DNA of 64,000 bases, from NCBI GenBank assembly GCA_001001555.1, contig LCKS01000001.1:82066-146065 (forward strand), in the 5' to 3' direction. Source of the DNA: Candidatus Amesbacteria bacterium GW2011_GWC2_45_19. Its GTDB lineage: Bacteria > Patescibacteriota > Microgenomatia > CAZETR01 > Amesbacteraceae. How positions within the stretch are numbered: the stretch's first letter is position 1; the number at the start of each line of letters is the position of its first letter. Both the position numbers and the translations under genes were made by a program. The notes under the pieces were generated by a model. That model did not search any database. It was not told where the DNA came from and saw only the letters and a list, made by a program, of their open reading frames with translations. Below are positions 1 to 64,000 of this stretch, piece after piece.

Positions 1-5
1 AAGAA

Positions 6-455
6 ATGGTTTCCACCTTTAAGGTGGCAATTATTTTGGGGATTAAAGACAAGCAAAAGATTATTAAATTTGGCACGGTAGGTTTCGCAGGCTATGTGGT
101 CAACGCCACCGCTCTTTATCTCTTCACCAAATTAAATTGGCCCGGCTGGGCCGCCTGGGGTTTGTCCACCGAGTTGGCTATTCTCAATAACTTTACCTGG
201 AACAATATCTGGACTTTCAAAGACCAGCAAATAAACGGTTTGACTATGATTCTGTCTAAATTTTTGCAATTTAACATCACCTCGGCCGGAGGCCTGCTGA
301 TCCAGGTGGTAGTGGGCGTCGCGACAGACTATCTGACCGGCTCGCAATACCGCCAAATTGTTTTGCCTCTGACCATCGCCTTTTTAGTCATGCCCTACAA
401 CTATCTGATGTACACCCTGGTTATCTGGAGAAAAAAGGCGTCCAGTCGGAAATAG
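6..455 (+). CDS. GtrA-family small membrane protein (polysaccharide synthesis/translocation accessory)
   Basis: 149 aa, 4 predicted TM segments, N-terminal K-F-G-x-VG-x-x-G motif typical of the GtrA family; overlaps convergently with the next gene. Confidence 0.55.
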   Translation: MVSTFKVAIILGIKDKQKIIKFGTVGFAGYVVNATALYLFTKLNWPGWAAWGLSTELAILNNFTWNNIWTFKDQQINGLTMILSKFLQFNITSAGGLLIQVVVGVATDYLTGSQYRQIVLPLTIAFLVMPYNYLMYTLVIWRKKASSRK

Positions 456-1467
456 CCGCCGTATTGTGGGCCAGGAAATTTAAACTGTAGAAATACATGG
501 GAATAATTAAGAGCAGCAATGCCCATCTGACCTCTTTTTTCTCCAACACATCAGTTAAACCCAATATAACTACGGGCACCATAGGCAACGAATATCTGGC
601 TATATCCCGGTGCGATACAAATAAAATCACCGCGTAAAATATCGCTCCCCACCACCCCCAGACTGCTGATTTTCTGAACGCCCTGATCACCCCGACCGCT
701 CCGATCAAGTACATCCACAACACGTCTTCCAGCCACCAATTGCCCACCCAGGGCTGATTGCTGTCAAAAACTTTGAACGGCAATGCTTGTAAATGAATAT
801 TGTCCCCGGAATTGAAATATGCCCAGAAATCCCCGGTGCGTAAATAATAAAAACCAAATACGGCCACCAATGCAGCCGGAATCAAAAGCGTGGGCCAAAT
901 TTTTTTATCAAATTTAGACGCCAATACAAAAGCCGGGAACAGCAAAATTCCCGGGCTTTTGGTCAATGTGGCCAGGGCTCCGGCAATGGCCGCCAGCCAA
1001 TACGATTTCTTTCGGAAAGCATATAGGGCAATTACTACAAACAATATAAATAACGTTTCCGGGCTACCGATAGACCGCACCACCCACATTCTCGGCCAGG
1101 CAAACAACCACACCAGACCAGCTATCAGAGGATTTCCCCATTTAAATTCCTCAAAAATTTTGTAAATAGCCAGCGCTGTTACTGCCGAAACTACTAGATT
1201 TATCATCACGGCAGACAGCGGGCTGCCTCCAAAAAGCCAAATCAGGGCGGGGTATAGAGGAAAATGCGCCGGATAATACTCCAGTGGCAGCGGGAAAGAG
1301 AAATTATTACCGATAAACGCTTTGTCATACCAGCTTTTGGCAATCACCACATAATATAGTCCATCGAAGTTCTCATATACTTTCTGCATTCCCACCGGCA
1401 CCCATAGGGCCAATGTCGAAAATACGGAAACTACGGCCAGGATCAGCATATTTCGGCTGATTTTCAT
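421..1467 (-). CDS. Polytopic membrane protein, PIG-V-like (GT76-like) mannosyltransferase family
   Basis: 348 aa multi-TM protein with an FDG-x-YY...AFIG...FPLYPAL motif resembling PIG-V mannosyltransferases; paralog of 33090..34202. Confidence 0.45.
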   Translation of the reverse strand: MKISRNMLILAVVSVFSTLALWVPVGMQKVYENFDGLYYVVIAKSWYDKAFIGNNFSFPLPLEYYPAHFPLYPALIWLFGGSPLSAVMINLVVSAVTALAIYKIFEEFKWGNPLIAGLVWLFAWPRMWVVRSIGSPETLFILFVVIALYAFRKKSYWLAAIAGALATLTKSPGILLFPAFVLASKFDKKIWPTLLIPAALVAVFGFYYLRTGDFWAYFNSGDNIHLQALPFKVFDSNQPWVGNWWLEDVLWMYLIGAVGVIRAFRKSAVWGWWGAIFYAVILFVSHRDIARYSLPMVPVVILGLTDVLEKKEVRWALLLLIIPMYFYSLNFLAHNTAAISDWTPFFSR

Positions 1468-1484
1468 GCTACAATTGTAGCATG
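1465..1484. promoter_or_regulatory. Perfect 20-bp palindrome CATGCTACAATTGTAGCATG whose arms contain both divergent start codons; symmetric TACAAT -10 boxes; candidate bidirectional leaderless promoter/operator
   Basis: Read directly: cat(1465-1467)=start of minus gene, ATG(1482-1484)=start of plus gene, TACAAT on both strands 6-7 nt from each start; only 14 nt intergenic. Confidence 0.5.
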
Positions 1485-3638
1485 TCGAAAGGCGTCTCGG
1501 TAGTTATTCCCGCTTACAATGAACAGGACAATGTTGCCAAGTGCCTGACTTCTGTTTCTTCTGTCATAAAAAAACTTAAACTGGACGCAGAAGTAATCGT
1601 GGTCGATGATGGATCAACTGACCAAACTGGGGAAATTGCCAGGAAGTTTATTAAAAAAATCCCCAATTTAAAAATTGTCACCAATCACCCCAACCGCGGC
1701 TATGGTGGCTCTCTTAAGGCTGGGTTTGCCAAAGCCACTAAAGAATTAATTGCTTTTTTTCCCGCCGATAACCAATTCGATTTTTCCCAAATTTCTCTCT
1801 TACTGGAAAAAATGAAAGAAACCAGCGCTGATATTGTCAGTGGCATGAGAATCCACCGTCAAGATCCCCGGCATCGCCGGCTACTGGCCTGGATGTGGAA
1901 TACATTATTTGTTTCCCCTCTCTTTGGTTTCCTGGCTTTAGATATAGATTGCGGTTTTAAGCTTTTTCGCAGAAGTATATTAAAAAACGCTTATATTCCC
2001 GCGGAAAGGGGAGCTATGATCGATACTCAACTATTTGCTTCTGTGAAAGCTCATGGCCATGCTATCGCCGAAGTCCCCCTGGCTCACTACCCACGCACTT
2101 CGGGAGTTTCCACGGGTGCCAGCCCCAAAGTCATTATTCAATCTCTCATTGATTTGCTTAAATATTGGTGGCAGCTAAAGCAAGAGTTGCTCACTGAAAG
2201 AGGCAAAAATGTTTTCCGCTGGGAAGCCCTGGCTATTGTGGCCATTTTGGCGGCAGCCGCCTTTGTCCGTCTCTACAAAATTGACCAATATATGACTTTT
2301 TTGGGCGACGAAGGCCGGGATGTGTCGGTCGTCCGGGATATGTTAATAGGGCGCAAATTCACCCTGATTGGTCCCGGTACTTCCATTGGCAATATGTACT
2401 TAGGTCCTCTGTATTACTACATGATGCTGTTACCTCTGGCTTTGTTTAATTTTTCTCCCGTCGGGCCTGCTGTCCAAATCGCTTTGTTGGGGATGGCCAC
2501 CGTAGCTCTCTTGTGGTGGGTTGGCCGGCAATGGTTCGGCCGGGTTCCGGCTCTCCTAATTTCTATTCTCTATTCTCTATCTCCTGTCATAATCACCTAC
2601 TCCCGTTCTTCTTGGAATCCCAATATCATGCCTTTTTTTGCGCTTCTTTCCATATATGGTATTTGGAAAGTCTGGCGTCTGGGTTACTGGCGCTGGCTGG
2701 TTGTCACGGCCATCGCTTTCGCCTTCGTCCTCAACTCTCACTATTTAGGTTTATTATTGTTTCCCGTCCTTGGCCTATTTCGGTTCCTATCCAAAAAAAC
2801 TCCGAAAGCTAAATACTATTCTCTAATTTCTATTTTCTCATTTCTAATTTTAATGTCCCCACTTCTGTGGTTTGACCTGCGCCACAATTGGATAAATGTC
2901 AGGGCCGTCACGGCTTTTTTTACCGACCGCCAAACTACGGTTAATCTCAAAGCCTACAAAGCCCTGCCCAATCTTTGGCCTCTTTGGGTGGACATAAACA
3001 CGTCCCTCCTGGCTGCCAAAAATAAGCCGCTCGGGGCCGCCACGGCAATTTTATTGATCGGAGGACTAGTTTATTTAATCAAATCACGCCCCTCAAAAGA
3101 TTTTTGGTTTACTGCCACCTGGATGAGTGTCGGTCTAATCGGTCTGGGCTTATACAAGCAGCATATTTACGACCACTATTATGGTTTTCTTTTTCCAGCC
3201 CCCTTTTTACTCCTGGGCTTTATATTGGAAAAAATTAAAAAGTGGGCTTGGTTAGTTTTTGGGGCGCTGCTTCTGGCAAATATTTCAAATTTCCCCTTGC
3301 GTTTTTCACCCAATAATCAACTTGCTCATACCCAAGAAATTGCCGGATTTATCAAAGAGCAGGCCTCCGGCCAGCCTTTTAATCTTGCTTTAATTGCCAA
3401 AAGAAATTACGACAAGGGCTACGTCTACTTTTTAGATATCCAGAAGGCCCCTTACTACACTATCCACCAAAAACTATCAGATCAATTATTTGTAATTTGC
3501 GAAGACCCGGTTTGTGAACCTATCAACAATCCTTTGTGGGAGATTGCTGCATTCGGCTGGGCTAAAATTGACCGGCAGTGGGAATTTCCCTGGGGCACCA
3601 AACTCTTCCGTCTCGTCCACAATTCTACCGGAAAATGA
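1482..3638 (+). CDS. Fusion protein: N-terminal GT2 (DPM1/ArnC-like polyprenyl-phosphate sugar synthase) + C-terminal GT-C (PMT_2/ArnT-like) membrane glycosyltransferase domain
   Basis: N-term VVIPAYNE...VVDDGSTD...DXD GT2 hallmarks. From about aa 240 there are 10+ TM segments with LGDEGRD...GP...LGPLYYY, matching the start of the next stand-alone GT-C gene. Confidence 0.7.
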   Translation: MSKGVSVVIPAYNEQDNVAKCLTSVSSVIKKLKLDAEVIVVDDGSTDQTGEIARKFIKKIPNLKIVTNHPNRGYGGSLKAGFAKATKELIAFFPADNQFDFSQISLLLEKMKETSADIVSGMRIHRQDPRHRRLLAWMWNTLFVSPLFGFLALDIDCGFKLFRRSILKNAYIPAERGAMIDTQLFASVKAHGHAIAEVPLAHYPRTSGVSTGASPKVIIQSLIDLLKYWWQLKQELLTERGKNVFRWEALAIVAILAAAAFVRLYKIDQYMTFLGDEGRDVSVVRDMLIGRKFTLIGPGTSIGNMYLGPLYYYMMLLPLALFNFSPVGPAVQIALLGMATVALLWWVGRQWFGRVPALLISILYSLSPVIITYSRSSWNPNIMPFFALLSIYGIWKVWRLGYWRWLVVTAIAFAFVLNSHYLGLLLFPVLGLFRFLSKKTPKAKYYSLISIFSFLILMSPLLWFDLRHNWINVRAVTAFFTDRQTTVNLKAYKALPNLWPLWVDINTSLLAAKNKPLGAATAILLIGGLVYLIKSRPSKDFWFTATWMSVGLIGLGLYKQHIYDHYYGFLFPAPFLLLGFILEKIKKWAWLVFGALLLANISNFPLRFSPNNQLAHTQEIAGFIKEQASGQPFNLALIAKRNYDKGYVYFLDIQKAPYYTIHQKLSDQLFVICEDPVCEPINNPLWEIAAFGWAKIDRQWEFPWGTKLFRLVHNSTGK

Positions 3639-5002
3639 TTATTTTTCTTACCCTTTTATCCGCCTTTTTTTTAAGAATCTATAGAGTCTCTGATTTTTTA
3701 GGATTCTGGTACGATCAGGGCCGGGACGCATTAGTCATCTGGGATCTGCTTCATAAAGGCAAATTCTTCCTCATAGGCCCCACCACCGGCATTGAGGGCA
3801 TTTTCTTAGGTCCTTTTTATTACTATTTTATTGCTCCGGCTTACGCTTTAGGACGGGGCCATCCGGCTGTCGCCGCTGTATTCCTGGCTCTGGTCAATGC
3901 GGCCGCTATTTATTTAGTGTATTTGTTTGGCCGCAAGTATTTCAACCAAACTACCGGCCTTCTGGCAGCCATTCTTATTTCGTTCTCAACCAGGTTTATG
4001 CAAGACCAGCGTTGGCTGTCTAATCCCACTCCATTACCCTTGTTTGCAATTATTGCTCTTCACGCTCTTATGCAGAGCCGTTGGTGGCTTTTGGGACTAA
4101 GTGTTGGATTATCTCTGCAGCTTGAAGCCGCATCTGCAATATTTTTTCTCCCGGCGATTTTAGTTATTTTGCACCGCAAATTTAACAGGCATATGCTTAT
4201 AGGACTGCTGTTTTTTGGTCTTACCCTTATGCCCCAAATTATTTTTAATTTCCGTCACCAAAACATTTTGTTTGGTGCTTTCAAAACATTTTTAGTAAGC
4301 CAGCGCAGTTTTCAGCCGCAGCCGGTGGCTTTTCTGTCCACCCGGCTGAAGTTTTACTACGATACTTTTACTCCCAGATATTTTCGCACTCCCGGCACAG
4401 CCCTGTTTTTTTCCGTTTTTACTTTGGGAACGCTGGTTCTGGTCTGGCGTAAATTACCAAACACTCCGTTAAAAGTTCTTCTTATCTGGTGGCTGACCCC
4501 GATGGTTCTGCTTCTTTTCTACCACGGGAACAAAGGCTATGTTTGGGATTATTATTTTACAGGGGTTTTTCCCGCCCTCACCCTTCTTATCTCCGCCATC
4601 TGGGTAAAAACCGGTCGGAAATTTGCTGCCATTTTCTTAACTATCTTTCTCTACCAAAATCTTTCTGCCACTTCTGCATTTTTACGCCAGCCCCAGCCCG
4701 CTTACATTTCTCTTACTCCCCAAATTCAAGCCGTAGACTGGATTTATTCTAATGCAGCCGGTAAACCATTTAATACCGACGCTTATGTTCCCCCCGTTAT
4801 TCCTTACGCCTACGATTACCTGTTTCTCTGGCGCGGCCGGCCCGAAACCAGGCTAGTTGCCGATCTGTATACCATTCAGGAACCGGATCCCGGACATCCG
4901 GGTCTTCTTAATGCTTGGTTGGCCCGGCAGGATAGTTACTCTTCGATTAAACAAACTGTTATTTTCGGCCCGCTCACGGTTCAACACCGCACCCGGCGCT
5001 GA
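3635..5002 (+). CDS. GT-C family membrane glycosyltransferase (PMT_2/ArnT-like), subfamily with YDQGRD loop
   Basis: ATGA overlap with upstream stop; polytopic; WYDQGRDALVIWDL...GPTTGIEG...GPFYYY parallels the C-terminal domain of 1482..3638. Confidence 0.65.
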   Translation: MIIFLTLLSAFFLRIYRVSDFLGFWYDQGRDALVIWDLLHKGKFFLIGPTTGIEGIFLGPFYYYFIAPAYALGRGHPAVAAVFLALVNAAAIYLVYLFGRKYFNQTTGLLAAILISFSTRFMQDQRWLSNPTPLPLFAIIALHALMQSRWWLLGLSVGLSLQLEAASAIFFLPAILVILHRKFNRHMLIGLLFFGLTLMPQIIFNFRHQNILFGAFKTFLVSQRSFQPQPVAFLSTRLKFYYDTFTPRYFRTPGTALFFSVFTLGTLVLVWRKLPNTPLKVLLIWWLTPMVLLLFYHGNKGYVWDYYFTGVFPALTLLISAIWVKTGRKFAAIFLTIFLYQNLSATSAFLRQPQPAYISLTPQIQAVDWIYSNAAGKPFNTDAYVPPVIPYAYDYLFLWRGRPETRLVADLYTIQEPDPGHPGLLNAWLARQDSYSSIKQTVIFGPLTVQHRTRR

Positions 5003-5015
5003 TATACTGGAAAGC

Positions 5016-5753
5016 ATGGCCCAAACTTATCTTTCTATTGTTATTCCCGCCTGGAATGAATCTGCCAACATCAAAAGAGGAGCCTTAGATCAAGTTCTCA
5101 AATACCTCGCCCGGCAGAAATTTTCCTGGGAAGTAATTGTTGTTAACGATGGTTCTTCAGACGACACGCTTAGACTTTTGGAAAAATATTCCATTAAAGT
5201 CATCAACAATCCCCATCAGGGTAAAGCGGCCAGTGTCGCCTCCGGAGTTTCCCAAAGCGCGGGCCGGATAATTCTTTTCAGCGATATGGACCAAGCCACT
5301 CCCATCTCCGAGTTCGACAAATTTATCCCCAAGTTTAAAGAAGGTTTCGACATTGTCATTGGCTCCAGGTCGGGCCGCAAAGGAGCTCCAATTTACCGTC
5401 AAATCCTGGCTTACGGCATGGTAATTTTGCGTACCATTCTGCTCCGCTTGCCATACCGGGACACCCAGTGCGGTTTCAAGGCTTTTACCAAGCCAACCGC
5501 CCAAAAACTTTTTGTTATTTTTAACAAAGTTCATCCCGTCAGACCGACAACGGGGGGTGTGACCAATCCGGGTTTTGACGTAGAACTACTGTATCTGAGC
5601 CGCAAGCTGGGATTTCGCACGGCAGAAGTTACAGTAAATTGGGAGCATCAGCATGGCGAGAGAGTCCGGTTTATAAAAGACGCCATCGCTGGCACTTGGG
5701 AACTGCTTCTTGTCCGCTGGCGGTCTCTTACCAATACCTATGGCCTCCGTTAA
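5016..5753 (+). CDS. GT2 polyprenyl-phosphate sugar synthase (DPM1/GtrB-like)
   Basis: LSIVIPAWNE...VIVVNDGSSDDT...FSDMDQA (DXD)...QCGFKAF; start moved to first ATG after upstream stop. Confidence 0.75.
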   Translation: MAQTYLSIVIPAWNESANIKRGALDQVLKYLARQKFSWEVIVVNDGSSDDTLRLLEKYSIKVINNPHQGKAASVASGVSQSAGRIILFSDMDQATPISEFDKFIPKFKEGFDIVIGSRSGRKGAPIYRQILAYGMVILRTILLRLPYRDTQCGFKAFTKPTAQKLFVIFNKVHPVRPTTGGVTNPGFDVELLYLSRKLGFRTAEVTVNWEHQHGERVRFIKDAIAGTWELLLVRWRSLTNTYGLR

Positions 5754-6516
5754 ACCTCTGCTTTCGGTCATAATTCCCGCCTACAACGAAGAAAAAAGGC
5801 TGGGTTCTCATTTGGAACTGGTATTGAAATTTTTTCGTTCTCGCTACCCCAACTTTGAGTTGATTATTGTCGACGACGGAAGTAACGATGCTACCGCCCG
5901 GACAATATCTGCCGCAATCCCCAAAGAACCTCGCGCTCATCTCATTACATACCAACCCAACCGGGGCAAAGGTTATGCCGTAAGAAAAGGAGTTCTGGCT
6001 TCGCGCGGCGACCCGGTTCTTTTTATGGATGCCGATTTGTCTACCCCCCTGTCCCAGGTTCCTAAAATTTTGCAGGCCCTTTGGGGGGCTGATATTGTTA
6101 TCGGTTCCCGGGGTCAGGCCAAATCCGATATCCGTCAGCGCCCTCCACTTTTCCGCAGATTAGCTTCGTTTATATTTGACCAGATTAAATATGCTTTAGT
6201 CGGCTTGCGCCGCTTCAAGGATACTCAATGCGGATTTAAAGTTTTCCGCGGATCTATCGCTCGCCAATTGTTTGCCCAAAGCCAAGTTAACCGTTTTATG
6301 TTTGACGTAGAGATTTTATATCTGGCTGAACAAGCTAGAATGATTATTCGCGAAATACCGGTCACCTGGGCCGACGCTCCCGATAGCCACGTGCGTTTTT
6401 GGGAAGGAGTGGTCAGCATGTTCCGTGACCTCTGGCGCATCCGCCGCATACACCAGGGACACTCCTTTAAGGTTAGTCCTTTTAAGGCTAAAGATCGATC
6501 ACGGAGTTCTGAATAA
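5740..6516 (+). CDS. GT2 polyprenyl-phosphate sugar synthase (DPM1/GtrB-like); C-terminal ~20 codons read through REP-like repeat copy A
   Basis: LSVIIPAYNEE...IIVDDGSNDAT...MDADLS...QCGFKVF; last residues ...HQGHSFKVSPFKAKD are encoded by the REP sequence. Confidence 0.7.
   Translation: MASVKPLLSVIIPAYNEEKRLGSHLELVLKFFRSRYPNFELIIVDDGSNDATARTISAAIPKEPRAHLITYQPNRGKGYAVRKGVLASRGDPVLFMDADLSTPLSQVPKILQALWGADIVIGSRGQAKSDIRQRPPLFRRLASFIFDQIKYALVGLRRFKDTQCGFKVFRGSIARQLFAQSQVNRFMFDVEILYLAEQARMIIREIPVTWADAPDSHVRFWEGVVSMFRDLWRIRRIHQGHSFKVSPFKAKDRSRSSE
6456..6483 (+). repeat. REP-like repeat copy A (GGGACACTCCTTTAAGGTTAGTCCTTTT)
   Basis: One of three near-identical direct copies flanking the RAYT gene. 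Confidence 0.7.
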
Positions 6517-7180
6517 CGCTAATAGAGGCCTCTTCTAATCTTTGATCTTCCACAAAAGACTCATATGAGTTTGTACCAGCCGCAGCAAAGTATCCCAAGA
6601 TGTCTTGTGGCTTTACCCACTCCTGGTTGATCCTCCCCAGGTAATTGGGATAAGATGACGGTTGGGGACACTCCTTTAAGGTTAGTCCTTTTTGAATAGG
6701 GTTGCGATGGATGTATCTAGTGAGATGAAGGAGTTGTTCTTCAGTTTCGACCAAAACAGCCTTGTAAGTATCCTGGAAAAGACCGCCAACCCGTTTATCA
6801 TGACGGTGATTAAAGTATTGAGCATAACGGGTAGCAAGAGATCTCATGAATTTCTCAATTCCTCGCTCATTCTTTTGTTTTATCAATAAATGAAAGTGGT
6901 TTGGCATCAGACAGTAAGCCCGTAAATCAATTTCTCCAGCGAAATTATTCATCCTCAACAACTTAGCTGCTTCCGATTTTTCCTTTGGTGAAGAATCGGG
7001 ATCCGCAATTATCTGAGCTAAACTACTTACGTCTTTAGGGGACAAATACTCTTTTAAGTAAGACAAAAAGACAGCTTCGTCTTGATGGTCAACAAATATC
7101 GTTCTTTTTTCCACCCCCCGGTTATAGATATGATAATAACCGTTAGGAAGATAATCTTTGACTTTGTTTCTGGCTGGCAT
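6488..7180 (-). CDS. REP-associated tyrosine transposase (RAYT; IS200/IS605-like HUH Y1 transposase)
   Basis: N-term YHIYNRG, HUH motif NHFHLLI, catalytic Tyr context RYIHRNP. ORF reads through REP copy B, so the true C-terminus may be shorter (~160 aa). Confidence 0.65.
   Translation of the reverse strand: MPARNKVKDYLPNGYYHIYNRGVEKRTIFVDHQDEAVFLSYLKEYLSPKDVSSLAQIIADPDSSPKEKSEAAKLLRMNNFAGEIDLRAYCLMPNHFHLLIKQKNERGIEKFMRSLATRYAQYFNHRHDKRVGGLFQDTYKAVLVETEEQLLHLTRYIHRNPIQKGLTLKECPQPSSYPNYLGRINQEWVKPQDILGYFAAAGTNSYESFVEDQRLEEASISVIQNSVIDL
6665..6693 (+). repeat. REP-like repeat copy B
   Basis: GGGACACTCCTTTAAGGTTAGTCCTTTTT; lies inside the 3' part of the RAYT ORF. Confidence 0.7.
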
Positions 7181-7182
7181 AG

Positions 7183-7210
7183 GGTTACTCCTTTAAGGTT
7201 AGTCCTTTTT
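7183..7210 (+). repeat. REP-like repeat copy C
   Basis: GGGTTACTCCTTTAAGGTTAGTCCTTTTT, 3 nt upstream of the RAYT start codon; followed by tandem TAGACTAAAT x2 at 7239..7258. Confidence 0.7.
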
Positions 7211-7274
7211 GGCTTGCGGGGCAATACCGAGGATGTTAGACTAAATTAGACTAAATTAATCTGGTTGAGTTTTT

Positions 7275-8733
7275 ATGAAAATCAACGCTAAAACGATAAT
7301 AATTGGACTTTCAATATTACTTCTGGCAACTACCCTTCGTTTTTGGAATCTCAATTCATTGCCCATTTTTGCGGATGAAGCCATTTATGTGCGCTGGTCC
7401 CAGGTCATGCGCGCCGAATCCTCCTTACGTTTCTTGCCTCTCTCGGACGGCAAACAGCCTCTATTCATGTGGCTCACCATTCCTTTTTTGCGCATTGGCT
7501 GGCCTGGGCACAGTCATAGGTATCGGCCTAGCTTCCTACTTTCTATTTTCTAATATCAGGTTATCAATACTCACTACCCTGCTGGCCGCTGTCCTGCCAT
7601 ACCTGGTTTTCTTCGACCGGATGGCCCTGGCAGATAGTTTATTGGCTATGTTTTTAGTTTGGACATTTAATTTTTCTTATTTGTCTTTTATTCACCGGCG
7701 GTTAGACTTAGCCATGTTTGCCGGTTTCGCTCTGGGATTTGCCTGGCTGACTAAATCTCCCGCCATCTTCGCTTTCTTTCTCCTCCCTCTCAATTTTCTT
7801 TTTATACCTAAATATTCAGCCAAAAATATTCTAATTTCTAGTTTCTATTTTCTGGTTTCTGTCGCCATTGCCTTCGGCATGTATAATATTTTGCGTTTGG
7901 GCCCGGAGTTCCATCAGATTGCCTTGCGTAATGCAGACTATGTTTTTCCGCTGGCCGAAATTTTGCGTCATCTGCTGGATCCGCTCCTGCCCCATCTTAA
8001 AGATTCTTTTCTCTTTTTTGCCTACTTTCTCACTCCGCTAGGGCTGCTGGCCGCTATTACCGGCATTCTGGCCGGAGGCCGGTCTCGTTGGCGGACTCGT
8101 CTGGTCTTGGCCGCTTGGTGGCTAGGGCCGGTGCTGGTTCAATCCGCCATCGCCAGAGCCTTCACTGCCCGTTATTTATTGTTCACCGTTCCCTTTGCCG
8201 CGATTTTGATTGGCCACGCTTTGGAACATATTGGTCAGCGTACCCAAAAGCACTTTCTATCAATGGCTGCCGCCGGTCTGATTATCCTTCCGGCTTTGGC
8301 CATGGATTATTTGGCTGTTGCCCGCCCTGAATCTTTACCCCTACCCCGGATCGAACGGTCTGGCTATTTGGAAGACTGGACAGCCGGTTACGGTCTGCGG
8401 GACGTAGCCCAACGATTGCGCCAGTACGCCGCTGCGGGTCCGGTTTTGGTCGGCAGCGAAGGCTTTTTTGGCACCCCATTTAACGCTTTGCAACTATATT
8501 TAAACGATGTTTCCAACGTCCGTGTCATTGGCGTTGGTGTCTGGATAGACTCCGTCCATGAAAAACTTAAGAATTCCTTAGCTGATAACCAGGTGTTTTT
8601 AGTTGTTAATTCCACCCGCCTGCACGCCGACCCGGATCAAATAGGGCTAAAACTCATCGTCAGTTACCCCAAAGCTTACCGTCCCGACGGCACCCGCGAG
8701 TATCTGCTATTTTTCCAAGTTTTATCTAAATGA
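7275..8733 (+). pseudogene. GT-C (PMT_2-like) glycosyltransferase interrupted by a +1 frameshift in a T6 tract (7484..7489)
   Basis: Frame 0 gives the genuine N-terminus (ADEAIYVRW...KQPLFMWLTIPFL) and stops at 7553. The +1 frame continues with genuine TM-rich sequence (CALAGLGTVIG...) to 8733. Removing one T restores a single 485-aa ORF. Confidence 0.55.
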
Positions 8734-10388
8734 AAAAAGACCTGTTATTGCTTGTGTTGCTGGTGTTGCCTGCTTTTGCCCCGCTATTGCAGCGGGGCTA
8801 CTTCTCCATGCACGACGATATGCAATCTATCCGCCAGATGAAAATGGATCAATGCCTGGCCGACTTGCAATTTCCCTGCCGCTGGAGCTTGGATTTAGGC
8901 TATGGCTACGGATACCCGCTTTTCAATTATTACCCGCCCCTGCCGTATCTTCTCGGTCAGCCTTTCCGCTGGTTAGGCTTTCAGTACATTGACGTCGTCA
9001 AAATAGTCGGGATTTTGGGATTTGTGACCGCCACCTCATTCATGTACTTATTGGGTAAAGAGTTTTGGGGCCGTTTGGGCGGGCTGATTGCGGCCGCGTT
9101 TTACACATATGCTCCATATCACTCCGTAGATTTTTACGTCCGGGGAGCCATGAATGAATTTTGGGCTCTGGCTCTTTTCCCGGCCATCTTCCTCACCACC
9201 TACAAACTCATCTCTACCTCCCAAAAAAAGTGGATTCCCTGGGTGGCTCTTTCAGTTGCCGGCCTCATGCTTTCCCACAACCCCATCCTTATGATTTTTG
9301 CACCGGTTTTGGTTATTTGGTGTCTTTTCTGGATGTTTAAATTTAGGTCAATTAGATTAATTAGGTCAATTAGAAATTTATTCGTCTCCGCTCTCTGGGC
9401 CCTGGGCCTGGCCGCCTTCTTTACCCTGCCGGTTTTGTTTGAAACCAAGTTTGTTTCAGTCTGGACACTGACTGCCGGCTATTTCAACTACCTGGCCCAC
9501 TTTTTGGATTTAAACCAGATATTTTTGCGTATTAATTGGGGCTACGGGGAATCGGTTTACGGCCGGGGAGATACCATGAGTTTTGCCCTGGGCTACCTGC
9601 ACTGGATCATTCCCACTCTTATTTTAATTCTCCTACCGTTCTCCCAAAAACTTAAAAACTTTTCAGCTTTAATTTTGACTGTTGCATTTTTAGTTTTGAG
9701 TTCTTTATTTATGTCTCACTTCAAGGCCACTCCTATCTGGCAAGCATTTCCGCCTTTGGAATTCCTACAATTTCCTTGGCGCTTCCTGACCCTGGCTATC
9801 TTCGCCGCCTCTTTTCTCTCCGGTGCCATCGCTCAAATTTTCCCTAAAAAAATCTTAATCATTTTAATCAGCTTAGTTATCTTAATTAACGGCAATTACT
9901 TCCGTCCCCGTCAGTGGTACCCGGACACGACCGACGCTAAAAAATTCTCTGGCAAATCGTGGCAGTTACTCATTACTTCCGGAATTTTTGACTATCTGCC
10001 CATCTGGGCTCCGCAACCCCCAGCTGATCCGGCCTTAGAGGACATAAAATTTATCAGCGGCGATGGTATCTACTCTACTCTAATTAAAAAAACCAACCGC
10101 CAAGAATTTTTAATCACGATCCAGACGCCCACTGCCGTGGCCGAATTACAGACCTATTACTTCCCGGGATGGAAAATTTGGGTCGATGACAAGCAAGTCA
10201 AAATTGATCCCTCCCGCGACAAAGTCCTGGGCCGGATGCAAATCGATCTTACTCCCGGCAAACATCAAGTCCTCGCCCGCTTCACCGCCACCCCCGTCAG
10301 AACTATCGGCAACACTTTGTCTCTTATAGCTTGGGTGGCTTTAGTTTGCCATTGGTGGAGTCGAAGACCATTTGTCCGCGGTCGTTAG
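8730..10388 (+). CDS. Large polytopic membrane protein, family B (putative GT-C-like glycosyltransferase/polymerase); paralog of 24584..26089
   Basis: 552 aa, >10 TM; shared motifs FPCRW..D.GYGYP.FN.Y, YAPY..VD.YVRGA.NE, C-terminal TP(I/V)RTIGN + TM; contains an 18-nt in-frame tandem duplication at 9343..9378. Confidence 0.45.
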   Translation: MKKDLLLLVLLVLPAFAPLLQRGYFSMHDDMQSIRQMKMDQCLADLQFPCRWSLDLGYGYGYPLFNYYPPLPYLLGQPFRWLGFQYIDVVKIVGILGFVTATSFMYLLGKEFWGRLGGLIAAAFYTYAPYHSVDFYVRGAMNEFWALALFPAIFLTTYKLISTSQKKWIPWVALSVAGLMLSHNPILMIFAPVLVIWCLFWMFKFRSIRLIRSIRNLFVSALWALGLAAFFTLPVLFETKFVSVWTLTAGYFNYLAHFLDLNQIFLRINWGYGESVYGRGDTMSFALGYLHWIIPTLILILLPFSQKLKNFSALILTVAFLVLSSLFMSHFKATPIWQAFPPLEFLQFPWRFLTLAIFAASFLSGAIAQIFPKKILIILISLVILINGNYFRPRQWYPDTTDAKKFSGKSWQLLITSGIFDYLPIWAPQPPADPALEDIKFISGDGIYSTLIKKTNRQEFLITIQTPTAVAELQTYYFPGWKIWVDDKQVKIDPSRDKVLGRMQIDLTPGKHQVLARFTATPVRTIGNTLSLIAWVALVCHWWSRRPFVRGR

Positions 10389-10434
10389 GAAAAGGGATTA
10401 GTTTTGCGTTTGTCGAAATATCTTTACATCAACG

Positions 10435-10448
10435 GTAACGATCGTTAC
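10435..10448. promoter_or_regulatory. Perfect 14-bp palindrome GTAACGATCGTTAC in intergenic region
   Basis: Read directly; sits between family-B gene stop and the VapBC cassette. Confidence 0.3.
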
Positions 10449-10516
10449 TGGCGGTGTAAATATGATATAATCAGAAAATAGCTTTTGCCCTCGGATCCAA
10501 ACTGAATATTGAATTC

Positions 10517-10555
10517 CGATAATGTAAAAATAACTTCATGGCGGAAGAAGTGACG
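10517..10555 (+). repeat. Left copy of 39-nt direct repeat bracketing the VapBC cassette; includes a relic start codon and 6 codons (MAEEVT) of wzx
   Basis: cgATAATGTAAAAATAACTTCATGGCGGAAGAAGTGACGC matches 11240..11278 at about 36 of 39 positions with 1 indel. Confidence 0.7.
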
Positions 10556-10564
10556 CCAGCGAAC

Positions 10565-10602
10565 TTCAAGGAGTTGACAAGGGTTCCTTGAAGGGGTATG
10601 CT
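10565..10602 (+). promoter_or_regulatory. vapB promoter with operator-like inverted repeat
   Basis: TTGACA (10574-10579), 17-nt spacer, TATGCT (10597-10602); 8-bp inverted repeat TTCAAGGA/TCCTTGAA straddles the -35. Confidence 0.45.
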
Positions 10603-10611
10603 TTCCTTGAA

Positions 10612-10857
10612 ATGACTTATACTGCTACTCTCACTGGCAAGCAACAGCTCACTATCCCGGCCGATCTCTTCCGCCGACTCAATTGGAAAATTGGCCAAAA
10701 AGTTCTTATTTCCCAAAACGGCAGCGTGTTATCTGTCACGGCTGCCTTAGACCTGATAGACAGACTGGCAGGATCGGTACCATTACCCAAAAAGTTTAAG
10801 GGGTTGACCATTGATCAGATTATTGACCGGGCCACTAGTGAAAATCACTCCAAATGA
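10612..10857 (+). CDS. vapB: VapB antitoxin, AbrB/MazE/SpoVT-type swapped-hairpin DNA-binding domain
   Basis: MTYTATLTGKQQLTIPADLFRRLNWKIGQKVLI; 4-nt ATGA overlap with the PIN gene. Confidence 0.6.
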   Translation: MTYTATLTGKQQLTIPADLFRRLNWKIGQKVLISQNGSVLSVTAALDLIDRLAGSVPLPKKFKGLTIDQIIDRATSENHSK

Positions 10858-11234
10858 CATTTGTCGACACTAATTATTTTTTGAGATTTCTTCTAGCTGA
10901 TGTCTCCTCCCAACACAAGCTGGCCAAAGCCCTTTTCCAACAAGCCGCCGGGGGCAAAGTTTCTTTGTTTACATCCGCCGTCGTCATCTTTGAAATATAT
11001 TGGGTTCTTCTCTCTGTATATAGCAAAAACAAAGACCAAATTACCGCCACTTTAGACTCTTTACTAGACATGAGTTTTATAGATTTCGAGCACCACTCCT
11101 TGCTAAAACAAGCCATATCTCTATACGCACATTCTTCTCTCGGATTAGTCGACGCATTTAATCTTTTCTATGCCAAATCTTTGAACGCTAAGGATTTTAA
11201 AACCTTTGACACCACGCTCTCCCGCCACTTCTAA
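10854..11234 (+). CDS. vapC: VapC toxin, PIN-domain ribonuclease
   Basis: FVDTNYF (Asp1), IFEIYWVL (Glu), LVDAFNL (Asp) PIN acidic residues; 126 aa. Confidence 0.65.
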   Translation: MTFVDTNYFLRFLLADVSSQHKLAKALFQQAAGGKVSLFTSAVVIFEIYWVLLSVYSKNKDQITATLDSLLDMSFIDFEHHSLLKQAISLYAHSSLGLVDAFNLFYAKSLNAKDFKTFDTTLSRHF

Positions 11235-11239
11235 ACTAC

Positions 11240-11278
11240 CTATAATGTAAAATGACTTCATGGCGGAAGAAGTCACGC
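11240..11278 (+). repeat. Right copy of 39-nt direct repeat (native promoter/start of wzx)
   Basis: cTATAATGTAAAATGACTTCATGGCGGAAGAAGTCACGC. Confidence 0.7.
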
Positions 11279-12720
11279 TGGGGGATGTAGATTTGACCAC
11301 AGTCAAAGCCAGAACCGTTTCGGGCGTAGTCACGCTTATCAGCCGCTCATTCTTGCTCCAATTCGTAGCCACCGGCGGCTTTTTGGCCCTGTCTATTTTT
11401 TTGGGCCGTCCGGAAATTGGCCTGTTTATCGCCGTTAACGACCTGGTTTCCATCTTAGGCTATTTTTCCGACATCGGCCTGGCCGCATCCTTGATTCAAA
11501 AAAAGGACCAAGTAACCATCACCGACCTGCGTACCACCTTCACCATCCAGCAAATTATAGTATTAATTCTCATTTCTCTATCTCTATCTCTATCTCCGTG
11601 GCTGTTTAATTTCTACCACATTGGCAATGGAGGAACCTGGCTGTTTTATAGCTTATTGGCAGCTTTTTTCCTGGCTTCCCTGAAAACTATCCCTTCGGTT
11701 ATTTTGGAGCGCAAACTGCAATTTAAAGAGCTGGCGGCCGTCGAGGTGGTAGAGACCGTCATCTTCTATAGTATTGCGGTTCTTTTGGCTTGGCGGGGCG
11801 GGGGAGTCATGTCATATGCCTGGGCGGTCGTCTTCCGGGGCCTAATCGGAACTGTTATGATTTACTGGCTATCTCCCTGGAAAATCGGTCTGGCTGTCTC
11901 CATATCTTCTCTCAAATCTCTGCTCTCATTTGGATTGCCATATCAAATAAATTCTTTAGTGGCCACCGTCAAGGACCGGTTTATAAATATTATTCTCTGG
12001 AAAATTATCGGCGCCGACGGGGTGGGCATTATTGGCTGGGCTCAAACCTGGTCCCAAAAACCCCTGCGCTTTATTATGGATAATGTCACTCGGGTCACCT
12101 TCCCCAGCTTTGCTCGTCTCCAAGACAATCCCGCAGAATTGCGTCAAGCAATTGAGCGCACCCTGTTTTTTATCACCCTGATTACTTTCCCGATTCTGGC
12201 CGGCCTGGCCGTCTTTGCTCCCCAATTAATCACGCTCATTCCCCGTTATTCCAAATGGCAGCCGGCTCTTCTGGCTCTGGTTTTGTATTGTTTTAATTCT
12301 GCCTGGGCCAGCGTCTCTACTCCCCTGACCAATACCCTTAACGCCTTGGGCAAAGTCAAAACTAATACTTACTTAATGCTTATGTGGACCGCCCTCACCT
12401 GGATACTTGTCCCATACTTTGCCTACCGCCTAGGCTACAACGGAGTGGCCTATGCTACAGCTTTGATTGCCCTTTCGTCAGTCGTTCCCATTATTATCGT
12501 CAAGCGCCTAACCCACTTTAGTTTAATAAACGGCGTTCTCAAACCTTTAACTGCCACTTTGGTAATGATTGCCGGAGCTCTTCTGCTCACTCCGTTGCCC
12601 TTGATAATTAACATGATTATCTCCCTGTTACTATTTACCATTACTGTTTACTTATTGGTCGGTCCGGATCTATTTGTGCAAACATGGAAAAAAATAATCA
12701 CCGCCCGCCTTGGTCGCTAA
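11260..12720 (+). CDS. wzx: Wzx-type oligosaccharide flippase (MOP/polysaccharide biosynthesis protein family)
   Basis: 486 aa, ~14 TM, N-terminal layout typical of O-unit flippases; internal (TCTCTA)x3 microsatellite at about 11575..11595. Confidence 0.6.
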   Translation: MAEEVTLGDVDLTTVKARTVSGVVTLISRSFLLQFVATGGFLALSIFLGRPEIGLFIAVNDLVSILGYFSDIGLAASLIQKKDQVTITDLRTTFTIQQIIVLILISLSLSLSPWLFNFYHIGNGGTWLFYSLLAAFFLASLKTIPSVILERKLQFKELAAVEVVETVIFYSIAVLLAWRGGGVMSYAWAVVFRGLIGTVMIYWLSPWKIGLAVSISSLKSLLSFGLPYQINSLVATVKDRFINIILWKIIGADGVGIIGWAQTWSQKPLRFIMDNVTRVTFPSFARLQDNPAELRQAIERTLFFITLITFPILAGLAVFAPQLITLIPRYSKWQPALLALVLYCFNSAWASVSTPLTNTLNALGKVKTNTYLMLMWTALTWILVPYFAYRLGYNGVAYATALIALSSVVPIIIVKRLTHFSLINGVLKPLTATLVMIAGALLLTPLPLIINMIISLLLFTITVYLLVGPDLFVQTWKKIITARLGR

Positions 12721-14249
12721 TAATTATAGGCACTATTATCTGGTCGTTGACCATGGTCAAGAGCGGCTGGATATATCCGTATGGCATGGGTTTTTGGGGG
12801 GCCAACGGCCACGACGGCATTTGGCACCTGTCTCTTGTCGAAAGCCTGTCCCGCGGCAGTTTGGCTATGCCCATGTTTGCCGGTGAAGTCATCAAAAATT
12901 ATCACCTGGGCTTTGATCTGATCTTGGCTGGTCTGCATCGCCTAACGGGAATTCCGGTAGTGAACTTATATTTTCAGATTGCTCCACCCGTTCTGGCTCT
13001 CTTAATCGGATTTTTGACTTTTAAACTTACCCGCAATTTATGGTCGGTTTTCTTCGTTTATTTCGGCGGCAACTGGGCCTGGATTTTAGGAAAAGGGGAA
13101 TCCACTTTCTGGTCCCAGGCCTCTATTTCTACCCTTATCAACCCTCCCTACGCACTTTCGCTAGTTGTCATTTTGTTAGGCCTAATATTACTCGATAAAA
13201 AACGTTATTTACTGGCCGGATTAATTTTTGGCCTGCTGGTGCAGATCAAAATTTACGCCGCTATTCTGATCATCGCCGGGCTGGGGGTAGCCGCTTTCAA
13301 AAACCGCCACCTTTTCAAAACTTTAGTGGCCACGCTTTTGGTCTCTCTGCCGTTATATCTGATTACTAACCGCCAATCCGCGTCTCTTATCGTCTTCCAG
13401 CCTGGGTGGTTTTTGGAAACCATGATGGCTCTGTCTGACCGGCTGAATTGGCCGCGGTTTTATGAAGCTATGACCAATTATCGCGCCGCGGGCAACTGGC
13501 TCAAGGCCGCACTAGCTTACGCTGCGGCCCTGGCTATTTTTGTAATTGGCAACCTGGGCACGCGCCTAATATTTTTGGCCCGTAAATTAAATCTGTTTTA
13601 CATAACCATTATTGTCCTAGGTGTTATTTTGCCCATGTTGTTTCTGCAATCCGGTACTCCCTGGAACACCATTCAATTTTTTTATTACCCCCTCTTCTTC
13701 GCCAGTCTTCTCGCTGGCGAATATTTGAAAATTGTAAATTTCAAATTTCAAATTTTGATAGTTCTTTTGACATTGCCCACCACCCTAATTACTCTGCGTG
13801 ACGTTTATCTGCCTTCGCGGCCTCCGGCTATGATTTCCCGTTCGGAGCTGGAAGCCCTGCAATTTCTGCGCGCCCAACCGCCGGGGATTGTTTTGACGCC
13901 CGTCGTTAATCCCAACCCTTATTCTCCACCCCCCAGGCCTTTATATCTCTACGAATCAACGGCCTATGTCTCTGCCCTCTCCGGCCAGCCGGTGTATATG
14001 GAAGACGAAGTCAATCTAAACATCACCACTTATGCCTGGCCGGTCCGCCGCCAAGTTATTCTTGATTTATTCGCCACCGGCGATGCTTCTGTTGCCGCCA
14101 AATTTCTCTCTGATAATAATATCCGTTATCTCTACCTGCCCCAAGTGGCCTTCGTTCGCCCCCGCCTTAGTGAAACGGCTTTAGGCATGACCAAGCTATT
14201 TGAAAATTCCCAGGTAGCTATTTGGGCCAGGTCAATTCTGCTAAAATAG
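12684..14249 (+). CDS. Polytopic membrane protein of unknown function (possible glycan polymerase/GT-C-like)
   Basis: 521 aa, many TM; no recognised catalytic motif; context next to wzx. Confidence 0.35.
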   Translation: MEKNNHRPPWSLIIIGTIIWSLTMVKSGWIYPYGMGFWGANGHDGIWHLSLVESLSRGSLAMPMFAGEVIKNYHLGFDLILAGLHRLTGIPVVNLYFQIAPPVLALLIGFLTFKLTRNLWSVFFVYFGGNWAWILGKGESTFWSQASISTLINPPYALSLVVILLGLILLDKKRYLLAGLIFGLLVQIKIYAAILIIAGLGVAAFKNRHLFKTLVATLLVSLPLYLITNRQSASLIVFQPGWFLETMMALSDRLNWPRFYEAMTNYRAAGNWLKAALAYAAALAIFVIGNLGTRLIFLARKLNLFYITIIVLGVILPMLFLQSGTPWNTIQFFYYPLFFASLLAGEYLKIVNFKFQILIVLLTLPTTLITLRDVYLPSRPPAMISRSELEALQFLRAQPPGIVLTPVVNPNPYSPPPRPLYLYESTAYVSALSGQPVYMEDEVNLNITTYAWPVRRQVILDLFATGDASVAAKFLSDNNIRYLYLPQVAFVRPRLSETALGMTKLFENSQVAIWARSILLK

Positions 14250-14253
14250 AGGC

Positions 14254-15093
14254 ATGCTCTCGGTGGTAATTACGGCCTGGAACGAAGAGAAGGATATCGC
14301 CCGGGCTCTTTCCTCGGTTAAGAAGCTAGCGGATGAAATAGTAGTTGTCGTCGATGAGGCAACCACGGACCGCACCGCCCAAGTCGCCAAAAAACTGGGA
14401 GCCAAAGTTTTTTCTCATCCCCACGCCGGCATCGTTGAGCCCATGCGCAATTTCTCCATTTCCAAGGCTACGGGTGACTGGATTCTTCTTCTGGACGCAG
14501 ATGAGGAAATTTCGGCCAGTCTGGCCAAAAAGATCAAGGAATTAATCAAGGATCCTTCCGCCGATTACTATCGTCTGCCCCGCAAAAATATCATTTTTGA
14601 CAAATGGATTACTTCAGACCATTGGTGGCCGGATTATGTGTACCGCCTTTTCCGCCGCGGCGCCGTTACTTGGGAAGATACTGTCCATAGTATTCCTGTT
14701 ACGTATGGCCAGGGTCGGGATCTACCCGCCCAGGAAGAATTAAGTTTAGTGCATCACAATTATTCCACTGTGAGCGAGTACTTGGAACAGATTGACCGCT
14801 ATACCAAAGTCTCCTTGCCCGCAACTTTTGCGCCTTCTGACCTGGTGATTAAACCCATTGGAGAGTTTTTGAGTCAATACTTTGCCCGCCGGGGATATAC
14901 CCAGGGATTGCACGGGTTAGCCTTAGCCGGCTTGCAAATGTTTTCGGAATTCGTGCGCTATCTTAAGGCGTGGCAAAGCCGGGATTTTGTCCAAACAGAG
15001 TTCGGCTCACAGGACCTGACAGCCCAGTTAAAAAACAAAGCCCGTGAGTATCGCTGGTGGAAATCTCCTCCCTGGCTTCGGCCCTGGCTATGA
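14254..15093 (+). CDS. GT2 glycosyltransferase (short soluble type)
   Basis: LSVVITAWNEE...EIVVVVDEATTDRT...DADEEI; paralog of 15954..16712 and 30675..31490. Confidence 0.7.
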   Translation: MLSVVITAWNEEKDIARALSSVKKLADEIVVVVDEATTDRTAQVAKKLGAKVFSHPHAGIVEPMRNFSISKATGDWILLLDADEEISASLAKKIKELIKDPSADYYRLPRKNIIFDKWITSDHWWPDYVYRLFRRGAVTWEDTVHSIPVTYGQGRDLPAQEELSLVHHNYSTVSEYLEQIDRYTKVSLPATFAPSDLVIKPIGEFLSQYFARRGYTQGLHGLALAGLQMFSEFVRYLKAWQSRDFVQTEFGSQDLTAQLKNKAREYRWWKSPPWLRPWL

Positions 15094-15964
15094 AAGTAAC
15101 CATTATTGTTCTTAATTGGAACGGCGAAAAATATATTATCTCCTGTTTGCAATCTTTGCGGCGTTTGGCAGTCCGTCCCCACCGGATAGAAGTAATAGTA
15201 GTGGACAATACCTCCACCGACCATTCGGTTGGGCTGATTAAAAAAAAGTTTCCCCAGCTTTTGCTTATCCAAGCCGGCCAAAATCTAGGCTACGCCGGAG
15301 GTAACAACATTGGTCTGCAATATGCCCTGGATCAGGGCAGCGACTTCGCCTGGATTGTCAACCCCGACGTCCAAGTTCATCCCCAAAGCTTGCTGGCTCT
15401 GCTGGAGGCCGCCTCAACCCATCCGGACGGCGGTATTTTTGGCTCCAAATGTTATTTCGCCAAAGGCTACGAGTTTCACAAAGACCGTTACACTCCTTCC
15501 CAACTGGGCCAGGTCATCTGGTATGCCGGAGGCAAGATCGATTGGGCTAACCTCATTACTCAACATATAGGCATTGATGAAGTAGACATCGGCCAATACA
15601 ACCAGACCAGGGAAACTGATACTGTCACTGGCACCTCATTTTTTATCCGCAGGCAAGTTCTGGAACAAATTGGCCTGATTGACCCTAAATATTTTTTGTA
15701 TTACGAGGAAACTGATCTCTGCGTCAGGGCTTCCCGCGCGGGCTGGAAACTGTTGGCCAGGCTTCTGGCATAGGTTCACCGTTGGCCGACTATTACACTA
15801 CCCGCAACCGGTTACTCTTCGGTCTGCGCTGGGCTCTTTGGCGCACCAAACTAGCTCTTTTCCGTGAGTCGCTCCGTCTGCTTTTTTCCAGCCGGCCGTG
15901 GCAGAAAAGGGGAGTAGTAGATTTTTATCTTGGCCGCTTCGGCCGGGGATCATATGTTAAGTAG
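15090..15964 (+). pseudogene. GT2 glycosyltransferase (WbbL/rhamnosyltransferase-like) apparently disrupted by an internal deletion plus frameshift near 15760..15780
   Basis: Frame 0 (15090..15773) has VTIIVLNWNGE...VVDNTSTD...ETDLCVRASRAGWKL then a stop. The conserved C-terminal segment (GQASGIGSPLADYYTTRNRLLF...) continues in another frame (15782..15964). About 12 expected residues between GWKL and GQAS are missing. Confidence 0.4.
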
Positions 15965-16712
15965 CATCATCATTACCAAAAATGAAGAAGACATGATCGG
16001 AGAATGTCTGCTGTCTCTGGAGTTTTCCGACGAAATTATAGTGGTTGATACCGGTAATACCGATTCCACCGACGATATTGCTAAATCATTCGGAGCCAGA
16101 ATCGTTACAAGTAATAGTAATAGCTACGCCGAATTTAGGAACGCCGGGCTTAAAGCCGCCCGCGGGGACTGGATCTTGTATGTAGATGCCGACGAACGGG
16201 TAACTCCTTTACTCAAAAAAGAGATTGAGCAAATAATGTTCTCACCAGATTCAGCCTCAGCTTATCAAATTCTCCGCAAAAATATTTATTTGGGTAAAGA
16301 GATGCGTTTCGGCGGCTGGGGCGGCGACCGGGTCATCCGGCTATTTAAAAGATCCGCCCTGCAAAGATACGAGGGCCAGCTTCACGAACAACCGGTTTTC
16401 ACCGGCAATCTCCTCACTACCCACTACGAACTAACCCACTACTCACATAGAGACCTATCTTCAATGTTAGATAAGACCTTAGATTTTACAGCCTACGAAA
16501 CCCGGTTGCGCCTGGCCGCCGGCCATCCGCCTCTGGCTTGGTGGAGATTCTTGCGGGTCATGCTCACCGAGTTTTGGCTGCGTTTCGTCAAGTTGTCCGC
16601 CTGGCGCGACGGTGTGGAAGGCGTCATCGATGGAATTTTCCAAGTATTCAACATGTTTGTTATCTATGCCCGCCTTTGGAAACTGCAAAATGAAAAGCGC
16701 CGCCATATTTAG
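15954..16712 (+). CDS. GT2 glycosyltransferase (short soluble type)
   Basis: LSSIIITKNEEDMI...EIIVVDTGNTDSTD...VDADERV. Confidence 0.7.
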   Translation: MLSSIIITKNEEDMIGECLLSLEFSDEIIVVDTGNTDSTDDIAKSFGARIVTSNSNSYAEFRNAGLKAARGDWILYVDADERVTPLLKKEIEQIMFSPDSASAYQILRKNIYLGKEMRFGGWGGDRVIRLFKRSALQRYEGQLHEQPVFTGNLLTTHYELTHYSHRDLSSMLDKTLDFTAYETRLRLAAGHPPLAWWRFLRVMLTEFWLRFVKLSAWRDGVEGVIDGIFQVFNMFVIYARLWKLQNEKRRHI

Positions 16713-17706
16713 TCCAACTTGGGATTCTTTGGGGGGTGGAGAAAGATACGCCGCCGCCTTTGCCAAATTGCTTTTGGAAAAAGGCTATAAAGTTGATATC
16801 TGGTGGCCTCACAACATTTCCACTGCCATCAAAGCCAGGTTTGGCATCGACGTCTCGCGTGCCGATTTTGTCCCTTTTCCTAAAAACGATCAACTATCAA
16901 CTATCAACTATCAACTGGTATTCTGGGTCAGCAACGGCAGCCTGCCGACTTCTCTGGCTAAAAGAACTCTCGTCCATTATCAAATTCCCTTTCGCAATCC
17001 GGGATTTCTCAACAAAATCAAAGCCCGTTTTTACACTTCAGTCTGCAATTCTATTTTTACCAAGCAAGTTATAGACCAAACATACGGCATTAACTCCCAA
17101 GTAATTTACCCGCCGGTCGATTTGGAGTACTTCCCTCCTCAATCCAAAACTAACTCTATCGTTTCCATCGCCCGTTTTTCTACCCTTCTCCATGCCAAAC
17201 GTCAGGATACTCTCATCGAAGCTTTCTCCCGCATTTCTTCTCAACTCCCGGGATGGGAGCTGATTTTAGCCGGGGGTTCTACAGACCCAAAGTATGTATA
17301 TAGTCTCAGGAAACAAGTAAAAAACCTGCCTGTCAAAATTATTACTAACCCCTCTCTTCCTAAATTAAGACAACTTTTAAGCTCTGCTAAAGTTTTTTGG
17401 TCGGCTACAGGTTTCGGTGTCAGCCCTGCCGCTCATCCGGAAAAAATGGAACACTTCGGCATTACCACGGTGGAAGCCATGGCAGCCGGGGCGGTACCCT
17501 TAGTCACCAACGCCGGCGGGCACAAGGAGACAGTCGTCCCTGGTCAATCTGGCTATTTATGGGATTCGATTGATCAACTAGTAAAATACACAGTCTCTCT
17601 ATCAAAAGACGAATCGCAGCTCCAAAAAATGGCCAGGCAAGCCCAAAAGCGGAGTAAACTGTTTTCAACTGCGGTTTTTAATACCCAATTTTCAAAATTG
17701 ATATGA
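16690..17706 (+). CDS. GT4 (GT-B fold) glycosyltransferase
   Basis: C-terminal GFGVSP...E.FGITTVEAMAAGAVPLVTNAGG motif region; contains (ATCAACT)x4 heptamer tandem repeat at 16889..16916. Confidence 0.65.
   Translation: MKSAAIFSPTWDSLGGGERYAAAFAKLLLEKGYKVDIWWPHNISTAIKARFGIDVSRADFVPFPKNDQLSTINYQLVFWVSNGSLPTSLAKRTLVHYQIPFRNPGFLNKIKARFYTSVCNSIFTKQVIDQTYGINSQVIYPPVDLEYFPPQSKTNSIVSIARFSTLLHAKRQDTLIEAFSRISSQLPGWELILAGGSTDPKYVYSLRKQVKNLPVKIITNPSLPKLRQLLSSAKVFWSATGFGVSPAAHPEKMEHFGITTVEAMAAGAVPLVTNAGGHKETVVPGQSGYLWDSIDQLVKYTVSLSKDESQLQKMARQAQKRSKLFSTAVFNTQFSKLI
16889..16916 (+). repeat. Heptanucleotide tandem repeat (ATCAACT)x4 inside GT4 coding sequence
   Basis: Read directly; encodes DQLSTINYQL. 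Confidence 0.8.
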
Positions 17707-18905
17707 CCAAAACCATCGCGATTTTGGCAGTTGTTGGTCTGGCTATCCGCTTGGTACTTATCCCCATTACCATGCACGCCGACTTCCGGGCTTATAACCT
17801 GGCTGCCTATCTCATTACCCAAAAAGGCCAGCTCTTGGGTTTTTACGATTATATTAGCCGTCTCCCCCGCACCGATAGAATTTTAGAGGTCTTCATGGAT
17901 GATGGGCTGTTTATTTATCCCCCGCTGGCATATCTCACCCACGCTCTGTTTATGTGGTTATTAAGCCCTTTTTATCCCTGGCAGACTCTCAATACCCTCA
18001 TTTTATATTTTGATCATGTCCGTCCCGATCCGAATTTACCTTGGTTACTGTATTTGCTGAAACTCCCTTATTTAATAACTGACGCTGCCGGATTATTTAT
18101 TCTTCTCAAATTAGTCGACCCCCGGCGCCGGCTTTTGGCCGCATCTTTATGGATTTTTAACCCCGTCACTATTTACTCGGCTTATATGCTGGCCCAGCTT
18201 GATATTTATATTGCCGTGTTTTTACTGCTGGTCTTGCTGGCGGTTGCCCGGGGCCGGTCGCTTTGGGCCGCTGTATTTATTGGTATCGCCGCCGGATTCA
18301 AGCCTTTCCCCCTACTCCTGGCCCCCTTCTTAGGCCAGGGATTATGGGGCAAGGCCAAACACACCGGCCTGGCCTTGCTCACCTATTTGGTCATAATTTC
18401 TCCTTATCTATCGTCGCCCGCTTTCAAACAATACGCCCTGCTGGCCAATCAGACAGAAAAACTCTGGTTTGCCAAAGTCCCCGTTTCCGGCGGCCAATAT
18501 ATTTCCATTTTTTTGTTGGGATTGGTACTTCTGCTGTGGTGGAATTTCTATAAACCCAAAGCTATGTCCCTGGCCGGCTGGATTACTTCTGCGCTATTAC
18601 TCTTTTTTTCCGTAGTCCATTACCATGTCCAATGGTTTACCTGGGTCGTTCCTTCGCTCATCGTTGTCTTAACCACTAAAAAACTTCTCCTGCCGTCGGT
18701 AGTTCTGATGATTTGTTATGCAGTTATCGTTCTCTTGGGCGAACAGACATTATTTTTTGGCCTTTTTGGCAGCAACTTTTCTTTGGCATCCAAATTTACA
18801 TTGATACCAGTCGATCAATTCCTCTCTTTAACTAGATCTGTTTTTGCCGCCACCTCTGTTTATCTGATATGCGCAGATACTTCTCAAAACCGCACCGGCA
18901 AATGA
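17703..18905 (+). CDS. Polytopic membrane protein, DUF2029/GT87-like (PimE/PIG-M-like mannosyltransferase fold)
   Basis: 400 aa; W.FNP....S...AQLD...R....GIAAGFKPFPLL pattern characteristic of DUF2029. Confidence 0.4.
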   Translation: MTKTIAILAVVGLAIRLVLIPITMHADFRAYNLAAYLITQKGQLLGFYDYISRLPRTDRILEVFMDDGLFIYPPLAYLTHALFMWLLSPFYPWQTLNTLILYFDHVRPDPNLPWLLYLLKLPYLITDAAGLFILLKLVDPRRRLLAASLWIFNPVTIYSAYMLAQLDIYIAVFLLLVLLAVARGRSLWAAVFIGIAAGFKPFPLLLAPFLGQGLWGKAKHTGLALLTYLVIISPYLSSPAFKQYALLANQTEKLWFAKVPVSGGQYISIFLLGLVLLLWWNFYKPKAMSLAGWITSALLLFFSVVHYHVQWFTWVVPSLIVVLTTKKLLLPSVVLMICYAVIVLLGEQTLFFGLFGSNFSLASKFTLIPVDQFLSLTRSVFAATSVYLICADTSQNRTGK

Positions 18906-19699
18906 CCACATCAGTAGTTATCTCCAGCTTTAACGGCCAAAAACATCTGGCAAAAAACTTGCCGGCGGTTATGGCTCTGGGAGCCGATGAAGTAGTTATC
19001 GTCGATGACGCTTCCACTGATGACACAGTCCAGTTTCTGACCGCTAAATACCCAGCCGTTAAACTCGTTCGCCACTCCCGTAATCAGCGTTTTCCTATTA
19101 CCGTCAACGATGGTTTTGCCGCCGCTTCGGGTGATATAGTTTTCCTTCTTAACCAGGACGTTAATCCCCAGCCTGATTTAATTAAAAAAACCCTGCCGCA
19201 TTTTTCCAACCCGCGGGTTTTTGCTGTGACCTTTAATGAAGAAGGCCGGTCCTGGGCGGACGGGGGATGGGTTAAAGGTTTTTTGGAATTCAAAAATGGA
19301 AGGCGGGACAATCGCATTCATCAGTCCCTCTGGGCCTCCGGCGGCAGCGCCGCCTTCCGCAAAGCCATTTGGGATCAGTTGGGCGGCTTCGACCCTATTT
19401 TTACGCCCGGTTATTTCGAGGATTTAGACTTGGGGTTGCGGGCCGCGCGGGCCGGCTACAAAATTCTCTGGGTTCCTGCCTGCCGCGTAACCCATACTCC
19501 GGAAACGTCATTTAATAAGGCTTTTTCTCCCCGCCATCTTCAATACTTTAAAGACCGTAATTATCTGCTGGCCATGTGGAAAAATATGCCCCCTGGTCTG
19601 TGGCCGGTTCATCTCACTACTCTTTTCGGCCGCAGCTTGCGCCATCCCGGATTTGTTATTCCCACCGCTTGGGCTTTATGGAAAAAGTTAGCGTCATAA
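18902..19699 (+). CDS. GT2 glycosyltransferase
   Basis: MTTSVVISSFNGQKHL...VVIVDDASTDDT; ATGA overlap with upstream gene. Confidence 0.7.
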   Translation: MTTSVVISSFNGQKHLAKNLPAVMALGADEVVIVDDASTDDTVQFLTAKYPAVKLVRHSRNQRFPITVNDGFAAASGDIVFLLNQDVNPQPDLIKKTLPHFSNPRVFAVTFNEEGRSWADGGWVKGFLEFKNGRRDNRIHQSLWASGGSAAFRKAIWDQLGGFDPIFTPGYFEDLDLGLRAARAGYKILWVPACRVTHTPETSFNKAFSPRHLQYFKDRNYLLAMWKNMPPGLWPVHLTTLFGRSLRHPGFVIPTAWALWKKLAS

Positions 19700-20457
19700 C
19701 CGTCAATTGGAACGTAGCTGAATCATTAGCTCGTTGCCTAAACTCAATTCGGACTACCAAATATCCTAATTTAGAAGTCATAGTTATCGACAACGCTTCT
19801 TCCACCCCCATTCATCCCAAAGGCGTCATCTTTATTCAGAATCAAACTAATATTGGCCTGCCCCGAGCTTGGAACCAAGGTCTAGAACAAGCGACGGGAG
19901 ATTATATTCTAATCCTTAATCCCGACACCCGCCTCTCTGCCGATTTTTTTACTAAATCTATCGCATATCTCAAATCCCATCCCGGCGTGGGCGTGCTCGG
20001 TCCCAAATTTCTCGACCCCGACGGCACTCCCCAGGGTTCTGTTTTCCCCGAGCCGTCTATTATTGCCGCCATCCGTGAATACTGGCTGGGCCAAAAAGGC
20101 CTAACCCAGAAACATACTCCCCTCAACTCACAACCCACAACCGTCTCCTCAATTTCCGGCGCCTGTATGTTCTTGCCCAAATCTACGGTCGTACAAGTGG
20201 GCAAATTTACCGAAAAAGTTTTTATGTATTACGAAGACCTGGACTATTGCCGCCGCCTGCGCCGCGCCGGACTGAAAATAATTTTTCACCCAGGAATCAC
20301 AATTGTTCACGAGCACGGCCAAAGTGCAGCCAAGTCCGGCGGCTCTGCCCAGAAATACCTCCGCGATGCCTCCCTGTGGTACAATGGCCCCATAAAGCAC
20401 TATCTCCTTTGGTTTATTACTTGGACGGGCCAAAAGATACTAAAAATATTAGCGTAA
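19678..20457 (+). CDS. GT2 glycosyltransferase
   Basis: VSVITVNWN...VIVIDNASS...YYEDLDYCRR. Confidence 0.7.
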   Translation: MEKVSVITVNWNVAESLARCLNSIRTTKYPNLEVIVIDNASSTPIHPKGVIFIQNQTNIGLPRAWNQGLEQATGDYILILNPDTRLSADFFTKSIAYLKSHPGVGVLGPKFLDPDGTPQGSVFPEPSIIAAIREYWLGQKGLTQKHTPLNSQPTTVSSISGACMFLPKSTVVQVGKFTEKVFMYYEDLDYCRRLRRAGLKIIFHPGITIVHEHGQSAAKSGGSAQKYLRDASLWYNGPIKHYLLWFITWTGQKILKILA

Positions 20458-20472
20458 GGGTGATGCTGTGCT

Positions 20473-20508
20473 AATCCCGTTTTTTCACGGCCGCGAAAAA
20501 ATGGGATT
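20473..20508. terminator. Extended inverted repeat between convergent genes, candidate bidirectional terminator
   Basis: AATCCCGTTTTTTCACGG|CCGCGAAAAAATGGGATT, ~17-bp arms with one mismatch. Confidence 0.45.
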
Positions 20509-20529
20509 AATGGAGCGTGGGAGTTATCT

Positions 20530-21393
20530 CTAAACTTCTTCTACTAATTCCGGAAGGACCTGGATATAGGCTCTAACTAAATCCCACTTTCCCCACACGG
20601 CCCAGGCGGGAATTCTAATAGCACAGCCAAAAAGTAAAACCAACTTTAGCAGAAACCGTTCAGGAGCCGAATTGTATTTTTTAAACCAATACAGATAACC
20701 ACGCATTTCTCCCAAAAAAGAATTGGCGTAGGTTTTAACGCTTTGGCGAGCCAGATGCACACATTGGGCGCCCGGAAAATAATAGGTATCAAAGCCGGAT
20801 TTTTGGGTGCGGTACATCCATTCGGTTTCCTCTCCATACATATAAAAATTCTCGTCAACCCCCCCGGTTTTTTCGTAGACTCCACGCTTGAGCATCACAA
20901 AAGCCCCCATCACCCAGTCGACTTTTTGTGTGGTAGTAAATCTGGATAGGTCGCGGACGTGGACCGAATCGACGAATTTACGGATAACTGGGAAGTTGTC
21001 AACAAAGATTTGAAACTGAAGAATCCTGCGCAGAGTGGGGAAATATCCCCAGGAAGGTTGTATCGACAGGTCTTCGTTGAGTAGTTGGCAACCTAAAACA
21101 TCGTAATCTAGGGCATAACACTTGGCTAGAGTATCCGGATAGACAAATGCGTCACTGTTAAGAAGCAAAATTTTATCGCCTTTAGCTACTCTCATACCTT
21201 TGTTGTTATTGGCTCCAAATCCCAGGCGGGTGGGATTATTAATTATTTTCACTTTCGGAAAAACCAGTTTATCTTCCGGGGTGTTATTAATTAAAATAGT
21301 CTCAAATTCTATTTCCCGGGATCTATACAAATGCTGCAAACATTTGAACGTGACATCCGGGGTTCCGTGATTTATGATAATTACAGATAGCAT
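20530..21393 (-). CDS. GT2 glycosyltransferase
   Basis: MLSVIIINHGTPDVT...ILINNTPED...NSDAFV; start codon overlaps the divergent GT-C start (CATG). Confidence 0.7.
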   Translation of the reverse strand: MLSVIIINHGTPDVTFKCLQHLYRSREIEFETILINNTPEDKLVFPKVKIINNPTRLGFGANNNKGMRVAKGDKILLLNSDAFVYPDTLAKCYALDYDVLGCQLLNEDLSIQPSWGYFPTLRRILQFQIFVDNFPVIRKFVDSVHVRDLSRFTTTQKVDWVMGAFVMLKRGVYEKTGGVDENFYMYGEETEWMYRTQKSGFDTYYFPGAQCVHLARQSVKTYANSFLGEMRGYLYWFKKYNSAPERFLLKLVLLFGCAIRIPAWAVWGKWDLVRAYIQVLPELVEEV

Positions 21394-22987
21394 GAGCTGG
21401 ATTCTTAGCCTTATTTTAGCACTTAGCCTTATTTTACGCGTTGGGTTGTTGAATCAGGTTCCTCCGGAACTATTTGGTGATGAAGTCGACGTAGGTTACC
21501 AAGCCAGATCGCTCTTGCAAACCGGTCGGGATTTGTACGGCCAGGTATTGCCCACCTATATTCATTCTCTGGCCGAGTGGCGGGCCCCGCTTCTGATGTA
21601 CGCCACCGTTCCCACCATAGCTGTCTTTGACAACTCCGTCCGGGGCGTCCGCCTGCCGGAAGTCATTTTTGGTACTCTTGGCCCCCTGATTCTATTTCTT
21701 TTGGTTTACCAAATTTCGAAATCTTGGAAGTTTGGAGTTTTGGCGTTTTTGGTTATGGCCACCATGCCCTGGCATATTTATTATTCCCGGGCCGCCTTCG
21801 AAGTGGTTCTCATGCTCAACCTGGTCATGTTGGGCACTCTCCTTTTTCTTAAAAAACGTTTTGCACTTTGCACTTTGCACTTTGCACTAGCTATGTACAC
21901 TTACAGTACCGCCGTCCTATTTGTCCCGCTTTGGCTGGTTGTTCTGCACTTTCTTACTAAAACAAAACCCAAAGTTGTTTCCCTGTTATTATTTACGATT
22001 ATTGTTGCTCCATTGATATATCACATCGTCGCCGGCCCGGCCCGCGGCCGGTTTGGAGGTTTAAGTATTTTTAACCAGCAGGAACTGGTGAGAAATATTA
22101 ATGATTTGCGCCAGGAAGACAATAATCCCATCGCGCCCCTTTGGCACAACAAACCGGAAACTTACGCTTCGGCCATTATGGCCAATTACTTAAGAGCCTT
22201 TTCTACCGACTTTTTGTTTATCCGGGGCGATCCCATCTACCGCCACAGTATCCAGATAGTGGGTCAACTGTTAGCTATCTCTTCCCCGTTTGTGCTTCTG
22301 GGTTTGTGGTCCTTAGGCTCAAGGCGGCAATGGCTCTGGTTGTCCTGGCTGATTTTAGCTCCAATTCCGGCTGCCTTAACTGCCGACGGGGGATATCATG
22401 CTACCCGCCTCTTTCTCATGATCCCTCCTCTGGCCGTGGCCACCGGCACCGGTTTACTTTTAGTTCTGCAAAAATTACCCAGGATTTTAAATATCCTGTT
22501 AGTATTACTGTTTACTGTTTACATCGCGTGGCTGGGTCATTATTACGTGGCCCATTACGCCAAATCTTCCTGGCGCTGGTGGCACGTCGGGTTTGAGCAA
22601 GCGATGGTTCAATTAAACAAACTATCTCCTCAATACTCGCGGGTATTTATTAATAATACTTACGAACCGTCTTTAATTAGATTCTTGTTTTGGACCAATT
22701 ATTCTCCTGCCAAGTTTCACCGCCAATTCACTGTCGACCAGCCGCAGGATAACATCGTTCCCAATTACAACGGCTTTTCTCTGGACGGCAAATATTTCTT
22801 TGGCAATTTTAATAAATCAAACTGGACAGAATTTTTACTCCCCAACAGTCTGTATCTTATTTCCCAGCGCGACAATGTCGCCGGGGATTGGGACTGGCGC
22901 CGCACTCCGCCAGATAATATCCGCGTTCTCTTTACCAGCACCAATGCCTATGACCAGCCCGTCCTATATTTGATAACCAAGATATAA
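21392..22987 (+). CDS. GT-C family membrane glycosyltransferase (PMT_2/ArnT-like), paralog 1 of tandem array
   Basis: LFGDEVDVGYQARSLLQTGRD first-loop DE motif, 12+ TM; contains (TTTGCAC)x4. Confidence 0.65.
   Translation: MSWILSLILALSLILRVGLLNQVPPELFGDEVDVGYQARSLLQTGRDLYGQVLPTYIHSLAEWRAPLLMYATVPTIAVFDNSVRGVRLPEVIFGTLGPLILFLLVYQISKSWKFGVLAFLVMATMPWHIYYSRAAFEVVLMLNLVMLGTLLFLKKRFALCTLHFALAMYTYSTAVLFVPLWLVVLHFLTKTKPKVVSLLLFTIIVAPLIYHIVAGPARGRFGGLSIFNQQELVRNINDLRQEDNNPIAPLWHNKPETYASAIMANYLRAFSTDFLFIRGDPIYRHSIQIVGQLLAISSPFVLLGLWSLGSRRQWLWLSWLILAPIPAALTADGGYHATRLFLMIPPLAVATGTGLLLVLQKLPRILNILLVLLFTVYIAWLGHYYVAHYAKSSWRWWHVGFEQAMVQLNKLSPQYSRVFINNTYEPSLIRFLFWTNYSPAKFHRQFTVDQPQDNIVPNYNGFSLDGKYFFGNFNKSNWTEFLLPNSLYLISQRDNVAGDWDWRRTPPDNIRVLFTSTNAYDQPVLYLITKI
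21860..21887 (+). repeat. Heptanucleotide tandem repeat (TTTGCAC)x4 inside GT-C coding sequence
   Basis: Read directly; encodes FALCTLHFAL. Confidence 0.8.
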
Positions 22988-22988
22988 C

Positions 22989-24587
22989 ATGCGCCGTTTA
23001 TTAATTCTGGCCCTGATTATCGGATCGCTCACGCGTCTCTTGTGGATCTCCCGCTATCCGGCCGGATTCACTGCCGACGAAGCAGCTTTTGGCTACAATG
23101 CCTACTCGCTCTTGCTTACCGGCCGTGACGAATGGGGGACTCCCTGGTGGCAATTGTTTTTTACCAACCTCCGTTCCTTTGGGGATTATAAACTTCCCCT
23201 TTACGCTTTCCTGGCCGTTCCCTCCGTTAAAATATTTGGTCTGACTGAATTTGCCGTCCGCCTGCCCAACGCCATTTTTGGCATTCTGGCTATCACAAGC
23301 ATTTACTTACTGGCAAAAAAGTTATACCTCACCTCTCACCCCTCTCCTTTAAAAGGAGAGGGGAACGCAAGGGGTGAGGTACTGGGAGTAACTTCTGCAT
23401 TACTGCTAGCCATCAGCCCCTGGCATATTCAACTGTCCCGGGGTGCCTTTGAAGCCAATCTGGCCACCTTTCTCTTGCCGATGGGGATCTATCTGCTTCT
23501 GGAAAGCCATCCTCTCCTTTCCACCCTCTTTTTTATCGCCTCGGCCTACTCCTATCATTCCGCCAGACTAATATTGCCGTTCATCCTCGTTTTTCTTTTT
23601 ATATACTTCCGGGATAAATTCAAACCCCTATTAATTATTCCTCTTCTGATCTCGCTTTGGGGGCTGACTTCCCCCCGGGTGGCTGACGTAAGCATTTTCA
23701 GCCCTACCGATAACTGGTTAGGAGTAGCCACCCGCCGTTTTGAAGCCCGGGCCCTGGGTCTTCCGGACCAAATAGCCCGCGTTTTTTCCAACAAACTGGT
23801 TTATTCACTTTCTACATTCACCCAAAATTATATTTCCTATTTCTCTCCCAACTTTCTGTTCACCTCCGGGGCCGGCGAATCCTTTTACGGCATGATGCCG
23901 GGCAGGGGAGTGCTTTATTTGATTGAACTGCCAATTTTGATCATGGCCCTAATTTATTTCATCCGTCGGCCATCAAAACTATATTTACTATTACTTTTAC
24001 TATTACTAATCTCCCCTATTCCCGCCGCTTTGGCCAAAGGTCCCGGAGCCGCCGCCAACCGCGCGGCAATCATGCTTCCCTGGCTGGTAATTTTTCTCTC
24101 TACCATTATTGTCCGCCTTCCGCGCAAATGGCTGGCTCTTTTAGCCGGCGCTTACGTTATTAGCTTCGTCTTTTTCGTCGAGGATTATCTATATCATTCC
24201 TCTTATATTACCGCCCCTTCCATGTCTTACGGATGGCGGGAATTGGTGCCGCGCCTCAAGCCTTTTTCCGACCGCTTTTCCGATGTGCGCTTCAGCCGCT
24301 CTCTTTCCGAACCGCATATTTTTGTGGCTTTTTATTCCCGTTTCGATCCCCGGGAGTATCAAAAAGCCGCGGCTTCCTGGCCCCGCCATATCAAGTTTTT
24401 GGACCAGTTTGATGGTTATTATTTGGGTAAATACCGTTTCGGCGACATTCATCCCCAAGATCCGGTAATCACTCCTACACTTTTCATTGGTAAACCGGAG
24501 GATTTTCCCGCCGGTTTTCCCCAATATTTCCAGATTGATTATCCTTCTTCCCGGCCGGCTATCATAGTCGCCCAAAAACTTCCATGA
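22989..24587 (+). CDS. GT-C family membrane glycosyltransferase, paralog 2; carries in-frame palindromic mini-element insertion
   Basis: FTADEAAFGYNAYSLLLTGRDEWG; extra 17 aa (SHPSPLKGEGNARGEVL) relative to paralogs, encoded by nested inverted repeats. Confidence 0.65.
   Translation: MRRLLILALIIGSLTRLLWISRYPAGFTADEAAFGYNAYSLLLTGRDEWGTPWWQLFFTNLRSFGDYKLPLYAFLAVPSVKIFGLTEFAVRLPNAIFGILAITSIYLLAKKLYLTSHPSPLKGEGNARGEVLGVTSALLLAISPWHIQLSRGAFEANLATFLLPMGIYLLLESHPLLSTLFFIASAYSYHSARLILPFILVFLFIYFRDKFKPLLIIPLLISLWGLTSPRVADVSIFSPTDNWLGVATRRFEARALGLPDQIARVFSNKLVYSLSTFTQNYISYFSPNFLFTSGAGESFYGMMPGRGVLYLIELPILIMALIYFIRRPSKLYLLLLLLLLISPIPAALAKGPGAAANRAAIMLPWLVIFLSTIIVRLPRKWLALLAGAYVISFVFFVEDYLYHSSYITAPSMSYGWRELVPRLKPFSDRFSDVRFSRSLSEPHIFVAFYSRFDPREYQKAAASWPRHIKFLDQFDGYYLGKYRFGDIHPQDPVITPTLFIGKPEDFPAGFPQYFQIDYPSSRPAIIVAQKLP
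23326..23380 (+). repeat. Palindromic mini-element (MITE/REPIN-like) inside GT-C coding sequence
   Basis: Inner perfect palindrome CCCCTCTCCTTT-A-AAAGGAGAGGGG (23339..23363); outer arms CTCACCCCT / AGGGGTGAG; preceded by 7-mer periodic CCTCACC TCTCACC CCTCTCC. Confidence 0.65.
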
Positions 24588-26089
24588 AAAAATATATTTT
24601 TATCCTCTTGGTTCTTTTAATTCCCGCATTTTCTCTCATGCTCCGCCCGGGCATTTTTACCATGCATGACTTTCACCCTTTCCGGCAGTATGAATTTTCC
24701 CAATGCGTCGCCGCTAAAACTTTCCCCTGCCGCTGGGCCCCTGATGCCGGCATGGGTTACGGTGAACCGGTATTTAATTTTTACGGCCAATTTCCCTACT
24801 GGGTCGGGCAAATTTTTCACTCTCTGGGGTTACAAATCATTGATTCCGTCAAAGCCAATTTTATTCTGACCATCATAGTTTCGGCTGTCGGCATGTATTT
24901 GCTGGGCAAAAAATATTGGGGAAACTTGGGCGGGATGATCGCGGCCCTGTTTTACATTTATGCGCCTTACCGGGCGGTAGACGTCTGGGTCCGCGGCTCT
25001 CTCAACGAGGCTTACGCTCTGGCTCTATTTCCTTTTATATTTCTCTCGCTGGACAACTTTCTGGACGACCATCAGCCCCGGCACTTATGGTGGCTGGTTT
25101 TCTTTGCCTCCGCACTACTCATAACCCACAACTTATCCGCACTCATGATTGCTCCGTTTCTGGCCATTTGGGTTTTTAAGAAATTCCCCGTGCCCTTCTC
25201 CCGCCTGATTGCCGCGGCAGCCGCCGTTTTTCTCTTGAGTGCTTTTTATTTACTGCCGGTTATTTTTGAAAGCCGGTTAGTCACCCTGAATTTGACTACC
25301 AGCTCCTATTACAATTATCAGCTCCACTGGACTACTCTCAAACAACTCTTTATTTCCCGTTTCTGGGGTTACGGCGGCTCCACCTGGGGCCCCAATGATA
25401 CTATGAGTTTTTCTGTGGGCTACCTGCAATGGCTCGTCCCTCTATTTCTTCTTCTTCGCAAAAAGTCCCTCGCGTTTATCGCTTTTGGCTTCTTTGCCGT
25501 TTTTCTCACTCACGGCAAGTCGGAATTTATCTGGAAACTTTTTCCGCCCCTGGCTTATATCCAATTCCCTTGGCGTTTCCTGGCCGTCTCTACTTTCTTT
25601 TTGTCTCTTTCCTCCGGCGCCATCTCTCAAGTTTTCTCCAAAAAAATTCTAAGTCTCTTAATCATCTTAGTTATCTTAATTAACTTTTCTTTCTTCCGTC
25701 CGGATATTTGGCGCAGCATTGGAGATAAAGAACAATTCTCGGGAGCCTTGTGGGACGAACAGCGCTCTTCCGCTCTTCAGGATTTTTGGCCTAAGACGGC
25801 CAAACAACTTCCCACCGGTTTTGCCCCACGCCTCCCCCAGGTTTTACTTACTACTGACACTTATCAAAAAATCCAATACCCAATTGTTTATTTCCCCGGC
25901 TGGAAATCCCAAGTCGAGCTGTTTCCATCGGGCCCATTGGGCCTCATCACTGCCCGGGTTCCCCTGGGCACTCAAATTAACCTGAAATTTACCAACACCC
26001 CAATCAGAACCATCGGCAACATTACTAGTTTGGTCGCTTTGCTATGTCTCATCTTAAGTGGCTATTACTTATTACCGCGGCGGGTCTAA
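24584..26089 (+). CDS. Large polytopic membrane protein, family B (paralog of 8730..10388)
   Basis: FPCRWAPDAGMGYGEPVFNFY...YAPYRAVDVWVRGSLNE...TNTPIRTIGN. Confidence 0.45.
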   Translation: MKKYIFILLVLLIPAFSLMLRPGIFTMHDFHPFRQYEFSQCVAAKTFPCRWAPDAGMGYGEPVFNFYGQFPYWVGQIFHSLGLQIIDSVKANFILTIIVSAVGMYLLGKKYWGNLGGMIAALFYIYAPYRAVDVWVRGSLNEAYALALFPFIFLSLDNFLDDHQPRHLWWLVFFASALLITHNLSALMIAPFLAIWVFKKFPVPFSRLIAAAAAVFLLSAFYLLPVIFESRLVTLNLTTSSYYNYQLHWTTLKQLFISRFWGYGGSTWGPNDTMSFSVGYLQWLVPLFLLLRKKSLAFIAFGFFAVFLTHGKSEFIWKLFPPLAYIQFPWRFLAVSTFFLSLSSGAISQVFSKKILSLLIILVILINFSFFRPDIWRSIGDKEQFSGALWDEQRSSALQDFWPKTAKQLPTGFAPRLPQVLLTTDTYQKIQYPIVYFPGWKSQVELFPSGPLGLITARVPLGTQINLKFTNTPIRTIGNITSLVALLCLILSGYYLLPRRV

Positions 26090-27549
26090 TTTTACGGCTG
26101 GCTGCCATTAATTTTTTGCCGCCCAGTCTCAACTGGGACGAAGTGTCACTGGGCTACAACGCTTACTCGCTTCTTAAAACCGGCCGGGATGAATGGGGAA
26201 CAGTTCTGCCCACTATTTTTCGCGCTTATGGCGATTACAAATTGCCTGTTTACGTTTATCTGGCCACAGTCATGCCCTTTTTTGTGCGCCTGCCCTCAAT
26301 CATTCTGGGCACCCTGCTCATTGTAATCACCTATCTATTAGGCCGCCGGCTATCTTCTCCGTTCGTGGGCTTGACTTCGGCTTTGCTGGTAGCCATCTCT
26401 CCCTGGACCTGGTGGATGTCCCGCATCGCATTGGAAGCCAATGTGGGGGTCTTGCTCATTGTCGTAGGTGTCTACTGTCTACTAATCCGTAAACTTAACT
26501 TGGGAATTCTCTTTTTGGGACTGTCAGTTTGGGCTTACAACTCCGCCCGTGTTTTCTCCCCCCTATTTTTATCCGCTTATTTTTTGATTTATCGTCCCAA
26601 ATTATCTATTGTCTCCTATTCTCTAATTTCTATTTTCCTCATCCCTATGATTATTCAGCTCTTGTCTCCGGTTGGTCAAGCCCGCCTCAACTGGCTGACT
26701 CTTTTGGATTCTGGAGCTATTTCCCGCATAGAGAACCTGCAAACCACCCGCCCCGGCGGCCGTCTGCTGTACAACAAGGCCACTTATTTTACCTACCGTT
26801 TCGTTCAAAATTACATCAGTTACTTTTCTCCCAATTTCTTATTTCTCAAGGGAGGAAACCATTATCAATTCAGCGTCCAAAACTTCGGCCTTCTTTATCT
26901 AATCTGTTTGCCATTTTTTTACATTGGGATTTTGAATTTATTTGGATCTTCGAATTTTAAATTTAGAATTTTACTTCTCATATGGCTCTTGTTGGCCCCA
27001 ATTGCTGGTAGTTTGACCCGTGACGCGCCTCATGTCTTACGCGCTGTCCCCCTGCTTCCTTTACCCATGCTGCTTATCTCCCTCGGCCTGGACCGTTTCG
27101 GCCGTAACGTTAAAGCCTTTTTCTTCACGGGTCTCCTAATATCTATTATCTACTATCTAGTATCCGCGAATAGTTACCGTAGTAACTATTCGCAATCTTG
27201 GCAATATGGTTATTCCCAGGTAGTTCAATTTATTAAACCCCGGTACTCCCAATACGACCAAATCGTTTTTACCAAAAAGTATGGGGAGCCTCACGAATTC
27301 GTGGCTTATTTCTGGCCCTGGGATCCCGCTGACTTTGCCAAAAATAAATCCTGGGACTACCACGCCAATTGGTATTGGGTAAACGCTTTGGATAAGATAA
27401 AGTTCGTAAACGATTGGGAGATTAAAAACATGGCCTTTAAACCGAACACTTTGGTTATTTCCAGTCCCGAAAGTGAAATTGCCGGCCGCGAGATAACCAG
27501 AATTAATTTTCTCGACGGCCAACCCGCCTTTATCATTTATGAGAAATAG
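26044..27549 (+). CDS. GT-C family membrane glycosyltransferase, paralog 3
   Basis: LNWDEVSLGYNAYSLLKTGRDEWG; shares exact 22-nt string CTATTCTCTAATTTCTATTTTC (26616..26637) with 2816..2837. Confidence 0.65.
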   Translation: MSHLKWLLLITAAGLILRLAAINFLPPSLNWDEVSLGYNAYSLLKTGRDEWGTVLPTIFRAYGDYKLPVYVYLATVMPFFVRLPSIILGTLLIVITYLLGRRLSSPFVGLTSALLVAISPWTWWMSRIALEANVGVLLIVVGVYCLLIRKLNLGILFLGLSVWAYNSARVFSPLFLSAYFLIYRPKLSIVSYSLISIFLIPMIIQLLSPVGQARLNWLTLLDSGAISRIENLQTTRPGGRLLYNKATYFTYRFVQNYISYFSPNFLFLKGGNHYQFSVQNFGLLYLICLPFFYIGILNLFGSSNFKFRILLLIWLLLAPIAGSLTRDAPHVLRAVPLLPLPMLLISLGLDRFGRNVKAFFFTGLLISIIYYLVSANSYRSNYSQSWQYGYSQVVQFIKPRYSQYDQIVFTKKYGEPHEFVAYFWPWDPADFAKNKSWDYHANWYWVNALDKIKFVNDWEIKNMAFKPNTLVISSPESEIAGREITRINFLDGQPAFIIYEK

Positions 27550-29101
27550 AATTATTCTCTTATTCATAGTCCTACTTGGGCTGGGACTTAGACTGTTTCG
27601 TCTAGATTCCCGCCCGTTAGGCTTTACCTGGGACGAAGCCGCTCTTGGTTACAACGCTTATTCGCTTCTTAAAACTGGCCGGGACGAGTATAGCAAAGTC
27701 CTACCCGTCGTTCTCAAATCCTTTGGCGACTACAAACCCGGCGCCTATGCCTACCTGGCTGTTCCTCCTATCGCCACTTTCGGCTTGAACGAGTTCGCCA
27801 CCCGTCTGCCCTCAGCCATCTTTGGAACGTTGCTTATTGTTATTGTTTACCTGCTCACCCGGAATATGTTTGCGGCCGGACTTTTGGCCATTAATCCCTG
27901 GTCGCTTTATTTTTCCCGCGGGGCTTGGGAGGCCAATGTCGCTCTTACCCTCACCGTTCTGGGCGTCCTTTTGTTTATCCGCCGCCGTTATCTGGTTTCG
28001 GCTCTCTTTTTTGGTTTGACCTTTCTTACTTACCAGGGAGCCAAAATGTTTACTCCGCTTCTTATTTTGTCCCTTCTTCTAATCTACCGTCCCAATATTA
28101 AATCATTAATTAAACCCCTGATCTTCCTGATCTTCCTGATCTTCCCCATCCTCCTGGGTCTCACCACCCAATCCGGCCGCCTGAAGGTCTTTAGCGTCTT
28201 CAGTTATTCGCGTTCTCCTTCCGTCGTCGGGGAAATAGAACGTCAGGATAATAACAATCCTTTTCTTTTCACTCTCTTCCATGCAGAAATTATTGACCAG
28301 GGCCGGGGAGTACTGCAAAGATATCTCAACCATTTTTCTCCTTATTATCTGTTCTTCGCCGGAGACTGGCAAAACCTGCGCCACTCCATTCCTTACTACG
28401 GCTACTTCCACCTTCCGGAAATAGTTACTGTCGTTCTAGGTCTTATTTTCCTAATCTCTAATTTCCAATCTCCAATTTCTAAAGTTCTTCTCACTTGGCT
28501 GCTGCTGGCCCCTTTGCCCTCCGCCCTTTCCCGCGACCTAGTCTCCGGCGTCCGCTCCCTGCCCCTGCTGGTACCCCTGGTCGTGCTTAGCGGCATTGGT
28601 TTGTCCCAACTTTTTCGCCATCGTCTTCTCTTATACTCTTACGCTCTGATACTTTTATTTTTCTTCGTCTATTATCTTGATTTATTCTATATCCACGCCC
28701 CCAATTTCACTGCCGTTGACTTCCTTTATCCCTATCGCCCCGCGCTTCAGACAATCAAACTTCTTGTCTCAAATTATAAAAAGATTGTTATCACTTCCCA
28801 ACTTGGTCAACCCTACATATTTACTTTATTTTATTTGCAAATCGACCCCCGCATATATCAATCTCAAGCCCGTTTGCGCGAAAATCCCCAAGGGGACGTA
28901 GGCGAAGTAGAAAAATTTGATATATTCGAATTCCGTCCCATTTTCTGGCCGGCTGATAGGGGATTGTCATCAACTCTATTTGTGGGTGGCCAGTACGAGC
29001 TTCCCGAATCAGATTTACAGACCACTCCCAATCTGGAAAGAGTTTCCGATATCACTTACCCCGGCGGGGCCCCCGCCTTAAAAATTGTTGGCCTCAAATG
29101 A
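27539..29101 (+). CDS. GT-C family membrane glycosyltransferase, paralog 4
   Basis: FTWDEAALGYNAYSLLKTGRDEY; contains (CCTGATCTT)x3. Confidence 0.65.
   Translation: MRNRIILLFIVLLGLGLRLFRLDSRPLGFTWDEAALGYNAYSLLKTGRDEYSKVLPVVLKSFGDYKPGAYAYLAVPPIATFGLNEFATRLPSAIFGTLLIVIVYLLTRNMFAAGLLAINPWSLYFSRGAWEANVALTLTVLGVLLFIRRRYLVSALFFGLTFLTYQGAKMFTPLLILSLLLIYRPNIKSLIKPLIFLIFLIFPILLGLTTQSGRLKVFSVFSYSRSPSVVGEIERQDNNNPFLFTLFHAEIIDQGRGVLQRYLNHFSPYYLFFAGDWQNLRHSIPYYGYFHLPEIVTVVLGLIFLISNFQSPISKVLLTWLLLAPLPSALSRDLVSGVRSLPLLVPLVVLSGIGLSQLFRHRLLLYSYALILLFFFVYYLDLFYIHAPNFTAVDFLYPYRPALQTIKLLVSNYKKIVITSQLGQPYIFTLFYLQIDPRIYQSQARLRENPQGDVGEVEKFDIFEFRPIFWPADRGLSSTLFVGGQYELPESDLQTTPNLERVSDITYPGGAPALKIVGLK
28117..28143 (+). 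repeat. 9-nt tandem repeat (CCTGATCTT)x3 in GT-C paralog 4
   Basis: Read directly; encodes LIFLIFLIF in a TM segment. Confidence 0.8.
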
Positions 29102-30675
29102 AAAAATTTCTCCTCATTTTCATTCTTATCCTGGCATCAGTCCTGCGGCTCTACAAACTGTCTTCATACCCGGCTGGTCTAAACGCCGATGAAGCCGCGT
29201 TAGGTTACAATGCTTATTCTTTGATGCTGACCGGCCGTGATGAGCACGGCCATCCCTGGCCGGTGAATCTGGAATCGTTCGGCGATTTCAAGCCTGCCGG
29301 CTACGCGTATTTGCTCATTCCTTTCATCAAAGTTTTCGGCCTGACCGAACTGGCCGTCCGCCTCCCCTCGGCTATCTTCGGCATCCTAGCCGTTCTCTTC
29401 ATCTATTTACTGGTCAAAGAGCTGAGCACTGAGGGCTGCGCGCTGATAGCTGCGATATTGCTAGCAATATCGCCGTGGCATTTGCACTTCTCCCGCGGCG
29501 GCTGGGAAGTCAACGTGGCCACCACTCTGATTCTCATCGGCGTCTGGCTCTTCCTCAAACGTCGCTTTGCCCTTTGCACTTTGCCCTTTGCACTTTCGAT
29601 GTACACCTACCAATCAGCCCGCGTCATCGTCCCTTTTCTGGGATTAGGACTAATATTACTCAATCGCCCAAAAAAGATTCTGTCTAGCGGCTTATTACTG
29701 TTACTGTTATTATCTCCTCTGGCCCTCTCGGTACTTCGTTCAGACGCCGCCTCCCGTTTATCCGGCGTGGGGCTGCTGGCCGATGAAGGGCCTCTTAACC
29801 GGGCCAAAGAACTGCGCGGCCAACATGCAAACTGGAGTTCTCCTCTGTCCCGGATTCTCCACAACCGGCCCGTTCTCTACACCATCCAATTCTTGAAAAA
29901 TTACACAGATCATTTTTCCGGCGACTTTCTTTTCGTCAACGGCGACGTCATCCCCCGGAACCGGGTTCCCGAAACCGGCCTGCTGTATTTCACTGATTTC
30001 ATCTTTCTGGCTCTGGGCGTGGTCTATCTTCTCCGCACTACTCACTACTCACTACACACCCGGGTTATCTGGCTCTGGTTGCTCGTCGCCCCTCTTGCTG
30101 CGGCTCTGACGTTCCAAATCCCCCACGCCCTGCGGGCCCACACCTTGGTCATTCCCCTCACGATCTTGATCGCGGCCGGCGGATACTCTTTAAAGGAGAC
30201 TCCTTTTAAGTTTAAAAGGAGTCTCCTTTTTATAGTGGCTGTGATTTATTTGTGGCAATTTGCCAGATATCTGCACCAGTATTACATCCACTATCCCCAA
30301 ACTTATCCTTACGCTTGGGAGTACGGTTTCAAAGAACTGGTGGCTTACGTGGGATCGGTCCAAGACAAATATGAAAAGATTTTAGTCACCGATAAATATG
30401 ACCAGCCATATATTATCTTTCTCTTTTATTCCAAGTATCCGCCTCAATTATTCCAAAATAATCACCAGCTTACTTTCAGGGATAAGTTTAATTTCTCTAC
30501 CGTCCGCGACTACGGCAAGTTCCATTTTGCCGCCACTCCCTGGTCAACCGTCCGCGATATCCATTCCTCGCTTATTGTGGCCGCCCCGGAAGATATTCCC
30601 GAAGTAGGTGTTAATATAGTTAAAACCATTAATTTTCCCAATGGCCAGCCCGCATTTAAAATAATCAGCAACTAA
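29098..30675 (+). CDS. GT-C family membrane glycosyltransferase, paralog 5
   Basis: LNADEAALGYNAYSLMLTGRDEHG; closest to paralog 1 (RRFALCTLPFALSMYTY). Confidence 0.65.
   Translation: MKKFLLIFILILASVLRLYKLSSYPAGLNADEAALGYNAYSLMLTGRDEHGHPWPVNLESFGDFKPAGYAYLLIPFIKVFGLTELAVRLPSAIFGILAVLFIYLLVKELSTEGCALIAAILLAISPWHLHFSRGGWEVNVATTLILIGVWLFLKRRFALCTLPFALSMYTYQSARVIVPFLGLGLILLNRPKKILSSGLLLLLLLSPLALSVLRSDAASRLSGVGLLADEGPLNRAKELRGQHANWSSPLSRILHNRPVLYTIQFLKNYTDHFSGDFLFVNGDVIPRNRVPETGLLYFTDFIFLALGVVYLLRTTHYSLHTRVIWLWLLVAPLAAALTFQIPHALRAHTLVIPLTILIAAGGYSLKETPFKFKRSLLFIVAVIYLWQFARYLHQYYIHYPQTYPYAWEYGFKELVAYVGSVQDKYEKILVTDKYDQPYIIFLFYSKYPPQLFQNNHQLTFRDKFNFSTVRDYGKFHFAATPWSTVRDIHSSLIVAAPEDIPEVGVNIVKTINFPNGQPAFKIISN
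29565..29596 (+). repeat. Degenerate heptamer array (CTTTGC[A/C])x4 in GT-C paralog 5, homologous position to (TTTGCAC)x4 in paralog 1
   Basis: gCTTTGCCCTTTGCACTTTGCCCTTTGCACTTTcg. Confidence 0.7.
30192..30229 (+). repeat. Perfect 18-bp inverted repeat with 2-nt spacer (REPIN-like doublet) inside GT-C paralog 5
   Basis: AAAGGAGACTCCTTTTAA-GT-TTAAAAGGAGTCTCCTTT; core GACTCCTTTTAAG resembles REP core CACTCCTTTAAGG. Confidence 0.65.
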
Positions 30676-31490
30676 TGAAGTATCACCCCTCCTCACTACG
30701 TTCGGTTTCCCCTCTTAAATTAAGAGGGGACAAAGGGGTGATATTGTCTGTTGTTCTTGCCACTCGCAATGAGGAGGCCAATCTAACTCGTTGTCTGGAG
30801 GCGGTAAAATCGATTGCCAATGAGATAATCATTGCGGACGAGCAATCAACCGACAAAACAGTGGGAATAGCCAAAAAATTCGGGGCAAAAGTCATTTCTG
30901 TTCCGCATCAGGAAAATTTCCATATCACCAAAAATATCGCCATAGACGCCGCCCGTGGAGACTGGATCCTCCAATTAGATGCCGACGAAGTCGTCTCCCC
31001 CGAACTGGCTTGCGAAATTGTCTCTACTATCAACCATGAATCATCAACCATGAACGGTTATTGGGTTAACCGCCGCAATTGGTTTCTCACCCGCTTCTTA
31101 TCTAAAGGCGGCCAATATCCGGATCCCACTCTCCGCCTGTACCGCCGGGGAAAAGGAAGACTTCCGGCCAAAGACGTGCACGAGCAAGCACAGATCCAGG
31201 GTCCAACCGGCCGCTTGCGGAACGATTTGTACCACTACCGGGATACCAGTTTCGCCAAGTACTTAGATGGTTTTAATCGCTATTCATCGTTTTTGGCGGC
31301 AAATATTAACCCCGAGGTCAATTTGCGGCAAACTCTCAACTACCTGGGCTGCAAACCAGTGGTAACGTTTTGTAAAATCTATTTTCGTCACCGGGGTTAC
31401 GTTGACGGTTACCCTGGTTTTGTCTTTGCCCTCTTTTCCGGCCTCACCCACGCCATCGCCTATATTAAATATTGGCAAAGGTTATTATGA
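30675..31490 (+). CDS. GT2 glycosyltransferase (short soluble type); true start possibly GTG at 30738
   Basis: VVLATRNEE...EIIIADEQSTDKT...LDADEVV. The first 21 codons (KYHPSSLRSVSPLKLRGDKG) are encoded by a palindromic mini-element and are probably not native coding sequence. Confidence 0.65.
   Translation: MKYHPSSLRSVSPLKLRGDKGVILSVVLATRNEEANLTRCLEAVKSIANEIIIADEQSTDKTVGIAKKFGAKVISVPHQENFHITKNIAIDAARGDWILQLDADEVVSPELACEIVSTINHESSTMNGYWVNRRNWFLTRFLSKGGQYPDPTLRLYRRGKGRLPAKDVHEQAQIQGPTGRLRNDLYHYRDTSFAKYLDGFNRYSSFLAANINPEVNLRQTLNYLGCKPVVTFCKIYFRHRGYVDGYPGFVFALFSGLTHAIAYIKYWQRLL
30681..30743 (+). repeat. Palindromic mini-element (same architecture as 23326..23380) at gene junction
   Basis: Outer perfect 10-bp arms TATCACCCCT / AGGGGTGATA; inner CCCCTCTTAA-A-TTAAGAGGGG (30709..30729). 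Confidence 0.65.
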
Positions 31491-32464
31491 TCAAGGTTGG
31501 TTTCATTACGGCTCCTCTTCACGACGCTAACGCAGTCCGCGGCGTCGGGTCATATACCCGCCGCCTTCTTCCGGAACTCAAAAAACAAACCTCTGATTTT
31601 GGATTTGAAATCGTTGAAAATGACACGTCTGCAGAGATTATCCACTATCCGTATTTTGATTTATTTCGGCACACTTTACCAATATTCAAAGATGCCAAGA
31701 CTATAGTTACCGTCCATGACGTTATTCCTTTGGAATTTCCCGATCATTATCCACCCGGCCTGCGCGGCTGGTTTAATCTGCAACTACAAAAACTAGCCCT
31801 GAGCGAAGTCGAAGGGGTGATTACCATTTCGTACCACTGCGTTAAGACAATTCATAAGTACTTAAACGTACCTCACGGCAAGTTGAAATTGGTTTACGAA
31901 GCCGCTGACTCCATATTTAAAAAGATTTCTAAACCCAAAAATAAATTTAACCTGCCCAAAAAATTCGTTCTCTACGTTGGAGATGTAAATTGGAATAAGA
32001 ATATACCCAATTTAATTAAAACCTGTGAACAAATAAATTACCCATTGGTAATGGTGGGTAAACAAGCAGCTGAAGTAGAAAAATTGGACTTAAATCATGC
32101 CGAACTGCGGCATTTACAAGGAGTAGATTGGAGTAAAGTTATGAAATTGGGATTCGTGTCCGCTGCAGACCTAGTGGACATTTACAATTTGGCCACTGTT
32201 TATTGCCAGCCTTCATTTTCAGAAGGTTTTGGCCTGCCGGTGGTGGAAGCTCTGGCTTGCGGTACTCCGGTGGCCTGCAGTAATACTTCATCTTTGCCGG
32301 AAATAGCCGGCGACTCTGCCACCTACTTTGATCCCCATGATGTAAACGATATGGCTAAAGCTATCAAAAAGGCCAAGCCTAGCACTGTACAACCCAAGTT
32401 TTCCTGGGCCAAAGCCGCCGCCCAAACTTTGCAAGTCTACCAGGAAGTATTAGAGTTGGTTTAA
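31487..32464 (+). CDS. GT4 (GT-B fold) glycosyltransferase
   Basis: PSFSEGFGLPVVEALACGTPVACSNTSSLPE; ATGA overlap with upstream gene; last 30 nt duplicated downstream of BrnTA. Confidence 0.7.
   Translation: MIKVGFITAPLHDANAVRGVGSYTRRLLPELKKQTSDFGFEIVENDTSAEIIHYPYFDLFRHTLPIFKDAKTIVTVHDVIPLEFPDHYPPGLRGWFNLQLQKLALSEVEGVITISYHCVKTIHKYLNVPHGKLKLVYEAADSIFKKISKPKNKFNLPKKFVLYVGDVNWNKNIPNLIKTCEQINYPLVMVGKQAAEVEKLDLNHAELRHLQGVDWSKVMKLGFVSAADLVDIYNLATVYCQPSFSEGFGLPVVEALACGTPVACSNTSSLPEIAGDSATYFDPHDVNDMAKAIKKAKPSTVQPKFSWAKAAAQTLQVYQEVLELV
32425..32452 (+). repeat. Left copy of 28-nt direct repeat bracketing the BrnTA cassette (3' end of GT4 gene)
   Basis: AACTTTGCAAGTCTACCAGGAAGTATTA vs 33049..33076 AACTTTGCAAGTCTACCGGGAAGTATTA (27/28). 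Confidence 0.7.
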
Positions 32465-32467
32465 CTA

Positions 32468-32496
32468 TTGACAATCGATATTGTTTGTCATACACT
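32468..32496 (+). promoter_or_regulatory. brnT promoter with operator-like inverted repeat; -10 box 7 nt upstream of GTG start (leaderless)
   Basis: TTGACA(32468-32473)-17 nt-TACACT(32491-32496); inverted repeat TGACAA...TTGTCA overlaps the -35 and spacer. Confidence 0.45.
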
Positions 32497-32502
32497 ATAT
32501 AA

Positions 32503-32787
32503 GTGAAATATGTGGATTGGAATGCAGCCAAAAACGAGATTCTAAAAACAGAGAGAGGAATTTCGTTTGAAGATGTTATGGCAGCATTCGTAGAAGAAGG
32601 TTTACTTGACATTATTAAACATCCAAATGAACAAAAGTATTCTCATCAAAAAATGATTATAGTTAATGTTGACGATTATGTTTATCTGGTTCCGTTTGTC
32701 GAAGACGATGAAAAGATTTTTTTGAAAACCATACTGCCCAGCCGAGAAGCAACAAAACGTTATCTAATCCAAAAAGCAAAAAAATGA
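32503..32787 (+). CDS. brnT: BrnT-like toxin (DUF497 ribonuclease toxin of type II TA)
   Basis: GTG start; VDWNAAKNEILKTERGISFEDVMAAF...IIVNVDDYVYLVPFVEDDEKIFLKTILPSREATKRY fits DUF497/BrnT layout. Confidence 0.6.
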   Translation: MKYVDWNAAKNEILKTERGISFEDVMAAFVEEGLLDIIKHPNEQKYSHQKMIIVNVDDYVYLVPFVEDDEKIFLKTILPSREATKRYLIQKAKK

Positions 32788-33050
32788 GCCAAAAATATTT
32801 TGATTTAACTTCAGAAGAACAAAGATTACTAACTTCATTCGAAGCTGGTGAATGGCGTAGTGTCGCGGATTTGGAAAAATCTAAGAGACTGTATCGTCAG
32901 TATGCAGCAAACACTCTGGCTAAAGCCAAGAATGTAAATTTAAGATTGGCAGAAAAAACAGTCTTGAAATTTAAAGCAAAAGCAGCTTCCGAAGGAATTC
33001 CTTATCAGACTCTCATGTCTTCAGTACTTCACAAGTACGCAAACCAATAA
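32784..33050 (+). CDS. brnA: BrnA-like antitoxin (RHH/CopG-like, DUF4415-type)
   Basis: C-terminal VNLRLAEKTVLKFKAKAASEGIPYQTLMSSVLHKY is the BrnA signature; ATGA overlap with brnT. Confidence 0.6.
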   Translation: MSQKYFDLTSEEQRLLTSFEAGEWRSVADLEKSKRLYRQYAANTLAKAKNVNLRLAEKTVLKFKAKAASEGIPYQTLMSSVLHKYANQ

Positions 33051-33076
33051 CTTTGCAAGTCTACCGGGAAGTATTA
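33049..33076 (+). repeat. Right copy of 28-nt direct repeat bracketing the BrnTA cassette
   Basis: Starts at the last two nt of the brnA stop codon. Confidence 0.7.
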
Positions 33077-33089
33077 AAATGATCCGTAC

Positions 33090-34202
33090 ATGAGTTTTTC
33101 CCGCCTGTTTAAGATTTTTGTCCTCTGGCAAGCCGCAATCATTATCGTGACTATGGCCGCCCAATATTCTTCACTGCCCCTGCGGGAAACGTTTTTGGGC
33201 AGTGGCACTCAAGCGTATGTGGAAAAGCCCTGGGCTTACTCCCGGGAAAATTTTGACGGCATGCATTACACGTATATCGCCAGCCGCGGCTATGGCTATT
33301 CCCAGCAGGCTTTCTTCCCTCTTTATCCGGCTCTCATGCGCCGCCTGATGACCCTGCCAATTCTTAACAACGCCGTCACTGCCGGCGTTTTAATTTCTGT
33401 AGTGGCTTTTCTGGCCGGCCTGTATCTGTTCATCAAATTAATTCTTTTGGATTATTCCTCATCTGTTGCTAAGTGGACTATCCTGGCCCTGCTGTTTTTT
33501 CCCGCCAGTTTCTTCTTTACTTCCGTATACACCGAAGGCCTATTCTTTTTCCTGACTATTGCCGCTTTTTACTCCGCCCGCACCCGCCACTGGTTGCTGG
33601 CGGGTATATTCGGGGCCCTGGCCAGCTACACCCGTTTCATCGGCATCTTTCTCTTTCCGGCTCTTTTAATCGAATGGTGGCAGCAGGGCCGCCGCTTCAA
33701 GCACTTCTTGCCTCTTCTTTTGATTCCGCTCGGCTTAATAATTTACATGAATTATTTGAATAAGACAACGGGGGACCCCTTAGCCTTTTTCCACGTCCAG
33801 GTGAATTTTGCCCAACTGCGAAGCGAGAAACTCATTCTGCTTTATCAAGTTTTCTGGCGTTACCTCAAAATGCTTCTGACCGTCAACCGTTCCGACCCGC
33901 TGTATCTGACCATCGTTCTCGAATTTGTGACCGGAGTGGTATTTCTAGTAACCACTGTCTACTCGTTTATCAAACACCGCCTGTCCTACGCCGTCTTTAA
34001 CTTCTTGACCTATATTATCCCCACCTTGACCGGCACCTTTACCTCTTTGCCCCGCTACGTTCTGCTTTGTTTCCCCTCGTTCCTGCTAATTGGCGAGTTA
34101 TTATCCCGCTCGCCCCTAGCCCGCAAAATTATCCTCGGCATCTTCGCTGTCGCCTTTATTATTTTTCTCTCCTTCTTCGCCCGGGGATATTGGGTGGCAT
34201 AA
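33090..34202 (+). CDS. Polytopic membrane protein, PIG-V-like (GT76-like) mannosyltransferase family; paralog of 421..1467
   Basis: FDGMHYTYIASRGYGYSQQAFFPLYPAL motif; 370 aa, ~9 TM. Confidence 0.45.
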   Translation: MSFSRLFKIFVLWQAAIIIVTMAAQYSSLPLRETFLGSGTQAYVEKPWAYSRENFDGMHYTYIASRGYGYSQQAFFPLYPALMRRLMTLPILNNAVTAGVLISVVAFLAGLYLFIKLILLDYSSSVAKWTILALLFFPASFFFTSVYTEGLFFFLTIAAFYSARTRHWLLAGIFGALASYTRFIGIFLFPALLIEWWQQGRRFKHFLPLLLIPLGLIIYMNYLNKTTGDPLAFFHVQVNFAQLRSEKLILLYQVFWRYLKMLLTVNRSDPLYLTIVLEFVTGVVFLVTTVYSFIKHRLSYAVFNFLTYIIPTLTGTFTSLPRYVLLCFPSFLLIGELLSRSPLARKIILGIFAVAFIIFLSFFARGYWVA

Positions 34203-34943
34203 ATGAACACTATTAAATTGTCGGTAGTTATGCCGGTCTACCGGCAGGAAAAGAACGTGGTCCGATATCTGCGGGCTCTGGGTAAAGTCTTGGCGGGATT
34301 GAATGTTGTTTACGAAATGATTTGCGTTGTAGACGGCCAAGTGGACAATACTTATGAGAATGCCAAAAAGGCCAAAATCCCAAAACTTAAAGTCTTCACT
34401 TATCCCAAAAATCAGGGGAAAGGCAACGCGGTCCGGTTTGGCATGTCCAGAGCCAGGGGGGAAGTAATCGGTTTTGTAGACGGAGGATTTGACCTTAAAT
34501 ATTCATCCATTCCTTTGGCCTTGGAGCATATGAAGTGGTACAACGCTGATATTATGATCGGATCCAAACGTCATCCCGCTTCCAAAGTCACCTATCCATG
34601 GCAGAGACGGATTTTGTCTTGGGGATATCAAATGGGCGTAAGGCTACTTTTTGGAATTAATGTTAGAGATTCACAGGTTGGTATTAAATTCTTCAAAAGA
34701 AAAGTTGTTAAAGAAATAATGCCAAAATTATTGATAAAAGCTTTTGCTTTTGATATCGAAATGTTGGCAGTAGCCAACCGGATGGGCTTTTCCAGAATTT
34801 ACGAATTTCCCATAGAATTAAAATTGGAATTTGGCACATCTTCAATTGCCTCAATCGGCTTTTTCAAGACTAGCTGGAATATGCTGTGGGACACTCTGGC
34901 TGTCTTTTACCGCCTGAAAATCCGGTGCCACTACGATAAATGA
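34203..34943 (+). CDS. GT2 polyprenyl-phosphate sugar synthase (DPM1/GtrB-like)
   Basis: LSVVMPVYRQEKNV...CVVDGQVDNT...FVDGG...; GC falls from ~48% to ~33% inside this gene. Confidence 0.65.
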   Translation: MNTIKLSVVMPVYRQEKNVVRYLRALGKVLAGLNVVYEMICVVDGQVDNTYENAKKAKIPKLKVFTYPKNQGKGNAVRFGMSRARGEVIGFVDGGFDLKYSSIPLALEHMKWYNADIMIGSKRHPASKVTYPWQRRILSWGYQMGVRLLFGINVRDSQVGIKFFKRKVVKEIMPKLLIKAFAFDIEMLAVANRMGFSRIYEFPIELKLEFGTSSIASIGFFKTSWNMLWDTLAVFYRLKIRCHYDK

Positions 34944-36712
34944 GAAAATTCTGGTTCTCATTAATGACTCCTTTTTTAATTGCCGTTTCTTCGGCTGGGG
35001 CGGCGGATGATAAATTTATCACTGTCGTAAACCCGGTCAGGATTTCTATTTATAATTCTGATCCGGTGGCCAGCATAAAAGCTCAGTATGCAGTAATAAA
35101 CAAATTGAATTTACCGGCAACCTGGCTTGTGACTTATGATGTACTAAATCAACCAGAAATAATTGCCGAATTTAAAAAATTTTCATCCAATCAAGAACCC
35201 GGAATTTTCTTGGAGATTACTCCGGAATTTTCTAAAGTTGCGGGAGTCAAGTACCACAACACCGGCTCCTGGCATTTTGCTAATGCCGTCTTTCTTTCTG
35301 GTTACACCCAAGAAGAGAGGATCAAATTTATCGATACAGTATTTGCTAAATTCAAAGAACAATTCGGCTATTATCCAATTTCCGTAGGTGCTTGGTGGAT
35401 AGACAGTTTTTCTTTAAATTACATGCATAATAAATATGGAATTATAGCCAATTTAGGAGTAGCAGATCAGTACTCTACCGATAATTATCAAGTCTGGGGG
35501 ACTTATTGGTCTATCCCGTATTACCCCAGCAAACTTCACGCCGGTATTCCCGCGGGAAGGGTGGACAATAAAATAGGAGTAGTTATCCTGCAGTGGGCTC
35601 CGCGCGAACCCCGCCGGGGTTATTACAGCAGTCTGTATAGCACCCAGGATTATTTCACCACTCCAAAGCTTGATATCAATTATTTTTCCCAGCTAATTGA
35701 TATATTCCCCCAAGTTACTGTAGGTTTGGAAAGTGACTTTACACCTGAAGCCTATGGGGGTGAATATACCAAGCAAATGCAAATTGTAGCCCAAAAAACC
35801 GCAACCAAGATGACAATGAAAGATTTTGCCAAATGGTACGCAGATAAGTTTCCCGAGGTATCGCCGGAACAAAAGATCGAGTCAGACGGCATGCTCTGGT
35901 ACCAATCGCCTTTTTACCGGTTGAGTATAGATAAGACAAATTTCAAAATAATCGATTTTAGAGTCTATCCGCCGGATTTGCGCGAGCCGTACTATCTGTG
36001 GCCAAACCGGGAAAAAGACTTGCGCATCAATACCCCGTCTTTAATTGATTCTATCCAAAATCCTTCAGAAACTTGGACGATTACTGATCTGAATATCAAA
36101 ACTACTCCAAAATATTTTGAATCAATGAACAAACCGCCCCAAAGTTTTTTCAAGTCAAAATTAATCAAAATTACCCCAATTAACAATAATTGGCGGATAG
36201 AAATAAATACTGAATTAGAGAATTTAACAGACGGGGTCGTTTTTAGTGACTGGAGCCTGGCCACAAAACACTTGCTCAAGGCCCCTAAAAGTCTTATCAG
36301 AGCCATTATTTCTTTCGACTGGAATAAATTTAAGAAAGAAAAATATTGGATTTCTCCGGAAGAAATTATCGGACTGGACAAGTTGAGGCAGCTGCCCGCC
36401 GGCAAAGTGTTGGTCTATAATCACGAATGTTTGCAGTGTGAGTATTTTGGCAAATACCGCCCGGCAGCCTTTGCCAATTCCAGAGGCTATATCCAAAAAT
36501 ATTCCGGGAAAGCCATAATTTACAACAGCGGGATTTTTGAAGCGAAATCTCAAGCTGGGCTGAAATCTAAATTAAAATCTACGGATGCAGGCTATATTTA
36601 TGTAAGCAAATACGCGCCCGGGGTCGAACTATTGAGATTTTCTCCCGGCGACTACGGTATCCGGAAAATATTTGAGAACGCCATGGTCCAGATTTGGAAA
36701 GTAGTAAAATAG
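34940..36712 (+). CDS. Exported hypothetical protein with N-terminal signal peptide (possible carbohydrate-processing enzyme)
   Basis: MRKFWFSLMTPFLIAVSSAGAADD signal peptide; 590 aa soluble, Trp/Tyr-rich; no recognised catalytic motif. Confidence 0.45.
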   Translation: MRKFWFSLMTPFLIAVSSAGAADDKFITVVNPVRISIYNSDPVASIKAQYAVINKLNLPATWLVTYDVLNQPEIIAEFKKFSSNQEPGIFLEITPEFSKVAGVKYHNTGSWHFANAVFLSGYTQEERIKFIDTVFAKFKEQFGYYPISVGAWWIDSFSLNYMHNKYGIIANLGVADQYSTDNYQVWGTYWSIPYYPSKLHAGIPAGRVDNKIGVVILQWAPREPRRGYYSSLYSTQDYFTTPKLDINYFSQLIDIFPQVTVGLESDFTPEAYGGEYTKQMQIVAQKTATKMTMKDFAKWYADKFPEVSPEQKIESDGMLWYQSPFYRLSIDKTNFKIIDFRVYPPDLREPYYLWPNREKDLRINTPSLIDSIQNPSETWTITDLNIKTTPKYFESMNKPPQSFFKSKLIKITPINNNWRIEINTELENLTDGVVFSDWSLATKHLLKAPKSLIRAIISFDWNKFKKEKYWISPEEIIGLDKLRQLPAGKVLVYNHECLQCEYFGKYRPAAFANSRGYIQKYSGKAIIYNSGIFEAKSQAGLKSKLKSTDAGYIYVSKYAPGVELLRFSPGDYGIRKIFENAMVQIWKVVK

Positions 36713-36716
36713 GTCA

Positions 36717-37724
36717 ATGAACTTTCCTGGAGTTAGCATCATTATTCCGGTTTTAAATAACGAACGTACTATTAAAAAGTGCTTGGAATGTGTTACGTTC
36801 CAAGATTATCCTAAAAACAAAGTCGAGATCCTGATTCTTGATGGGGGAAGCACTGACAAAACCATAGCAATCTCAAAATCTTCTAAAAGCATAAACCTTC
36901 ACATTATAAAAGGTGGTTACCGCAACAATATGGAGGCCAGGAGATCTATAGGCTTCCAAAAAGCAAAGCACAATTTAGTATTGGTTTTAGATTCAGACAA
37001 CTACCTATATAGCCCAGACAGCCTTCGAAAGTTAGTCAAGCCCATGCTCGGCAAGGATCGTCTGGTTGGGTCATTCACACTTCATTACCATTATGACTCC
37101 AGATTGCCGCTCTTTACTAGATATATCTCTCTATTTGGCAACCATGATCCTGTTGCCTACTATTTACACAAGGCTGATCGGCAAAAGATTACTCAAAAAA
37201 CCTGGCCACATAAAAATCAAATCGTGTCTACAAAACCGGAATGGACTATTGTTCAATTTAATAAAAAAGATTTCCCGACCCTCGGCTGCAATGGGTTTCT
37301 CATAAACAAAAAATACCTGCACTTAAAAGATATTAAACCGGAGAATTTTTTACATACAGATATTCTCTATGACCTTCTCGATAAAGGATTAAATAAATAT
37401 GCGGTGGTTGATGCTCAGGTTGTTCACGATAGCAGCTCCAGCATTAAACGGCATTTAGAAAAAAGGTATGAATATATGCAGCTCCACCATATTTCTCTGG
37501 CTAAAATAAGGCGCTACAAAGTCTTCGATTCTGACTCGCCCCAGGATCGTCTCCGTCTTGGCAAATTTATTTTATATACTATTACCATTGTCAGACCTCT
37601 CTATGAATCAATCGAAGGATTTTTTCAAAAACCTGATCTCGCCTGGTTTATTCACCCATTTTTATGCTGGGCATTTCTAATCACTTATTCATTTGCGGTA
37701 GTTAATCCTTACAAAAAAGGATGA
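36717..37724 (+). CDS. GT2 glycosyltransferase
   Basis: VSIIIPVLNNERTI...ILILDGGSTDKT...LDSDNYL. Confidence 0.6.
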   Translation: MNFPGVSIIIPVLNNERTIKKCLECVTFQDYPKNKVEILILDGGSTDKTIAISKSSKSINLHIIKGGYRNNMEARRSIGFQKAKHNLVLVLDSDNYLYSPDSLRKLVKPMLGKDRLVGSFTLHYHYDSRLPLFTRYISLFGNHDPVAYYLHKADRQKITQKTWPHKNQIVSTKPEWTIVQFNKKDFPTLGCNGFLINKKYLHLKDIKPENFLHTDILYDLLDKGLNKYAVVDAQVVHDSSSSIKRHLEKRYEYMQLHHISLAKIRRYKVFDSDSPQDRLRLGKFILYTITIVRPLYESIEGFFQKPDLAWFIHPFLCWAFLITYSFAVVNPYKKG

Positions 37725-38833
37725 ACATATTAATTTTAAACTGGAAAGATCTTAAGCATCCACAAGTGGGTGGGGCCGAAATCATAGTCTACGAATTGGC
37801 AAAGAGGCTTGTATCAGTGGGACACGAAGTAACTTGGTTTTGCAGAAGCTTCAAATACGGCAAACATGAAGAGACTATAGACGGAGTCAAGATTGTAAGA
37901 AGAGGCAATCTAGTGACTATGTACTTTCACGCGCCAATATACTATTGGAAACTCCGGAAAAAACCGGATGTTGTAGTCGATATCTCCAACACAATATATT
38001 GGCAAACTCCTTTGTGGGCATGGCAATCAAAAAGAATCGCTTATCTGAACCAACTTGCCCAAGAGGTATTTTATTATGAATACCCGGTCTTTGTATCCAG
38101 ATTCGGTAAATTGGCAGAAAGGCTTCAATACTTGGCATATTTAAACACCAAGTTCGTTTGTTACGCCCAAAGTACAAAGGCAGACTTGATATCAATGGGA
38201 ATAAACGATTCCATGATAAGCACATTCTCATTAGGAGTTGATCACGATAGATATTTTCCTGGCAAAAAGTCAAAAAACCCGTTATTTATATGCGTTAACC
38301 GATTGGTGAAGATGAAAAGAACAGATTTGGTTATCAGAGCCATGGAGATTGTTCATAAGCGTTTTCCTGACACCAGATTAGTAGTCGTAGGATATGGTTA
38401 CGATAGAATAAGACTTGAGAAATTGAGGGATAGTTTGAATCTGGAAGACTCAGTAAAGTTTGCGGATGAAAATATATTATTTTTCACCAAAAACTCAAAG
38501 GATAAAAAAGTAACACTTATGCAACAAGCTTGGGCATTGGTCTTTCCTTCAGTCAAAGAAGGGTGGGGGATGACTGTTACTGAATGTGCAGCCTGTGAAA
38601 CCCCGGCTATAGTGTCCGGCGTCAGCGGACTAAAGGATTCGGTGGTCGATAATCAAACGGGTATTATTCTCTCCCCAAATCCATCGCCTGAAGAAATTGC
38701 CGGCGCAATGGTTAGCTTAATTAAAAACCCGAAACTTCGCAACCACCTGTCTAAACAAGCCAGACTTTACTCGCGAAAATTTAGTTGGGACAAAAGTTAT
38801 CGGGAATTCGCAAACATAATTAGTCGACTATGA
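37721..38833 (+). CDS. GT4 glycosyltransferase, tandem paralog 1 of 3
   Basis: MNILILNWKDLKHPQVGGAEI...EGWGMTVTECAACETPAIVS. Confidence 0.65.
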   Translation: MNILILNWKDLKHPQVGGAEIIVYELAKRLVSVGHEVTWFCRSFKYGKHEETIDGVKIVRRGNLVTMYFHAPIYYWKLRKKPDVVVDISNTIYWQTPLWAWQSKRIAYLNQLAQEVFYYEYPVFVSRFGKLAERLQYLAYLNTKFVCYAQSTKADLISMGINDSMISTFSLGVDHDRYFPGKKSKNPLFICVNRLVKMKRTDLVIRAMEIVHKRFPDTRLVVVGYGYDRIRLEKLRDSLNLEDSVKFADENILFFTKNSKDKKVTLMQQAWALVFPSVKEGWGMTVTECAACETPAIVSGVSGLKDSVVDNQTGIILSPNPSPEEIAGAMVSLIKNPKLRNHLSKQARLYSRKFSWDKSYREFANIISRL

Positions 38834-39960
38834 ATATCCTAATGCTTTCCTGGAGAGGACCAGGTCATCCCAACTCTGGTGGTGCAGAAATAAACACGCT
38901 TGAAAATGTCACTGCATGGACCAAAGCCGGACACAGCGTTACCTGGTTCACTTCGACCTTTCCGGGCGCAACCCCTTTCGAGGTTGTTAACAAAGTGAAA
39001 ATTGTTAGACGCGGATCCCAAAATTTTAAAGTTAATTTAGCGGCATTTACTTGGTATCTTTTTAAACCCCATGAGAGATTTGACATAGTCGTTGATCAAT
39101 TTCATGGATTGCCCTTCTTTACTTCTCTGTACGTTAAGGTTCCTAAACTTGCGTTTATTCATGAAGTGGCCCGTGAGGTTTGGTGGCTAAATCCCTGGCC
39201 TAAACCGTTTAACCTTATTCCAGCCATAGTCGGCAGCTTTCTTGAGCCATGGATATTTCGCATTCTTTACAAAGATATTCCTTTTATGACAGTATCTAAT
39301 TCGACCAAAGAAGATTTAATTAAATATGGAATTCCTGAAAAAAATATATCGGTATTTCTTAGTGGAGTTAATCTTTCCATCCCGTCTCCTTTACCCCCTA
39401 AAAACAAGATTCCAACGATTGTATTTTTAGGAGCATTGTCTAAAGACAAAGGAATAGAAGACGCATTACTTACCTTTTCTTTTATTAGTAAACTCCGTCC
39501 ATCTTGGAAATTCTGGGTGATAGGTCAGGGCGAAACCAACTATCAACTCTATTTAGACACTCTTTGTCAGAAACTGCAGGTAGATAAAAAGGTCAAGTTT
39601 TTGGGTCCGGTTTATTCACTGGAGAAGTTTAAGTTGCTATCACAATCGCACATTTTGATTAATCCTTCAATCCGGGAAGGATGGGGCCTGGTTAATATTG
39701 AAGCTAATGCCGTAGGAACTCCGGTAGTAGGATACTCTGTTCCAGGCACTAAAGATTCAGTTCGTCATCAAATTACCGGTCTCCTCTGTCCTCCCCATCA
39801 TCCAGAGTTGCTGGCCGGGAATACGATCCGGTTAATTGAAAACAAAAAATTATATAAACGACTCGTTTCCAATTCTCTACGTTGGAGTAGACAATTTTCT
39901 TGGGACAAGTTTACTAAACAAAGCTTAAATCTTATTGAAAACCTAGCGGGTAAGAAATGA
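38830..39960 (+). CDS. GT4 glycosyltransferase, tandem paralog 2 of 3
   Basis: MNILMLSWRGPGHPNSGGAEI...EGWGLVNIEANAVGTPVVGY; ATGA overlaps. Confidence 0.65.
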   Translation: MNILMLSWRGPGHPNSGGAEINTLENVTAWTKAGHSVTWFTSTFPGATPFEVVNKVKIVRRGSQNFKVNLAAFTWYLFKPHERFDIVVDQFHGLPFFTSLYVKVPKLAFIHEVAREVWWLNPWPKPFNLIPAIVGSFLEPWIFRILYKDIPFMTVSNSTKEDLIKYGIPEKNISVFLSGVNLSIPSPLPPKNKIPTIVFLGALSKDKGIEDALLTFSFISKLRPSWKFWVIGQGETNYQLYLDTLCQKLQVDKKVKFLGPVYSLEKFKLLSQSHILINPSIREGWGLVNIEANAVGTPVVGYSVPGTKDSVRHQITGLLCPPHHPELLAGNTIRLIENKKLYKRLVSNSLRWSRQFSWDKFTKQSLNLIENLAGKK

Positions 39961-41087
39961 ACATTTTAATGCTTTCCTGGCGCGGTCCCGGCCATCCAAA
40001 CTATGGCGGAGCTGAAATCTCCACTTATCATCATATCCGGGCCTGGGTCAAGGCGGGCCACCAGGTTTATTGGTTTACTTCTTCCGTTCTCCATAGTCCG
40101 TCTGAGGAAACTATCGACGGTGTACACATTATCCGCCGGGGGTTCCAGATTCTGCAAGTCCAATTCGCAGCCGTTATCTGGTATTTTTTCTCTCCCCATC
40201 CCAAATTTGACCTGGTAGTCGATCAGTTTCACGGAATCCCTTTTTTTACCCCTCTTTTTGTTAGATCCAAAAAATTAGCGTTCATTCATGAGGTGGCTAA
40301 AGAAGTTTGGTGGATAAATCATTTGCGCTTTCCCGCCAATTACATATTTGGCACAGCCGGGTTTATTTCCGAACCCTTAATTTTTCGACTTTTTTATCGT
40401 CACATTCCCTTTTTTACCGTATCCCAGTCCACGAAACAAGATTTGATCAAATGGTCCATCCCCGCTTCAAATATTTATATCATACCTAACGGAACCACTA
40501 CTTTGCCTGCTAAATTTGCCAAAGAAAAAACCCCAACCGTGATTTTTTTAGGCGCTGTCGCTCATGATAAGGGAATTGAAGATACACTATTTGCCTTTTC
40601 ATACATTATTAAACTACATCCTCAATGGCGTTTATGGATTGTTGGCAAGAGTGAACCGACCTATCAGGCTAAGCTGGATGAACTCGGTCTTCACTTAGGC
40701 ATTAATTCTCGGCTCAAATTCTGGGGTTTTGTCAATCAACGGAAGAAATTTGAACTGCTGGCCAAAGCTCATGTGATGCTTAACCCGTCCATCAGAGAGG
40801 GTTGGGGATTAGTAAATATTGAAGCTAATTCTGTCGGTACACCCGTTGTCGCCTATGACGTTCCTGGTTGTCGAGATTCTATCCAAAACGGCACAACTGG
40901 CCTTCTCTGTCCCAAAGGCGATATTTCCTGTCTTGCCAAAACCTGCGTTCGTCTCGTGAGTGATAATAAACTATATGAAAAAACGTCAGCTCAAGCTAAG
41001 AAGTGGTCTCTACAATTTTCCTGGGCTAAATCCGCCTCTCTTAGTCTCAAGCTTATTGAGACTTTACGCACAACAAGTTTGCATTAA
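39957..41087 (+). CDS. GT4 glycosyltransferase, tandem paralog 3 of 3
   Basis: MNILMLSWRGPGHPNYGGAEI...EGWGLVNIEANSVGTPVVAY. Confidence 0.65.
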   Translation: MNILMLSWRGPGHPNYGGAEISTYHHIRAWVKAGHQVYWFTSSVLHSPSEETIDGVHIIRRGFQILQVQFAAVIWYFFSPHPKFDLVVDQFHGIPFFTPLFVRSKKLAFIHEVAKEVWWINHLRFPANYIFGTAGFISEPLIFRLFYRHIPFFTVSQSTKQDLIKWSIPASNIYIIPNGTTTLPAKFAKEKTPTVIFLGAVAHDKGIEDTLFAFSYIIKLHPQWRLWIVGKSEPTYQAKLDELGLHLGINSRLKFWGFVNQRKKFELLAKAHVMLNPSIREGWGLVNIEANSVGTPVVAYDVPGCRDSIQNGTTGLLCPKGDISCLAKTCVRLVSDNKLYEKTSAQAKKWSLQFSWAKSASLSLKLIETLRTTSLH

Positions 41088-41937
41088 ATAGTGAACTTTT
41101 AGGATAATTTTTTAACATCTGTTGAAACGAGATTTTGGATACTTTATTAGCAGTACTATCTATTTCATAAACTTTAAACTTATAAGCCTTAAGTAATTCC
41201 AAATAATCTCTACCCGAACTACCGCTTAGATATAATCCCCTCGGCCAAAATTCAGTTAGGATTTTCATTTTTTTGTTCTTTCTTAACACCTCTGACGCTC
41301 CTGTTAAAGCCTTTACCTCTGAGCCTTGAATATCCATCTTAATGACATTAATTCTTTTCTCTTTATTTTTGAAAAAAGTGTCCAATTTGATTGTTCTGAT
41401 AGAAGTAGATCGCCTATTACCTTCTGGATCATAAATGCGTTGGTCTCCAAAATTATCTTCATTACTTAAAAAAAGTTTACTCTTGCCATTTTTGTTCGAT
41501 ACAGCTTTATTTACCAACACTACATTTTTATATCCATTAACTTCCACATTTTTTTTAAGCAACTCAAAATTTTTGGGAAGTGGTTCAAATGCATATACCT
41601 TCCCTTTTGGTCCAACCCTTTTTGCTGCTATCAACGTGTAGTATCCAATATGGGCACCTATATCTATAACGATGTTTCCTGGTTTAATATTCTGTTCAAA
41701 CAGACTTGCCTCAAACTTCTCCCACTTTCCACTCAATATCAGTTCCAGCGAAATCACTCGGTCATCTTTGTCAATGTACATCCGATGGCCGCCAATAATC
41801 AATGATTCGGGTTTAAAAAAATTAACTACCGGCGAGACGACGGCTTTAGTATATGGATTTTCATAAATTTGGTGCACTACGGTCCACAAAACTCCTCTGC
41901 CAATATTTTTATATATTTTTCCAAACACAAGTATCAT
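41053..41937 (-). CDS. FkbM-family SAM-dependent methyltransferase
   Basis: VIDIGAHIGYYTLIAAKRVGPKGKVYAFEPLPKNFELLKKNVEVNGY...MDIQGSEVKAL. Confidence 0.6.
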   Translation of the reverse strand: MILVFGKIYKNIGRGVLWTVVHQIYENPYTKAVVSPVVNFFKPESLIIGGHRMYIDKDDRVISLELILSGKWEKFEASLFEQNIKPGNIVIDIGAHIGYYTLIAAKRVGPKGKVYAFEPLPKNFELLKKNVEVNGYKNVVLVNKAVSNKNGKSKLFLSNEDNFGDQRIYDPEGNRRSTSIRTIKLDTFFKNKEKRINVIKMDIQGSEVKALTGASEVLRKNKKMKILTEFWPRGLYLSGSSGRDYLELLKAYKFKVYEIDSTANKVSKISFQQMLKNYPKSSLFNANLLCVKSQ

Positions 41938-41940
41938 TAT

Positions 41941-42969
41941 ATGCTAAACTGGCAAAATTACCTTATGACACCCGAGCAAAAAACTTATCTTCCAGTGTCT
42001 CAATTGGCCTTGGAAACTTTCAGACAAACTCCGAACCATGATTTAGAACTTCTCATCAAAACCCCCACGGGTACTTACCAGACGGCTTGGGAACGGGCTT
42101 ATGGAGAACCAGCTCTGAATCCCGATTCCCGACTGCCCGGCCTATTGGGTGGTGAAGATTTCATGCCTCCCGGGAAAAGAAAGCTTCTTTTTGGTACCCA
42201 TCTTAATGGCCGTTGTCCGGCCGACTGCCTAGATTGTCCCTTTGGCTCAACTACCATAAGAGCCATTTACGCTTCCGAATCCGATTTGCACTACACTCTG
42301 GCCCGACCGATTACTCCAGCTGAACTGTCGGCTTTTCTGGTCAGAGCCAAACAAATAGCAGTCGAGCGGGGAATTTTAAAATCTGGTGAAACATTTAGTG
42401 CTGGAGCTTTACTTTCCGGGGATCCTGGTTATAACCGACATACAGCCGAACTTGTTGCCGCTGTAAGTCGAGTTCCAGACTGTGAAGCCTGTCGTTGGTC
42501 GACCATTGCCCCCGATACTGGCCACAACGTCTTAGCGGCTTTTATAAAAGGAGCGCAGCTCGCCCGGGAAATAGACCCAGCCCACATTTCCAGTTTTCAA
42601 GCCTCCCTTCACAGTACCGATCATGAGGTTCGCGTGCGGCATACGGGAGTCACCCGTCTTCTTTCAATGAGTGATATTGCCGCGGCCTCACAGGAAATTT
42701 ATCAAATTACCGGTAGAAAACTGTCGTTAGCCTTCGTACTGCATGCAGGTTCGGTGATAGACCATCGGGTATTAAAAGATAACTTTTCGCCTGATCACAA
42801 TATTATTTCTCTCCGGCCTATCTATTCCGCCACTACACTACCCATGAATCCGGATAACACGATAAAACTCTATTCGCAGCTAAGAAAAGATGGCTGGGAT
42901 GTAGTTTACATGCCCCCAAACCAAGGTAATGGTGGGCCACCGATTGAATTACACAATATGAGAGGCTAA
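41941..42969 (+). CDS. Hypothetical protein with CX3CX2C cysteine cluster (candidate radical-SAM-like Fe-S enzyme); higher GC than neighbours
   Basis: LLFGTHLNGRCPADCLDCPFG with later SGDPG; start chosen at first ATG after the divergent FkbM start; ~50% GC vs ~38% around. Confidence 0.4.
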   Translation: MLNWQNYLMTPEQKTYLPVSQLALETFRQTPNHDLELLIKTPTGTYQTAWERAYGEPALNPDSRLPGLLGGEDFMPPGKRKLLFGTHLNGRCPADCLDCPFGSTTIRAIYASESDLHYTLARPITPAELSAFLVRAKQIAVERGILKSGETFSAGALLSGDPGYNRHTAELVAAVSRVPDCEACRWSTIAPDTGHNVLAAFIKGAQLAREIDPAHISSFQASLHSTDHEVRVRHTGVTRLLSMSDIAAASQEIYQITGRKLSLAFVLHAGSVIDHRVLKDNFSPDHNIISLRPIYSATTLPMNPDNTIKLYSQLRKDGWDVVYMPPNQGNGGPPIELHNMRG

Positions 42970-43790
42970 GTGAGTGGATTATAGTAGCCCGTTGCCGCCT
43001 TAATAGCCATTAGGAGAACGTCCAGCTTTTTTCTAAAGCCGACTATTTTGGTGGGAGTTTTACCCTGCGGAGGATAGCTGCGGATAACCGGGATTTCCAC
43101 ACTACGCAGTCCCAATCGGTTTGCGCGGGCGGTCACATAAAACAAAATCTCATAGCTATTAAAAACGCCCCGGAATAATTTCAAGTTTGGATCAAGAAGT
43201 AACTTCTTGCTGTAAGCCCGATGCCCATTACTTGTGTCTGTGTACCATTTGCTAGCGGCCAAGCTAAGCATTGGAGAGAATAAATATTTAATTGCCACCT
43301 CTCGTTCTAAAGGAGTATTTATTCCCCGGCCGCTCTTAATAAACCTGGATCCCTGGATATAGTCATATCCCATATCCAAATACTTCACAAAATTTGGAAT
43401 AGCTTTAGAATCATCCTTACCATTACCGTCAATGTGTAATACCCCTGCATAACCATTTTTAAGGGCAAAGGCATAAGCCATTCGATATTGAGCCCCCAAT
43501 CTCCCTGAACCAGTTTTTACGAGCAAGGTAGTCACTCCTTGATTTTTCAAAAATTTTGGGTCGGTGGAACCGTCCGTACTTCCTCCATCGGCAATAATAA
43601 TGTCCACTAGTTTCGAATACCTTTTTACTTTTTTCAACTGTTTCTTAAACTTGTCTCCCTCATTAATAACGGGAATAACCAAACAATATTTAGTCTTTCT
43701 TTTTTTAAATTCAAATTTTTCAAAATCCGGCACCTCCCAATCCTTTTTCATCACCCAATTATACAGTTGTATAATTGTCTTGTGGTACAA
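42966..43790 (-). CDS. GT2 polyprenyl-phosphate sugar synthase (DPM1-like); probable true start at 43751 (MKKDWEVP...)
   Basis: CLVIPVINEGDK...IIIADGGSTDGSTD...HIDGNGKDD. The ORF's first 13 codons overlap a palindromic promoter; a minus-strand TATAAT sits 7 nt upstream of the internal Met. Confidence 0.65.
   Translation of the reverse strand: MYHKTIIQLYNWVMKKDWEVPDFEKFEFKKRKTKYCLVIPVINEGDKFKKQLKKVKRYSKLVDIIIADGGSTDGSTDPKFLKNQGVTTLLVKTGSGRLGAQYRMAYAFALKNGYAGVLHIDGNGKDDSKAIPNFVKYLDMGYDYIQGSRFIKSGRGINTPLEREVAIKYLFSPMLSLAASKWYTDTSNGHRAYSKKLLLDPNLKLFRGVFNSYEILFYVTARANRLGLRSVEIPVIRSYPPQGKTPTKIVGFRKKLDVLLMAIKAATGYYNPLT
43756..43777. promoter_or_regulatory. Palindrome CAATTATACA-GT-TGTATAATTG with TATAAT on both strands; candidate bidirectional promoter
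   Basis: Read directly; minus-strand TATAAT is positioned for a leaderless start at 43751. Plus-strand TATAAT (43769-43774) is ~30 nt upstream of the GtrA ATG at 43806. Confidence 0.45.
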
Positions 43791-43805
43791 ACTTCTATAC
43801 AGCTC

Positions 43806-44189
43806 ATGCGGTTTGTGTTTGTAGGAGGACTGGCGGTGGGGGTTGATTTTATGGTTTATTTTGGGTTGTTATTTTTACTATCGGGTATTTCTACTCCTTT
43901 GGCTAAGGCTATATCTTACATCTGTGGGGCAACAGTTTCGTTTGTGGGCCACCGGTCTTTTGTATTTGCAGCCCACGATCGGCAGGCCAGACATCAAGTC
44001 CTGCCTTTTATTATTCTGTATGGAAGTTCTTTAATAGCCAACAATCTAATTAACCAAGTTATTTTAAATCTGACAGGGGTAAGAGTCCTGGCTTGGTTTA
44101 TAGCCATTTGCTCCTCAACTACCATAAACTATCTGGGGATGAAATTTGGAGTGTTTAGAGACGGATCTTTACACTTGCCAAAAATGTGA
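43806..44189 (+). CDS. GtrA-family small membrane protein
   Basis: MRFVFVGGLAVGVDFMVYFGLL..., 4 TM, 127 aa. Confidence 0.55.
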   Translation: MRFVFVGGLAVGVDFMVYFGLLFLLSGISTPLAKAISYICGATVSFVGHRSFVFAAHDRQARHQVLPFIILYGSSLIANNLINQVILNLTGVRVLAWFIAICSSTTINYLGMKFGVFRDGSLHLPKM

Positions 44190-44204
44190 TATAAACTTCG
44201 GTGT

Positions 44205-45245
44205 ATGAAAGTATTAGTTACCGGGGGATGCGGATTTGCAGGCAGTCATGTTTGTGAATACTACAAAAAACAAGGCGCGAAGGTAGTAGCTTATGATAAT
44301 CTGACTAAATTTGAACTCCGCAGGACTGGTTATTCTACTGAAAAAGCCAGGTTTCATAACGTTGAGTTTCTAAAAAAACTAAAAGTAGAAATAGTCAGAG
44401 AGGACATTAGAGACAGACAAACATTGGAAAATTACGCCAAAAAAGCAGACTTTATAATTCACACTGCCGCCCAGCCAGCCATGACAATTTCCTGGGAAGA
44501 CCCAGAGTTGGACTTTACCACCAACGTGGTAGGAACATTTAATATCTTAGAAATTGCCCGTAAATATAAAATTCCGACTGTATCTTGCGCGACTATCCAC
44601 ATATATGGAAACAAAATTAATGACGAGGTCAAAGAAGGCAAGACTCGCTACATCAGGCGTCCGGCAGAAATAGATGAGAGTCATAGATTGGTCGAAGGCT
44701 TGTTGACACCATTGCATGCTTCCAAACATACCCTAGACCTTTATACTCAAACTTACATTGATACCTACAAACTTCCCTTGGCCTCTTTTAGGCTCACAGG
44801 ACTATATGGATCGCGTCAGTTTGGTGGAGAGGACCACGGTTGGGTAGCCAATTTCGCCATTCGTTCTGTTATGGATTACCCATTAACTATTTTTGGAACA
44901 GGTAAGCAAGTCCGCGATATCCTTCACATTTCCGATTTAGTCAGAGCATTTGACGCATTTTACAAAAAACAAAAAGCCGGTGTCTATAATATTGGCGGTG
45001 GAACTAAAACTATACTTTCATTGATAGAGTGCATACACTTGATAGAGAAAATATTGGGTAAAAAATCAGAGATTAGTTATCAACCCTCTCGAATGGGAGA
45101 CTTGGTCTATTTTGTCTGTGACATCACTAAGGCTAAGAAAAATTTAGGCTGGTCTGCCAAAGTTTCTCCGGAAAAGGGTGTTCGGGAGCTTGTTAATTGG
45201 GTCCAACAGAACAAAAATCTTTTCGAAATCAAAGATGCAAAATAA
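44205..45245 (+). CDS. NAD-dependent sugar-nucleotide epimerase/dehydratase (extended SDR; CDP-/UDP-sugar epimerase-like)
   Basis: MKVLVTGGCGFAGSH Rossmann; YxxxK region present (ASKHTLDLY). Confidence 0.7.
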   Translation: MKVLVTGGCGFAGSHVCEYYKKQGAKVVAYDNLTKFELRRTGYSTEKARFHNVEFLKKLKVEIVREDIRDRQTLENYAKKADFIIHTAAQPAMTISWEDPELDFTTNVVGTFNILEIARKYKIPTVSCATIHIYGNKINDEVKEGKTRYIRRPAEIDESHRLVEGLLTPLHASKHTLDLYTQTYIDTYKLPLASFRLTGLYGSRQFGGEDHGWVANFAIRSVMDYPLTIFGTGKQVRDILHISDLVRAFDAFYKKQKAGVYNIGGGTKTILSLIECIHLIEKILGKKSEISYQPSRMGDLVYFVCDITKAKKNLGWSAKVSPEKGVRELVNWVQQNKNLFEIKDAK

Positions 45246-46014
45246 GATAAGAATCGGTGTTATACCTGCCGCTGGTTCCGGAAAACGGTTGGGCTACCTT
45301 TCTTCACTCCTTCCCAAGACACTTTTTCCTCTTTATGACCGTCCAATAATTCACTATGTAGTTGATCAAATGCAAAGTATTGGTATAGAGGACATATATA
45401 TCATTGTCAATATTTACAAAGAAAAAATAATTGAGTATTTCAAATTTGTCCAAATGGATTTGCGGGCTAATATCTACTTCATTGAACAAAAAACCTTAAA
45501 CGGTAATGGTGAGGCAATTCTTTTAGCTGAGCAATACACCAAAAAGGAACCTTTCATGGTCATATATGGCGATGATTGTACAGTGTCTGAATCATTGGAC
45601 GGCATGATTCAAAATTTTTTAAAATCGACGGCAATTGTCATGGAAGGTGTAGTGAAAGAGGAAGACTTGGCAATTCTTAGACAAACTTGTTCGGTCAAGT
45701 TGGCAAAAAACGGCCGCATGATAGAGATTATCGAAAAGCCTGAAAACCCGCCGCACATGTTCCGTGGTTGCGGGGTATATTTATTCCGCCCGGAAGTATT
45801 TAGTCATATTCGAAACACGCCAATACACCCAATCCGTCAAGAACGGGAAATCACATACACCATTGATCGATTGGCAAAACTTGGTAAAGCCTACGGACAC
45901 TTAATTAATGGCAGTAATGTAAATATTAATGATTATGATGAATTAATTAAAGCTAGCCAGATGTTAAAAGACCACAAAAAGGCGTCTAAAAAATTGGTTG
46001 AGGTTTTGTTTTAA
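45235..46014 (+). CDS. Sugar-1-phosphate nucleotidyltransferase
   Basis: IRIGVIPAAGSGKRLG...LPKTLFPLYDRPIIHY G-x-G-x-R-L signature. Confidence 0.65.
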   Translation: MQNKIRIGVIPAAGSGKRLGYLSSLLPKTLFPLYDRPIIHYVVDQMQSIGIEDIYIIVNIYKEKIIEYFKFVQMDLRANIYFIEQKTLNGNGEAILLAEQYTKKEPFMVIYGDDCTVSESLDGMIQNFLKSTAIVMEGVVKEEDLAILRQTCSVKLAKNGRMIEIIEKPENPPHMFRGCGVYLFRPEVFSHIRNTPIHPIRQEREITYTIDRLAKLGKAYGHLINGSNVNINDYDELIKASQMLKDHKKASKKLVEVLF

Positions 46015-46030
46015 CTTCAGCCAAACACTG

Positions 46031-46036
46031 TATAAT
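46031..46036 (+). promoter_or_regulatory. TATAAT -10 box 7 nt upstream of GTG start (leaderless configuration)
   Basis: ctgTATAATcactataGTG. Confidence 0.4.
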
Positions 46037-46043
46037 CACTATA

Positions 46044-47027
46044 GTGAAGTGTCTCGTTACTGGCCAATCAGGCCTAATCGGCTCTCATCTAGTAGACTTG
46101 CTATTAAAAAACGGACATGAGGTATATGGAATTTCCAGAACCAACAGAAATAAGATCCCGGGAAGCCGTAACTTTTGTTTAGATCTTAGAGATACAAAAA
46201 AGGCGAGAGAAACTATTGAATTAATTGCTCCGGAAGTGGTATTTGCATTGGCAGCTAATGCTGCAGAGGGTAAATCTTTTTTTTCACCCATCGAGATTTC
46301 TACCAGCTGCATAGATACTTTCTTTAATACTCTAGTTCCCTCCATTAGAACTAGAAAGCTTAAACGTTTTGTATTCACTTCAAGTATTGCCGTTTATGGT
46401 TCCATCCCCACTCCGTTTAAAGAGTCTAACAATCCACAGCCAAAGGATATTTATGGGATTAGCAAACTTACAGCCGAGAAAGCCCTTAAGGTTATGAGTC
46501 AGGTGTATGGGTTCGAATATGTAATTGTCAGGCCTCACAATGTCTTCGGTCCCAGACAAAACATGTCTGATCCATATCGAAATGTCGTCACACTTTTTAT
46601 GAACCAAATTTTAAAAAATGAACCTTATGTTATATATGGCAACGGGGAAATGAAGAGATGTTTTTCTTACATTGACGAAGTGGTTGAAATAATTCATCGT
46701 TGTGGATTTGAGGATGTAGCGGGAATGATATTTAATGTGGGCTCTAATCTTAGTTGGTCTATCAACGAGTTATCAGCGGCGATACAGAAAATAACAAGAT
46801 CTAAAGTTAAGCCAACTTACTTGCCCGAAAGAGTGAACGAAGTTCAACAGGCTATTTCCGATCACTCTCTGCTAGAGCGAGTATTCGGTTACAATGACAC
46901 TCCTTTAGAGGTAGCCCTTAGGAGAACCTGGAAATGGGCTAAAGCTCAGGGGCCTCAGAAATACAAGTTTACAAGACTCGAATTGTCCCATCCACACGTA
47001 CCCAAGAATTGGAAATCGAGGGCATAA
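46044..47027 (+). CDS. NAD-dependent sugar-nucleotide epimerase/dehydratase (extended SDR)
   Basis: GTG start; VKCLVTGQSGLIGSH...YGISKLTAEK (YxxxK). Confidence 0.7.
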   Translation: MKCLVTGQSGLIGSHLVDLLLKNGHEVYGISRTNRNKIPGSRNFCLDLRDTKKARETIELIAPEVVFALAANAAEGKSFFSPIEISTSCIDTFFNTLVPSIRTRKLKRFVFTSSIAVYGSIPTPFKESNNPQPKDIYGISKLTAEKALKVMSQVYGFEYVIVRPHNVFGPRQNMSDPYRNVVTLFMNQILKNEPYVIYGNGEMKRCFSYIDEVVEIIHRCGFEDVAGMIFNVGSNLSWSINELSAAIQKITRSKVKPTYLPERVNEVQQAISDHSLLERVFGYNDTPLEVALRRTWKWAKAQGPQKYKFTRLELSHPHVPKNWKSRA

Positions 47028-47029
47028 AA

Positions 47030-48436
47030 CTAATTTGATTGGTATTTCTTGTTTATTGCTAAGTATACGTATTGATAGGCAAAATGCTGGGTAAGTAGTC
47101 TAGCCAGTACTATGCCGATACTCGTAAAAAACGGAGCGGGGGTAACTTGTTTAGAAATAATAGAATACTTTGATCTATTGATTAACTCTTGGGAAGATTT
47201 ATCTGTAAAAAAATGTAAATGGGTGGAATCAAAAGGACCGCGGGTGAACTTATGTCTTGGAAAAAGAAAACGCAGTATTCGAGCAGGTAAATAATTAGAA
47301 TTAGGTAAGGAAACTATTAAGTATTTAGAGTTAATTTGATTTATTACTGTCTCCGGCTTGTTTAAATGTTCAAGAACATCTGCGGCCACAGTGACTTCTG
47401 AAGATGTCTTTGGAAGAGGTTTATTTAAGCTTCGCCAATAGACAGTCGAATAACGGTTAATGGCTGCAAATCTTTTCCAACTATGGCTTTTTTCTATACC
47501 GATGAGATCTCCTTGCCAAGTCGGACCTAGTGCAGAAGCTAAGAATCCTCCAGCACAGCCTAAATCAAGAACTGTACGAAAGTTGCATTTTTTAATTAGA
47601 GAAGCAATAAGCATATGACTGGAGTTAGAGTGATGCTTAAAGCTGTAAGGGGAGACAGAATAAATTGAATCTTTAATGAGTCCTAACTGAGATAATTGAT
47701 ATTTAAGTACTGCATTGAGACAGCTTAAACCGTAGGAGAACACCTTGACTCCGCTTTTGCTGCCTGGTCCGTAATAAGTGGGAATGGGCACTTCAATTAT
47801 TCGATATCCCAGATGATTGAGAAATATTATCATTTCTGTGTCAAAGTGGTATGAATTTGACAGTTTAGACAGGGGAATTGCTTTAAAGACGTTAGTATTA
47901 TATGCACGATATCCCGAGTGGAATTCGGAAAAATTTGTACCTAGAATTATGTTTTCCAAATGAGTTAGTATTTTGTTACCAATAAATTTGTAATAAGGCA
48001 TACCACCTTCCAAGGGCCTGCCTAGCATTCTGGAACCCATTACTACACCTATTTGCCTCCAATCCTGTTCTTCGAAGGGTTTTAAAAGCAATGGCATTTT
48101 TTCAGGTGAGTATTGGACATCGCCATGCAGCATAACTACAACGTCGAGTTTTTGGGTTATGGCATAGCGGTATCCACGTTTTTGATTTCCACCGTAGCCT
48201 AAATTTCGGGGATTTCTAAATACTCGAAACTTTTCAATTCTTCGAAGTAACTTGTAACCCATGGCTGCAAAATAAGTATTGTCCCCGGAGTGATCATCAA
48301 GACAGTAAATGGTGGAAGCACCCCTTTTAATTTTTACCGGAATGCGTTCGTATGCCGCAATAAGGGTAGACGCAACATTGTAGGCAAGAATGAAAATTCC
48401 GTAGCGTAACTTGTTCTTCATATTTGTTCTAAGCAT
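47030..48436 (-). CDS. Bifunctional GT2 (DPM1-like) glycosyltransferase fused to C-terminal class I SAM-dependent methyltransferase
   Basis: N-term FILAYN...CLDDHSGDNT...LHGDVQY; C-term VLDLGCAGGFLASAL...ADVLEHLNKPE methyltransferase motifs I and post-I. Confidence 0.6.
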   Translation of the reverse strand: MLRTNMKNKLRYGIFILAYNVASTLIAAYERIPVKIKRGASTIYCLDDHSGDNTYFAAMGYKLLRRIEKFRVFRNPRNLGYGGNQKRGYRYAITQKLDVVVMLHGDVQYSPEKMPLLLKPFEEQDWRQIGVVMGSRMLGRPLEGGMPYYKFIGNKILTHLENIILGTNFSEFHSGYRAYNTNVFKAIPLSKLSNSYHFDTEMIIFLNHLGYRIIEVPIPTYYGPGSKSGVKVFSYGLSCLNAVLKYQLSQLGLIKDSIYSVSPYSFKHHSNSSHMLIASLIKKCNFRTVLDLGCAGGFLASALGPTWQGDLIGIEKSHSWKRFAAINRYSTVYWRSLNKPLPKTSSEVTVAADVLEHLNKPETVINQINSKYLIVSLPNSNYLPARILRFLFPRHKFTRGPFDSTHLHFFTDKSSQELINRSKYSIISKQVTPAPFFTSIGIVLARLLTQHFAYQYVYLAINKKYQSN

Positions 48437-49962
48437 TTAGACACCTTCTCTCTGAAAGCCATCGTTTCGTTGGAAATTGTACCATTAAAATCTACCGACC
48501 AGGCATAAATGTTGGTTTTCAAAATGGGTTTCCCTTTTTGGTTATCGGGAGCCGCATATTTAAAGGTAATTTCTTCTCTTTTATTGTTGGGAGCGCAGAT
48601 CCATTCTGCAGCAGCATCCCAATTCGAAAACACCGTAGGAAACATTGCAGAATCCCGTAGACCCTTGAAATAAGCATAAGCATAGGGGAACCAGCCAGAC
48701 ACTAAGTTGCTCCTAGATGTATGAATAACCAAAGCGCGGGGTAGTGAATCAACGGTGGTATCGTTCACAATTTTTTGATAGATTGGTTTTACAAGATTAG
48801 CATTTCTTAACGAGCTTTCAATGCTCAATACATACGTAGAGTATTTTAAAAACATTATGAGCAATGGGACAAACACTAGTATCTGCTTCAACTTAGATAA
48901 CTTTGACAAAAGAAGTCCAATCATAAGAAGCACTCCAATACCTATGCCGGCCATATATCTGTGGGAGGATCCGACCATTGTGCTCGGTCCACCGCTAGCA
49001 TACATCCAGTTAGGAATAAACATAAAGGCCATCCACAAAAAGATGGTGGCCGTGGATTGCCAGAACTTTGAGCGGGTAACCAGAAAGACAATAGTTACAA
49101 CTACTGTAGTAATAAAAAAAACCTTTCCAATAAGTAGACTTAGGAAGGAGATTCTTCCTACTAATCCTCCTTCCTCGGCTAATGGGAAAATAGGAATTCG
49201 TAGCAGGTTACCAATATTACTAAATAAGATGTCTAGGTGTGAGTAACTTTCTGAGAGAACATGGGAATAAGAAAATCCAGAGGTGTTAACAGCTGGATCT
49301 CGAATGATAATTATTAGTATTACAATTACGAGTACTAAAAATCCGAAATACTTGGCTAAAAATTTACTTGGACGAAGATAGAAGTGGAAAAACGTGGAGA
49401 TAGCCAGTAGTGGGAATATTCCTATTACCCGTCCAAAAAAAGAAAATAAACTCATTATTGCAGAAATACAAATGCCTAAGAAGTAAAGTGGTCTCTTAGT
49501 TTTTAGAAATAAATTATGGAATGCAAATGCTAGTAGTGAAAAGAATACCGCAAGACCTGTAATTCTATGCCAGGTATACACTTCTACACCTCCGCTGTAA
49601 CCCGCGTACAATAAAGAAGATAGAATCGAGGAGGTTTTATTTTTAGTAAAAGTGTACACCAGTAGCAAGACGGCGGCGCTATTAAGAAATTTTAGATAAA
49701 TTCCGGTAGATTGAAACTGCTCAAAGGAAATTTTGTCGTATAAGCGAGTGTAAGGGAGCATGAAGAGGCCCGTTTTTACTTGCCAACCATCTGGAGTACC
49801 TCCAATTTCTCTATATACTGCCGCCGGATTTAACTTATTGGCCCACATAAAAATCCAGTCGTCCTTCCAATAATAGAAATTCTTTACATTTGGTAAACTG
49901 ATATAGCTAATTAACAGCAGCAAACCAGAAGTAATTATTACGCGACTATTTACTTTCAGCAT
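48418..49962 (-). CDS. Polytopic membrane protein of unknown function (family C; putative glycan polymerase/GT-C-like)
   Basis: 514 aa, >10 TM, no recognised motif. Confidence 0.4.
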   Translation of the reverse strand: MLKVNSRVIITSGLLLLISYISLPNVKNFYYWKDDWIFMWANKLNPAAVYREIGGTPDGWQVKTGLFMLPYTRLYDKISFEQFQSTGIYLKFLNSAAVLLLVYTFTKNKTSSILSSLLYAGYSGGVEVYTWHRITGLAVFFSLLAFAFHNLFLKTKRPLYFLGICISAIMSLFSFFGRVIGIFPLLAISTFFHFYLRPSKFLAKYFGFLVLVIVILIIIIRDPAVNTSGFSYSHVLSESYSHLDILFSNIGNLLRIPIFPLAEEGGLVGRISFLSLLIGKVFFITTVVVTIVFLVTRSKFWQSTATIFLWMAFMFIPNWMYASGGPSTMVGSSHRYMAGIGIGVLLMIGLLLSKLSKLKQILVFVPLLIMFLKYSTYVLSIESSLRNANLVKPIYQKIVNDTTVDSLPRALVIHTSRSNLVSGWFPYAYAYFKGLRDSAMFPTVFSNWDAAAEWICAPNNKREEITFKYAAPDNQKGKPILKTNIYAWSVDFNGTISNETMAFREKVSKCLEQI

Positions 49963-51718
49963 ACTTGATTCTTTTTAGTAACTCTCTCTTCTCATCTGTA
50001 ATATCATATAGGGTTTTATTTTCAAGTTTATATGCATAAATATTTTCCAACTCCACAGGTCCATAAGGCCCGGGCATGAACCTTTTTAATGATTCGCCGT
50101 CCTGATAGGCCGAGACTACTTCTTGCCAATTTTCAGTGGGGGCAACGTTGTACCAGGGACCGGAGATATTAAACTGATAGTGAGATATTACCGGCCAGCC
50201 GAATATAAACGAGTGGTATATAACTTCAGGATTATCTCCTTCAAAATAAAACACCAGTGGAATGTTGGGTTTACCAAAGTTTTTAGGCGGCTTAACTGAA
50301 TTTCTTATTCTGGTAGTTAACTCAATCCCCCTCACTTCGGATAAGTGATACAAGTATTTGTAACTGACCTTGGCGTGTAAGCTAAACATAAATCCAAACG
50401 AGAGAATTAAGATAATCTTGCTTCTAAATTTGGTCTTTACGGCTAGAAGCATAGCCATAAGCCAGGCTAAACCGGCACCTGATACAATCAAGTATCGTCC
50501 AGTGATCTCATATAATTGACCCGGATATCTAATCCAAAAGAGAATGAAACCGCTGACAAGCATGAGTATGGATAACACCAGCCCGAGGCGCAGAGATGGC
50601 TGGGTTTTAGCGTTGAGCCACAATAAGCCTAAACCTATCAGAATATAACCGCCCAGTAGGTAAGTTAGTAATTCAAATGGTTGGAGAGCACTATTAGACG
50701 GCGGCATGAATGTTTGCCAGATAAACGCAGTCCAACCAGCTGCCAATATGAGGGCCGCTACTAGTTGACGCTGGCGGGTCTTAAAAATAACTAAAGCTAG
50801 CCCAAATAGAACAAATGTCGGTCCGACTACCCGGCGAAAGGTTCTAGGTAATCCCCATACCTCTATTCGCTGGTACATAAAATCGTTGGGGAGAATTATG
50901 GAACCGATTTGGCTCACTGGAGACACCAGTATTTTATAGTTTTTGTCGTTAATTAGCTGGATTACCTGTTGGAAATTTTGGGACAGAGCTTTACTGCCGC
51001 GTAAACTTACCGCTCCACCATAGTTGGTGTACTTTAAAATTGTCATTAGCAAAAATATATATAAGCTTATTCTCAGTAGTCCCAGCCCAACATTTTTTAA
51101 GTTAAAGTTGGTAATTAACCAATATATTTCTAGCCCAACTATCAGAATAGGTAGGAACATAGTCCTGACAGGTTGAGATATGATAGCCAAGACAAATAAG
51201 GCCGCTGATGCAATCCAAATTAATAAGTGATTTTTCGTTCGAGCCAAAATAAAACAGCCCAAAAAGGTATTAGCTAAGGCGATAGCTATATATGAGGGCA
51301 TGTTAAATGACCAGTCGGTGGCTTCTAACCCGGTAGTTGTCACCGCAAAAAAGGCAGCCGCTCCGATACTGGCCCATTTGTTTTTGGTTAAGGTGTATAC
51401 CGGCCACAAAAAGGATAAAGCCGCTAAGAATCTCAGCGCGAAAGAGAAAATGTAGTAAACTTGATGATTAAATCCAAAATAGTGGTGGATAACGGCCGTT
51501 AGCATATCCATCGGACCGTAATCGGTGAAGAAGTAGGACCAGTTACTTAACGTTTCACCTCCCCAGCCATTATGATAAAACTGATACCGCCATAGTCCCA
51601 AATAATCATCCCCGGTCAAAGCTAAATTAAAACTGGGAAACAGGGTAATAAAATATATACCGAATAATAACAAAATTCCCACAATCCAAAATTTATGCGT
51701 TTTCATAAACATCATCAT
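49946..51718 (-). CDS. Polytopic membrane protein of unknown function (family C-like); start possibly at an internal Met
   Basis: 590 aa, many TM; MMMFMKTHKF has several candidate starts. Confidence 0.4.
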   Translation of the reverse strand: MMMFMKTHKFWIVGILLLFGIYFITLFPSFNLALTGDDYLGLWRYQFYHNGWGGETLSNWSYFFTDYGPMDMLTAVIHHYFGFNHQVYYIFSFALRFLAALSFLWPVYTLTKNKWASIGAAAFFAVTTTGLEATDWSFNMPSYIAIALANTFLGCFILARTKNHLLIWIASAALFVLAIISQPVRTMFLPILIVGLEIYWLITNFNLKNVGLGLLRISLYIFLLMTILKYTNYGGAVSLRGSKALSQNFQQVIQLINDKNYKILVSPVSQIGSIILPNDFMYQRIEVWGLPRTFRRVVGPTFVLFGLALVIFKTRQRQLVAALILAAGWTAFIWQTFMPPSNSALQPFELLTYLLGGYILIGLGLLWLNAKTQPSLRLGLVLSILMLVSGFILFWIRYPGQLYEITGRYLIVSGAGLAWLMAMLLAVKTKFRSKIILILSFGFMFSLHAKVSYKYLYHLSEVRGIELTTRIRNSVKPPKNFGKPNIPLVFYFEGDNPEVIYHSFIFGWPVISHYQFNISGPWYNVAPTENWQEVVSAYQDGESLKRFMPGPYGPVELENIYAYKLENKTLYDITDEKRELLKRIKYAESK

Positions 51719-51729
51719 TATAATATAAT
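51719..51729 (+). promoter_or_regulatory. Overlapping TATAAT boxes (TATAATATAAT) 7 nt upstream of ATG 51736 (leaderless configuration)
   Basis: Read directly; only 17 nt between divergent ORFs. Confidence 0.4.
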
Positions 51730-51735
51730 CTCTTC

Positions 51736-52569
51736 ATGGCTAAACCACTGGTGTCAATCATTATTCCGGCATATAACGAGGAAAAAGTTATTGAATGCTT
51801 ACTTGCGTCTATCAATAATCAGTCTTATCCCAGAATTGAAAGTATAGTAATCGACGATAGTTCCACGGACGGAACTTTTAAAACAGCCTCCCGGATGGCC
51901 ACCGTAGCCATTAAGAGAAAACATGCAGAGAGAAGCATTCAAAGAAACTTTGGAGCCTCCAAAGCTCACGGACAATATCTGATATTTTTAGATGCTGATA
52001 TGGAACTCACATCTGACGTTGTTTCGGAATGTGTGCAAACTATTCAAAAAGATTCCACTATTGGGGCCATAGCAATTCCTGAATTACCAATAGCTACAAA
52101 TCATTTAGAAAAAATAAAAGCCTTTGAAAGGTCTTTTTATAGTGACTTTGGAGATCCGGATACAGACGCTGCTAGATTTTTTCCCAAAAAAATATTCGAC
52201 CAAATAGGTGGTTACGACACTAGTTTAACTGGGCCGGAAGATTGGGATTTGCCTGAAAATGTTGTCCGTAAAGGTTATAAAGTGGGGCGGATTTCTTCCC
52301 GAATTAAACATTATGAGAGAATAAGATCAATTCTGCACTTACTTAAAAAGAAATATTATTATGGCATCTCTTCACACCGTTATTTTAAAAAACACAAGCT
52401 TTCTCTCATTGGTCCTAAAACTATTTACTTTTTACGCCCCATTTTTTATAAAAACTGGCAAAGGCTTGTGCAAAACCCGGGACTAACAGTAGGCATGATT
52501 GTAGTTTTGACTCTTGAGCAGTTTTTTGGAGGACTTGGTTATTTGGTTGGCCGAATCACAAAAGCATGA
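51736..52569 (+). CDS. GT2 glycosyltransferase
   Basis: LVSIIIPAYNEEKVI...IVIDDSSTDGT...LDADMEL. Confidence 0.7.
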   Translation: MAKPLVSIIIPAYNEEKVIECLLASINNQSYPRIESIVIDDSSTDGTFKTASRMATVAIKRKHAERSIQRNFGASKAHGQYLIFLDADMELTSDVVSECVQTIQKDSTIGAIAIPELPIATNHLEKIKAFERSFYSDFGDPDTDAARFFPKKIFDQIGGYDTSLTGPEDWDLPENVVRKGYKVGRISSRIKHYERIRSILHLLKKKYYYGISSHRYFKKHKLSLIGPKTIYFLRPIFYKNWQRLVQNPGLTVGMIVVLTLEQFFGGLGYLVGRITKA

Positions 52570-53675
52570 AAATACTTCAACTAACATCTCATTACTATCC
52601 AAATTTAGGAGGAGTGGAAACCCATCTTCAAGATTTAATCAGAGAGTTAATTAAAATGAAACATCAAGTATTTGTCCTCACATACCGACCTCTATCCACC
52701 AATTCTCCATGGTCAATTTGGGAGACCTCCCAATTCTTAAAGGTGTTTCGTATCCCATGGTTTCCCGGGCTATTTAACAAACTATCTCCCTATCCAGTTT
52801 TAGAATTTCTATACCTAGCACCTGGACTATTCATTGCCCTTCCCTTGCTATTGATTATTTCAAGACCCCAGGTAATTCACTCTCATGGACTAGTTGCTGC
52901 ATTTGCAGGGGTAATTTGGGGCAGATTATTTGGTATTCGGGTGATCGTTTCTACCCATTCAATTTACCATTTTCCTTCCAGTGGTCTTTATAGATGGTTA
53001 GCCAGAGTTATTTTTGAATCTGCCGATTACAACCTGTGCTTGTCAAACCAATCTGCAAGTGAACTAATTAAGCAAGGTGTATCACCTCAAAAAGTGGGCC
53101 GTTTTACTTACTGGGTGGATTTAGATAAATTCTCTCCTAAAGATAAATTATTAAGCAAAAAAGCGCTTGGTTGGTCAGGTCAATTTGTGGTTCTTTTTGT
53201 GGGCAGATTGGTCTCTGAAAAGGGGATACCGGAGCTGCTTAAAGCAGCCAAAAAGTTCAAGTCCGGAATTAATCTCAAAATAGCCGGTTCAGGTCCTCTC
53301 GAAGATCAAGTAAAAAAATTTTATATTGGCCGTATTTCCCAGGACATGCTCTCCCTCTATTACTCTGCCGCCGATCTCACAATCGTTCCCAGTACTCACG
53401 AGGAAGGTTTCGGCAGGGTTATCATCGAATCCTTGGCCTGCGGTACGCCTGTGATTGCTGCCAATCGTGGAGCAATTCCAGAAGCTATGGACAATACCGT
53501 TGGAAAATTAATTGATATCACACCAAAAAACATAATCGATACAATTAATCACTTCCTTTTACACCAGGATCGATTAACTTCCTTGTCTAAGAAAGCCAGA
53601 ACTTTTGCCGTTTCAAATTATAGTAATAACAACGCAGGTCAAATTATTTCAGCGTATGGTTTTCCAACTGGATAG
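52566..53675 (+). CDS. GT4 glycosyltransferase
   Basis: MKILQLTSHYYPNLGGVETH...EGFGRVIIESLACGTPVIAANRGAIPE. Confidence 0.7.
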   Translation: MKILQLTSHYYPNLGGVETHLQDLIRELIKMKHQVFVLTYRPLSTNSPWSIWETSQFLKVFRIPWFPGLFNKLSPYPVLEFLYLAPGLFIALPLLLIISRPQVIHSHGLVAAFAGVIWGRLFGIRVIVSTHSIYHFPSSGLYRWLARVIFESADYNLCLSNQSASELIKQGVSPQKVGRFTYWVDLDKFSPKDKLLSKKALGWSGQFVVLFVGRLVSEKGIPELLKAAKKFKSGINLKIAGSGPLEDQVKKFYIGRISQDMLSLYYSAADLTIVPSTHEEGFGRVIIESLACGTPVIAANRGAIPEAMDNTVGKLIDITPKNIIDTINHFLLHQDRLTSLSKKARTFAVSNYSNNNAGQIISAYGFPTG

Positions 53676-53720
53676 AAAATTTGCAAAAAGTGTTAGAATA
53701 CTTATCTAGTAATTAAAATC

Positions 53721-54704
53721 ATGGCCACAAATAAAAAAATCAGGGTGACAGTAACAGGCGCCGGTGGATTCATAGGACACCACCTCGTAAAATTTCTAAA
53801 GAAAAAGGATTATTGGGTGAGAGGGGTTGATATTAAAAACCCAGAATTTGAAAAAACGGTTGCCGATGAATTTTTGTTATTAGATCTTCGTATTAAAAGA
53901 AACGCCTTAAAAGCTACTAAAAACGTTAACCAAGTATACAATCTGGCCTCCAATATGGGTGGAATCGGTTTTATAAGCAGCGTAAAAGCTCGGCTTATGA
54001 ATGACAATATTTTGATTGATACTAGCATGATTGAGGCGTCTCGACAAAATAATGTTAGCAGATTTTTTTATCCTTCATCGGCTCTGGTTTATCCGAATTT
54101 TAAAGAACCTAAAAAAAATTTAGGACTAAAAGAAAGTTATGCTTACCCTGCACTTCCTGATAGCGAGTATGGCTGGGAAAAACTATTCGCTGAAAGGCTT
54201 TGTGCTAATTATTACGAAGATTATGGATTAGAAACTCGGGTAGCCAGATTTCATAATATTTATGGTCCATTAGGAGTATACGAAGGCGGACGGGAAAAGT
54301 CGCCCGCCGCAATTTGTAGAAAAATTGCTTTAGCTAGAAACGGGGATGAAATTGAAGTTTGGGGCGATGGTAAACAAATGCGATCATATTGTTATATAGA
54401 CGACTGTATTCAAGGAATTTACAGACTTACTCTTTCTGAAATACATCAGCCTGTAAATATCGGCACTGACGATGCAGTCTCGATAAACGAATTTATTGAT
54501 ATGACTTCGGAAATTGCGGGAAAAAGAATAAAAAAACGATACGATTTGTCGAAACCGCAAGGCGTGAGATGTAGAAATTCCGACAACACACTGGTTAGAA
54601 AATTTCTCGGATGGGAGCCCAAGATTCCGCTAAAAGTCGGTATTAGGAAAAACTATGACTGGATAAAAAACGAATTAGACAAAAAAGGGATGAAAAAAAA
54701 TTAA
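53721..54704 (+). CDS. GDP-mannose 3,5-epimerase-like NAD-dependent epimerase (GME family)
   Basis: Motifs shared with GME: ITGAGGFIG, FxxxDLR, NLAxxMGGxGFI, RFFYxSSAxxYP, GWEKL, RFHNIYGP, GGREKxPAAxCRK, VRxRNSDNTL, LGWxP. Confidence 0.6.
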   Translation: MATNKKIRVTVTGAGGFIGHHLVKFLKKKDYWVRGVDIKNPEFEKTVADEFLLLDLRIKRNALKATKNVNQVYNLASNMGGIGFISSVKARLMNDNILIDTSMIEASRQNNVSRFFYPSSALVYPNFKEPKKNLGLKESYAYPALPDSEYGWEKLFAERLCANYYEDYGLETRVARFHNIYGPLGVYEGGREKSPAAICRKIALARNGDEIEVWGDGKQMRSYCYIDDCIQGIYRLTLSEIHQPVNIGTDDAVSINEFIDMTSEIAGKRIKKRYDLSKPQGVRCRNSDNTLVRKFLGWEPKIPLKVGIRKNYDWIKNELDKKGMKKN

Positions 54705-55669
54705 TGAAGTATCTAAATTATTTCAAAGGAAGGAGAGTCGTTATAACTGGTGGGAACGGTTTTTTTGGAACTCACATTATTAATCACTTACGACAAATAA
54801 AGTGCGAAATTCTTGTTCCCAGAACAAAAGAAGGAATTGATTTCAGAAAACGTGAGGATTGTTTTTCCTATCTAAACATAGCTAAACCTGATTTAGTAAT
54901 CAACTGCGCAGCCAACCAAGGTGGAATAGGTTATCACGAGGGGAAACAAGCGGATTTACTTATGGATAATCTTCTAATGGGGATATATTTGATGAATGCC
55001 TCTCAACAAACGGGTGTCAAAAAATTCATCAACATTGTTGCGGGATGCTCTTATCCTGGATATGTCGAGAGTAGTGAAATGAATGAGGAAGATTATTGGA
55101 ATGGTTGGGTTCATGACAGTATATTTAGCTATGGATTTGCTAGAAAAGCCTCCACGGTGTATGGACTTGCTCTTAAAAGGCAGCATAATTTCAACTCTAT
55201 TCACCTTGTTATGGCTAATATGTATGGCCCGGGAGAACATTTTAATCCCGAGCAGAGCAAGGCTCTAGCTGGTCTTATCAGAAAAATTTACGAGGCTAAG
55301 AAAAAAAAGCTACATTTTGTCAAAGTTTGGGGGACAGGAAAACCCATTAGAGATTGGCTATATGTAAAGGACGGAGCAGAGGCTATTTTAAGAGCAGCTT
55401 CGACATATAACAACGTAGATCCATTAAACATTGCCACTGGGGTCGGCATCTCAGTTTCCGAACTTGCCGAAACGATCAAGGAAGTACTAGGTTACGAAGG
55501 CAAGCTGGTATACGACACTAGTAAGCCAGACGGAGCACTCCATAAACTGTTTGGAATTAAAAAAATGAAAAAAATTCTCAATTGGATACCTCCAACCTCG
55601 TTGAGAAAAGGGATTAAAGAAACAGTTCAATGGTTTGATAAAAATTATCAACGAGCAATTTCATATTAA
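54704..55669 (+). CDS. GDP-L-fucose synthase-like (Fcl/GMER family) NAD(P)-dependent epimerase/reductase
   Basis: Collinear with E. coli Fcl: INCAAxxGGI, SSCxYP, ANxYGPxxxFxPxxSxxxxxLIRK, VWGTGxPxRxxLxVxD, SKPDG. Confidence 0.55.
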   Translation: MKYLNYFKGRRVVITGGNGFFGTHIINHLRQIKCEILVPRTKEGIDFRKREDCFSYLNIAKPDLVINCAANQGGIGYHEGKQADLLMDNLLMGIYLMNASQQTGVKKFINIVAGCSYPGYVESSEMNEEDYWNGWVHDSIFSYGFARKASTVYGLALKRQHNFNSIHLVMANMYGPGEHFNPEQSKALAGLIRKIYEAKKKKLHFVKVWGTGKPIRDWLYVKDGAEAILRAASTYNNVDPLNIATGVGISVSELAETIKEVLGYEGKLVYDTSKPDGALHKLFGIKKMKKILNWIPPTSLRKGIKETVQWFDKNYQRAISY

Positions 55670-55672
55670 GCC

Positions 55673-56437
55673 ATGAAAACATTAGCAGTTATTGGCGGCA
55701 GTGGAACGTTGGGGTCTGATTTGGTTCAATATTTTTCAACTAAATTTGTTGTTATATCAATAAACAGAGGTAATTATCGGGATCAAATAGGAAAACTTTT
55801 TGATGTTGTGATAAACGCAAATGGGAATAGTAAGCGTTTTTGGGCAAACCAAAATCCCGTAGAAGATTTTTTCGCTTCTTCTGCTTCTGTAATCAAAAGT
55901 ATTTTCGATTTTCCTTGCGACGTTTATATTTATATTTCCTCTCCAGATATATACGAGAACCACAGTGAACCTAAGTACACTAAGGAAAACGTGCAAATTA
56001 ACCCAAAAAGACTAGAACCGTATGGACTTCATAAGTATTTAGCAGAGCTCATTGTAAAGAAATATAAAGAAAAATTTCTTATCTTAAGACTTTCGATGTT
56101 TCTTGGGAAAAAATTAAAAAAGGGACCAATTCACGATGTCATCAAGGATAACCCGATTTACGTTACTCTTAACTCAAAACTCCAACTTATAAGCACTTTT
56201 GCAGTCGCCGAAGTGATCGAAGTCCTCCTGAATAAATCTATCAGAAATGAAGTCTTTAATGTCGGTGGAGTTGGAACTTTCTCCTTTTTGGATGCAAAAA
56301 AACTTTTAAAAAAGAATATCCAGGTCAGACCAGACGCAAAGAAGCAGTTATACGAAATGGATACCAATAAACTAAAACGTTTATATCCAGCTTTAAAAAC
56401 CTCCGAGGAATACTTGCGACAGTTTCTATTAGTGTAG
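55673..56437 (+). CDS. Short SDR-family NAD(P)-dependent sugar-nucleotide reductase (RmlD-like)
   Basis: MKTLAVIGGSGTLGSDL Rossmann; YGLHKYLAE (YxxxK). Confidence 0.5.
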   Translation: MKTLAVIGGSGTLGSDLVQYFSTKFVVISINRGNYRDQIGKLFDVVINANGNSKRFWANQNPVEDFFASSASVIKSIFDFPCDVYIYISSPDIYENHSEPKYTKENVQINPKRLEPYGLHKYLAELIVKKYKEKFLILRLSMFLGKKLKKGPIHDVIKDNPIYVTLNSKLQLISTFAVAEVIEVLLNKSIRNEVFNVGGVGTFSFLDAKKLLKKNIQVRPDAKKQLYEMDTNKLKRLYPALKTSEEYLRQFLLV

Positions 56438-56465
56438 AGTTTCGTGTTACAATTTATCTGTTTTC

Positions 56466-57614
56466 ATGAGCGTTAAAAAGAAAAATTACACATTAAGCGA
56501 AGATCTGATTCGGCCATGGTCGACATTTGTTCCCAAGCAAGCAGCGATTGAAGTGTCCAAAACTTTGAAATCAAAATGGATTAATACGGGAGTCAAAGAA
56601 AAAGAGTTAAGAGAAAAAGCTTGTAAAAAATGGAGCTTTCGCTACTGTGTTGCTGTCTCCAATGGGACTGCCGCGCTAAGGTCCAGCCTTGCGATGCTGG
56701 GAGTTGGTTCTGGTGATGAAGTGATTTCTACTCCTTTCACTTTTATTGCTACAAATACAGCAATTTTAGAACAGAGAGCAGTACCTGTTTTTGCTGACAT
56801 CAAATACGATGATCTTAATATAGATCCCAAAAGCATTGAGAAAAGAATCACTTCAAAAACAAAAGCAATCATGGTGGTTCATTACGGCGGAAACCCCGTT
56901 GATTTAGATGAAATACGAAAGATAGGGACAAAATACAAGCTTCCTTTAATTGAAGACGCAGCTCACGCCTTAGGGAGTAAGTACAAGAATGATTACATTG
57001 GTTTAAAAGGAGAACTTGTGTGTTTTTCTCTGCAAGTTGTAAAAATCATCACCTCGGGAGATGGCGGTTTAATCGCAACTTCTAACCAAGATTATTATCA
57101 AAAACTCAAAAAAATCATTTGGTACGGCATTGATAGAGAGGAAAAAAAAACAAATCTTATAGATCCCTTGCCCAATAACTTTAAAGGTGACGTGCTCGGC
57201 TTTAAATATAATATGAACGACATAACAGCTACTTTAGGGATAGTTGGAATTGATCACTTCAATGAGGCGGCCAAAAAAAGAAAAGTCATAGGCGAGCGCT
57301 ATAGAAATGAGCTCTCAGGGCTACCAAAAATAAAGCTCATGAAGTACCATGCTGACCGAAGCCCCAATTATCAGATATTTCCAGTTCATGTTGAAAACCG
57401 TCTGCGCTTTGCAACATACTTAAGGGACCAAAATATCATGGTAAACATCAATAATCGCAGAAATGATATATATCCAATATTTGGCGGCCTTAGGAAAGAT
57501 CTTACATCAACCGCGCGAGCTGATCAGGACGTTATCCTCCTCCCAATACATGCTGACCTTACCCAACGGCAAGTGGACCATATTATTAAACATGTTAAAG
57601 AAGCCGTTAGATAA
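56466..57614 (+). CDS. DegT/DnrJ/EryC1/StrS-family PLP-dependent sugar aminotransferase
   Basis: AVSNGTAALRSSL...DEVISTPFTFIATN...IEDAAHALGS...SLQVVKIITSGDGG (Schiff-base Lys present). Confidence 0.7.
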   Translation: MSVKKKNYTLSEDLIRPWSTFVPKQAAIEVSKTLKSKWINTGVKEKELREKACKKWSFRYCVAVSNGTAALRSSLAMLGVGSGDEVISTPFTFIATNTAILEQRAVPVFADIKYDDLNIDPKSIEKRITSKTKAIMVVHYGGNPVDLDEIRKIGTKYKLPLIEDAAHALGSKYKNDYIGLKGELVCFSLQVVKIITSGDGGLIATSNQDYYQKLKKIIWYGIDREEKKTNLIDPLPNNFKGDVLGFKYNMNDITATLGIVGIDHFNEAAKKRKVIGERYRNELSGLPKIKLMKYHADRSPNYQIFPVHVENRLRFATYLRDQNIMVNINNRRNDIYPIFGGLRKDLTSTARADQDVILLPIHADLTQRQVDHIIKHVKEAVR

Positions 57615-57619
57615 ATTAG

Positions 57620-58777
57620 TTGAGGATGAATAAGTCAATTGTCTATATCAACTACTCACCCTACGAAAATTCAGGAAAAATACTAGACTACCTGCTTGAT
57701 AATTTTGTTAACGTATTTCATTTTTCTATAGGGTTTCATAATTTAAAAAATAAAAAAAATTACAACAGACTAATAATTTTCAAAAACGGAAAATTAGAAA
57801 AAGAATTCGTCCTCTTTCAACTACCCATACCCTCATCACTTGTGTTTATATTGCTACCAATTAGGTCACTAATCAATTTTCTTCAGATTATTAGATATAC
57901 GGTTTGGCTCAAATACAAATATAAGACAATCAACATCTATTTCACAGTCAATGCGTTCATTGCCTGGATCGGAAATCTCCTTAGAGGTTTTGGGGTTGTA
58001 GAAAAAACCGTCTTTTGGGTTTGGGATTATTACCCGCCTATTCATGAAAATAAAATCATCATGCTTATGAGGTATGTTTATTGGCAATTTGACAAGATTA
58101 GTTCCTACTCGGATAAGGTAGCTTTTGTTAACCACAGATTACTTAATTTACGTAAAGACATGGGGATTTATGAAAGAAATGCCAAACATCCAATTATCCC
58201 AATCGGAACCGATAAATTTGCATACACCAAAAGGAAAAATGCCAAGAAAGTAATATTTGGGTTCATAGGTGTGCTTAAAAAGAGCCAAGGACCCGGAATC
58301 ATTTTTGATCACTCTCACGCATTGTTCAAAAAATTTAAAACCTTTCAGTACGAAGTTGTCGGGTCAGGTCCGGATGAGGAATATTTAAAACACAGAGCGT
58401 ATGAAACAGAAGTCCAAACTAAGTTTTATGGCTATCTTGAAGGCGAATCGTTTAATCAGGTTTTGAACAGATGCACTATTGGTATAGCCACTTATATTCC
58501 TGATCCGAGTAATGTTTCCTATTATGGGGACCCCGGAAAAATTAAAAGATACATTAGTCTAGGGTTACCTGTTATATGTACTGATGTCTTGGAGTTTTCA
58601 AGAGAAATAGAGAGATCAGAATCAGGAATAATCGTTAATTACGATGATTCCAAAGCGTTTGTAGCCGCCGTTGGAAAAATTATGTCAAAATACCCTTTTT
58701 ACAGCAAGAACGCGTACAAATTGAGTCAAAAATATTACTACAAAAAAATTTATCCTGAGATGTTTGACCTTAACTAG
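57620..58777 (+). CDS. GT-B-fold glycosyltransferase (GT4-like), AT-rich
   Basis: 385 aa; C-terminal half with Rossmann-like pattern (VIFGFIGVL...EVVGSGPDEEYL...IGIATY); weak similarity only. Confidence 0.4.
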   Translation: MRMNKSIVYINYSPYENSGKILDYLLDNFVNVFHFSIGFHNLKNKKNYNRLIIFKNGKLEKEFVLFQLPIPSSLVFILLPIRSLINFLQIIRYTVWLKYKYKTINIYFTVNAFIAWIGNLLRGFGVVEKTVFWVWDYYPPIHENKIIMLMRYVYWQFDKISSYSDKVAFVNHRLLNLRKDMGIYERNAKHPIIPIGTDKFAYTKRKNAKKVIFGFIGVLKKSQGPGIIFDHSHALFKKFKTFQYEVVGSGPDEEYLKHRAYETEVQTKFYGYLEGESFNQVLNRCTIGIATYIPDPSNVSYYGDPGKIKRYISLGLPVICTDVLEFSREIERSESGIIVNYDDSKAFVAAVGKIMSKYPFYSKNAYKLSQKYYYKKIYPEMFDLN

Positions 58778-58810
58778 TAAAATTCTAACCATTTTGTATA
58801 ATCTGGTTAA

Positions 58811-59719
58811 ATGGCCGCTAAATCAGAAAGACGAATTTTAATTACGGGAACAAGTGGATTTATCGGATCAACGTGCATTCATACATTAGCTGGTAGAAAA
58901 GATTACTCACTAGTTTGTCCTTCATCGGCGCAGATGGACATAACTAACAAGCATGCAGTAGAAGACGCAGTAAAACAATATCGACCGGATACTATTCTAA
59001 ATTTTGCAGCCCACCGAAACGCTAACACAGCAGAAATCCAGAGAGGCGACGAAGAAGGCAGTGCCTGGATGATAAATGTTGTAGGAGCCAAAAATCTTGC
59101 CGAAGTCTGCAATATATACAGAATATATTTGCTTCACGTTTCTACAGATATGGTTTTTAGTGGAAAAGAAACGCGGAAGGGACCATACTCCGAAAGTGAT
59201 ACACCCGAAAATGATCCCAACAATCTATCCTGGTATGGTTGGACTAAAAGACTGGCAGAACAAGCCGTCATTTCAAATGAGAACGCTTGTGTTGTGAGGA
59301 TAGGCAATGTGACTAAACCCATCTATGATCCTAGTTTAGATTATATTGGAAAAATTCAGTGGCTCTACGATACAGGTAATTCATACCCGCTTTTTCATGA
59401 TCAAAATATAACTTTGACATACATACCTGAACTTGTAGATTCAATGATACAACTAATTGATGCCAGAATGAGTGGTGTATATCATGTAGCAAGCGACAAC
59501 GTTACTACTCCGGTGGAGCTGGCTAAGTATTTGATGTCTAATGTGCGCCCAGATAGAAATAAAATCAAAGAAGTCCGTATCGACGAATATCTTAGTGCGC
59601 ATCCAAACAGATATCCCAAAGATGGTGGATTGAAAAGTCAAAATACTCAAAAAAAACTAGGAAAAAAGTTTAGATCATGGCAAATGATAGTAGACTGTTT
59701 TATTAAATACGCCACATGA
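58811..59719 (+). CDS. RmlD-like NAD(P)-dependent 4-keto sugar-nucleotide reductase
   Basis: ILITGTSGFIGS...RPDTILNFAA...LLHVSTDMVFSG...PYSESD...YGWTKRLAE matches dTDP-4-dehydrorhamnose reductase family. Confidence 0.6.
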   Translation: MAAKSERRILITGTSGFIGSTCIHTLAGRKDYSLVCPSSAQMDITNKHAVEDAVKQYRPDTILNFAAHRNANTAEIQRGDEEGSAWMINVVGAKNLAEVCNIYRIYLLHVSTDMVFSGKETRKGPYSESDTPENDPNNLSWYGWTKRLAEQAVISNENACVVRIGNVTKPIYDPSLDYIGKIQWLYDTGNSYPLFHDQNITLTYIPELVDSMIQLIDARMSGVYHVASDNVTTPVELAKYLMSNVRPDRNKIKEVRIDEYLSAHPNRYPKDGGLKSQNTQKKLGKKFRSWQMIVDCFIKYAT

Positions 59720-60744
59720 CAAGAATGATTAAATGGCCAAAGGTATCATTCATTTTGCTCACATTAAATGGTGGAGACGGCATTCGTAAATGCCTAGAAT
59801 CACTTAAAAAACAATCATACCCTGCTGATCTGATTGATGTCGTAGTCATCGATAACGGATCAAAAGACAACAGTGTTGAAATAGCTAAAAGCCTTGGAGG
59901 AAGAGTATTCATCCACCCTGAAGGAAATTTATATTCCAACTGGGTAAGAGGGCTTCATAAAATTAGAGGGGACTTCGTTTTTTATTTAGAACAAGATATC
60001 GTTCTAAGGGGGAGAGATTTTATCAAAAACATGATCAAACCCCTTCTTGACGACAACCGGCTGGTTGCAACGTTCACTAAGGAATATCCGCATAAAAACA
60101 TGCACTGGGTTCCCAGGTTTCTTTCTTATCACTATTGTCAGTGCGATCCGCTTTTAGAATTTCTTTTTTTGCCTGTGGAAAAATCTTTTATCGAAAAAAA
60201 GAACGGCTATATTGTATGTAAATACCAAGACAAAAAAATCCCACCGGCCGCTCGTATGTTTTATAGAATCAAGTATTTAAAAAAGACACCTAACTGGACC
60301 ACAAAAAATTATTTTGATCATGATTTTATTATTAATTGCGTGCGGTCAGGTTATCCTTATTTTGCCTATGTTCCCGAACCGGGTTATTACCATTACCATG
60401 CTAGGAACTTACAGCATTTAATGCAAAAGAGAGTCCGTAACATGGGTATGCATTTCTTTCCTGAATATGGAAAATATCATTACACCATCTTGAATACGAA
60501 GAATAAACATGAAGTCCTGTGGTTAATTTTGTTCGTCATTTACGCCAATCTCTTTTTTCCTGCCGCAATAAGAGGGTTTATTCGCTTTCTGAAACATAAG
60601 GATTGGGCGCTCTTGATGGAACCTGTCATTACATTAGCGATAACAGACTCGCTTTTACTCGCTTTTCTAAAAGACAAGAGTGGTAGGAAGTTTATAACCG
60701 ATTCCATAAATTCATTTATTAAGGTTCAGCCTGTCGCATCATAA
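59716..60744 (+). CDS. GT2 glycosyltransferase
   Basis: VSFILLTLNGGDGI...VVVIDNGSKDNS...EQDIVL. Confidence 0.6.
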   Translation: MTRMIKWPKVSFILLTLNGGDGIRKCLESLKKQSYPADLIDVVVIDNGSKDNSVEIAKSLGGRVFIHPEGNLYSNWVRGLHKIRGDFVFYLEQDIVLRGRDFIKNMIKPLLDDNRLVATFTKEYPHKNMHWVPRFLSYHYCQCDPLLEFLFLPVEKSFIEKKNGYIVCKYQDKKIPPAARMFYRIKYLKKTPNWTTKNYFDHDFIINCVRSGYPYFAYVPEPGYYHYHARNLQHLMQKRVRNMGMHFFPEYGKYHYTILNTKNKHEVLWLILFVIYANLFFPAAIRGFIRFLKHKDWALLMEPVITLAITDSLLLAFLKDKSGRKFITDSINSFIKVQPVAS

Positions 60745-60749
60745 TTTCT

Positions 60750-62750
60750 ATGCTTAGGAAATTAATACTGTTTATATTGATCCCGTTTCTTTTGACGTCA
60801 ATTTGGTTTGGACCAAGAAAAATTATTGCCCATGCCGAAGAGGGTTTACTCTTTTTTAATCCAATTAGGACGTATCTAATTTCATCGCATCTCTGGCAGG
60901 ATACAGGATTGGGATTTGTTAATCTGTTCTCAACACCACGAATAACGTTGTATATATTCTCTGCTGGACTAAGCAGCTTAAAAATTTCCAATTTTGTTGT
61001 TCAACAATTGATTTTCTTTTTGTTAATTTTAGTACCGCTAGTATCAATACCCCCCCTGACTAAACTATTGTTACCTGACTCGAAAAGCAACGTTGGTACC
61101 TACGCTGCACTATTTTATGTATTTAACTTATTTTTTGTTTCCCAGGTTCTGCAGCGATTTATTATAGAGTTATTTTTTTTGTGGTCATACCTTCCACTAT
61201 TTATCTACCTTTGGGTTAGATGGTTAGAGTCGAGTAAGCTAAAGTATCTTATATTATTAATCCTTTCGTCCGTCATTTATTCTACATCCTTCGCAATTAT
61301 TGCTTCTGTTTTCGCACTTTGGATACCAGCCGGGGTTTTATGGTTAAAGTATCGAAGATTTCCACCCTTGATAGTTGGGGCCGTAATTTGGTTTCTGGCA
61401 GCAATTTGGTGGTGGTATCCATTAGTTGTCATAAAAGATAATCCTTATAATCAATTTTTAAACTCAGCTCAAAACCTAATCTCACTTGTAGATGTCAGTA
61501 AATACTATTCTAATTCCGACATTTTATTATTAAAGCAAAAATACTATTTTTCTCCCCAAACTATCTGGTTCAACTTTTTTTCCCGCCCACCCATAAATTA
61601 TCTTAGCTGGGTTTTTCCCATCTTACTCGCTGTGGGTTCAATTTGGGCTATCAGATCTAGATCAAGCAGGCTTTTAATTATCTGGCTTATAGTGGGTTGG
61701 TTTTTTGTCAAAGGAGCCAATCCTCCCTGGGGTACCCAATTTTACGAATGGTTGTTTGAAACCCTTCCGTTCACCATGGTCGTACGCAATCCATACGAAA
61801 AACTTGGAGTAATTTTTCTCCTTCCTTATTGTTTGCTCATGGCACTGGGATTGTCCAGGATACCAATTCGTTTTGTTCGAGTAGTCATTGTCTTTGCTGT
61901 GTGCTTCTTCTTGTTAAGGCCAATGTGGAACGGCCAGGTTTTTACGGGATATCAGGTTAAAGTTCCTCTGTCTTACGAGCTAGCAGACCACTATCTCAAC
62001 TCTCAGAGTAATCTTCGCCTCCTTCACTTGCCTTTTGTTCATGGATCTGGGGTAGGATATAACTGGGGGTATTTGGGAGACGAACCTTCAGAATTTACGT
62101 TCGATCGGCCTTCTTTGTCCAAAACATACAATTTCTCAGGCGATCCTTATATGCTAATTTATCAATACTTACGCTCACCAAACGTTTATCGGATTCTTCA
62201 GCAATTTGCCATAGACACCGCGGTTTTACATAAAGACATTTTGCCAGGAGTGACTTTACAAGAAAATTATGCAGGTGCCAAAGCAATGATCGGACTGATG
62301 GAAAAGGTTAAACTTACAAAATCATTTGATGATCTGGATATATACCAACTTGAAGACGCGCCTGTAGACTGGGGCTACTTAAGCAACAACATTACAGAAG
62401 TAAAATCATTAAAAGAGGGCTTAGATATGGTTTTAAACAATGAGAGGTTTATTCCTCTTTACTCAGCTTTTACCTTGCGAACAGACATTCCGAATATAAA
62501 ACAATCAATTCTTCCACAATATCAAATTAATAAGATTTCGCAAGTTCACTATCAATTTCAAATCTACAATGCCGCCTCACCCTATTTTCTTATCCTTTCT
62601 AATAGTTTTAATCCCCTTTGGATTGCTAGGATCAATGGATTAATCGTCACAGACCATTTTCAAATAAATGGTTACGCTAATGGATGGCTTATCAATAAAA
62701 CTGGGAATTACACAGTTGATATTACATTCAAAGTCTGGCCATGGGATTAA
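60750..62750 (+). CDS. Large polytopic membrane protein (666 aa) with C-terminal soluble domain; putative GT-C-type transferase/polymerase
   Basis: >12 TM in first ~420 aa then hydrophilic C-terminal ~240 aa; no recognised motif. Confidence 0.4.
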   Translation: MLRKLILFILIPFLLTSIWFGPRKIIAHAEEGLLFFNPIRTYLISSHLWQDTGLGFVNLFSTPRITLYIFSAGLSSLKISNFVVQQLIFFLLILVPLVSIPPLTKLLLPDSKSNVGTYAALFYVFNLFFVSQVLQRFIIELFFLWSYLPLFIYLWVRWLESSKLKYLILLILSSVIYSTSFAIIASVFALWIPAGVLWLKYRRFPPLIVGAVIWFLAAIWWWYPLVVIKDNPYNQFLNSAQNLISLVDVSKYYSNSDILLLKQKYYFSPQTIWFNFFSRPPINYLSWVFPILLAVGSIWAIRSRSSRLLIIWLIVGWFFVKGANPPWGTQFYEWLFETLPFTMVVRNPYEKLGVIFLLPYCLLMALGLSRIPIRFVRVVIVFAVCFFLLRPMWNGQVFTGYQVKVPLSYELADHYLNSQSNLRLLHLPFVHGSGVGYNWGYLGDEPSEFTFDRPSLSKTYNFSGDPYMLIYQYLRSPNVYRILQQFAIDTAVLHKDILPGVTLQENYAGAKAMIGLMEKVKLTKSFDDLDIYQLEDAPVDWGYLSNNITEVKSLKEGLDMVLNNERFIPLYSAFTLRTDIPNIKQSILPQYQINKISQVHYQFQIYNAASPYFLILSNSFNPLWIARINGLIVTDHFQINGYANGWLINKTGNYTVDITFKVWPWD

Positions 62751-63487
62751 AATCAAAAAAATTTAAAGACTGGACTATTTCATATTTTAATGAAGTCGAG
62801 TTAAATGAAATGTTAAAAGAACTATACGAGAAAAAATATTATCAGTTTGATACCTCAAAACCAGACCCGGTTATATTTGACGTTGGAGCCCTGATTGGTG
62901 AAACAGTTTTATATTTTAAAGAGCGATTTCCGCGAGCGAAAATCACGGCTTTCGAACCCAGTCCACGCAGTTTCTCTCTGCTCAAAAAAAATATCAGCAG
63001 AAACCGCGTTACCGGCGTCCGGTTACTTAACTTGGCAGTAGGCAAAGTTGCTGGCAAAATGGATTTCTACATAGACAAAAATGAAAACGTACCCTGGGGT
63101 AGGGGAGACTCCCTGAAAAATACAAAATTCACCAATCCGTCAATCTCAAAAACGGTTAAAGTTCAAGTAGTTCGACTTTCCAAATATATCAACGCTAATG
63201 TCGACTTGCTAAAATTGGACGTGGAGGGAGCGGAAACGGAGATCGTCTGCGAAATTGAAAAAAAACTCAAATTTGTTAAAAACATTATTCTCGAATTCCA
63301 TGAGAGCGTCTACAACCCCGAAAACAAGTTCTCGATCGTAATTGGCGTTCTTAAAAAAAATGGATTTAGAATAAGCATTTATCTTGGTAAATGGCCGTTG
63401 CCGGAGATCGCGGTAATTTTGGCCAGAGTCGTGCTAAAATTAGTGAGTATCGACGAATATTGGCTGCGCATTTATGCAAAACATTAA
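62741..63487 (+). CDS. FkbM-family SAM-dependent methyltransferase
   Basis: VIFDVGALIGETVLYFKERFPRAKITAFEPSPRSFSLLKKNI...KLDVEGAETEIV. Confidence 0.6.
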   Translation: MGLKSKKFKDWTISYFNEVELNEMLKELYEKKYYQFDTSKPDPVIFDVGALIGETVLYFKERFPRAKITAFEPSPRSFSLLKKNISRNRVTGVRLLNLAVGKVAGKMDFYIDKNENVPWGRGDSLKNTKFTNPSISKTVKVQVVRLSKYINANVDLLKLDVEGAETEIVCEIEKKLKFVKNIILEFHESVYNPENKFSIVIGVLKKNGFRISIYLGKWPLPEIAVILARVVLKLVSIDEYWLRIYAKH

Positions 63488-63508
63488 TGAACATTTTATT
63501 TCGTCAGC

Positions 63509-64000
63509 TATGAAAGTTATAATCCTGTGCGAAGGTTTTGGTACTAGATTGTCGTCAATTATTTCCGATAGACCCAAACCTTTAGCCCCGATTGCGGGAA
63601 AACCTTTTATAGAGCACATCATAAAGTGGCTTTGTAAATACGGCTACAGAGACATAATTTTCTGCGTTAGTTATAAAGCTGAACAAATTGTAAAATTTAT
63701 AGGAGATGGTAAGAAATTCGGCATCAAGGCAACATATTCCCAAAGGGCCCAACCTTCAGGGACAGGCGGAGCTATCAAGTTTGCCGGTCGATTGTTGCAA
63801 GATAAAAATGAAAGTGTATTAGTACTTAATGGAGACACTTTATTTGACATTAACTTGAATAAATTTGTAGAATTTCACGATAAAAACAAATCGTTTGCAA
63901 CTATCGCCCTTAGTCACGTTTTGGATGTGCATCAATATGGAGAAGTCAGTATCGATTCCGGATATCAACTAATCAAATTCAGCGAAAAAAATCCAGAAAG
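63509..64000 (+). CDS. Sugar-1-phosphate nucleotidyltransferase (mannose-1-P guanylyltransferase-like), 3'-truncated by window edge
   Basis: MKVIILCEGFGTRLSSIISDRPKPLAPIAGKPFIEHII...GTGGAIKFA; not in ORF track because no stop codon before the window end. Confidence 0.6.

Follow-up and report, generated by a model that had tools for sequence, protein, structure and literature searches.

Solo triplex-type repeats in and beside glycosyltransferase genes of a Candidatus Amesbacteria bacterium, with a DUF559 nuclease cassette as their likely parent

Elements in and beside glycosyltransferase genes

The window, a stretch of 64,000 nt from Candidatus Amesbacteria bacterium GW2011_GWC2_45_19 that was analyzed as a whole, contains three inverted-repeat structures (E1, E2 and E3), all of which lie where the first-pass annotation had placed them. 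E1 (23325..23381, plus strand) is a solo element within a GT-C (PMT_2-like) glycosyltransferase gene (22989..24587, plus strand); it had been described as an insertion of 17 residues, while the actual unit spans 57 nt, or 19 in-frame codons (Y113-V131, peptide YLTSHPSPLKGEGNARGEV). On the plus strand it consists of a left outer arm TACCTCACC (23325..23333), a pyrimidine arm CCCCTCTCCTTT (23339..23350), a purine arm AAAGGAGAGGGG (23352..23363), a linker AACGCAA (23364-23370) and a mirror, or third, strand GGGGTGAGGTA (23371..23381). The inner palindrome CCCCTCTCCTTT-A-AAAGGAGAGGGG (23339-23363) is a perfect 12/1/12 structure. The outer arms, (T)ACCTCACC at 23325-33 and GGTGAGGTA at 23373-81, give the element terminal inverted repeats of 9-10 bp, (A)TACCTCACC / GGTGAGGTA(T), of the kind by which MITEs are recognized. 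The mirror strand forms 11 consecutive valid triads (G*G, T*A and A*A) with the purine arm read 3'->5', and on the minus strand the left outer arm, which complements the mirror strand, provides a motif of 9 triads.

Alignments of paralogs and orthologs bear out the earlier observation that the E1 peptide is an addition: it is found in none of the five GT-C paralogs of the window, is carried by the window strain and an 84%-identical ortholog (L004), and is missing from two further orthologs (L005 and L009) and from most of 120 homologs of the host protein. In the AF2 model of the host (pLDDT 93.4 overall, 78-87 at the insert), the inserted residues occupy the end of one helix (87-116), a loop (117-123) and the start of the next helix (124-141), and E1 in this model lengthens the turn joining the two predicted helices.

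The second element, E2 (30681..30743, plus strand), is a solo element of a related type lying between the stop codon of another GT-C gene (29098-30675) and a GT2 glycosyltransferase gene. Its inner hairpin TCCCCTCTTAA-A-TTAAGAGGGGA (30708..30730; arms 30708-18 and 30720-30) is enclosed by outer arms TATCACCCCT (30681-90) and AGGGGTGATA (30734-43), and its mirror strand AGGGGTGAT (30734..30742) forms nine valid triads with the purine arm at 30722-30730, with nine more on the minus strand. As the first-pass annotation had proposed, E2 forms an N-terminal extension of the GT2 ORF (30675..31490, plus strand), making up its first ~23 codons. Relative to the orthologous junctions at L004, L007 and L010, none of which holds E2, it represents a net insertion of ~67 nt; a few extra bases differ, and the comparison gives no clean empty/filled pair at the nucleotide level. 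Insertion of E2 would have parted two formerly overlapping genes and extended GT2 at its N terminus or supplied it with a new start region, and the in-frame GTG (30738) and TTG (30744) that follow its AAAGGGG are candidate alternative starts.

E3 (30192..30229, plus strand), inside the GT-C gene at 29098-30675, is a perfect inverted repeat with 18-nt arms and a 2-nt loop, composed of two 15-nt palindromes AAAGGAG-N-CTCCTTT. It had been grouped with E1 and E2, yet it contains no part of their conserved core, and its unit was not found elsewhere in 218 loci. The resemblance to a repeat beside the RAYT-like gene of the window comes to 11 matches in 12 with one indel. E3 is a separate, local, single-locus palindrome outside the E1/E2 family. 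That RAYT-like gene (6488-7180; Pfam Y1_Tnp E = 3.7e-13; HUH and YIHRNP motifs) scores 56.7 against the NCBIfam REP_Tyr_transpos model, below its cutoff of 80, and is bracketed by three direct 23-nt repeats, ACTCCTTTAAGGTTAGTCCTTTT, which are unrelated to E1/E2 and do not fold (z = -1.2).

The folding check suggested earlier, computed with Watson-Crick pairing only for DNA and RNA alike, gave DNA z-scores of -6.8 (E1), -5.0 (E2) and -6.4 (E3), with 0/200 shuffles folding as well in each case, and an RNA hairpin of -38.6 kcal/mol. The window contains two instances of CCCCTCT-N4-20-AGAGGGG, where 0.01 would be expected; chance accounts for neither this count nor the folds.

Triplex-type architecture and spread of the family

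Intrastrand triplex motifs (class II purine motifs) are known from E. coli (BoxC/PIT/TMECO), cyanobacteria and other organisms (Hoyne et al. 2000; Holder et al. 2015, PMC4666352). Such motifs present, in order along one strand, a pyrimidine arm, a loop, a purine arm, a linker and, last, a strand of G, T and A that mirrors the purine arm; the rule of Holder et al. calls for 8 or more triads (G*G:C, A*A:T or T*A:T) and allows no more than one mismatch. Both E1 and E2 have this three-block order, their third (G/A/T) stem running antiparallel to the purine one, and with 11 and 9 perfect triads, respectively, each lies above the threshold. Because the complement of the mirror strand stands on the opposite side of the hairpin, both DNA strands carry a triplex motif. 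The loops of E2 (1-3 nt) fall within both published ranges, 1-6 nt in ITxF (Holder 2015, PMC4666352) and 0-10 nt in Hoyne 2000; the second loop of E1, at 7 nt, is one above the ITxF limit and inside Hoyne's range. As judged by this sequence rule, E1 and E2 are the CPR version of the BoxC/PIT/TM motifs. Holder et al. saw no signal of a triplex formed in vivo by the E. coli motif (PMC4666352).

Variation among 138 distinct genome matches follows the triad rule at positions that the search pattern left free. At position 10, a purine-arm G is accompanied by a third-strand G in 32/38 matches and a purine-arm A by a third-strand T in 29/33, and the mean triad run is 9.54 compared with 8.96 +/- 0.04 when third strands are permuted. 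At its variable position the left outer arm has T (28 copies) or A (18 copies), a substitution that breaks Watson-Crick pairing with the right arm while triads on the opposite strand remain valid. The conserved core of the family is CCCCTCTCC / GGAGAGGGG plus GGGGTGAGG; the sequence CTCCTTT(T)AA...TTAAAGGAG, taken for the core in the first-pass annotation, is instead the apex and the most variable part, wherein variants retain pairing (TAA-A-TTA, TAT-T-ATA, TGA-A-TCA, TTT-A-AAA).

A metagenome scan for further copies returned 88 E1-type matches, representing 64 distinct loci in groundwater CPR bacteria; ten more copies of the E2 type were identified, and a genome scan uncovered more than 120 related triplex-type motifs in many phyla; the E1/E2 family is not lineage-specific. 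Elements of the E1 type, with a modal length of 57 nt, lie in frame inside genes at 28 of the 64 loci, with Pfam-confirmed hosts that include UvrA, Fmt, Dus, NAD(P)HX dehydratase, PrgI and PTPS_related, and copies in other phyla reside in TopA, aconitase, GatB, HypF and others. At least seven different GT-C genes hold an E1-type element at one identical loop. Copies are also intergenic and occur in both orientations, in several reading frames and in unrelated proteins, and the DNA of the elements is 84-96% identical between hosts whose proteins are 23-53% identical. With the boundaries as defined here, the lengths of in-gene elements are not all multiples of three. The dinucleotide TA stands left of the element in 39/46 copies, the right TA being preset by the search pattern, and comparison of the E2 junction and a count of the TA flanks yielded no clean target-site duplication. 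These data support the placement of E1 and E2, as had been supposed, in a single dispersed family of palindromic mini-elements that is polymorphic for insertion and tolerates lying in frame within coding sequence; neither of the two outcomes that had been set against this reading, an ancestral segment and a lack of further copies, was found. The family, a G-rich hairpin repeat, probably comprises two subfamilies in Candidatus Amesbacteria-like CPR bacteria, an E1 type of ~57 nt and an E2 type of ~61 nt.

Origin of the solo copies

The 64-kb window itself holds no DUF559 gene. At locus L136, a split element surrounds a DUF559 ORF (Pfam E = 4.9e-28), which is positioned not inside a split hairpin but with a complete hairpin, bearing one outer arm, on either side, and a 427-nt form with E1-type ends encodes a DUF559 nuclease and no known transposase. 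By inspection, triplex-type hairpins bracket every one of the 10 DUF559 ORFs present across ~1.6 Mb of repeat-selected loci, and in the reverse direction the motif lies no more than 150 nt away from 5/6 DUF559 homologs that were picked solely on protein similarity. These samples are small (10 and 6 loci). Roughly 18 of 24 DUF559 homologs end in peptides encoded by the pyrimidine arm, and one whole cassette lies in frame inside HsdM. The same layout is found in CPR, Alphaproteobacteria, Bacteroidota and Acidobacteria, an exact TMECO form is present at a Lentisphaerae DUF559 locus, and in E. coli a distance of 168 nt separates TMECO #9 from ycjD, whose stop codon falls in a degenerate hairpin.

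We consider it probable that E1 and E2 are solo triplex-type repeats that arose by insertion, without mobilization by a RAYT, and that a DUF559 cassette is their likely parent. Both elements reached their present sites as insertions and, in compact CPR genomes, would survive where the reading frame is kept and a tolerant loop is lengthened. The parent would be a 0.4-kb cassette with the same outer arms and two hairpin copies bracketing the gene for a Vsr-like PD-(D/E)XK nuclease; recombination between the two hairpins would then leave the solo layout of outer arm, 5 nt, hairpin, 7 nt and outer arm. The existence of ORF-bearing versions with DUF559 between two hairpins suggests that E1 and E2 are ORF-less derivatives. 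Through a mobilization step that we infer, in which the nuclease would drive spread by acting on the hairpin or triplex structure, the cassette from which solo copies would derive may be the long-missing mobile parent of the triplex-type repeat.

The adjacency of DUF559 genes and hairpins could instead mean that cassettes target hairpins that already exist. Under this homing scheme, which we regard as unlikely though it draws on the same adjacency data, the hairpins are landing sites and solo copies multiply through template switching or gene conversion, or with the help of an unidentified transposase. It would accommodate the other short inserts nested in hairpin apices (L142, L145 and L202) and the lack of mobility genes at most E. 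coli sites (Holder et al., PMC4666352); however, the complete hairpins with one outer arm each at L136 are what one would expect of a parent element able to collapse into a solo copy, and speak against the homing scheme.

Considerably less probable is that the elements are classical MITEs, derived from a transposon of the IS630/Correia-like, TA-targeting kind whose terminal inverted repeats would be CCTCACC/GGTGAGG and which would duplicate TA. The 9-10 bp termini, the TA flanks and the modal length of 57 nt would all fit, but no locus contains a transposase with these ends (a search for paired ends gave the DUF559 cassette only), related subfamilies of other phyla terminate in GGTT, GGGT and the like rather than in TA, and a plain terminal repeat would not be expected to show covariation with a mirror strand.

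We give slightly less credence still to retention for a function, whether as a peptide module (PSP..GEG..RGEVL) in GT-C loops or as an RNA or DNA hairpin regulating translation or transcript stability. Repeated occupation of one GT-C loop, compensatory changes at the apex, the stability of the RNA hairpin and the AAAGGGG that E2 sets before in-frame GTG/TTG codons could be read in this way. Against it, the identical type of DNA also occurs between genes, in both orientations, several frames and unrelated proteins, its identity far exceeds the conservation of the hosts, and the insert is missing from most orthologs; the elements have no terminator-like tail, and PIT motifs are cited (in PMC4666352) as having neither promoter nor terminator activity in E. 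coli.

The RAYT/REPIN mobilization proposed by the first-pass annotation, in which the Y1 transposase at 6488-7180 would recognize the hairpins as REPs and spread them, is largely refuted: despite a RAYT-like ORF in the window, strong hairpins and precedent for REPs inside genes (PMC3733652), that ORF scores below the REP_Tyr_transpos cutoff and is bracketed by unrelated, non-folding repeats, tblastn found no RAYT homolog in 1.67 Mb comprising 218 repeat-bearing loci, and GTAG, CTAC, CGTC or GACG turns up in no more than 3-12 of the 64 elements with their flanks, at no fixed position.

Comparison with known systems

The elements resemble REPs and REPINs in being short, GC-rich hairpins with many copies, some of them inside genes, notably repair genes (Bertels & Rainey 2011; Di Nocera et al. 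2013, PMC3733652). Membership of E1/E2 in that group was rejected, as they lack the terminal GTAG/CGTC tag, do not flank the RAYT gene and possess a mirror strand. The Rickettsia palindromic elements (RPEs), described as selfish repeats lying in frame in many unrelated housekeeping genes (Ogata et al. 2000, via PMC10969869), are alike in their insertion into unrelated conserved genes, where a peptide is added at a structurally tolerant site (28/64 loci here). Compared by their description in the literature, RPEs are ~100-150 bp long and are not known to be similar in sequence; they are confined to Rickettsia and have no triplex-type mirror strand, whereas the E1/E2 unit measures 57-61 nt and has relatives across many phyla.

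The ORF between two hairpins encodes a DUF559 (PF04480) PD-(D/E)XK nuclease, as does E. coli ycjD (PMC3424549, PMC1189080). I-Bth0305I, a homing endonuclease of a group I intron, is a member of the Vsr-like/EDxHD clade (PMC3424549, PMC1189080); the DUF559 genes described here have no intron or intein context and are bracketed by triplex-type hairpins, one of which usually contains the stop codon.

The closest likeness is to BoxC/PIT/TMECO, in which a C-rich arm, loop, G-rich arm, loop and G/T mirror strand follow one another on a single strand and form the same triads. Near-identical words recur (GGAGAGGGG/GGGGTGAGG in E1/E2, GGGAGAGGG/GGGTGAGGG in E. coli), and both groups have "palindromic" double forms, a patchy distribution among close relatives and associated local deletions. 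The TMECO/BoxC consensus CCCTCNCCC-N3-6-GGGNGAGGG-N3-GGGNGAGGG is not matched by E1/E2, which read CCCCTCTCC...GGAGAGGGG...GGGGTGAGG with a 7-nt or 3-nt loop, because the register of the G-run is shifted. E1-type elements further differ in their second loop of 7 nt, their conserved outer ends (TACCTC...GAGGTA) and their CPR hosts. TMECO is reported to lie between genes in every case, whereas in-frame positions within genes account for 44% of the CPR copies, and the link to a DUF559 gene is absent from the TMECO work of Holder 2015 (PMC4666352). E1/E2 and TMECO belong to the same class of repeat and represent different sub-types of it.

Palindromic insertions in the glycosyltransferase array

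All three palindromes that a first-pass annotation had read in the window were found where it placed them, and that observation is confirmed. E1 (23325-23381) combines a perfect 12/1/12 inner palindrome (23339-23363) with outer arms at 23325-33 and 23373-81; E2 (30681-30743) combines an 11/1/11 inner palindrome (30708-30730) with outer arms at 30681-90 and 30734-43; and E3 (30192-30229) is a perfect 18-nt inverted repeat. Because the pattern CCCCTCT-N4-20-AGAGGGG was observed twice against 0.01 expected, and because all three elements fold as single-stranded DNA far better than their shuffles (z = -6.8 for E1, -5.0 for E2 and -6.4 for E3), chance is ruled out as the source of these structures. 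The RNA fold of E1 reaches -38.6 kcal/mol. The core chosen in the annotation turned out to be the wrong part of the element. No more degenerate copies were found in the window, where the occurrence of AGGGGTGA at 31813 is attributable to chance, and Rfam holds no family for E1 or E2, returning only sub-threshold generic hairpin or miRNA-like matches. A role of E2 or E3 as terminators found no backing, there being no terminator-like site within 30000-31000.

The host genes are GT-C (PMT_2/PTPS_related) glycosyltransferases arrayed in tandem, with GT2 and GT4 genes after them, on a contig that is also present in Rifle groundwater metagenomes; Candidatus Amesbacteria is part of the CPR/Microgenomates. 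E1 occupies an in-frame position within a membrane glycosyltransferase of this CPR bacterium. Alignment of the paralogues bore out that the extra residues at E1 are confined to the gene at 22989-24587, although the unit measures 57 nt, or 19 codons (Y113-V131, peptide segment SHPSPLKGEGNAR), not the 17 amino acids first proposed. The segment is present in orthologous proteins of 99% and 84% identity and missing at 77-81% identity, and in one orthologue (P0005) its place is taken by an unrelated A/T-rich insert. The 84% orthologue (locus L004) carries an E1 element with two compensating apex pair changes, CCTTT-A-AAAGG to CCTAA-A-TTAGG. Among 120 surveyed homologues, in which the basic loop has 39-42 residues, the E1-type peptide occurs in P0001, P0002 and P0096, a half copy occurs in P0016 (with the left half alone kept in its DNA), and three further homologues show what may be remnants, with the pattern Y..(R/K)GE(V/I)LG. 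E2, which would contribute the peptide segment MKYHPSSLRSVSPLK, amounts to a net insertion of ~67 nt versus three orthologous GT-C/GT2 junctions, at which the two genes overlap without it. On these comparisons E1 and E2 are evidently insertions. In the structure that AlphaFold predicts for the E1 host (pLDDT 93.4), the insert lengthens two neighbouring helices and includes a short HPSPLKG turn; its own region is modelled with lower confidence (pLDDT 78-87), and the prediction fits a loop extension that the protein tolerates.

If the called GT2 start (ATG 30675) is used, E2 supplies the first 23 codons. An in-frame GTG at 30738 and a TTG at 30744 come after the AAAGGGG of E2 (window 30738-30746), and with either as start the N-terminus would be short, as is usual (M-SVVLATRNEE). 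A second, A/T-rich mini-insert occurs in the same GT-C loops of other genomes, with the core AAAATTAAAAATTTAAAATT and peptides like KIKNLKLKI (L007 10355-10374 and 18606-18625; L005 17214-17233; L144 12639-12658; proteins P0005, P0017, P0052, P0065, P0069, P0102 and P0110); it lies at the E1 site in L007 and at the E3 site in L005, and a related form, KLEIGNWKLEI, derives from AAATTGG-type repeats. Past ~34 kb the G+C content of the window changes from ~0.47 to ~0.38, and just ahead of this change lies a BrnT/BrnA-like toxin-antitoxin pair (32503-33050) that is missing from the relatives L005, L007 and L009.

The annotation had further read the elements as REPINs mobilized by the Y1/RAYT-like protein encoded at 6488-7180, a reading that was abandoned. 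The protein scores under the NCBIfam cutoff, and its gene is associated with three exact copies of a 23-nt direct repeat, ACTCCTTTAAGGTTAGTCCTTTT (6461-6483, 6670-6692 and 7187-7209), one upstream, one downstream and one in the C-terminal coding part, where it encodes KGLTLKECP in frame. This repeat is unrelated to E1 and E2 and does not fold, the GTAG/CGTC tag that defines REPs was not found in E1-type elements, and tblastn detected no RAYT homologue in 1.67 Mb covering 218 repeat-bearing loci. The proposed likeness of E3 to the RAYT-flank repeat, a match to GGAGACTCCTTTTAA with up to 3 mismatches, reduces to one triplicated sequence. Nor does E3 belong with E1 and E2: its unit was found nowhere else in the repeat-bearing loci searched, and it has no purine-mirror strand. 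Each E3 arm is itself palindromic (AAAGGAG-N-CTCCTTT); at the same place L007 has a different self-complementary pair (AAAGGAT-T-ATCCTTT), and three other orthologues have no palindrome. We regard E3 as distinct, either a local inverted duplication or a hairpin conserved locally.

Triplex-type repeats in CPR genomes and beyond

The "intrastrand triplex motifs" of Holder et al. 2015 correspond to the repeats known in E. coli as BoxC or PIT elements (PMC4666352), in which a third strand mirrors the purine arm of a hairpin. E1 offers 11 consecutive valid triads (purine arm 3'->5' GGGGAGAGGAA, third strand GGGGTGAGGTA) and E2 offers 9, and with the left outer arms of both the motif also reads on the opposite strand, an arrangement corresponding to the "palindromic" form in Holder's terms (PMC4666352). 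In a scan of one genome per species with the pattern CCCTCT..AGAGGGGA..AGGGGTGA, the general motif was found at at least 120 loci, with Chloroflexota, Cyanobacteria, Bacteroidota, Gemmatimonadota, Patescibacteria, Bipolaricaulota, Omnitrophota, a Bathyarchaeota MAG and others among the matches listed. Across 138 distinct matches, positions free of the search pattern covary by the triad rule, and the mean triad run lies 13 standard deviations above permuted controls. In the left arm of E1-type elements T is commoner than A; with T, Watson-Crick pairing with the right arm is lost and the triads are still valid. By these predicted triads, E1 and E2 belong to the known class of intrastrand-triplex (BoxC-type) repeats, for which triplex formation was observed in vitro, not in vivo, by Holder et al. 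(PMC4666352).

A metagenome scan with the E1-type right half as query returned 88 matches at 64 distinct loci, chiefly from Rifle and Hainich groundwater; a total of 104 motifs were counted in 646 kb, 88 of them the seeds. The E1-type consensus reads (T)ATACCTC[A/T]CC - 5 nt - CCCCTCTCC - palindromic apex - GGAGAGGGG - AACNNAA - GGGGTGAGGTAT. At 28 of the 64 loci the element lies in frame within a long ORF, in both orientations. The initial interpretation was right in part, in that it saw a family of mobile-like palindromic mini-elements resident in coding sequence. Pfam-confirmed hosts are UvrA, Fmt, Dus, NAD(P)HX dehydratase, PrgI-like and PTPS_related proteins. At least seven different GT-C genes have an E1-type element at exactly one common loop. 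Between hosts with proteins at 23-53% identity the elements themselves are 84-96% identical; the copies are therefore much younger than their host genes, or homogenized. E2-type elements account for ten more copies in the same loci, several also in frame, and in other phyla the general motif is in frame in TopA, aconitase, GatB, HypF and a T9SS tail. Almost half of the CPR copies, in streamlined genomes, lie within genes that include UvrA, Fmt and Dus. The elements therefore routinely alter protein length and lead to annotation artefacts, the probably false N-terminus of the GT2 gene being one example. A literature search on in-frame peptides and CPR palindromic inserts returned nothing relevant. 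Carriage by phages was rejected, as 2.9 million viral contigs contained no E1-type element and only 4 general matches.

A rule that only multiples of 3 occur inside genes was rejected, as lengths of 57, 58 and 59 nt are found in both contexts under our boundary definition. Two in-frame elements, one of E1-type and the other of E2-type, share a CPR UvrA gene (L180) at separate sites near 13320 and 14093, and a second genome (L170) has an E1-type element at the same UvrA site. Further inserts of 25-45 nt are nested in the apex of some E1-type hairpins (L142, L145/L162 and L202), one of which has CTCACT(A/T)CGTTCG in common with the left linker of E2. Chloroflexota loci (L028, Anaerolineales; L121; L107; L031) show the motif in tandem arrays, repeated every ~110-127 nt, and an aconitase of L028 includes about five such copies in its translated sequence (..GRGEGVRGSPAGRGEGVRGSP..).

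A DUF559 cassette between triplex-type hairpins

A search for matching outer arms lying farther apart led to a 427-nt form in L136, consisting of the left arm and a hairpin, a 111-aa ORF on the other strand, and a hairpin and the right arm. The ORF is a DUF559 protein (PF04480, E = 4.9e-28); DUF559 is a clade of Vsr-like PD-(D/E)XK nucleases, one of which is a homing endonuclease of a group I intron (PMC3424549). The pair search gave only this cassette and pairs of separate elements, and no classical transposase between matching ends. Within the repeat-selected loci, inspection found DUF559 ORFs bracketed by triplex-type hairpins in 10/10 cases, from CPR, Beijerinckiaceae, Cyclobacteriaceae, Bryobacteraceae, a Bathyarchaeota MAG and others; searching with an HMM derived from 25 DUF559 proteins added no ORF to the tblastn set. 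In a Bryobacteraceae MAG (L080, ~5400-6100) the entire hairpin-DUF559-hairpin cassette lies in frame in a type I R-M HsdM. The N6_Mtase of this HsdM is split into two stretches; elsewhere, a cassette forms an in-frame fusion with an amidohydrolase (L050, Cyclobacteriaceae MAG, 200-1199), and another lies between hsdR and hsdM (L225).

In the reverse test, where DUF559 homologues were picked by protein similarity alone, 5 of 6 had a triplex motif within 150 nt; the exact E. coli-type triplex sequence is present at a single Lentisphaerae locus, and C-terminal peptides encoded by the pyrimidine arm occur in ~18/24 DUF559 homologues. The association of DUF559 with the hairpins is thereby shown in a small sample (10 + 6 loci). 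E. coli K-12 has a DUF559 gene, ycjD, at a distance of 168 nt from Holder's TMECO #9, and the stop codon of ycjD falls within a degenerate hairpin. The stretch separating ycjD from TMECO #9 contains a partly duplicated ycjD 3' end, with GAATATTCTCCAGCACCGTCTCC occurring twice (L223, 1351260-1351400), which suggests a decayed second DUF559 copy. Other E. coli lineages have eefRABCD at the site of ycjD (PMC12817139).

We infer that the cassette would be the parent rather than the target of the hairpins, and its enzymology is proposed on the same footing. Recombination between its two hairpins would leave exactly the ORF-less layout of E1. A wider reading, tentative and possible rather than probable, is that BoxC/PIT/triplex repeats are ORF-less miniature remains of a pan-bacterial selfish DUF559 cassette, whose nuclease would recognize the hairpin or triplex and drive copying, and that the element can home to preferred sites, such as the one GT-C loop, and routinely remodels essential CPR proteins in frame.

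Relation to known repeats

Holder et al. found no mobility genes near their motifs (PMC4666352), and our literature search found no paper connecting DUF559 with BoxC/triplex repeats. What appears to be new here are the CPR subfamilies, their frequent in-frame residence and the DUF559 link, the last being the part that deserves further work. Catalogues of G-rich repeats of the triplex type date from the 1990s for E. coli and from 2015 for hundreds of genomes; we know of no origin, mobilizing enzyme or function found for these repeats. Hairpin-bracketed DUF559, from CPR to E. coli ycjD, offers a concrete and biochemically testable candidate for the missing autonomous partner.

Follow-up and report, generated by a model that had tools for sequence, protein, structure and literature searches.

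A brnT-brnA toxin-antitoxin cassette bracketed by copies of a host gene end in a surface-glycan locus of Candidatus Amesbacteria

It has long been unsettled how chromosomal toxin-antitoxin (TA) modules and other small defence-type cassettes move when no mobility genes are apparent, and the uptake of accessory genes by ultra-small, gene-dense CPR genomes without operon breakage is poorly documented. Among integrated elements, ICESt1 and ICESt3 are found in the 3' end of fda (with 27-bp repeats for ICESt1/fda), and SXT lies within prfC at its 5' end. During natural transformation, DNA can be integrated by homology-facilitated illegitimate recombination or through short homologies, and we know of no demonstration of the former in Patescibacteria. 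In Alteromonas, additive flexible-island cassettes occupy integration hotspots that can be recognised by a repeated part of the target gene, and tRNA-gene repeats accompany integrated elements (PMC4898812). The dif modules of Acinetobacter, which include TA modules (brnT/brnA and higBA-type), are bounded by 28-bp pdif sites (PMC6449649, PMC7885321). In our literature searches we found no account of TA cassettes that lie between long duplicated stretches of protein-gene ends.

We analysed a 64,000-nucleotide stretch of Candidatus Amesbacteria DNA (the window; all features given here are on the forward strand), in which an initial annotation had reported a brnT-brnA unit with a 28-nt direct repeat on both sides, a duplication of the 3' end of the upstream glycosyltransferase gene. 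The gene (31487-32464, with an alternative TTG start at 31472) encodes a GT4-family glycosyltransferase (Pfam Glycos_transf_1, 95 bits; 325 aa according to the gene callers), and its last 13 codons consist of the left repeat copy and a new four-codon tail. A repeat search pairs the left copy, DR-L (32425-32452), with the right copy, DR-R (33049-33076), at a start-to-start distance of 624 nt, with 27 of 28 positions matching (96%) and a single A/G mismatch at position 18. DR-L is still coding and specifies the final conserved GT4 residues TLQVYQEVL, after which the reading frame runs through four further codons (ELV and a TAA stop) at the left edge of the inserted DNA (32453-32464). GT4 homologues mostly end ...VY(R/Q)E(I/V)L, as against ...VYQEVL plus ELV in the window, and these 12 nt differ at 5 of 12 positions across three lineages, compared with 1 of 27 in DR-L. 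Homology of the cassette type (AATTTAACTATTGACA) with a locus elsewhere (L064) extends to about 5-8 nt from DR-L. DR-R, a non-coding remnant of the former GT4 end, begins within the TAA stop codon of brnA (33048-33050), and its initial placement immediately after that stop was correct to within 2 nt.

The repeat itself is borne out, and chance similarity or an assembly artefact is barely credible as its source. At up to three mismatches, the 27-nt core occurs at just these two sites in the 64 kb, with no matches in 100 dinucleotide-preserving shuffles (0 pairs expected by chance). The junctions are base-for-base identical across five independent assemblies (L001 and L003-L006; ENA, JGI, NCBI and Logan), and the architecture recurs in two further, diverged lineages. 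The right copy may also retain a function: DR-R with the next 4 nt holds a promoter-like TTGCAA-16-TAAAAT site (33053-33080, consensus match), which ends 9 nt ahead of the ATG of the PIG-V-like mannosyltransferase gene downstream of the cassette (33090-34202; PF04188, 35.9 bits). The same motif lies upstream of the PIG-V-like orthologue at L011, where the boundary is empty, and the consensus match together with this one distant relative suggests that the DR-R region acts as a promoter for the next gene.

The 596 nt between the repeats (32453-33048) form a bare promoter-to-stop brnT-brnA unit with a GC content of 0.346 against 0.432 for the window as a whole, among the lowest 2% of 600-nt windows. 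The toxin gene brnT (32503-32787; PF04365, E = 6e-7) has a GTG start that begins six bases past the TACACT hexamer and is probably leaderless, with an alternative GTG at 32512. PF04365 covers residues 6-86 of the 94 of BrnT at 30.1 bits, slightly under the curated cut-off of 34.5, and NCBIfam gives no match to BrnT. There are 336 BrnT homologues at E <= 1e-5; PF04365 is present in most of the 120 listed, a few of which are named BrnT family toxin. The antitoxin gene brnA (32784-33050; PF14384, 26.4 bits with a cut-off of 26.1; PF12441, 28.2 bits with a cut-off of 28) overlaps brnT by the 4 nt ATGA (32784-32787). With a BrnT domain followed by a BrnA/CopG-type partner, the cassette has the predicted features of a BrnT/BrnA type II TA system. 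A TTGACA-17-TACACT promoter-like site (32468-32496; promoter scan, 10 of 12 matches) precedes brnT. Of the complete unit described initially, brnT, brnA and a promoter-like site thus stand, and the operator is putative, its role being suggested by a palindrome (TGACAATCGAT/ATTGTTTGTCA, 32469-32490) that overlaps this site.

Relatives of BrnT with 70-85% identity occur in unrelated contexts (L054, L063, L064 and L066). The start MKY(V/F)DW is kept in L063, the promoter-like region is kept in L054, L055, L062 and L064, and homology with L054 spans the -35 box to the stop codon. Phage vectors were considered and rejected: no close relatives of BrnT, or of the VapC discussed below, were found in IMG/VR contigs. 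The low GC content and the relatives in unrelated contexts indicate that the brnT-brnA unit is foreign and, as judged from sequence, horizontally acquired.

Comparison with relatives, as the initial annotation had proposed, shows three states at the GT4/PIG-V boundary: empty, occupied by a DUF4143 ATPase cassette without duplication, and occupied by brnTA with repeats. Four empty sites (L007, L008, L010 and L011) have a single core copy, and the GT4 stop abuts or overlaps the next start; one GT4 homologue ends ...QTLQVYREVLK, which corresponds to the reconstructed pre-insertion end. The ATPase cassettes of L009 and L012 sit at the same junction, again with a single core copy and, in L009, a duplication of at most 5 nt. 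L055 and L062 carry brnTA with repeats matching at 30/30 and 26/27 positions and the 624-nt spacing of the window, so that the brnTA duplication measures 27-30 nt across lineages; both junctions are identical in all three. An AbiE cassette in L055 has no flanking duplication. No locus with two core copies and without brnTA was present among the relatives' loci compared, and together with the single-copy empty sites this supports the claim that the duplication was generated by insertion and is not ancestral. We also reconstructed the empty-site junction (GCCGCCCAAACTTTGCAAGTCTACCRGGAAGTATTAAAATGATCCGTACATGAG) and predicted the circle junction of a looped-out brnTA cassette (GCAAACCAATAACTTTGCAAGTCTACCRGGAAGTATTAGAGTTGGTTTAACTATTGACA). 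The reconstructed empty site has 0 matches in JGI metagenome contigs, where a search with a degenerate PIG-V 5'-end pattern retrieves only the known window type and the L012 type. Every full-length member of the 90% GT4 protein cluster has the occupied 325-aa form, and neither an empty allele nor a circular cassette form was seen in this close population.

Cassette and flanks differ greatly in divergence. Between L055 and L062 the cassette with its repeats is 95.2% identical at the nucleotide level, compared with 65% for GT4 and 82.5% for PIG-V. Synonymous differences number 18 of 112 (0.16) in the cassette versus 119 of 180 (0.66) in the flanks (Fisher p = 2e-17), with corresponding contrasts for window-L055 (p = 3e-4) and window-L062 (p = 7e-4); the genes used for calibration all come from glycan loci, which can be unusually divergent, and the window ORFs scanned are glycan-synthesis genes with no housekeeping gene among them. 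The main comparative result is that the cassette and its repeats appear far younger than the sequences around them, and we infer that they have moved together between diverged lineages of Amesbacteria and entered the same site, by a presumed recombination route.

These patterns might instead reflect a single ancient insertion, with the cassette and duplication inherited from an ancestor common to the window, L055 and L062 lineages, the flanks replaced through recombination with very divergent alleles, and the repeats kept alike by coding constraint (left) and promoter constraint (right) alone. Both variable repeat sites fall in the promoter spacer, and the repeats are therefore only weakly conserved beyond what coding and -35/-10 constraint would give. 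The locus is moreover mosaic, with neighbouring genes of the window and L056 ranging from 31% to 91% amino-acid identity, the close population (JGI contigs and the 90% GT4 cluster) has no empty allele, and in other bacteria glycotype clusters are known to be replaced through homologous recombination (PMC4898812). However, vertical descent requires flank breakpoints exactly at both cassette edges, for two cassettes and in several lineage pairs. It also has to accommodate L062, in which a GT4 flank of the L012 type (with a common 9-nt indel) is combined with a cassette of the L055 type, although L012 and L009 carry the other cassette with a single repeat copy. We regard this explanation as unlikely.

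The second cassette is a vapBC module located 22 kb upstream of brnTA, and it likewise carries a duplicated host gene edge, which confirms the initial claim that two TA modules in the locus are bracketed in this way. The left copy of the duplication (10516-10556) contains a -10 box and the first seven flippase codons; the cassette (10563-11238) has its own TTGACA promoter region and encodes VapB of the MazE/AbrB type (10612-10857) and VapC with a PIN domain (10854-11234), both identified with Pfam; and the right copy (11239-11278) runs into the functional gene for a Wzx-like flippase (11260-12720). The copies are 41 and 40 nt long, with three mismatches and one indel. The cassette is 91.6% identical to that in L056, and synonymous differences amount to 30.5 of 142 in the cassette versus 418 of 738 in the flanks (p = 3e-15). 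The pS values of vapB and vapC are 0.17-0.26, against at least 0.56 for each of the 13 other real genes that could be paired between the window and L056, such that all 13 are more diverged than vapBC, a further point against vertical descent. The duplication, 41 nt long in the window, measures about 10-14 nt in L056; the two loci share the right junction and differ in the left one, and the left cassette end is identical in the two different junctions. A possible third case, the 28-nt repeats around an IS200-like (RAYT) gene (6456-7209), was rejected, as these are REP-like hairpins that also occur in L058 and that show no host-gene-edge duplication.

The view that the insertions are not the work of a classical transposase holds up well. 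No pair of terminal inverted repeats joins the ends of the brnTA cassette, the unit contains no transposase, and the duplications of 27-30 nt (brnTA) and 41 nt (vapBC) are far above the 2-15 nt usual for insertion sequences and transposons. The scanned window ORFs and the annotated neighbours in relatives comprise glycan-synthesis genes, TA genes and one IS200-like Y1 transposase-like gene with its own unrelated hairpin repeats; this Y1 gene excepted, there is no integrase, recombinase or reverse transcriptase among them (Pfam for the window ORFs).

Integron-like and target-primed (retro-element) capture, both entertained at the outset, are disfavoured and we consider them highly improbable. 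TA cassettes are frequent in chromosomal integrons, and target-primed duplications vary in length. Like integron cassettes, the units here are compact, ORF-sized and stacked at a defined site, and some integron cassettes have their own promoters. But the brnA stop codon already contains the first bases of the repeat, with zero non-coding bases between them, and there is consequently no attC, an imperfect inverted repeat of 57-141 nt at a cassette 3' end; when 32990-33090 is folded, either strand forms no more than short local stems (z = -1.0 and -1.6), and there is no Rfam match. Neither IntI nor attI was found among the window ORFs scanned or the annotated neighbours in relatives, there are no G|TTRRRY boundaries, and the repeat is host coding sequence. 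With regard to retro-insertion, conservation of the unit sets in at the -35 box, which precedes any start of transcription. Since the cassette includes its own, untranscribed promoter and homology with loci elsewhere begins at that box, the copied unit appears to be DNA-defined rather than transcript-defined.

Site-specific integration would make the repeats the attL and attR sites of a minimal integrative cassette, akin to a cis-mobilisable element, an integron module or a Xer module, with a copy of the host gene end as attP and a recombinase encoded elsewhere in the genome or by a helper. A repeat of a host gene 3' end (brnTA) or 5' end (vapBC), combined with a replacement end, is the classic footprint of a tyrosine recombinase, and DR-L has this form, with GT4 C-terminal code followed by a cassette-supplied ELV and stop and with DR-R as the relic. 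The junctions are also constant in three lineages with diverged flanks, with a sharp break in identity at the outer edge of DR-L, and small TA modules with 28-bp recombination sites are known (PMC6449649). Against this, no cognate recombinase was found in the searches described above, and the other cassettes at the identical junction (L009 and L012) carry one core copy and thus share no duplicated core. Palindromic arms of the dif-like 11-6-11 type are missing from the repeat (the inner bases GCAAG and GGGAA are non-complementary), and the 28-mer folds no better than shuffled sequences. The length of the vapBC duplication differs between its two lineages, brnTA relatives elsewhere have no flanking repeats, and the JGI contigs contain neither an empty site nor a circular form. 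We view such integration as rather unlikely, and we see no sign of a novel enzyme dedicated to insertion. The constant brnTA junctions and the constant left end of vapBC are also compatible with an element whose ends are defined and which is moved by a recombinase acting in trans.

The best fit remains repair-mediated capture, one of the options raised initially, and we give an even chance to the fuller proposal of repair or short-homology capture at a gene boundary, with the duplication kept by selection and later reused for exchange between lineages. A self-contained brnT-brnA unit (-35 box to stop, 596 bp) would have been captured at the GT4/PIG-V-like boundary in a tightly packed surface-glycan locus of Candidatus Amesbacteria (Patescibacteria/CPR), presumably through host break repair or short-homology recombination of incoming DNA and with no element-encoded enzyme, so as to generate the target duplication. 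The left copy would keep the conserved GT4 C-terminus, to which the cassette edge contributes three codons and a stop, and the right copy would preserve the native upstream region of the PIG-V-like gene, including TTGCAA-N16-TAAAAT. The duplication may have survived because both copies are useful. The repeat-flanked cassette could then have spread to the same site in diverged lineages by crossovers at or beside the conserved 27-nt repeats, either as a double crossover within the repeats or with a looped-out circle entering by Campbell-type integration. Natural competence and the retention of homologous-recombination genes are reported for Patescibacteria (PMC12455944). These steps of capture and spread are reconstructed by comparing sequences and are accordingly proposed as plausible.

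The same logic would apply to vapBC, in which the duplication length is different, and the common factor would therefore be gene-boundary insertion under selection where genes are densely packed, not a fixed enzymatic stagger. A shared insertion signature, as the initial annotation had it, is unsupported because the duplication length is inconstant (27-30, 41, about 10-14 and <=5 nt, and none). A duplication of 27-41 nt is long for simple end-joining, which counts against capture, and no clear microhomology was seen at the cassette ends. In the off-site brnTA relative L066, the 6 nt past the brnA stop match the window with DR-R deleted, an observation that the capture proposal leaves unexplained. 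A more speculative and distinctly unlikely reading is that promoter-to-stop cassettes constitute a minimal class of Patescibacteria mobile element, recombinase-less or helper-dependent, in which a 27-41-nt copy of a host gene edge mimics an att site and is the sole site of recombination. Such cassettes would loop out and re-enter at a homologous boundary in related genomes, by short-homology or trans-recombinase recombination, with the repeats regenerated each time.

Comparison with the described systems shows partial likenesses to each. As in homology-facilitated illegitimate recombination (a term used in PMC6382021), foreign DNA would be integrated without element enzymes and with local duplications or deletions in the recipient; vapBC resembles its products in having one constant (right) and one variable (left) junction, whereas both brnTA junctions are constant, and experimental anchors are usually well over 100 bp, whereas the conserved stretch here is only 27-50 nt. 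The Alteromonas islands share insertion at a fixed gene edge, a direct target repeat downstream of the cassette, TA cargo, and near-identical cassettes in divergent backgrounds while the surrounding glycan clusters diverge. Their targets are mostly tRNA or tmRNA genes and integrases are implied, in contrast to the protein-gene boundaries in an operon-like glycan locus, the single 0.6-kb transcription unit, the lack of a visible integrase and the variable duplication length seen here. ICEs and CIMEs, their derivatives without an integrase, also have a direct repeat of about 27 nt at a host gene 3' end (5' for vapBC) and an element-given replacement end, but they span kilobases and either bring a tyrosine recombinase or demonstrably borrow one, whereas the present unit is a promoter and two genes, its right end abuts the repeat within a stop codon, and other cassettes at the same site have no repeat. 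Like the pdif modules, it is a sub-kilobase TA unit with bounding sites of about 28 bp, found in varied contexts and with no recombinase of its own. However, pdif sites have a XerC-6-XerD structure with palindromic inner arms in inverted orientation (PMC6449649) and are not host-gene fragments, unlike the direct, non-palindromic and host-gene-derived repeats described here.

The loci form a natural series: the boundary may be empty, it may hold either of two cassettes, and one of these, brnTA, is seen in three diverged backgrounds, where the cassette appears to travel with a short copy of the host gene's edge. If these repeats are the recombination substrate, a conserved boundary of 27-50 nt would suffice for spread between species-level lineages; if they are not, the locus still illustrates well how the scars left by insertion are shaped by selection where operons are compact. 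The nucleotide that precedes the core was considered as a sign of gene conversion, being A/A in the window and G/G in L055, but it is A/G in L062 and is thus uninformative in this respect. Two short contigs (L002 and L052) end 3-4 nt from the repeat edges. They were rejected as variant evidence because L052, which is identical to the window over 1,245 nt and unrelated to it thereafter, is probably chimeric, and their ends indicate only assembler branching at these positions.

A 28-nt direct repeat brackets the 596-nt brnT-brnA cassette, with one copy at 32425–32452 at the end of the GT4 gene and the other at 33049–33076 before the PIG-V-like gene, as the initial annotation had placed them; 27 of the 28 positions are identical and the spacing is 624 nt. 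The 27-nt core ACTTTGCAAGTCTACCGGGAAGTATTA has only these two sites in the window in a search allowing up to three mismatches, and did not occur in 100 dinucleotide-preserving shuffles. The initial annotation allowed that the duplication might be absent on checking, but the cassette junctions are identical base for base in five independent assemblies of the same population (L001 and L003–L006; from ENA, JGI, NCBI and Logan), and the duplication is therefore genuine, with an assembly artefact excluded. The sequence comes from a Candidatus Amesbacteria population of Rifle groundwater, whose records include GCA_001002655.1 and proteins named after GW2011_GWB1_47_26 and GWC2_45_19. Relative to the window, L006 (GCA_001000075.1) lacks 110 nt of GT4 (32099–32208) and 115 nt of brnT (32629–32743), with brnA kept, which reflects either a variant that has lost the toxin or a misassembly. 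Two independent short contigs terminate near the repeats; L002 (window 31935–33080) ends 4 nt past the right copy, and L052 starts at 32422, 3 nt before the left copy, and beyond 1,245 nt is probably chimeric. The cassette-plus-repeat segment is shared, and its edges seem to be where assembly graphs branch.

The left repeat encodes TLQVYQEVL, a conserved C-terminal motif of the GT4 glycosyltransferase (Pfam Glycos_transf_1) directly after which most homologues end (...VY[R/Q]E[I/V]L*), and the remaining GT4 tail, ELV plus TAA (32453–32464), is supplied by the inserted DNA. A promoter-like TTGACA-17-TACACT follows at 32468–32496 (10/12 consensus matches), overlapped by a palindrome. These agree with the earlier description of a cassette with its own promoter and operator, although both assignments are consensus matches and putative, and the GTG start of brnT is six rather than 7 nt past the -10 box. 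The MKY(V/F)DW start of BrnT is conserved in a 72% relative, and the brnT mRNA is thus probably leaderless. BrnT matches PF04365 over its full length with a score slightly below the curated cut-off, and BrnA matches both PF14384 and PF12441 above cut-off; of the 120 BrnT homologues listed, a few bear the name BrnT toxin and the majority contain PF04365. The two genes overlap by ATGA. The right repeat does adjoin the brnA stop, as described previously, but starts within the TAA itself, and the PIG-V-like mannosyltransferase gene begins (33090) thirteen bases past its end. With a GC content of 0.346 versus 0.432 for the window, the 596-bp insert falls in the lowest 2% of 600-nt windows, and the cassette is of foreign origin.

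Relatives' loci at this site were found via the PIG-V-like protein, and three states are seen. The empty-site comparison proposed in the initial annotation returned L007, L008 and L010, where the GT4 stop and the following start share bases in TTATGA, and L011, where GT4 runs a few codons further (...REVIKSGLLP) to a TGA that shares bases with the following ATG; judged by their sequences, these four are the pre-insertion form of the site. One distant GT4 homologue ends ...QTLQVYREVLK, the exact end reconstructed from the right copy. The same brnTA cassette is present in L055 (Logan; BrnT 87%) and L062 (Hainich aquifer; BrnT 89%), with repeats matching at 30/30 and 26/27 positions respectively and a spacing of 624 nt in both. 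In the third state, different DUF4143 AAA ATPase genes occupy the GT4|PIG-V junction instead of brnTA, in L009 (594–1932) and L012 (2646–4004). The left junction in L009 lies no more than 3 nt from that of brnTA, the right flank is the same AAATGATCCGTACATG, and the site has a single core copy and a duplication of at most ~5 nt. Upstream of the L012 ATPase, a 12-nt direct repeat of TAAACTGGTACT, its copies 33 nt apart, takes in a leaderless-type -10 box. Among the 66 loci fetched, every one with two core copies carries brnTA; no locus showed the duplication without a cassette, as an ancestral duplication would predict, and the duplication was generated by the insertion. Neither an empty allele nor a circular form was found among JGI metagenome contigs or the 90% GT4 protein cluster.

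The most informative result is the comparison of divergence between the cassette and its flanks. Between L055 and L062 the segment from left to right repeat is 95.2% identical, as against 65% for the 300 nt of GT4 directly upstream and 82.5% for the PIG-V gene, and synonymous differences number 18/112 sites in brnT plus brnA versus 119/180 in the flanks (Fisher p = 2e-17); comparisons of the window with L055 and L062 go in the same direction (p = 3e-4 and 7e-4). L062 is itself a mosaic, with a GT4 flank of the L012 type (sharing a 9-nt indel) and a cassette of the L055 type. The six repeat copies of the three lineages differ by two singleton changes in 162 nt, and variation is seen at 5/12 positions immediately right of the left copy and at 25/45 to its left. 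On the left, the divergence breakpoint coincides with the repeat's outer edge; on the right it is more diffuse, since all lineages conserve the first ~25 nt beyond the repeat. The lower divergence indicates that the cassette and repeats share more recent common ancestry than the genes on either side, and one and the same repeat-flanked cassette is found in backgrounds that have diverged, the break in divergence falling at the repeat. A purely vertical history, in which the glycan flanks are simply hyper-divergent, is one of the two main rivals to the scenario favoured below and seems unlikely; all genes used for calibration belong to glycan loci.

A companion vapB-vapC unit (10563–11238; MazE-type plus PIN) is flanked by a 41/40-nt duplication (3 mismatches, 1 indel) of the -10 box and first seven codons of the Wzx-like flippase gene. 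This site is empty in L058, with a 31-nt overlap between the upstream gene and the flippase start, and L060 and L061 also are without the cassette. L056 and L057 have the same cassette (91.6% identical) with the same right junction and the same left end, ACTTCAAGGA(G/A)TTGACA, but the left junction differs from the window and the duplication is only ~10–14 nt. Synonymous differences between the window and L056 are again fewer in the cassette (30.5/142, versus 418/738 in the flanks; p = 3e-15), with pS of 0.17–0.26 for vapB and vapC and at least 0.56 for all 13 other real matched genes. The last vapC codons (11218–11227) are complementary at 9/10 positions to the first flippase codons (11261–11270) 33 nt downstream, and could form a stem across the junction. 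In L055 (2588–4272), the PIG-V|GT2 junction contains an AbiEi/AbiEii pair and an internally deleted remnant of an L009-type DUF4143 ATPase cassette (44-aa ORF), and the insert lacks a flanking duplication. These occupied junctions across the locus indicate that gene boundaries are recurrent landing sites for promoter-to-stop cassettes, with duplications varying from 0 to 41 nt.

BrnT relatives at 70–85% identity are located in unrelated neighbourhoods (L054, L063, L064 and L066), that of L054 having a GH26 gene on one side and an AbiEii gene on the other, and no flanking repeats of at least 10–12 nt were found in these four. The window cassette and L054 are homologous at the nucleotide level from the -35 box to the brnA stop codon, so the recognisable unit is a bare transcription unit without end structures. 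In L066 (655–680, compared with window 33040–33090) the six bases past the brnA stop, ATGATC, equal those past the right repeat in the window, and the two 3' ends become colinear once precisely the 28-nt right copy is taken out (chance ~1 in 4096 per relative inspected). The scenario favoured below does not account for this match, which might mean that the right copy arose in two steps, although the ATPase-occupied L009 has the same bases, which counts against it.

No element-borne machinery was found. Integron-like capture, one of the three routes preferred in the initial annotation, does not account for a cassette with its own promoter and neither space nor fold for attC, and no IntI was seen in the scanned part of the window or in the annotation of relatives; target-primed retro-insertion, also suggested there, fits poorly because the inserted unit includes its own untranscribed promoter. 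The doubt that the initial annotation cast on a classical transposase was well placed, as terminal inverted repeats and a transposase are absent and the duplication exceeds the usual length. A Xer/dif module was rejected: TA modules in Acinetobacter plasmids are bounded by 11-6-11 pdif sites (PMC6449649), whereas the repeats here are direct, host-derived and non-palindromic. No Rfam family was matched, and BrnT and VapC have no close relatives in viral contigs. Att-type integration by a trans-acting site-specific recombinase would leave a footprint such as this, a gene-end duplication with a replacement end, but we consider it quite improbable given that other occupants of the same site have no repeat, the same vapBC cassette has two duplication lengths, and no recombinase appears among the window ORFs that were scanned or that the annotation of relatives covers.

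We place at about even chances a scenario of repair or short-homology capture, retention of the duplication, and later exchange between lineages through repeat homology. Incoming DNA would have been captured initially, and both competence and the retention of recombination genes have been reported for Patescibacteria (PMC12455944). Capture would have produced a staggered or template-switch duplication, presumably retained because GT4 takes its end from the left copy while the right copy leaves the upstream region of the next gene intact. The right copy plus the next four bases forms TTGCAA-16-TAAAAT, ending 9 nt before the PIG-V-like ATG, and this motif is also upstream of the orthologue in the empty-site L011. 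The conserved 27–50-nt stretch may later have provided homology for cassette transfer, which could be by double crossover or by Campbell-type integration of a looped-out circle.

The locus closely parallels 'additive' flexible islands, in which insertion is at a fixed gene edge and marked by a tell-tale repeat of the target, and the cassettes stay almost the same across divergent backgrounds as glycan clusters drift (PMC4898812). Att-flanked integrative elements of the kind that duplicates protein-gene ends are a second parallel. Both differ from the present case, in which the cargo is minimal in size, the targets are protein-gene boundaries inside a packed operon, no recombinase is visible, and the duplication length is variable. 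Within an incomplete coverage of the literature, we found no description of TA cassettes bracketed by long protein-gene-end duplications.

The ORFs scanned across the window (1–64000) and the relatives' annotated neighbours constitute a single surface-glycan locus with many GT2/GT4/PMT-like transferases, epimerases, an aminotransferase, methyltransferases and a flippase, and no tRNA genes. Neighbouring genes diverge very unevenly from L056 (31–91% amino-acid identity), indicating a mosaic history. An IS200-like Y1 (RAYT-type) gene on the minus strand (6488–7180, region 6456–7209) is bracketed by 28-nt REP-like hairpin copies (6456–6483 and 7182–7209), with a third, 100% identical copy within the ORF (6665–6692); the last 19 codons of the upstream GT2 gene run into the left hairpin. 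The Y1 gene and hairpins are at the same spot in L058 and absent from L056 and L060, where the flanking genes overlap. A PMT_2-family gene (7275–8733) is split by an apparent frameshift near 7492, with frame 0 corresponding to residues 1–73 and frame +1 to residues 87–500 of the L058 orthologue; pseudogene formation, sequencing error or recoding could account for the split.

Follow-up and report, generated by a model that had tools for sequence, protein, structure and literature searches.

A low-GC glycan-biosynthesis module, probably exchanged among Microgenomates lineages, meets a host-like block inside a glycosyltransferase gene of an Amesbacteria genome

The 64,000-nt stretch of DNA analysed here (the window) is one very large cell-envelope glycosylation locus. 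In the reading that we consider quite probable, a low-GC glycan-biosynthesis module, swapped by recombination among Microgenomates lineages, was joined to a block of host-like composition. The first 34.4 kb would be the vertically inherited block, at ~47% GC; from ~34.45 kb onward, a variable glycan module would have been swapped through homologous recombination while the syntenic frame around it was conserved, with lower-GC relatives as its most likely source pool. The left crossover would lie inside a DPM1-like GT2 gene and would have produced a chimera, predicted to be functional, whose 5' third is resident high-GC sequence and whose 3' two-thirds are low in GC and imported. Later segmental exchanges would have patched the module. 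The block, the junction and its surroundings comprise the following features.

1..34202: host-like block, 46.8% GC, GC3 ~0.52 (composition and Pfam), with GT-C/PMT_2-like membrane glycosyltransferases, GT2s, GT4s and a Wzx-like flippase at 11260..12720
21374..30675, plus strand: six tandem paralogous GT-C (PMT_2/ArnT-like) membrane proteins of ~500-537 aa (PMT/PMT_2/PTPS_related matches)
30675..31490, plus strand: GT2, member of the left frame (Pfam)
31472..32464, plus strand: GT4, member of the left frame (Pfam)
33090..34202, plus strand: Mannosyl_trans2 (PIG-V/Gpi18-like) membrane protein of 370 aa (PF04188)
34203..34943, plus strand: recombinant DPM1/GtrB-like GT2 (PF00535; mosaic identity and GC3)
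34433..34685: crossover or change-point zone (raw GC, 34,610; GC3 excess, 34,461-34,527; MaxChi, ~34,433)
34940..36712, plus strand: conserved protein of 590 aa (ORF)
~34.45 kb to past the window end: low-GC module, ~39% GC, with GT2s, GT4s and sugar-biosynthesis genes

The GC content is 46.8% across positions 1-34,610 and 39.0% across 34,611-64,000. Maximum likelihood on GC placed the change-point at 34,610, with a log-likelihood ratio of ~200; the support interval at 2 log-likelihood units (34,455-34,685) falls wholly within the GT2 gene 34203..34943. An earlier note had located a drop near 34.5 kb inside this gene, and its position and direction are confirmed. The announced amplitude (from 50-55% to 37-40%) was too large, since no 1-kb window of the left part exceeds 52.3%. 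The two 60-mers then sampled do have ~57% and ~37% GC (56.7% and 36.7%) but are unrepresentative of their halves; likewise, the two halves of the GT2 gene differ in the direction claimed, at 45.0% and 38.9% GC (GC3 0.53 and 0.41) instead of 48% and 33%. The shift touches all codon positions: from left to right, GC1 goes from ~0.51 to ~0.44, GC2 from ~0.39 to ~0.35 and GC3 from ~0.52 to ~0.37. Among arginine codons, CGC falls from 0.37 to 0.11 and AGA rises from 0.11 to 0.39. The GC-normalised dinucleotide signature differs too (Karlin delta* x1000 of 74 between the halves and 36-39 inside them), and 4-mer correlations are 0.90-0.96 inside halves and 0.66-0.84 across them. The sliding-window GC, codon-usage and tetranucleotide profiles that the note had proposed as checks thus all separate the two halves, and none is uniform.

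The junction GT2 is a demonstrable recombinant. Its 5' part (34203 to ~34440) has a host-type GC3 of 0.53 and has diverged from every known ortholog; its 3' part (~34441 to 34943) is low in GC and encodes a protein segment 88-91% identical to the P0003-P0008 clade. Identity to this clade is 58-64% over residues 1-90 and 88-91% over residues 91-246, while that to other homologs is about even along the length. MaxChi found a breakpoint at ~34,433 (chi2 168, 0/2000 permutations). The GC3 excess of the window over the orthologs from a distant low-GC lineage, L023, is +0.158 up to ~34,461-34,527 and +0.04 thereafter. The intragenic GC3 drop is absent from the L023 and L003 orthologs, and the mid-GC L121 has a GT2 of uniform composition. 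Among NCBIfam models, the gene matches PgfS, PpgS, ArnC, AglJ and dolichyl-phosphate hexose transferase, all far under the curated cut-offs.

A change of nearest relative accompanies the step. Up to 34.4 kb, the window shares 72-88% identity with its sister L025 and 52-66% with L023 and L003; L023 becomes its nearest relative in 34.47-35.2 kb and 36.1-36.8 kb. The segments of the 590-aa gene at 34.9-35.2 kb and 36.1-36.7 kb are 79-82% identical in nucleotides to the distant L023, against 64-66% to the sister, which suggests a mosaic history for this gene too; the recombinant may be the window itself or L025. The 590-aa protein has no Pfam or NCBIfam match. Synonymous sites change in the same place. 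Measured as the excess over saturation, four-fold identity between the window and L023 climbs from 0.095 in the left part to 0.363 in the right part (p = 4.7e-6), i.e. similarity to L023 goes from near-saturated to the level of a sister lineage. On the left, the window is far nearer L025 than L023 at four-fold sites (p = 2e-14), an ordering that is lost on the right; the R1-R2 left-versus-right contrast at four-fold sites was not significant (p = 0.11). Four-fold identity between the window and L025 is uniform over the left-block genes (0.46-0.56; chi2 5.6, p = 0.47) and heterogeneous on the right (0.39 to 0.82; chi2 98.8, p = 3e-17), where it is patchy over the genes of 36717..41087 (0.50 to 0.82). 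For a 740-aa gene at the far end of the tract, the homolog on the sister contig is at 65%, and lineages with 58-59% left-flank identity have homologs at 74-77%. The mosaic identity of the GT2, the MaxChi breakpoint and this change of synonymous-site topology together bear out the suggestion that the main junction lies within a gene whose parts are differently sourced.

The host-like block is closed by the Mannosyl_trans2 gene (49.4% GC, GC3 0.62), whose protein is 87% identical to that of L025 and 51-58% to those of L023 and L003. Comparison of the contigs points to its 3' end as a recurrent boundary with the variable module. In L025, GC steps from 46% to 39% at the start of the GT2; in L112 (Amesbacteria GWB1_47_19) it steps from 46.5% to 36.0% directly after the Mannosyl_trans2 gene, and the genes that follow are wholly different. 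The step was not found in the low-GC relatives L023, L004 and L010. The left frame of the locus is kept in L023, L025, L112, L119 and L121: the GT-C array 21374..30675 is part of this conserved frame, with syntenic arrays of five in L023, L025 and L112, and the GT2 30675..31490 and GT4 31472..32464 have orthologs in L023, L025, L004, L010, L112 and L121. L112 carries other cargo, as does L023 past ~41 kb, and L023-like lineages share with the window no more than the first 2.5-7 kb of the module. The synteny check in relatives that had been called for showed L025 collinear over the junction, with the same step and the gene order kept. Since the order Mannosyl_trans2 gene, GT2, 590-aa gene, GT4 is ancestral in Microgenomates, the modules would have been joined by allelic replacement in a conserved syntenic frame, and not by juxtaposition of unrelated gene sets.

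Glycosyltransferase genes and genes for nucleotide-sugar synthesis or modification are co-located throughout 34.2-64 kb and past it. The low-GC tract, at least 39 kb in total, runs at least 9.5 kb past the window end. Inside the window, the module continues after the 590-aa gene as follows.

36717..37724, plus strand: GT2 (Pfam)
37721..38833, 38830..39960 and 39957..41087, plus strand: three GT4s (Pfam)
41053..41937, minus strand: Methyltransf_21-type methyltransferase, at 34.0% GC the lowest of the genes near the island ORF
41941..42969, plus strand: island ORF of 342 aa, 48.1% GC, with a CPADCLDC (CxxxCxxC) motif
42966..43790, minus strand: convergent GT2 (Pfam)
~43806..44189, plus strand: GtrA-like protein (Pfam)
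44205..53675: stretch of ~40% GC with an NDP-sugar epimerase, a nucleotidyltransferase, a second epimerase, a GT2 and a GT4
47030..48436, minus strand: GT2-methyltransferase fusion
48418..51718, minus strand: two multi-pass membrane proteins (48418..49962 and 49946..51718)
53721..64000, plus strand: part of lowest GC, 37.1% (Pfam, GC), with three epimerase/dehydratase genes, a DegT-type aminotransferase, a GT4, an RmlD-like reductase, a GT2, a membrane protein of 666 aa and a Methyltransf_21 gene

Neither Pfam nor NCBIfam gave a match for the membrane proteins 48418..49962, 49946..51718 and 60750..62750, and among the genes of the module no Wzy, Wzz or initiating phosphotransferase could be recognised. 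A second, weak step, from 40.0% to 37.1% GC, lies at ~53.5 kb (log-likelihood ratio only 12).

The module is common to the window and L025 at about the overall divergence of the left block. The basic mosaic would thus be old and unameliorated, which a one-off horizontal transfer does not explain; no actual donor was found for the module. Transfer probably ran from a low-GC donor to a recipient of ~47% GC, a host value estimated from the MAG name, the 34.6-kb left block and a few flanking housekeeping genes. The 5' part of the GT2 would then be the resident allele, and the exchange may have been driven by diversifying selection on surface glycans. The age of the step would also fit divergence in situ, without transfer: accessory glycan genes would drift, or be selected, to low GC, whether through mutation biased toward AT under weakened selection, codon bias linked to expression or a selective advantage of AT-rich DNA, and the step would mark a change of selective regime and not of origin. 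The step is indeed common to the window, L025 and L112, and has outlasted ~20% protein divergence without amelioration. Moreover, another low-GC tract, with cell-surface genes, begins ~3 kb left of the window, so that low-GC DNA is not rare in this genome, and the near-universal low GC of polysaccharide clusters 'needs explanation' according to Reeves and colleagues (PMC3715488). However, divergence in situ does not predict a jump from ~60% to ~90% protein identity to one clade within a gene, nor the reversal of nearest relative and the synonymous jump toward a distant lineage, nor other gene content at the same boundary in L112. As the origin of the step we regard it as unlikely; a process of this kind may contribute to keeping GC low after transfer.

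If exchange is preferred, its polarity has to be considered. The ~39% DNA could be native and the 47% block, from ~3 kb left of the window to 34.4 kb, imported: this block is flanked on both sides by low-GC DNA, and most relatives of this gene family are at 34-40% GC. Such a polarity is highly improbable given that trmD, a housekeeping gene directly left of the window, has 45.6% GC and stands with its neighbours at 46-48%, that the 47% block diverges evenly from L025 and groups cleanly with it as sister, in contrast to the patchy, incongruent low-GC part, and that L112 retains the 47% block with other low-GC cargo. A '47' also appears in the name of the MAG (GW2011_GWB1_47_26) and in those of two relatives, and we take it to be the bin GC under the Banfield-lab naming convention. 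Lastly, the earlier note had raised a mis-join, i.e. an assembly or binning chimera fusing the DNA of two organisms near 34.5 kb; the sequence does derive from a metagenome-assembled genome, whose NCBI contig LCOO01000002.1 stops at window-equivalent 30.9 kb, near the junction, and L001 stops within the island ORF, but the idea is almost certainly wrong, refuted by at least 24 independently assembled contigs (JGI, NCBI, Logan) with the same genes on both sides and by the sister L025, from another aquifer and only ~80% identical, which is collinear over the junction with the same GC step, the junction itself sitting in an intact, conserved ORF that two other JGI assemblies (L001 and L002) reproduce at 100% identity.

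The module would be an exchangeable one of O-antigen/capsule-like kind in a CPR genome, and the pattern itself has long been known from such loci. Like the O-antigen (rfb) and capsule (cps/kps) clusters of Enterobacteriales, it groups sugar-nucleotide and glycosyltransferase genes at low GC. The values here are 34-41% against ~47%; Salmonella O-antigen gene clusters have 28-45% against 51-52% for the host, with sub-segments of differing GC (PMC3715488). Exchange in Salmonella ends in shared genes (rmlB versus rmlC), the host-proximal part having the GC and phylogeny of the host and the distal part those of the cargo (PMC3715488), and the junction GT2 34203..34943 shows this end-in-shared-gene pattern. 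O-antigen and capsule loci are common to species and genera via horizontal transfer (PMC7305143). Unlike those systems, the module sits in an ultra-small CPR bacterium that lacks both an outer membrane and LPS, and its product is therefore not an O antigen; the tract is also longer, and the sole clear Polysacc_synt_3 (Wzx-like) flippase (11260..12720) is outside the module, in the host-like block.

Flexible 'metagenomic' glycosylation islands, a concept of Rodriguez-Valera, are known from free-living marine and halophilic microbes: as clusters of glycosyltransferase and sugar-modification genes, they are low in GC, strain-variable and fixed in chromosomal position, they are defined by under-recruitment and by variation among co-occurring strains, and their presumed role is to vary the cell surface in the face of phage pressure. 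Here, in contrast, variation is seen only between lineages: no alternative module was found in the population, all 24 of the 24 contigs with an identical left-flank protein sharing the right-hand genes (in a sampling mostly of one aquifer). A tract of tens of kb with anomalous GC beside core-like DNA also recalls integrative genomic islands. An integrase-mediated, tRNA-targeted island was rejected: there is no tRNA gene in the window and no integrase or recombinase domain in the annotated genes of the tract, and the junction does not coincide with an att site but falls within a homologous gene. Passages of a survey of 125 aquifer Patescibacteria MAGs report hundreds of genomic islands and transferred genes, at most 13% of genome length, with most transfers running between Patescibacteria (PMC12455944). 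The present tract would resemble them as a within-Microgenomates exchange in groundwater populations. In those passages the islands come from composition or IslandViewer-type prediction, whereas the breakpoint here comes from comparative recombination analysis; this locus, a glycan-module hotspot and intragenic crossovers are not described in them.

A bolder reading, which we put forward tentatively and hold to be doubtful, is that Amesbacteria of ~47% GC have a long-lived hotspot at the 3' end of the Mannosyl_trans2 gene, into which homologous recombination recurrently swaps low-GC glycan cassettes from a pool common to Microgenomates lineages that differ by ~10 GC points. The cassettes would be actively kept AT-rich, because no amelioration is seen over ~20% protein divergence. 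If so, CPR episymbionts would run an O-antigen-like, community-wide diversification of surface glycans, plausibly driven by phage or host recognition, and low GC itself would be held by continual re-import or by selection.

A higher-GC island had also been reported within the low-GC half, at 41.9-43.2 kb. Raw GC is indeed high in the ORF 41941..42969, adjoining the methyltransferase gene of 34% GC, but the idea of a differently sourced module did not hold: by codon position the ORF has GC1 0.57, GC2 0.46 and GC3 0.414, the latter equal to that of its neighbours, and the same ORF in L025 has a raised GC (0.452) with a low GC3 (0.383). Foreign DNA was therefore rejected; the excess in GC1 and GC2 is due to amino-acid composition. 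The ORF has no Pfam, NCBIfam or PDB match. For the convergent GT2 42966..43790, GC is raised in the 3' third as reported, to 46% (GC3 0.51) and not to ~50%; the proposal that this gene too is chimeric gained no significant support in an analysis by thirds (~90 codons).

Three low-GC islets interrupt the host-like block.

6488..7180: IS200-like transposase
10854..11234: PIN gene
32503..33050, plus strand: BrnT/BrnA-like toxin-antitoxin pair, in a dip to 39% GC (Pfam, ORFs)

The last of these is not present in the sister L025 and is a lineage-specific insertion.

The entire window is one cell-envelope glycosylation locus. Its left half codes for GT2 and GT4 glycosyltransferases, a Wzx-like flippase and at least 10 GT-C/PMT_2-like membrane proteins; its right half codes for GT2s, GT4s, NDP-sugar epimerases and dehydratases, a DegT aminotransferase, a nucleotidyltransferase, methyltransferases, GtrA and several membrane proteins without a family. 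The product of the junction gene is 100% identical to an NCBI protein from 'Candidatus Amesbacteria bacterium GW2011_GWB1_47_26', a CPR/Microgenomates metagenome-assembled genome (MAG). The features considered here are the following:

421..30675, unusually dense GT-C/PMT_2 (ArnT/PMT-like) multi-pass membrane proteins, at least 10 in 30 kb
1482..3638, PMT_2-type protein carrying a fused N-terminal GT2 domain
6488..7180 (-), IS200-like Y1 transposase, a low-GC islet (40.7%) in the host-like left block
10854..11234 (+), PIN-domain gene, another such islet (40.7% GC)
21374..30675, PMT array of six tandem GT-C/PMT_2 paralogs (~500-537 aa); arrays of five are kept in the low-GC relative L023, the sister lineage L025 and Amesbacteria GWB1_47_19 (L112)
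32503..32787 and 32784..33050, BrnT/BrnA-like toxin-antitoxin pair
33090..34202, Mannosyl_trans2, the left-flank gene
34203..34943, putative DPM1/GtrB-like junction GT2
34940..36712 (+), gene for a 590-aa protein
41941..42969 (+), gene for a 342-aa protein, the higher-GC island
42966..43790, convergent GT2
47030..48436 (-), single ORF of 468 aa with an N-terminal GT2 domain and a C-terminal class-I methyltransferase domain

A 1-kb GC profile with a maximum-likelihood change-point, applied to the whole window, gave one dominant shift, at 34,610 (log-likelihood ratio ~200), from 46.8% GC on the left to 39.0% on the right. Its 2-log-likelihood support interval, 34,455-34,685, lies wholly within the junction GT2. 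The GC step reported in the earlier note is real, though weaker than first stated: its position near 34.5 kb and its direction were right but its amplitude (from 50-55% to 37-40%) was overestimated, as was the drop between the two halves of the GT2 (45.0% and 38.9%, instead of ~48% and ~33%); the two 60-mers quoted had the correct values but were not representative. The shift was confirmed in the sliding-window GC, tetranucleotide and codon-usage profiles. All three codon positions are affected, GC3 the most (~0.52 to 0.37), and from left to right the synonymous choice goes from 0.37 to 0.11 for Arg CGC, from 0.11 to 0.39 for AGA and from 0.46 to 0.21 for Gly GGC. The 4-mer correlations are 0.90-0.96 within halves and 0.66-0.84 between them, and the GC-normalised dinucleotide signature (delta* x1000) differs by 36-39 inside the halves versus 74 between them. 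Membrane-protein content as the cause of the high GC of the left block is ruled out: the soluble GT2s of the left have a GC3 of 0.53-0.56, and the membrane proteins of the right a GC3 of 0.36-0.44. A weak second step (40.0% to 37.1%, log-likelihood ratio ~12) at ~53,500, between a GT4 (52566..53675) and an epimerase (53721..54704), may be a sub-module boundary inside the low-GC tract.

The synteny comparison showed that the gene order around the junction (PMT array, GT2, GT4, Mannosyl_trans2, GT2, 590-aa gene, GT4) is conserved in the relatives L023, L003, L004 (Woesebacteria) and L010. These low-GC relatives are uniform in composition across the boundary (e.g. 39.6% and 38.3% in L023). Orthologs were codon-aligned as a control for gene-intrinsic composition; the GC3 excess of the window over L023 was +0.158 from 24.6 kb to ~34,461-34,527, and +0.04 beyond. 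From the 5' to the 3' part of the GT2, GC3 goes from 0.53 to 0.41 in the window and from 0.34-0.35 to 0.38-0.39 in L023 and L003; the mid-GC relative L121 has essentially no step, its GT2 being uniform (0.47 and 0.50). That the intragenic step is a trait of the GT2 family is ruled out by the L023 and L003 orthologs, which lack the drop, and by the uniform L121 gene. The step of L025 (46% to 39%) coincides with the GT2 start, and in L112 the left frame is syntenic (46.5% GC) and gives way, right after Mannosyl_trans2, to wholly different genes at 36.0% GC (epimerase, dehydratase, PMT, GT2, acetyltransferase, flippase). The Mannosyl_trans2/GT2 boundary is recurrent among lineages. The 590-aa protein is Microgenomates-wide and always follows the junction GT2, with an identity of 51% in L004 and 83% in L023, where it is called as two genes (127 and 429 aa); it had no match in Pfam, NCBIfam or PDB sequences.

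The junction GT2 was compared with its ortholog clade P0003-P0008, to which the L023, L003 and L025 proteins belong: identity is 58-64% over residues 1-90 and rises to 88-91% over residues 91-246, whereas for other homologs it is about uniform along their length. In a sliding-window DNA comparison, L025 was the nearest to the window left of ~34.4 kb (72-88%, versus 52-66% for L023 and L003); from 34.47 kb onward it was L023 (85-88%, versus ~80% for L025), and again at 36.1-36.8 kb (80-86% versus 57-74%). MaxChi, with 949 informative sites, put a breakpoint at ~34,433 (chi2 168, a value reached by 0 of 2000 permutations). In the 5' part of the GT2, L025, L023 and L003 are mutually 82-86% identical at 27-32% GC, and the window is the outlier (62-66% identity, 45% GC); in the adjacent left-flank gene the same three are only 53-57% identical to each other. 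The most economical reading is that the window GT2 would have kept its resident 5' third, of host composition, and received its low-GC 3' two-thirds by import; for L025, the crossover or a subsequent one would be placed at or upstream of the GT2 start. Composition suggests that transfer went from lower-GC Microgenomates to the 47% lineage. Since the window has no tRNA gene, the annotated genes of the low-GC tract include no integrase, and the junction is within a homologous gene, homologous recombination in a conserved frame is favoured over site-specific integration.

The 79% DNA identity of the 34.2-36.7 kb segment to L023 and L003 is insufficient alone as a proof of transfer, since no proteins of the block are better conserved in all relatives than the GT2 and the 590-aa protein; transfer was instead tested by half-gene identity, MaxChi and four-fold sites. 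The window-L023 four-fold identity was above composition-based saturation by 0.095 for seven left genes and by 0.363 for the GT2 3' part and the 590-aa gene (Fisher p = 4.7e-6 for the contrast). At the four-fold sites of the left, L025 is far nearer to the window than L023 is (p = 2e-14), an ordering that is gone on the right. The window-L025 synonymous identity is homogeneous among the left genes (0.46-0.56, p = 0.47) and ranges from 0.39 to 0.82 among the right genes (chi2 98.8, p = 3e-17), a heterogeneity which indicates repeated segmental exchange. Incongruence appears again at window-equivalent 72 kb, where the homolog of a 740-aa protein is 65% identical on the sister contig and 74-77% identical in lineages with only 58-59% left-flank identity.

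An assembly mis-join at 34.5 kb, raised in the earlier note as what would undo the observation, is excluded. Two JGI contigs, from two other assemblies, match the window at 100%, one over 33,583-42,852 and the other over 33,903-35,027. At least 24 contigs (JGI, NCBI and Logan assemblies) carry a 237-aa version of the junction protein, and at least 24 the left-flank protein; in every case the neighbours to the left and to the right are the same. Moreover L025, from a different aquifer (Hainich) and ~80% identical, is collinear with the window from the PMT array as far as 44 kb. A MAG can thus show a sharp GC step without any binning or assembly error. The deposited MAG contig (LCOO01000002.1) ends at window-equivalent ~30.9 kb; over window-equivalent 30.9-33 kb its GT4 is split (228 and 74 aa) and BrnT is uncalled, unlike in the window, so that this public stretch seems to contain frameshifts or assembly errors.

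Two further proposals of the earlier note, a differently sourced module at 41.9-43.2 kb and a chimeric convergent GT2, were not supported, unlike the 34.5 kb junction and its chimeric GT2, which half-gene identity and MaxChi bear out. The island ORF has 48.1% GC, with a GC3 (0.414) like that of its neighbours and an excess in GC1 (0.57) and GC2 (0.46); its L025 ortholog is alike (GC 0.452, GC3 0.383). Amino-acid composition thus accounts for the island, and codon-position analysis rules out separately sourced DNA, native or foreign. With 58% aa identity to its L025 counterpart, the protein is the least conserved one of the module; its composition favours amino acids with GC-rich codons, it carries a radical-SAM-like CPADCLDC motif (CxxxCxxC), and Pfam, NCBIfam and PDB sequences gave no match to it. 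Chimerism of the convergent GT2 is unsupported, its sole sign being a higher GC3 in the last third (0.51 versus 0.38 in L025) which, over ~87 codons and two lineages, is not significant.

The locus belongs to a well-known kind of system, and the mechanism is not new. In Salmonella, O-antigen clusters form segments of 28-45% GC within a genome of 51-52%, their sub-segments differ in GC, and recombination ends inside shared genes, rmlB following the host (higher GC) and rmlC the O-type (lower GC) (PMC3715488). The same pattern was described for surface-polysaccharide locus exchange across Enterobacteriales (PMC7305143), and a study on aquifer Patescibacteria documents horizontal transfer and genomic islands, mostly among Patescibacteria (PMC12455944). 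Like the Salmonella clusters, the present locus has low-GC segments and a recombination end inside a shared gene, here the junction GT2. Unlike them, it belongs to a CPR bacterium that lacks LPS, its module showed no recognisable Wzy or initiating transferase, no alternative cassette was seen within the sampled population among contigs carrying the left-flank protein, and the mosaic is old and unameliorated.

For CPR bacteria (Patescibacteria), a life attached to host cells is assumed, and to our knowledge very little has been learned about their surface chemistry. If the genome has the typical CPR size, probably ~1 Mb, a glycosylation locus of more than 70 kb suggests a heavy investment in surface glycans. 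One part of the locus has the behaviour of an exchangeable serotype cassette, and the locus is thereby a candidate for determining host or phage specificity. By analogy, the driver may be surface-glycan diversification. The classical enterobacterial pattern, low-GC polysaccharide clusters recombining via shared flanking genes, is extended to a very distant, reduced lineage, and the mapped intragenic crossover could be a marker to follow cassette exchange among groundwater Microgenomates. We found no papers on the MAG name or on Amesbacteria glycosyltransferases.

The low-GC tract runs at least 9.5 kb past the window end, for a total of at least 38.9 kb at 39.3% GC, a lower bound because the exact 740-aa protein is found only on short contigs. 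Three of these, independently assembled (L116, L117 and L118), all end ~600 bp past the 740-aa gene, at window-equivalent ~74.8 kb, where a repeat or a point of strain variation may lie. The GT4 at the right end of L022 had only homologs of at most 39% identity among metagenome contigs. Left of the window start are trmD, LigT and CAP-domain genes at 46-48% GC; trmD, together with the '47' of the MAG name, which we take to be its GC by naming convention, supports a core composition of ~46-47%. Beyond them, on a contig extending left (L114, ~4950-10142, ~3-8 kb left of the window start), is a second low-GC tract (34-39%) with cell-surface genes (sortase, fn3 protein, alginate-lyase-2 protein, UDP-glucose dehydrogenase). 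Low-GC cell-surface genes therefore adjoin the 47% block on both sides, and the genome carries several such tracts.

Smaller inserts were also observed in the frame. The BrnT/BrnA-like pair, a 39% GC dip in the 47% block, is absent in L025; the inserts between PMT array and GT2 are a Bro-N-domain gene in L025 and, in L112, a NUDIX gene that is very AT-rich (GC3 0.27). These differing inserts at different spots suggest small insertion hotspots in the conserved frame.
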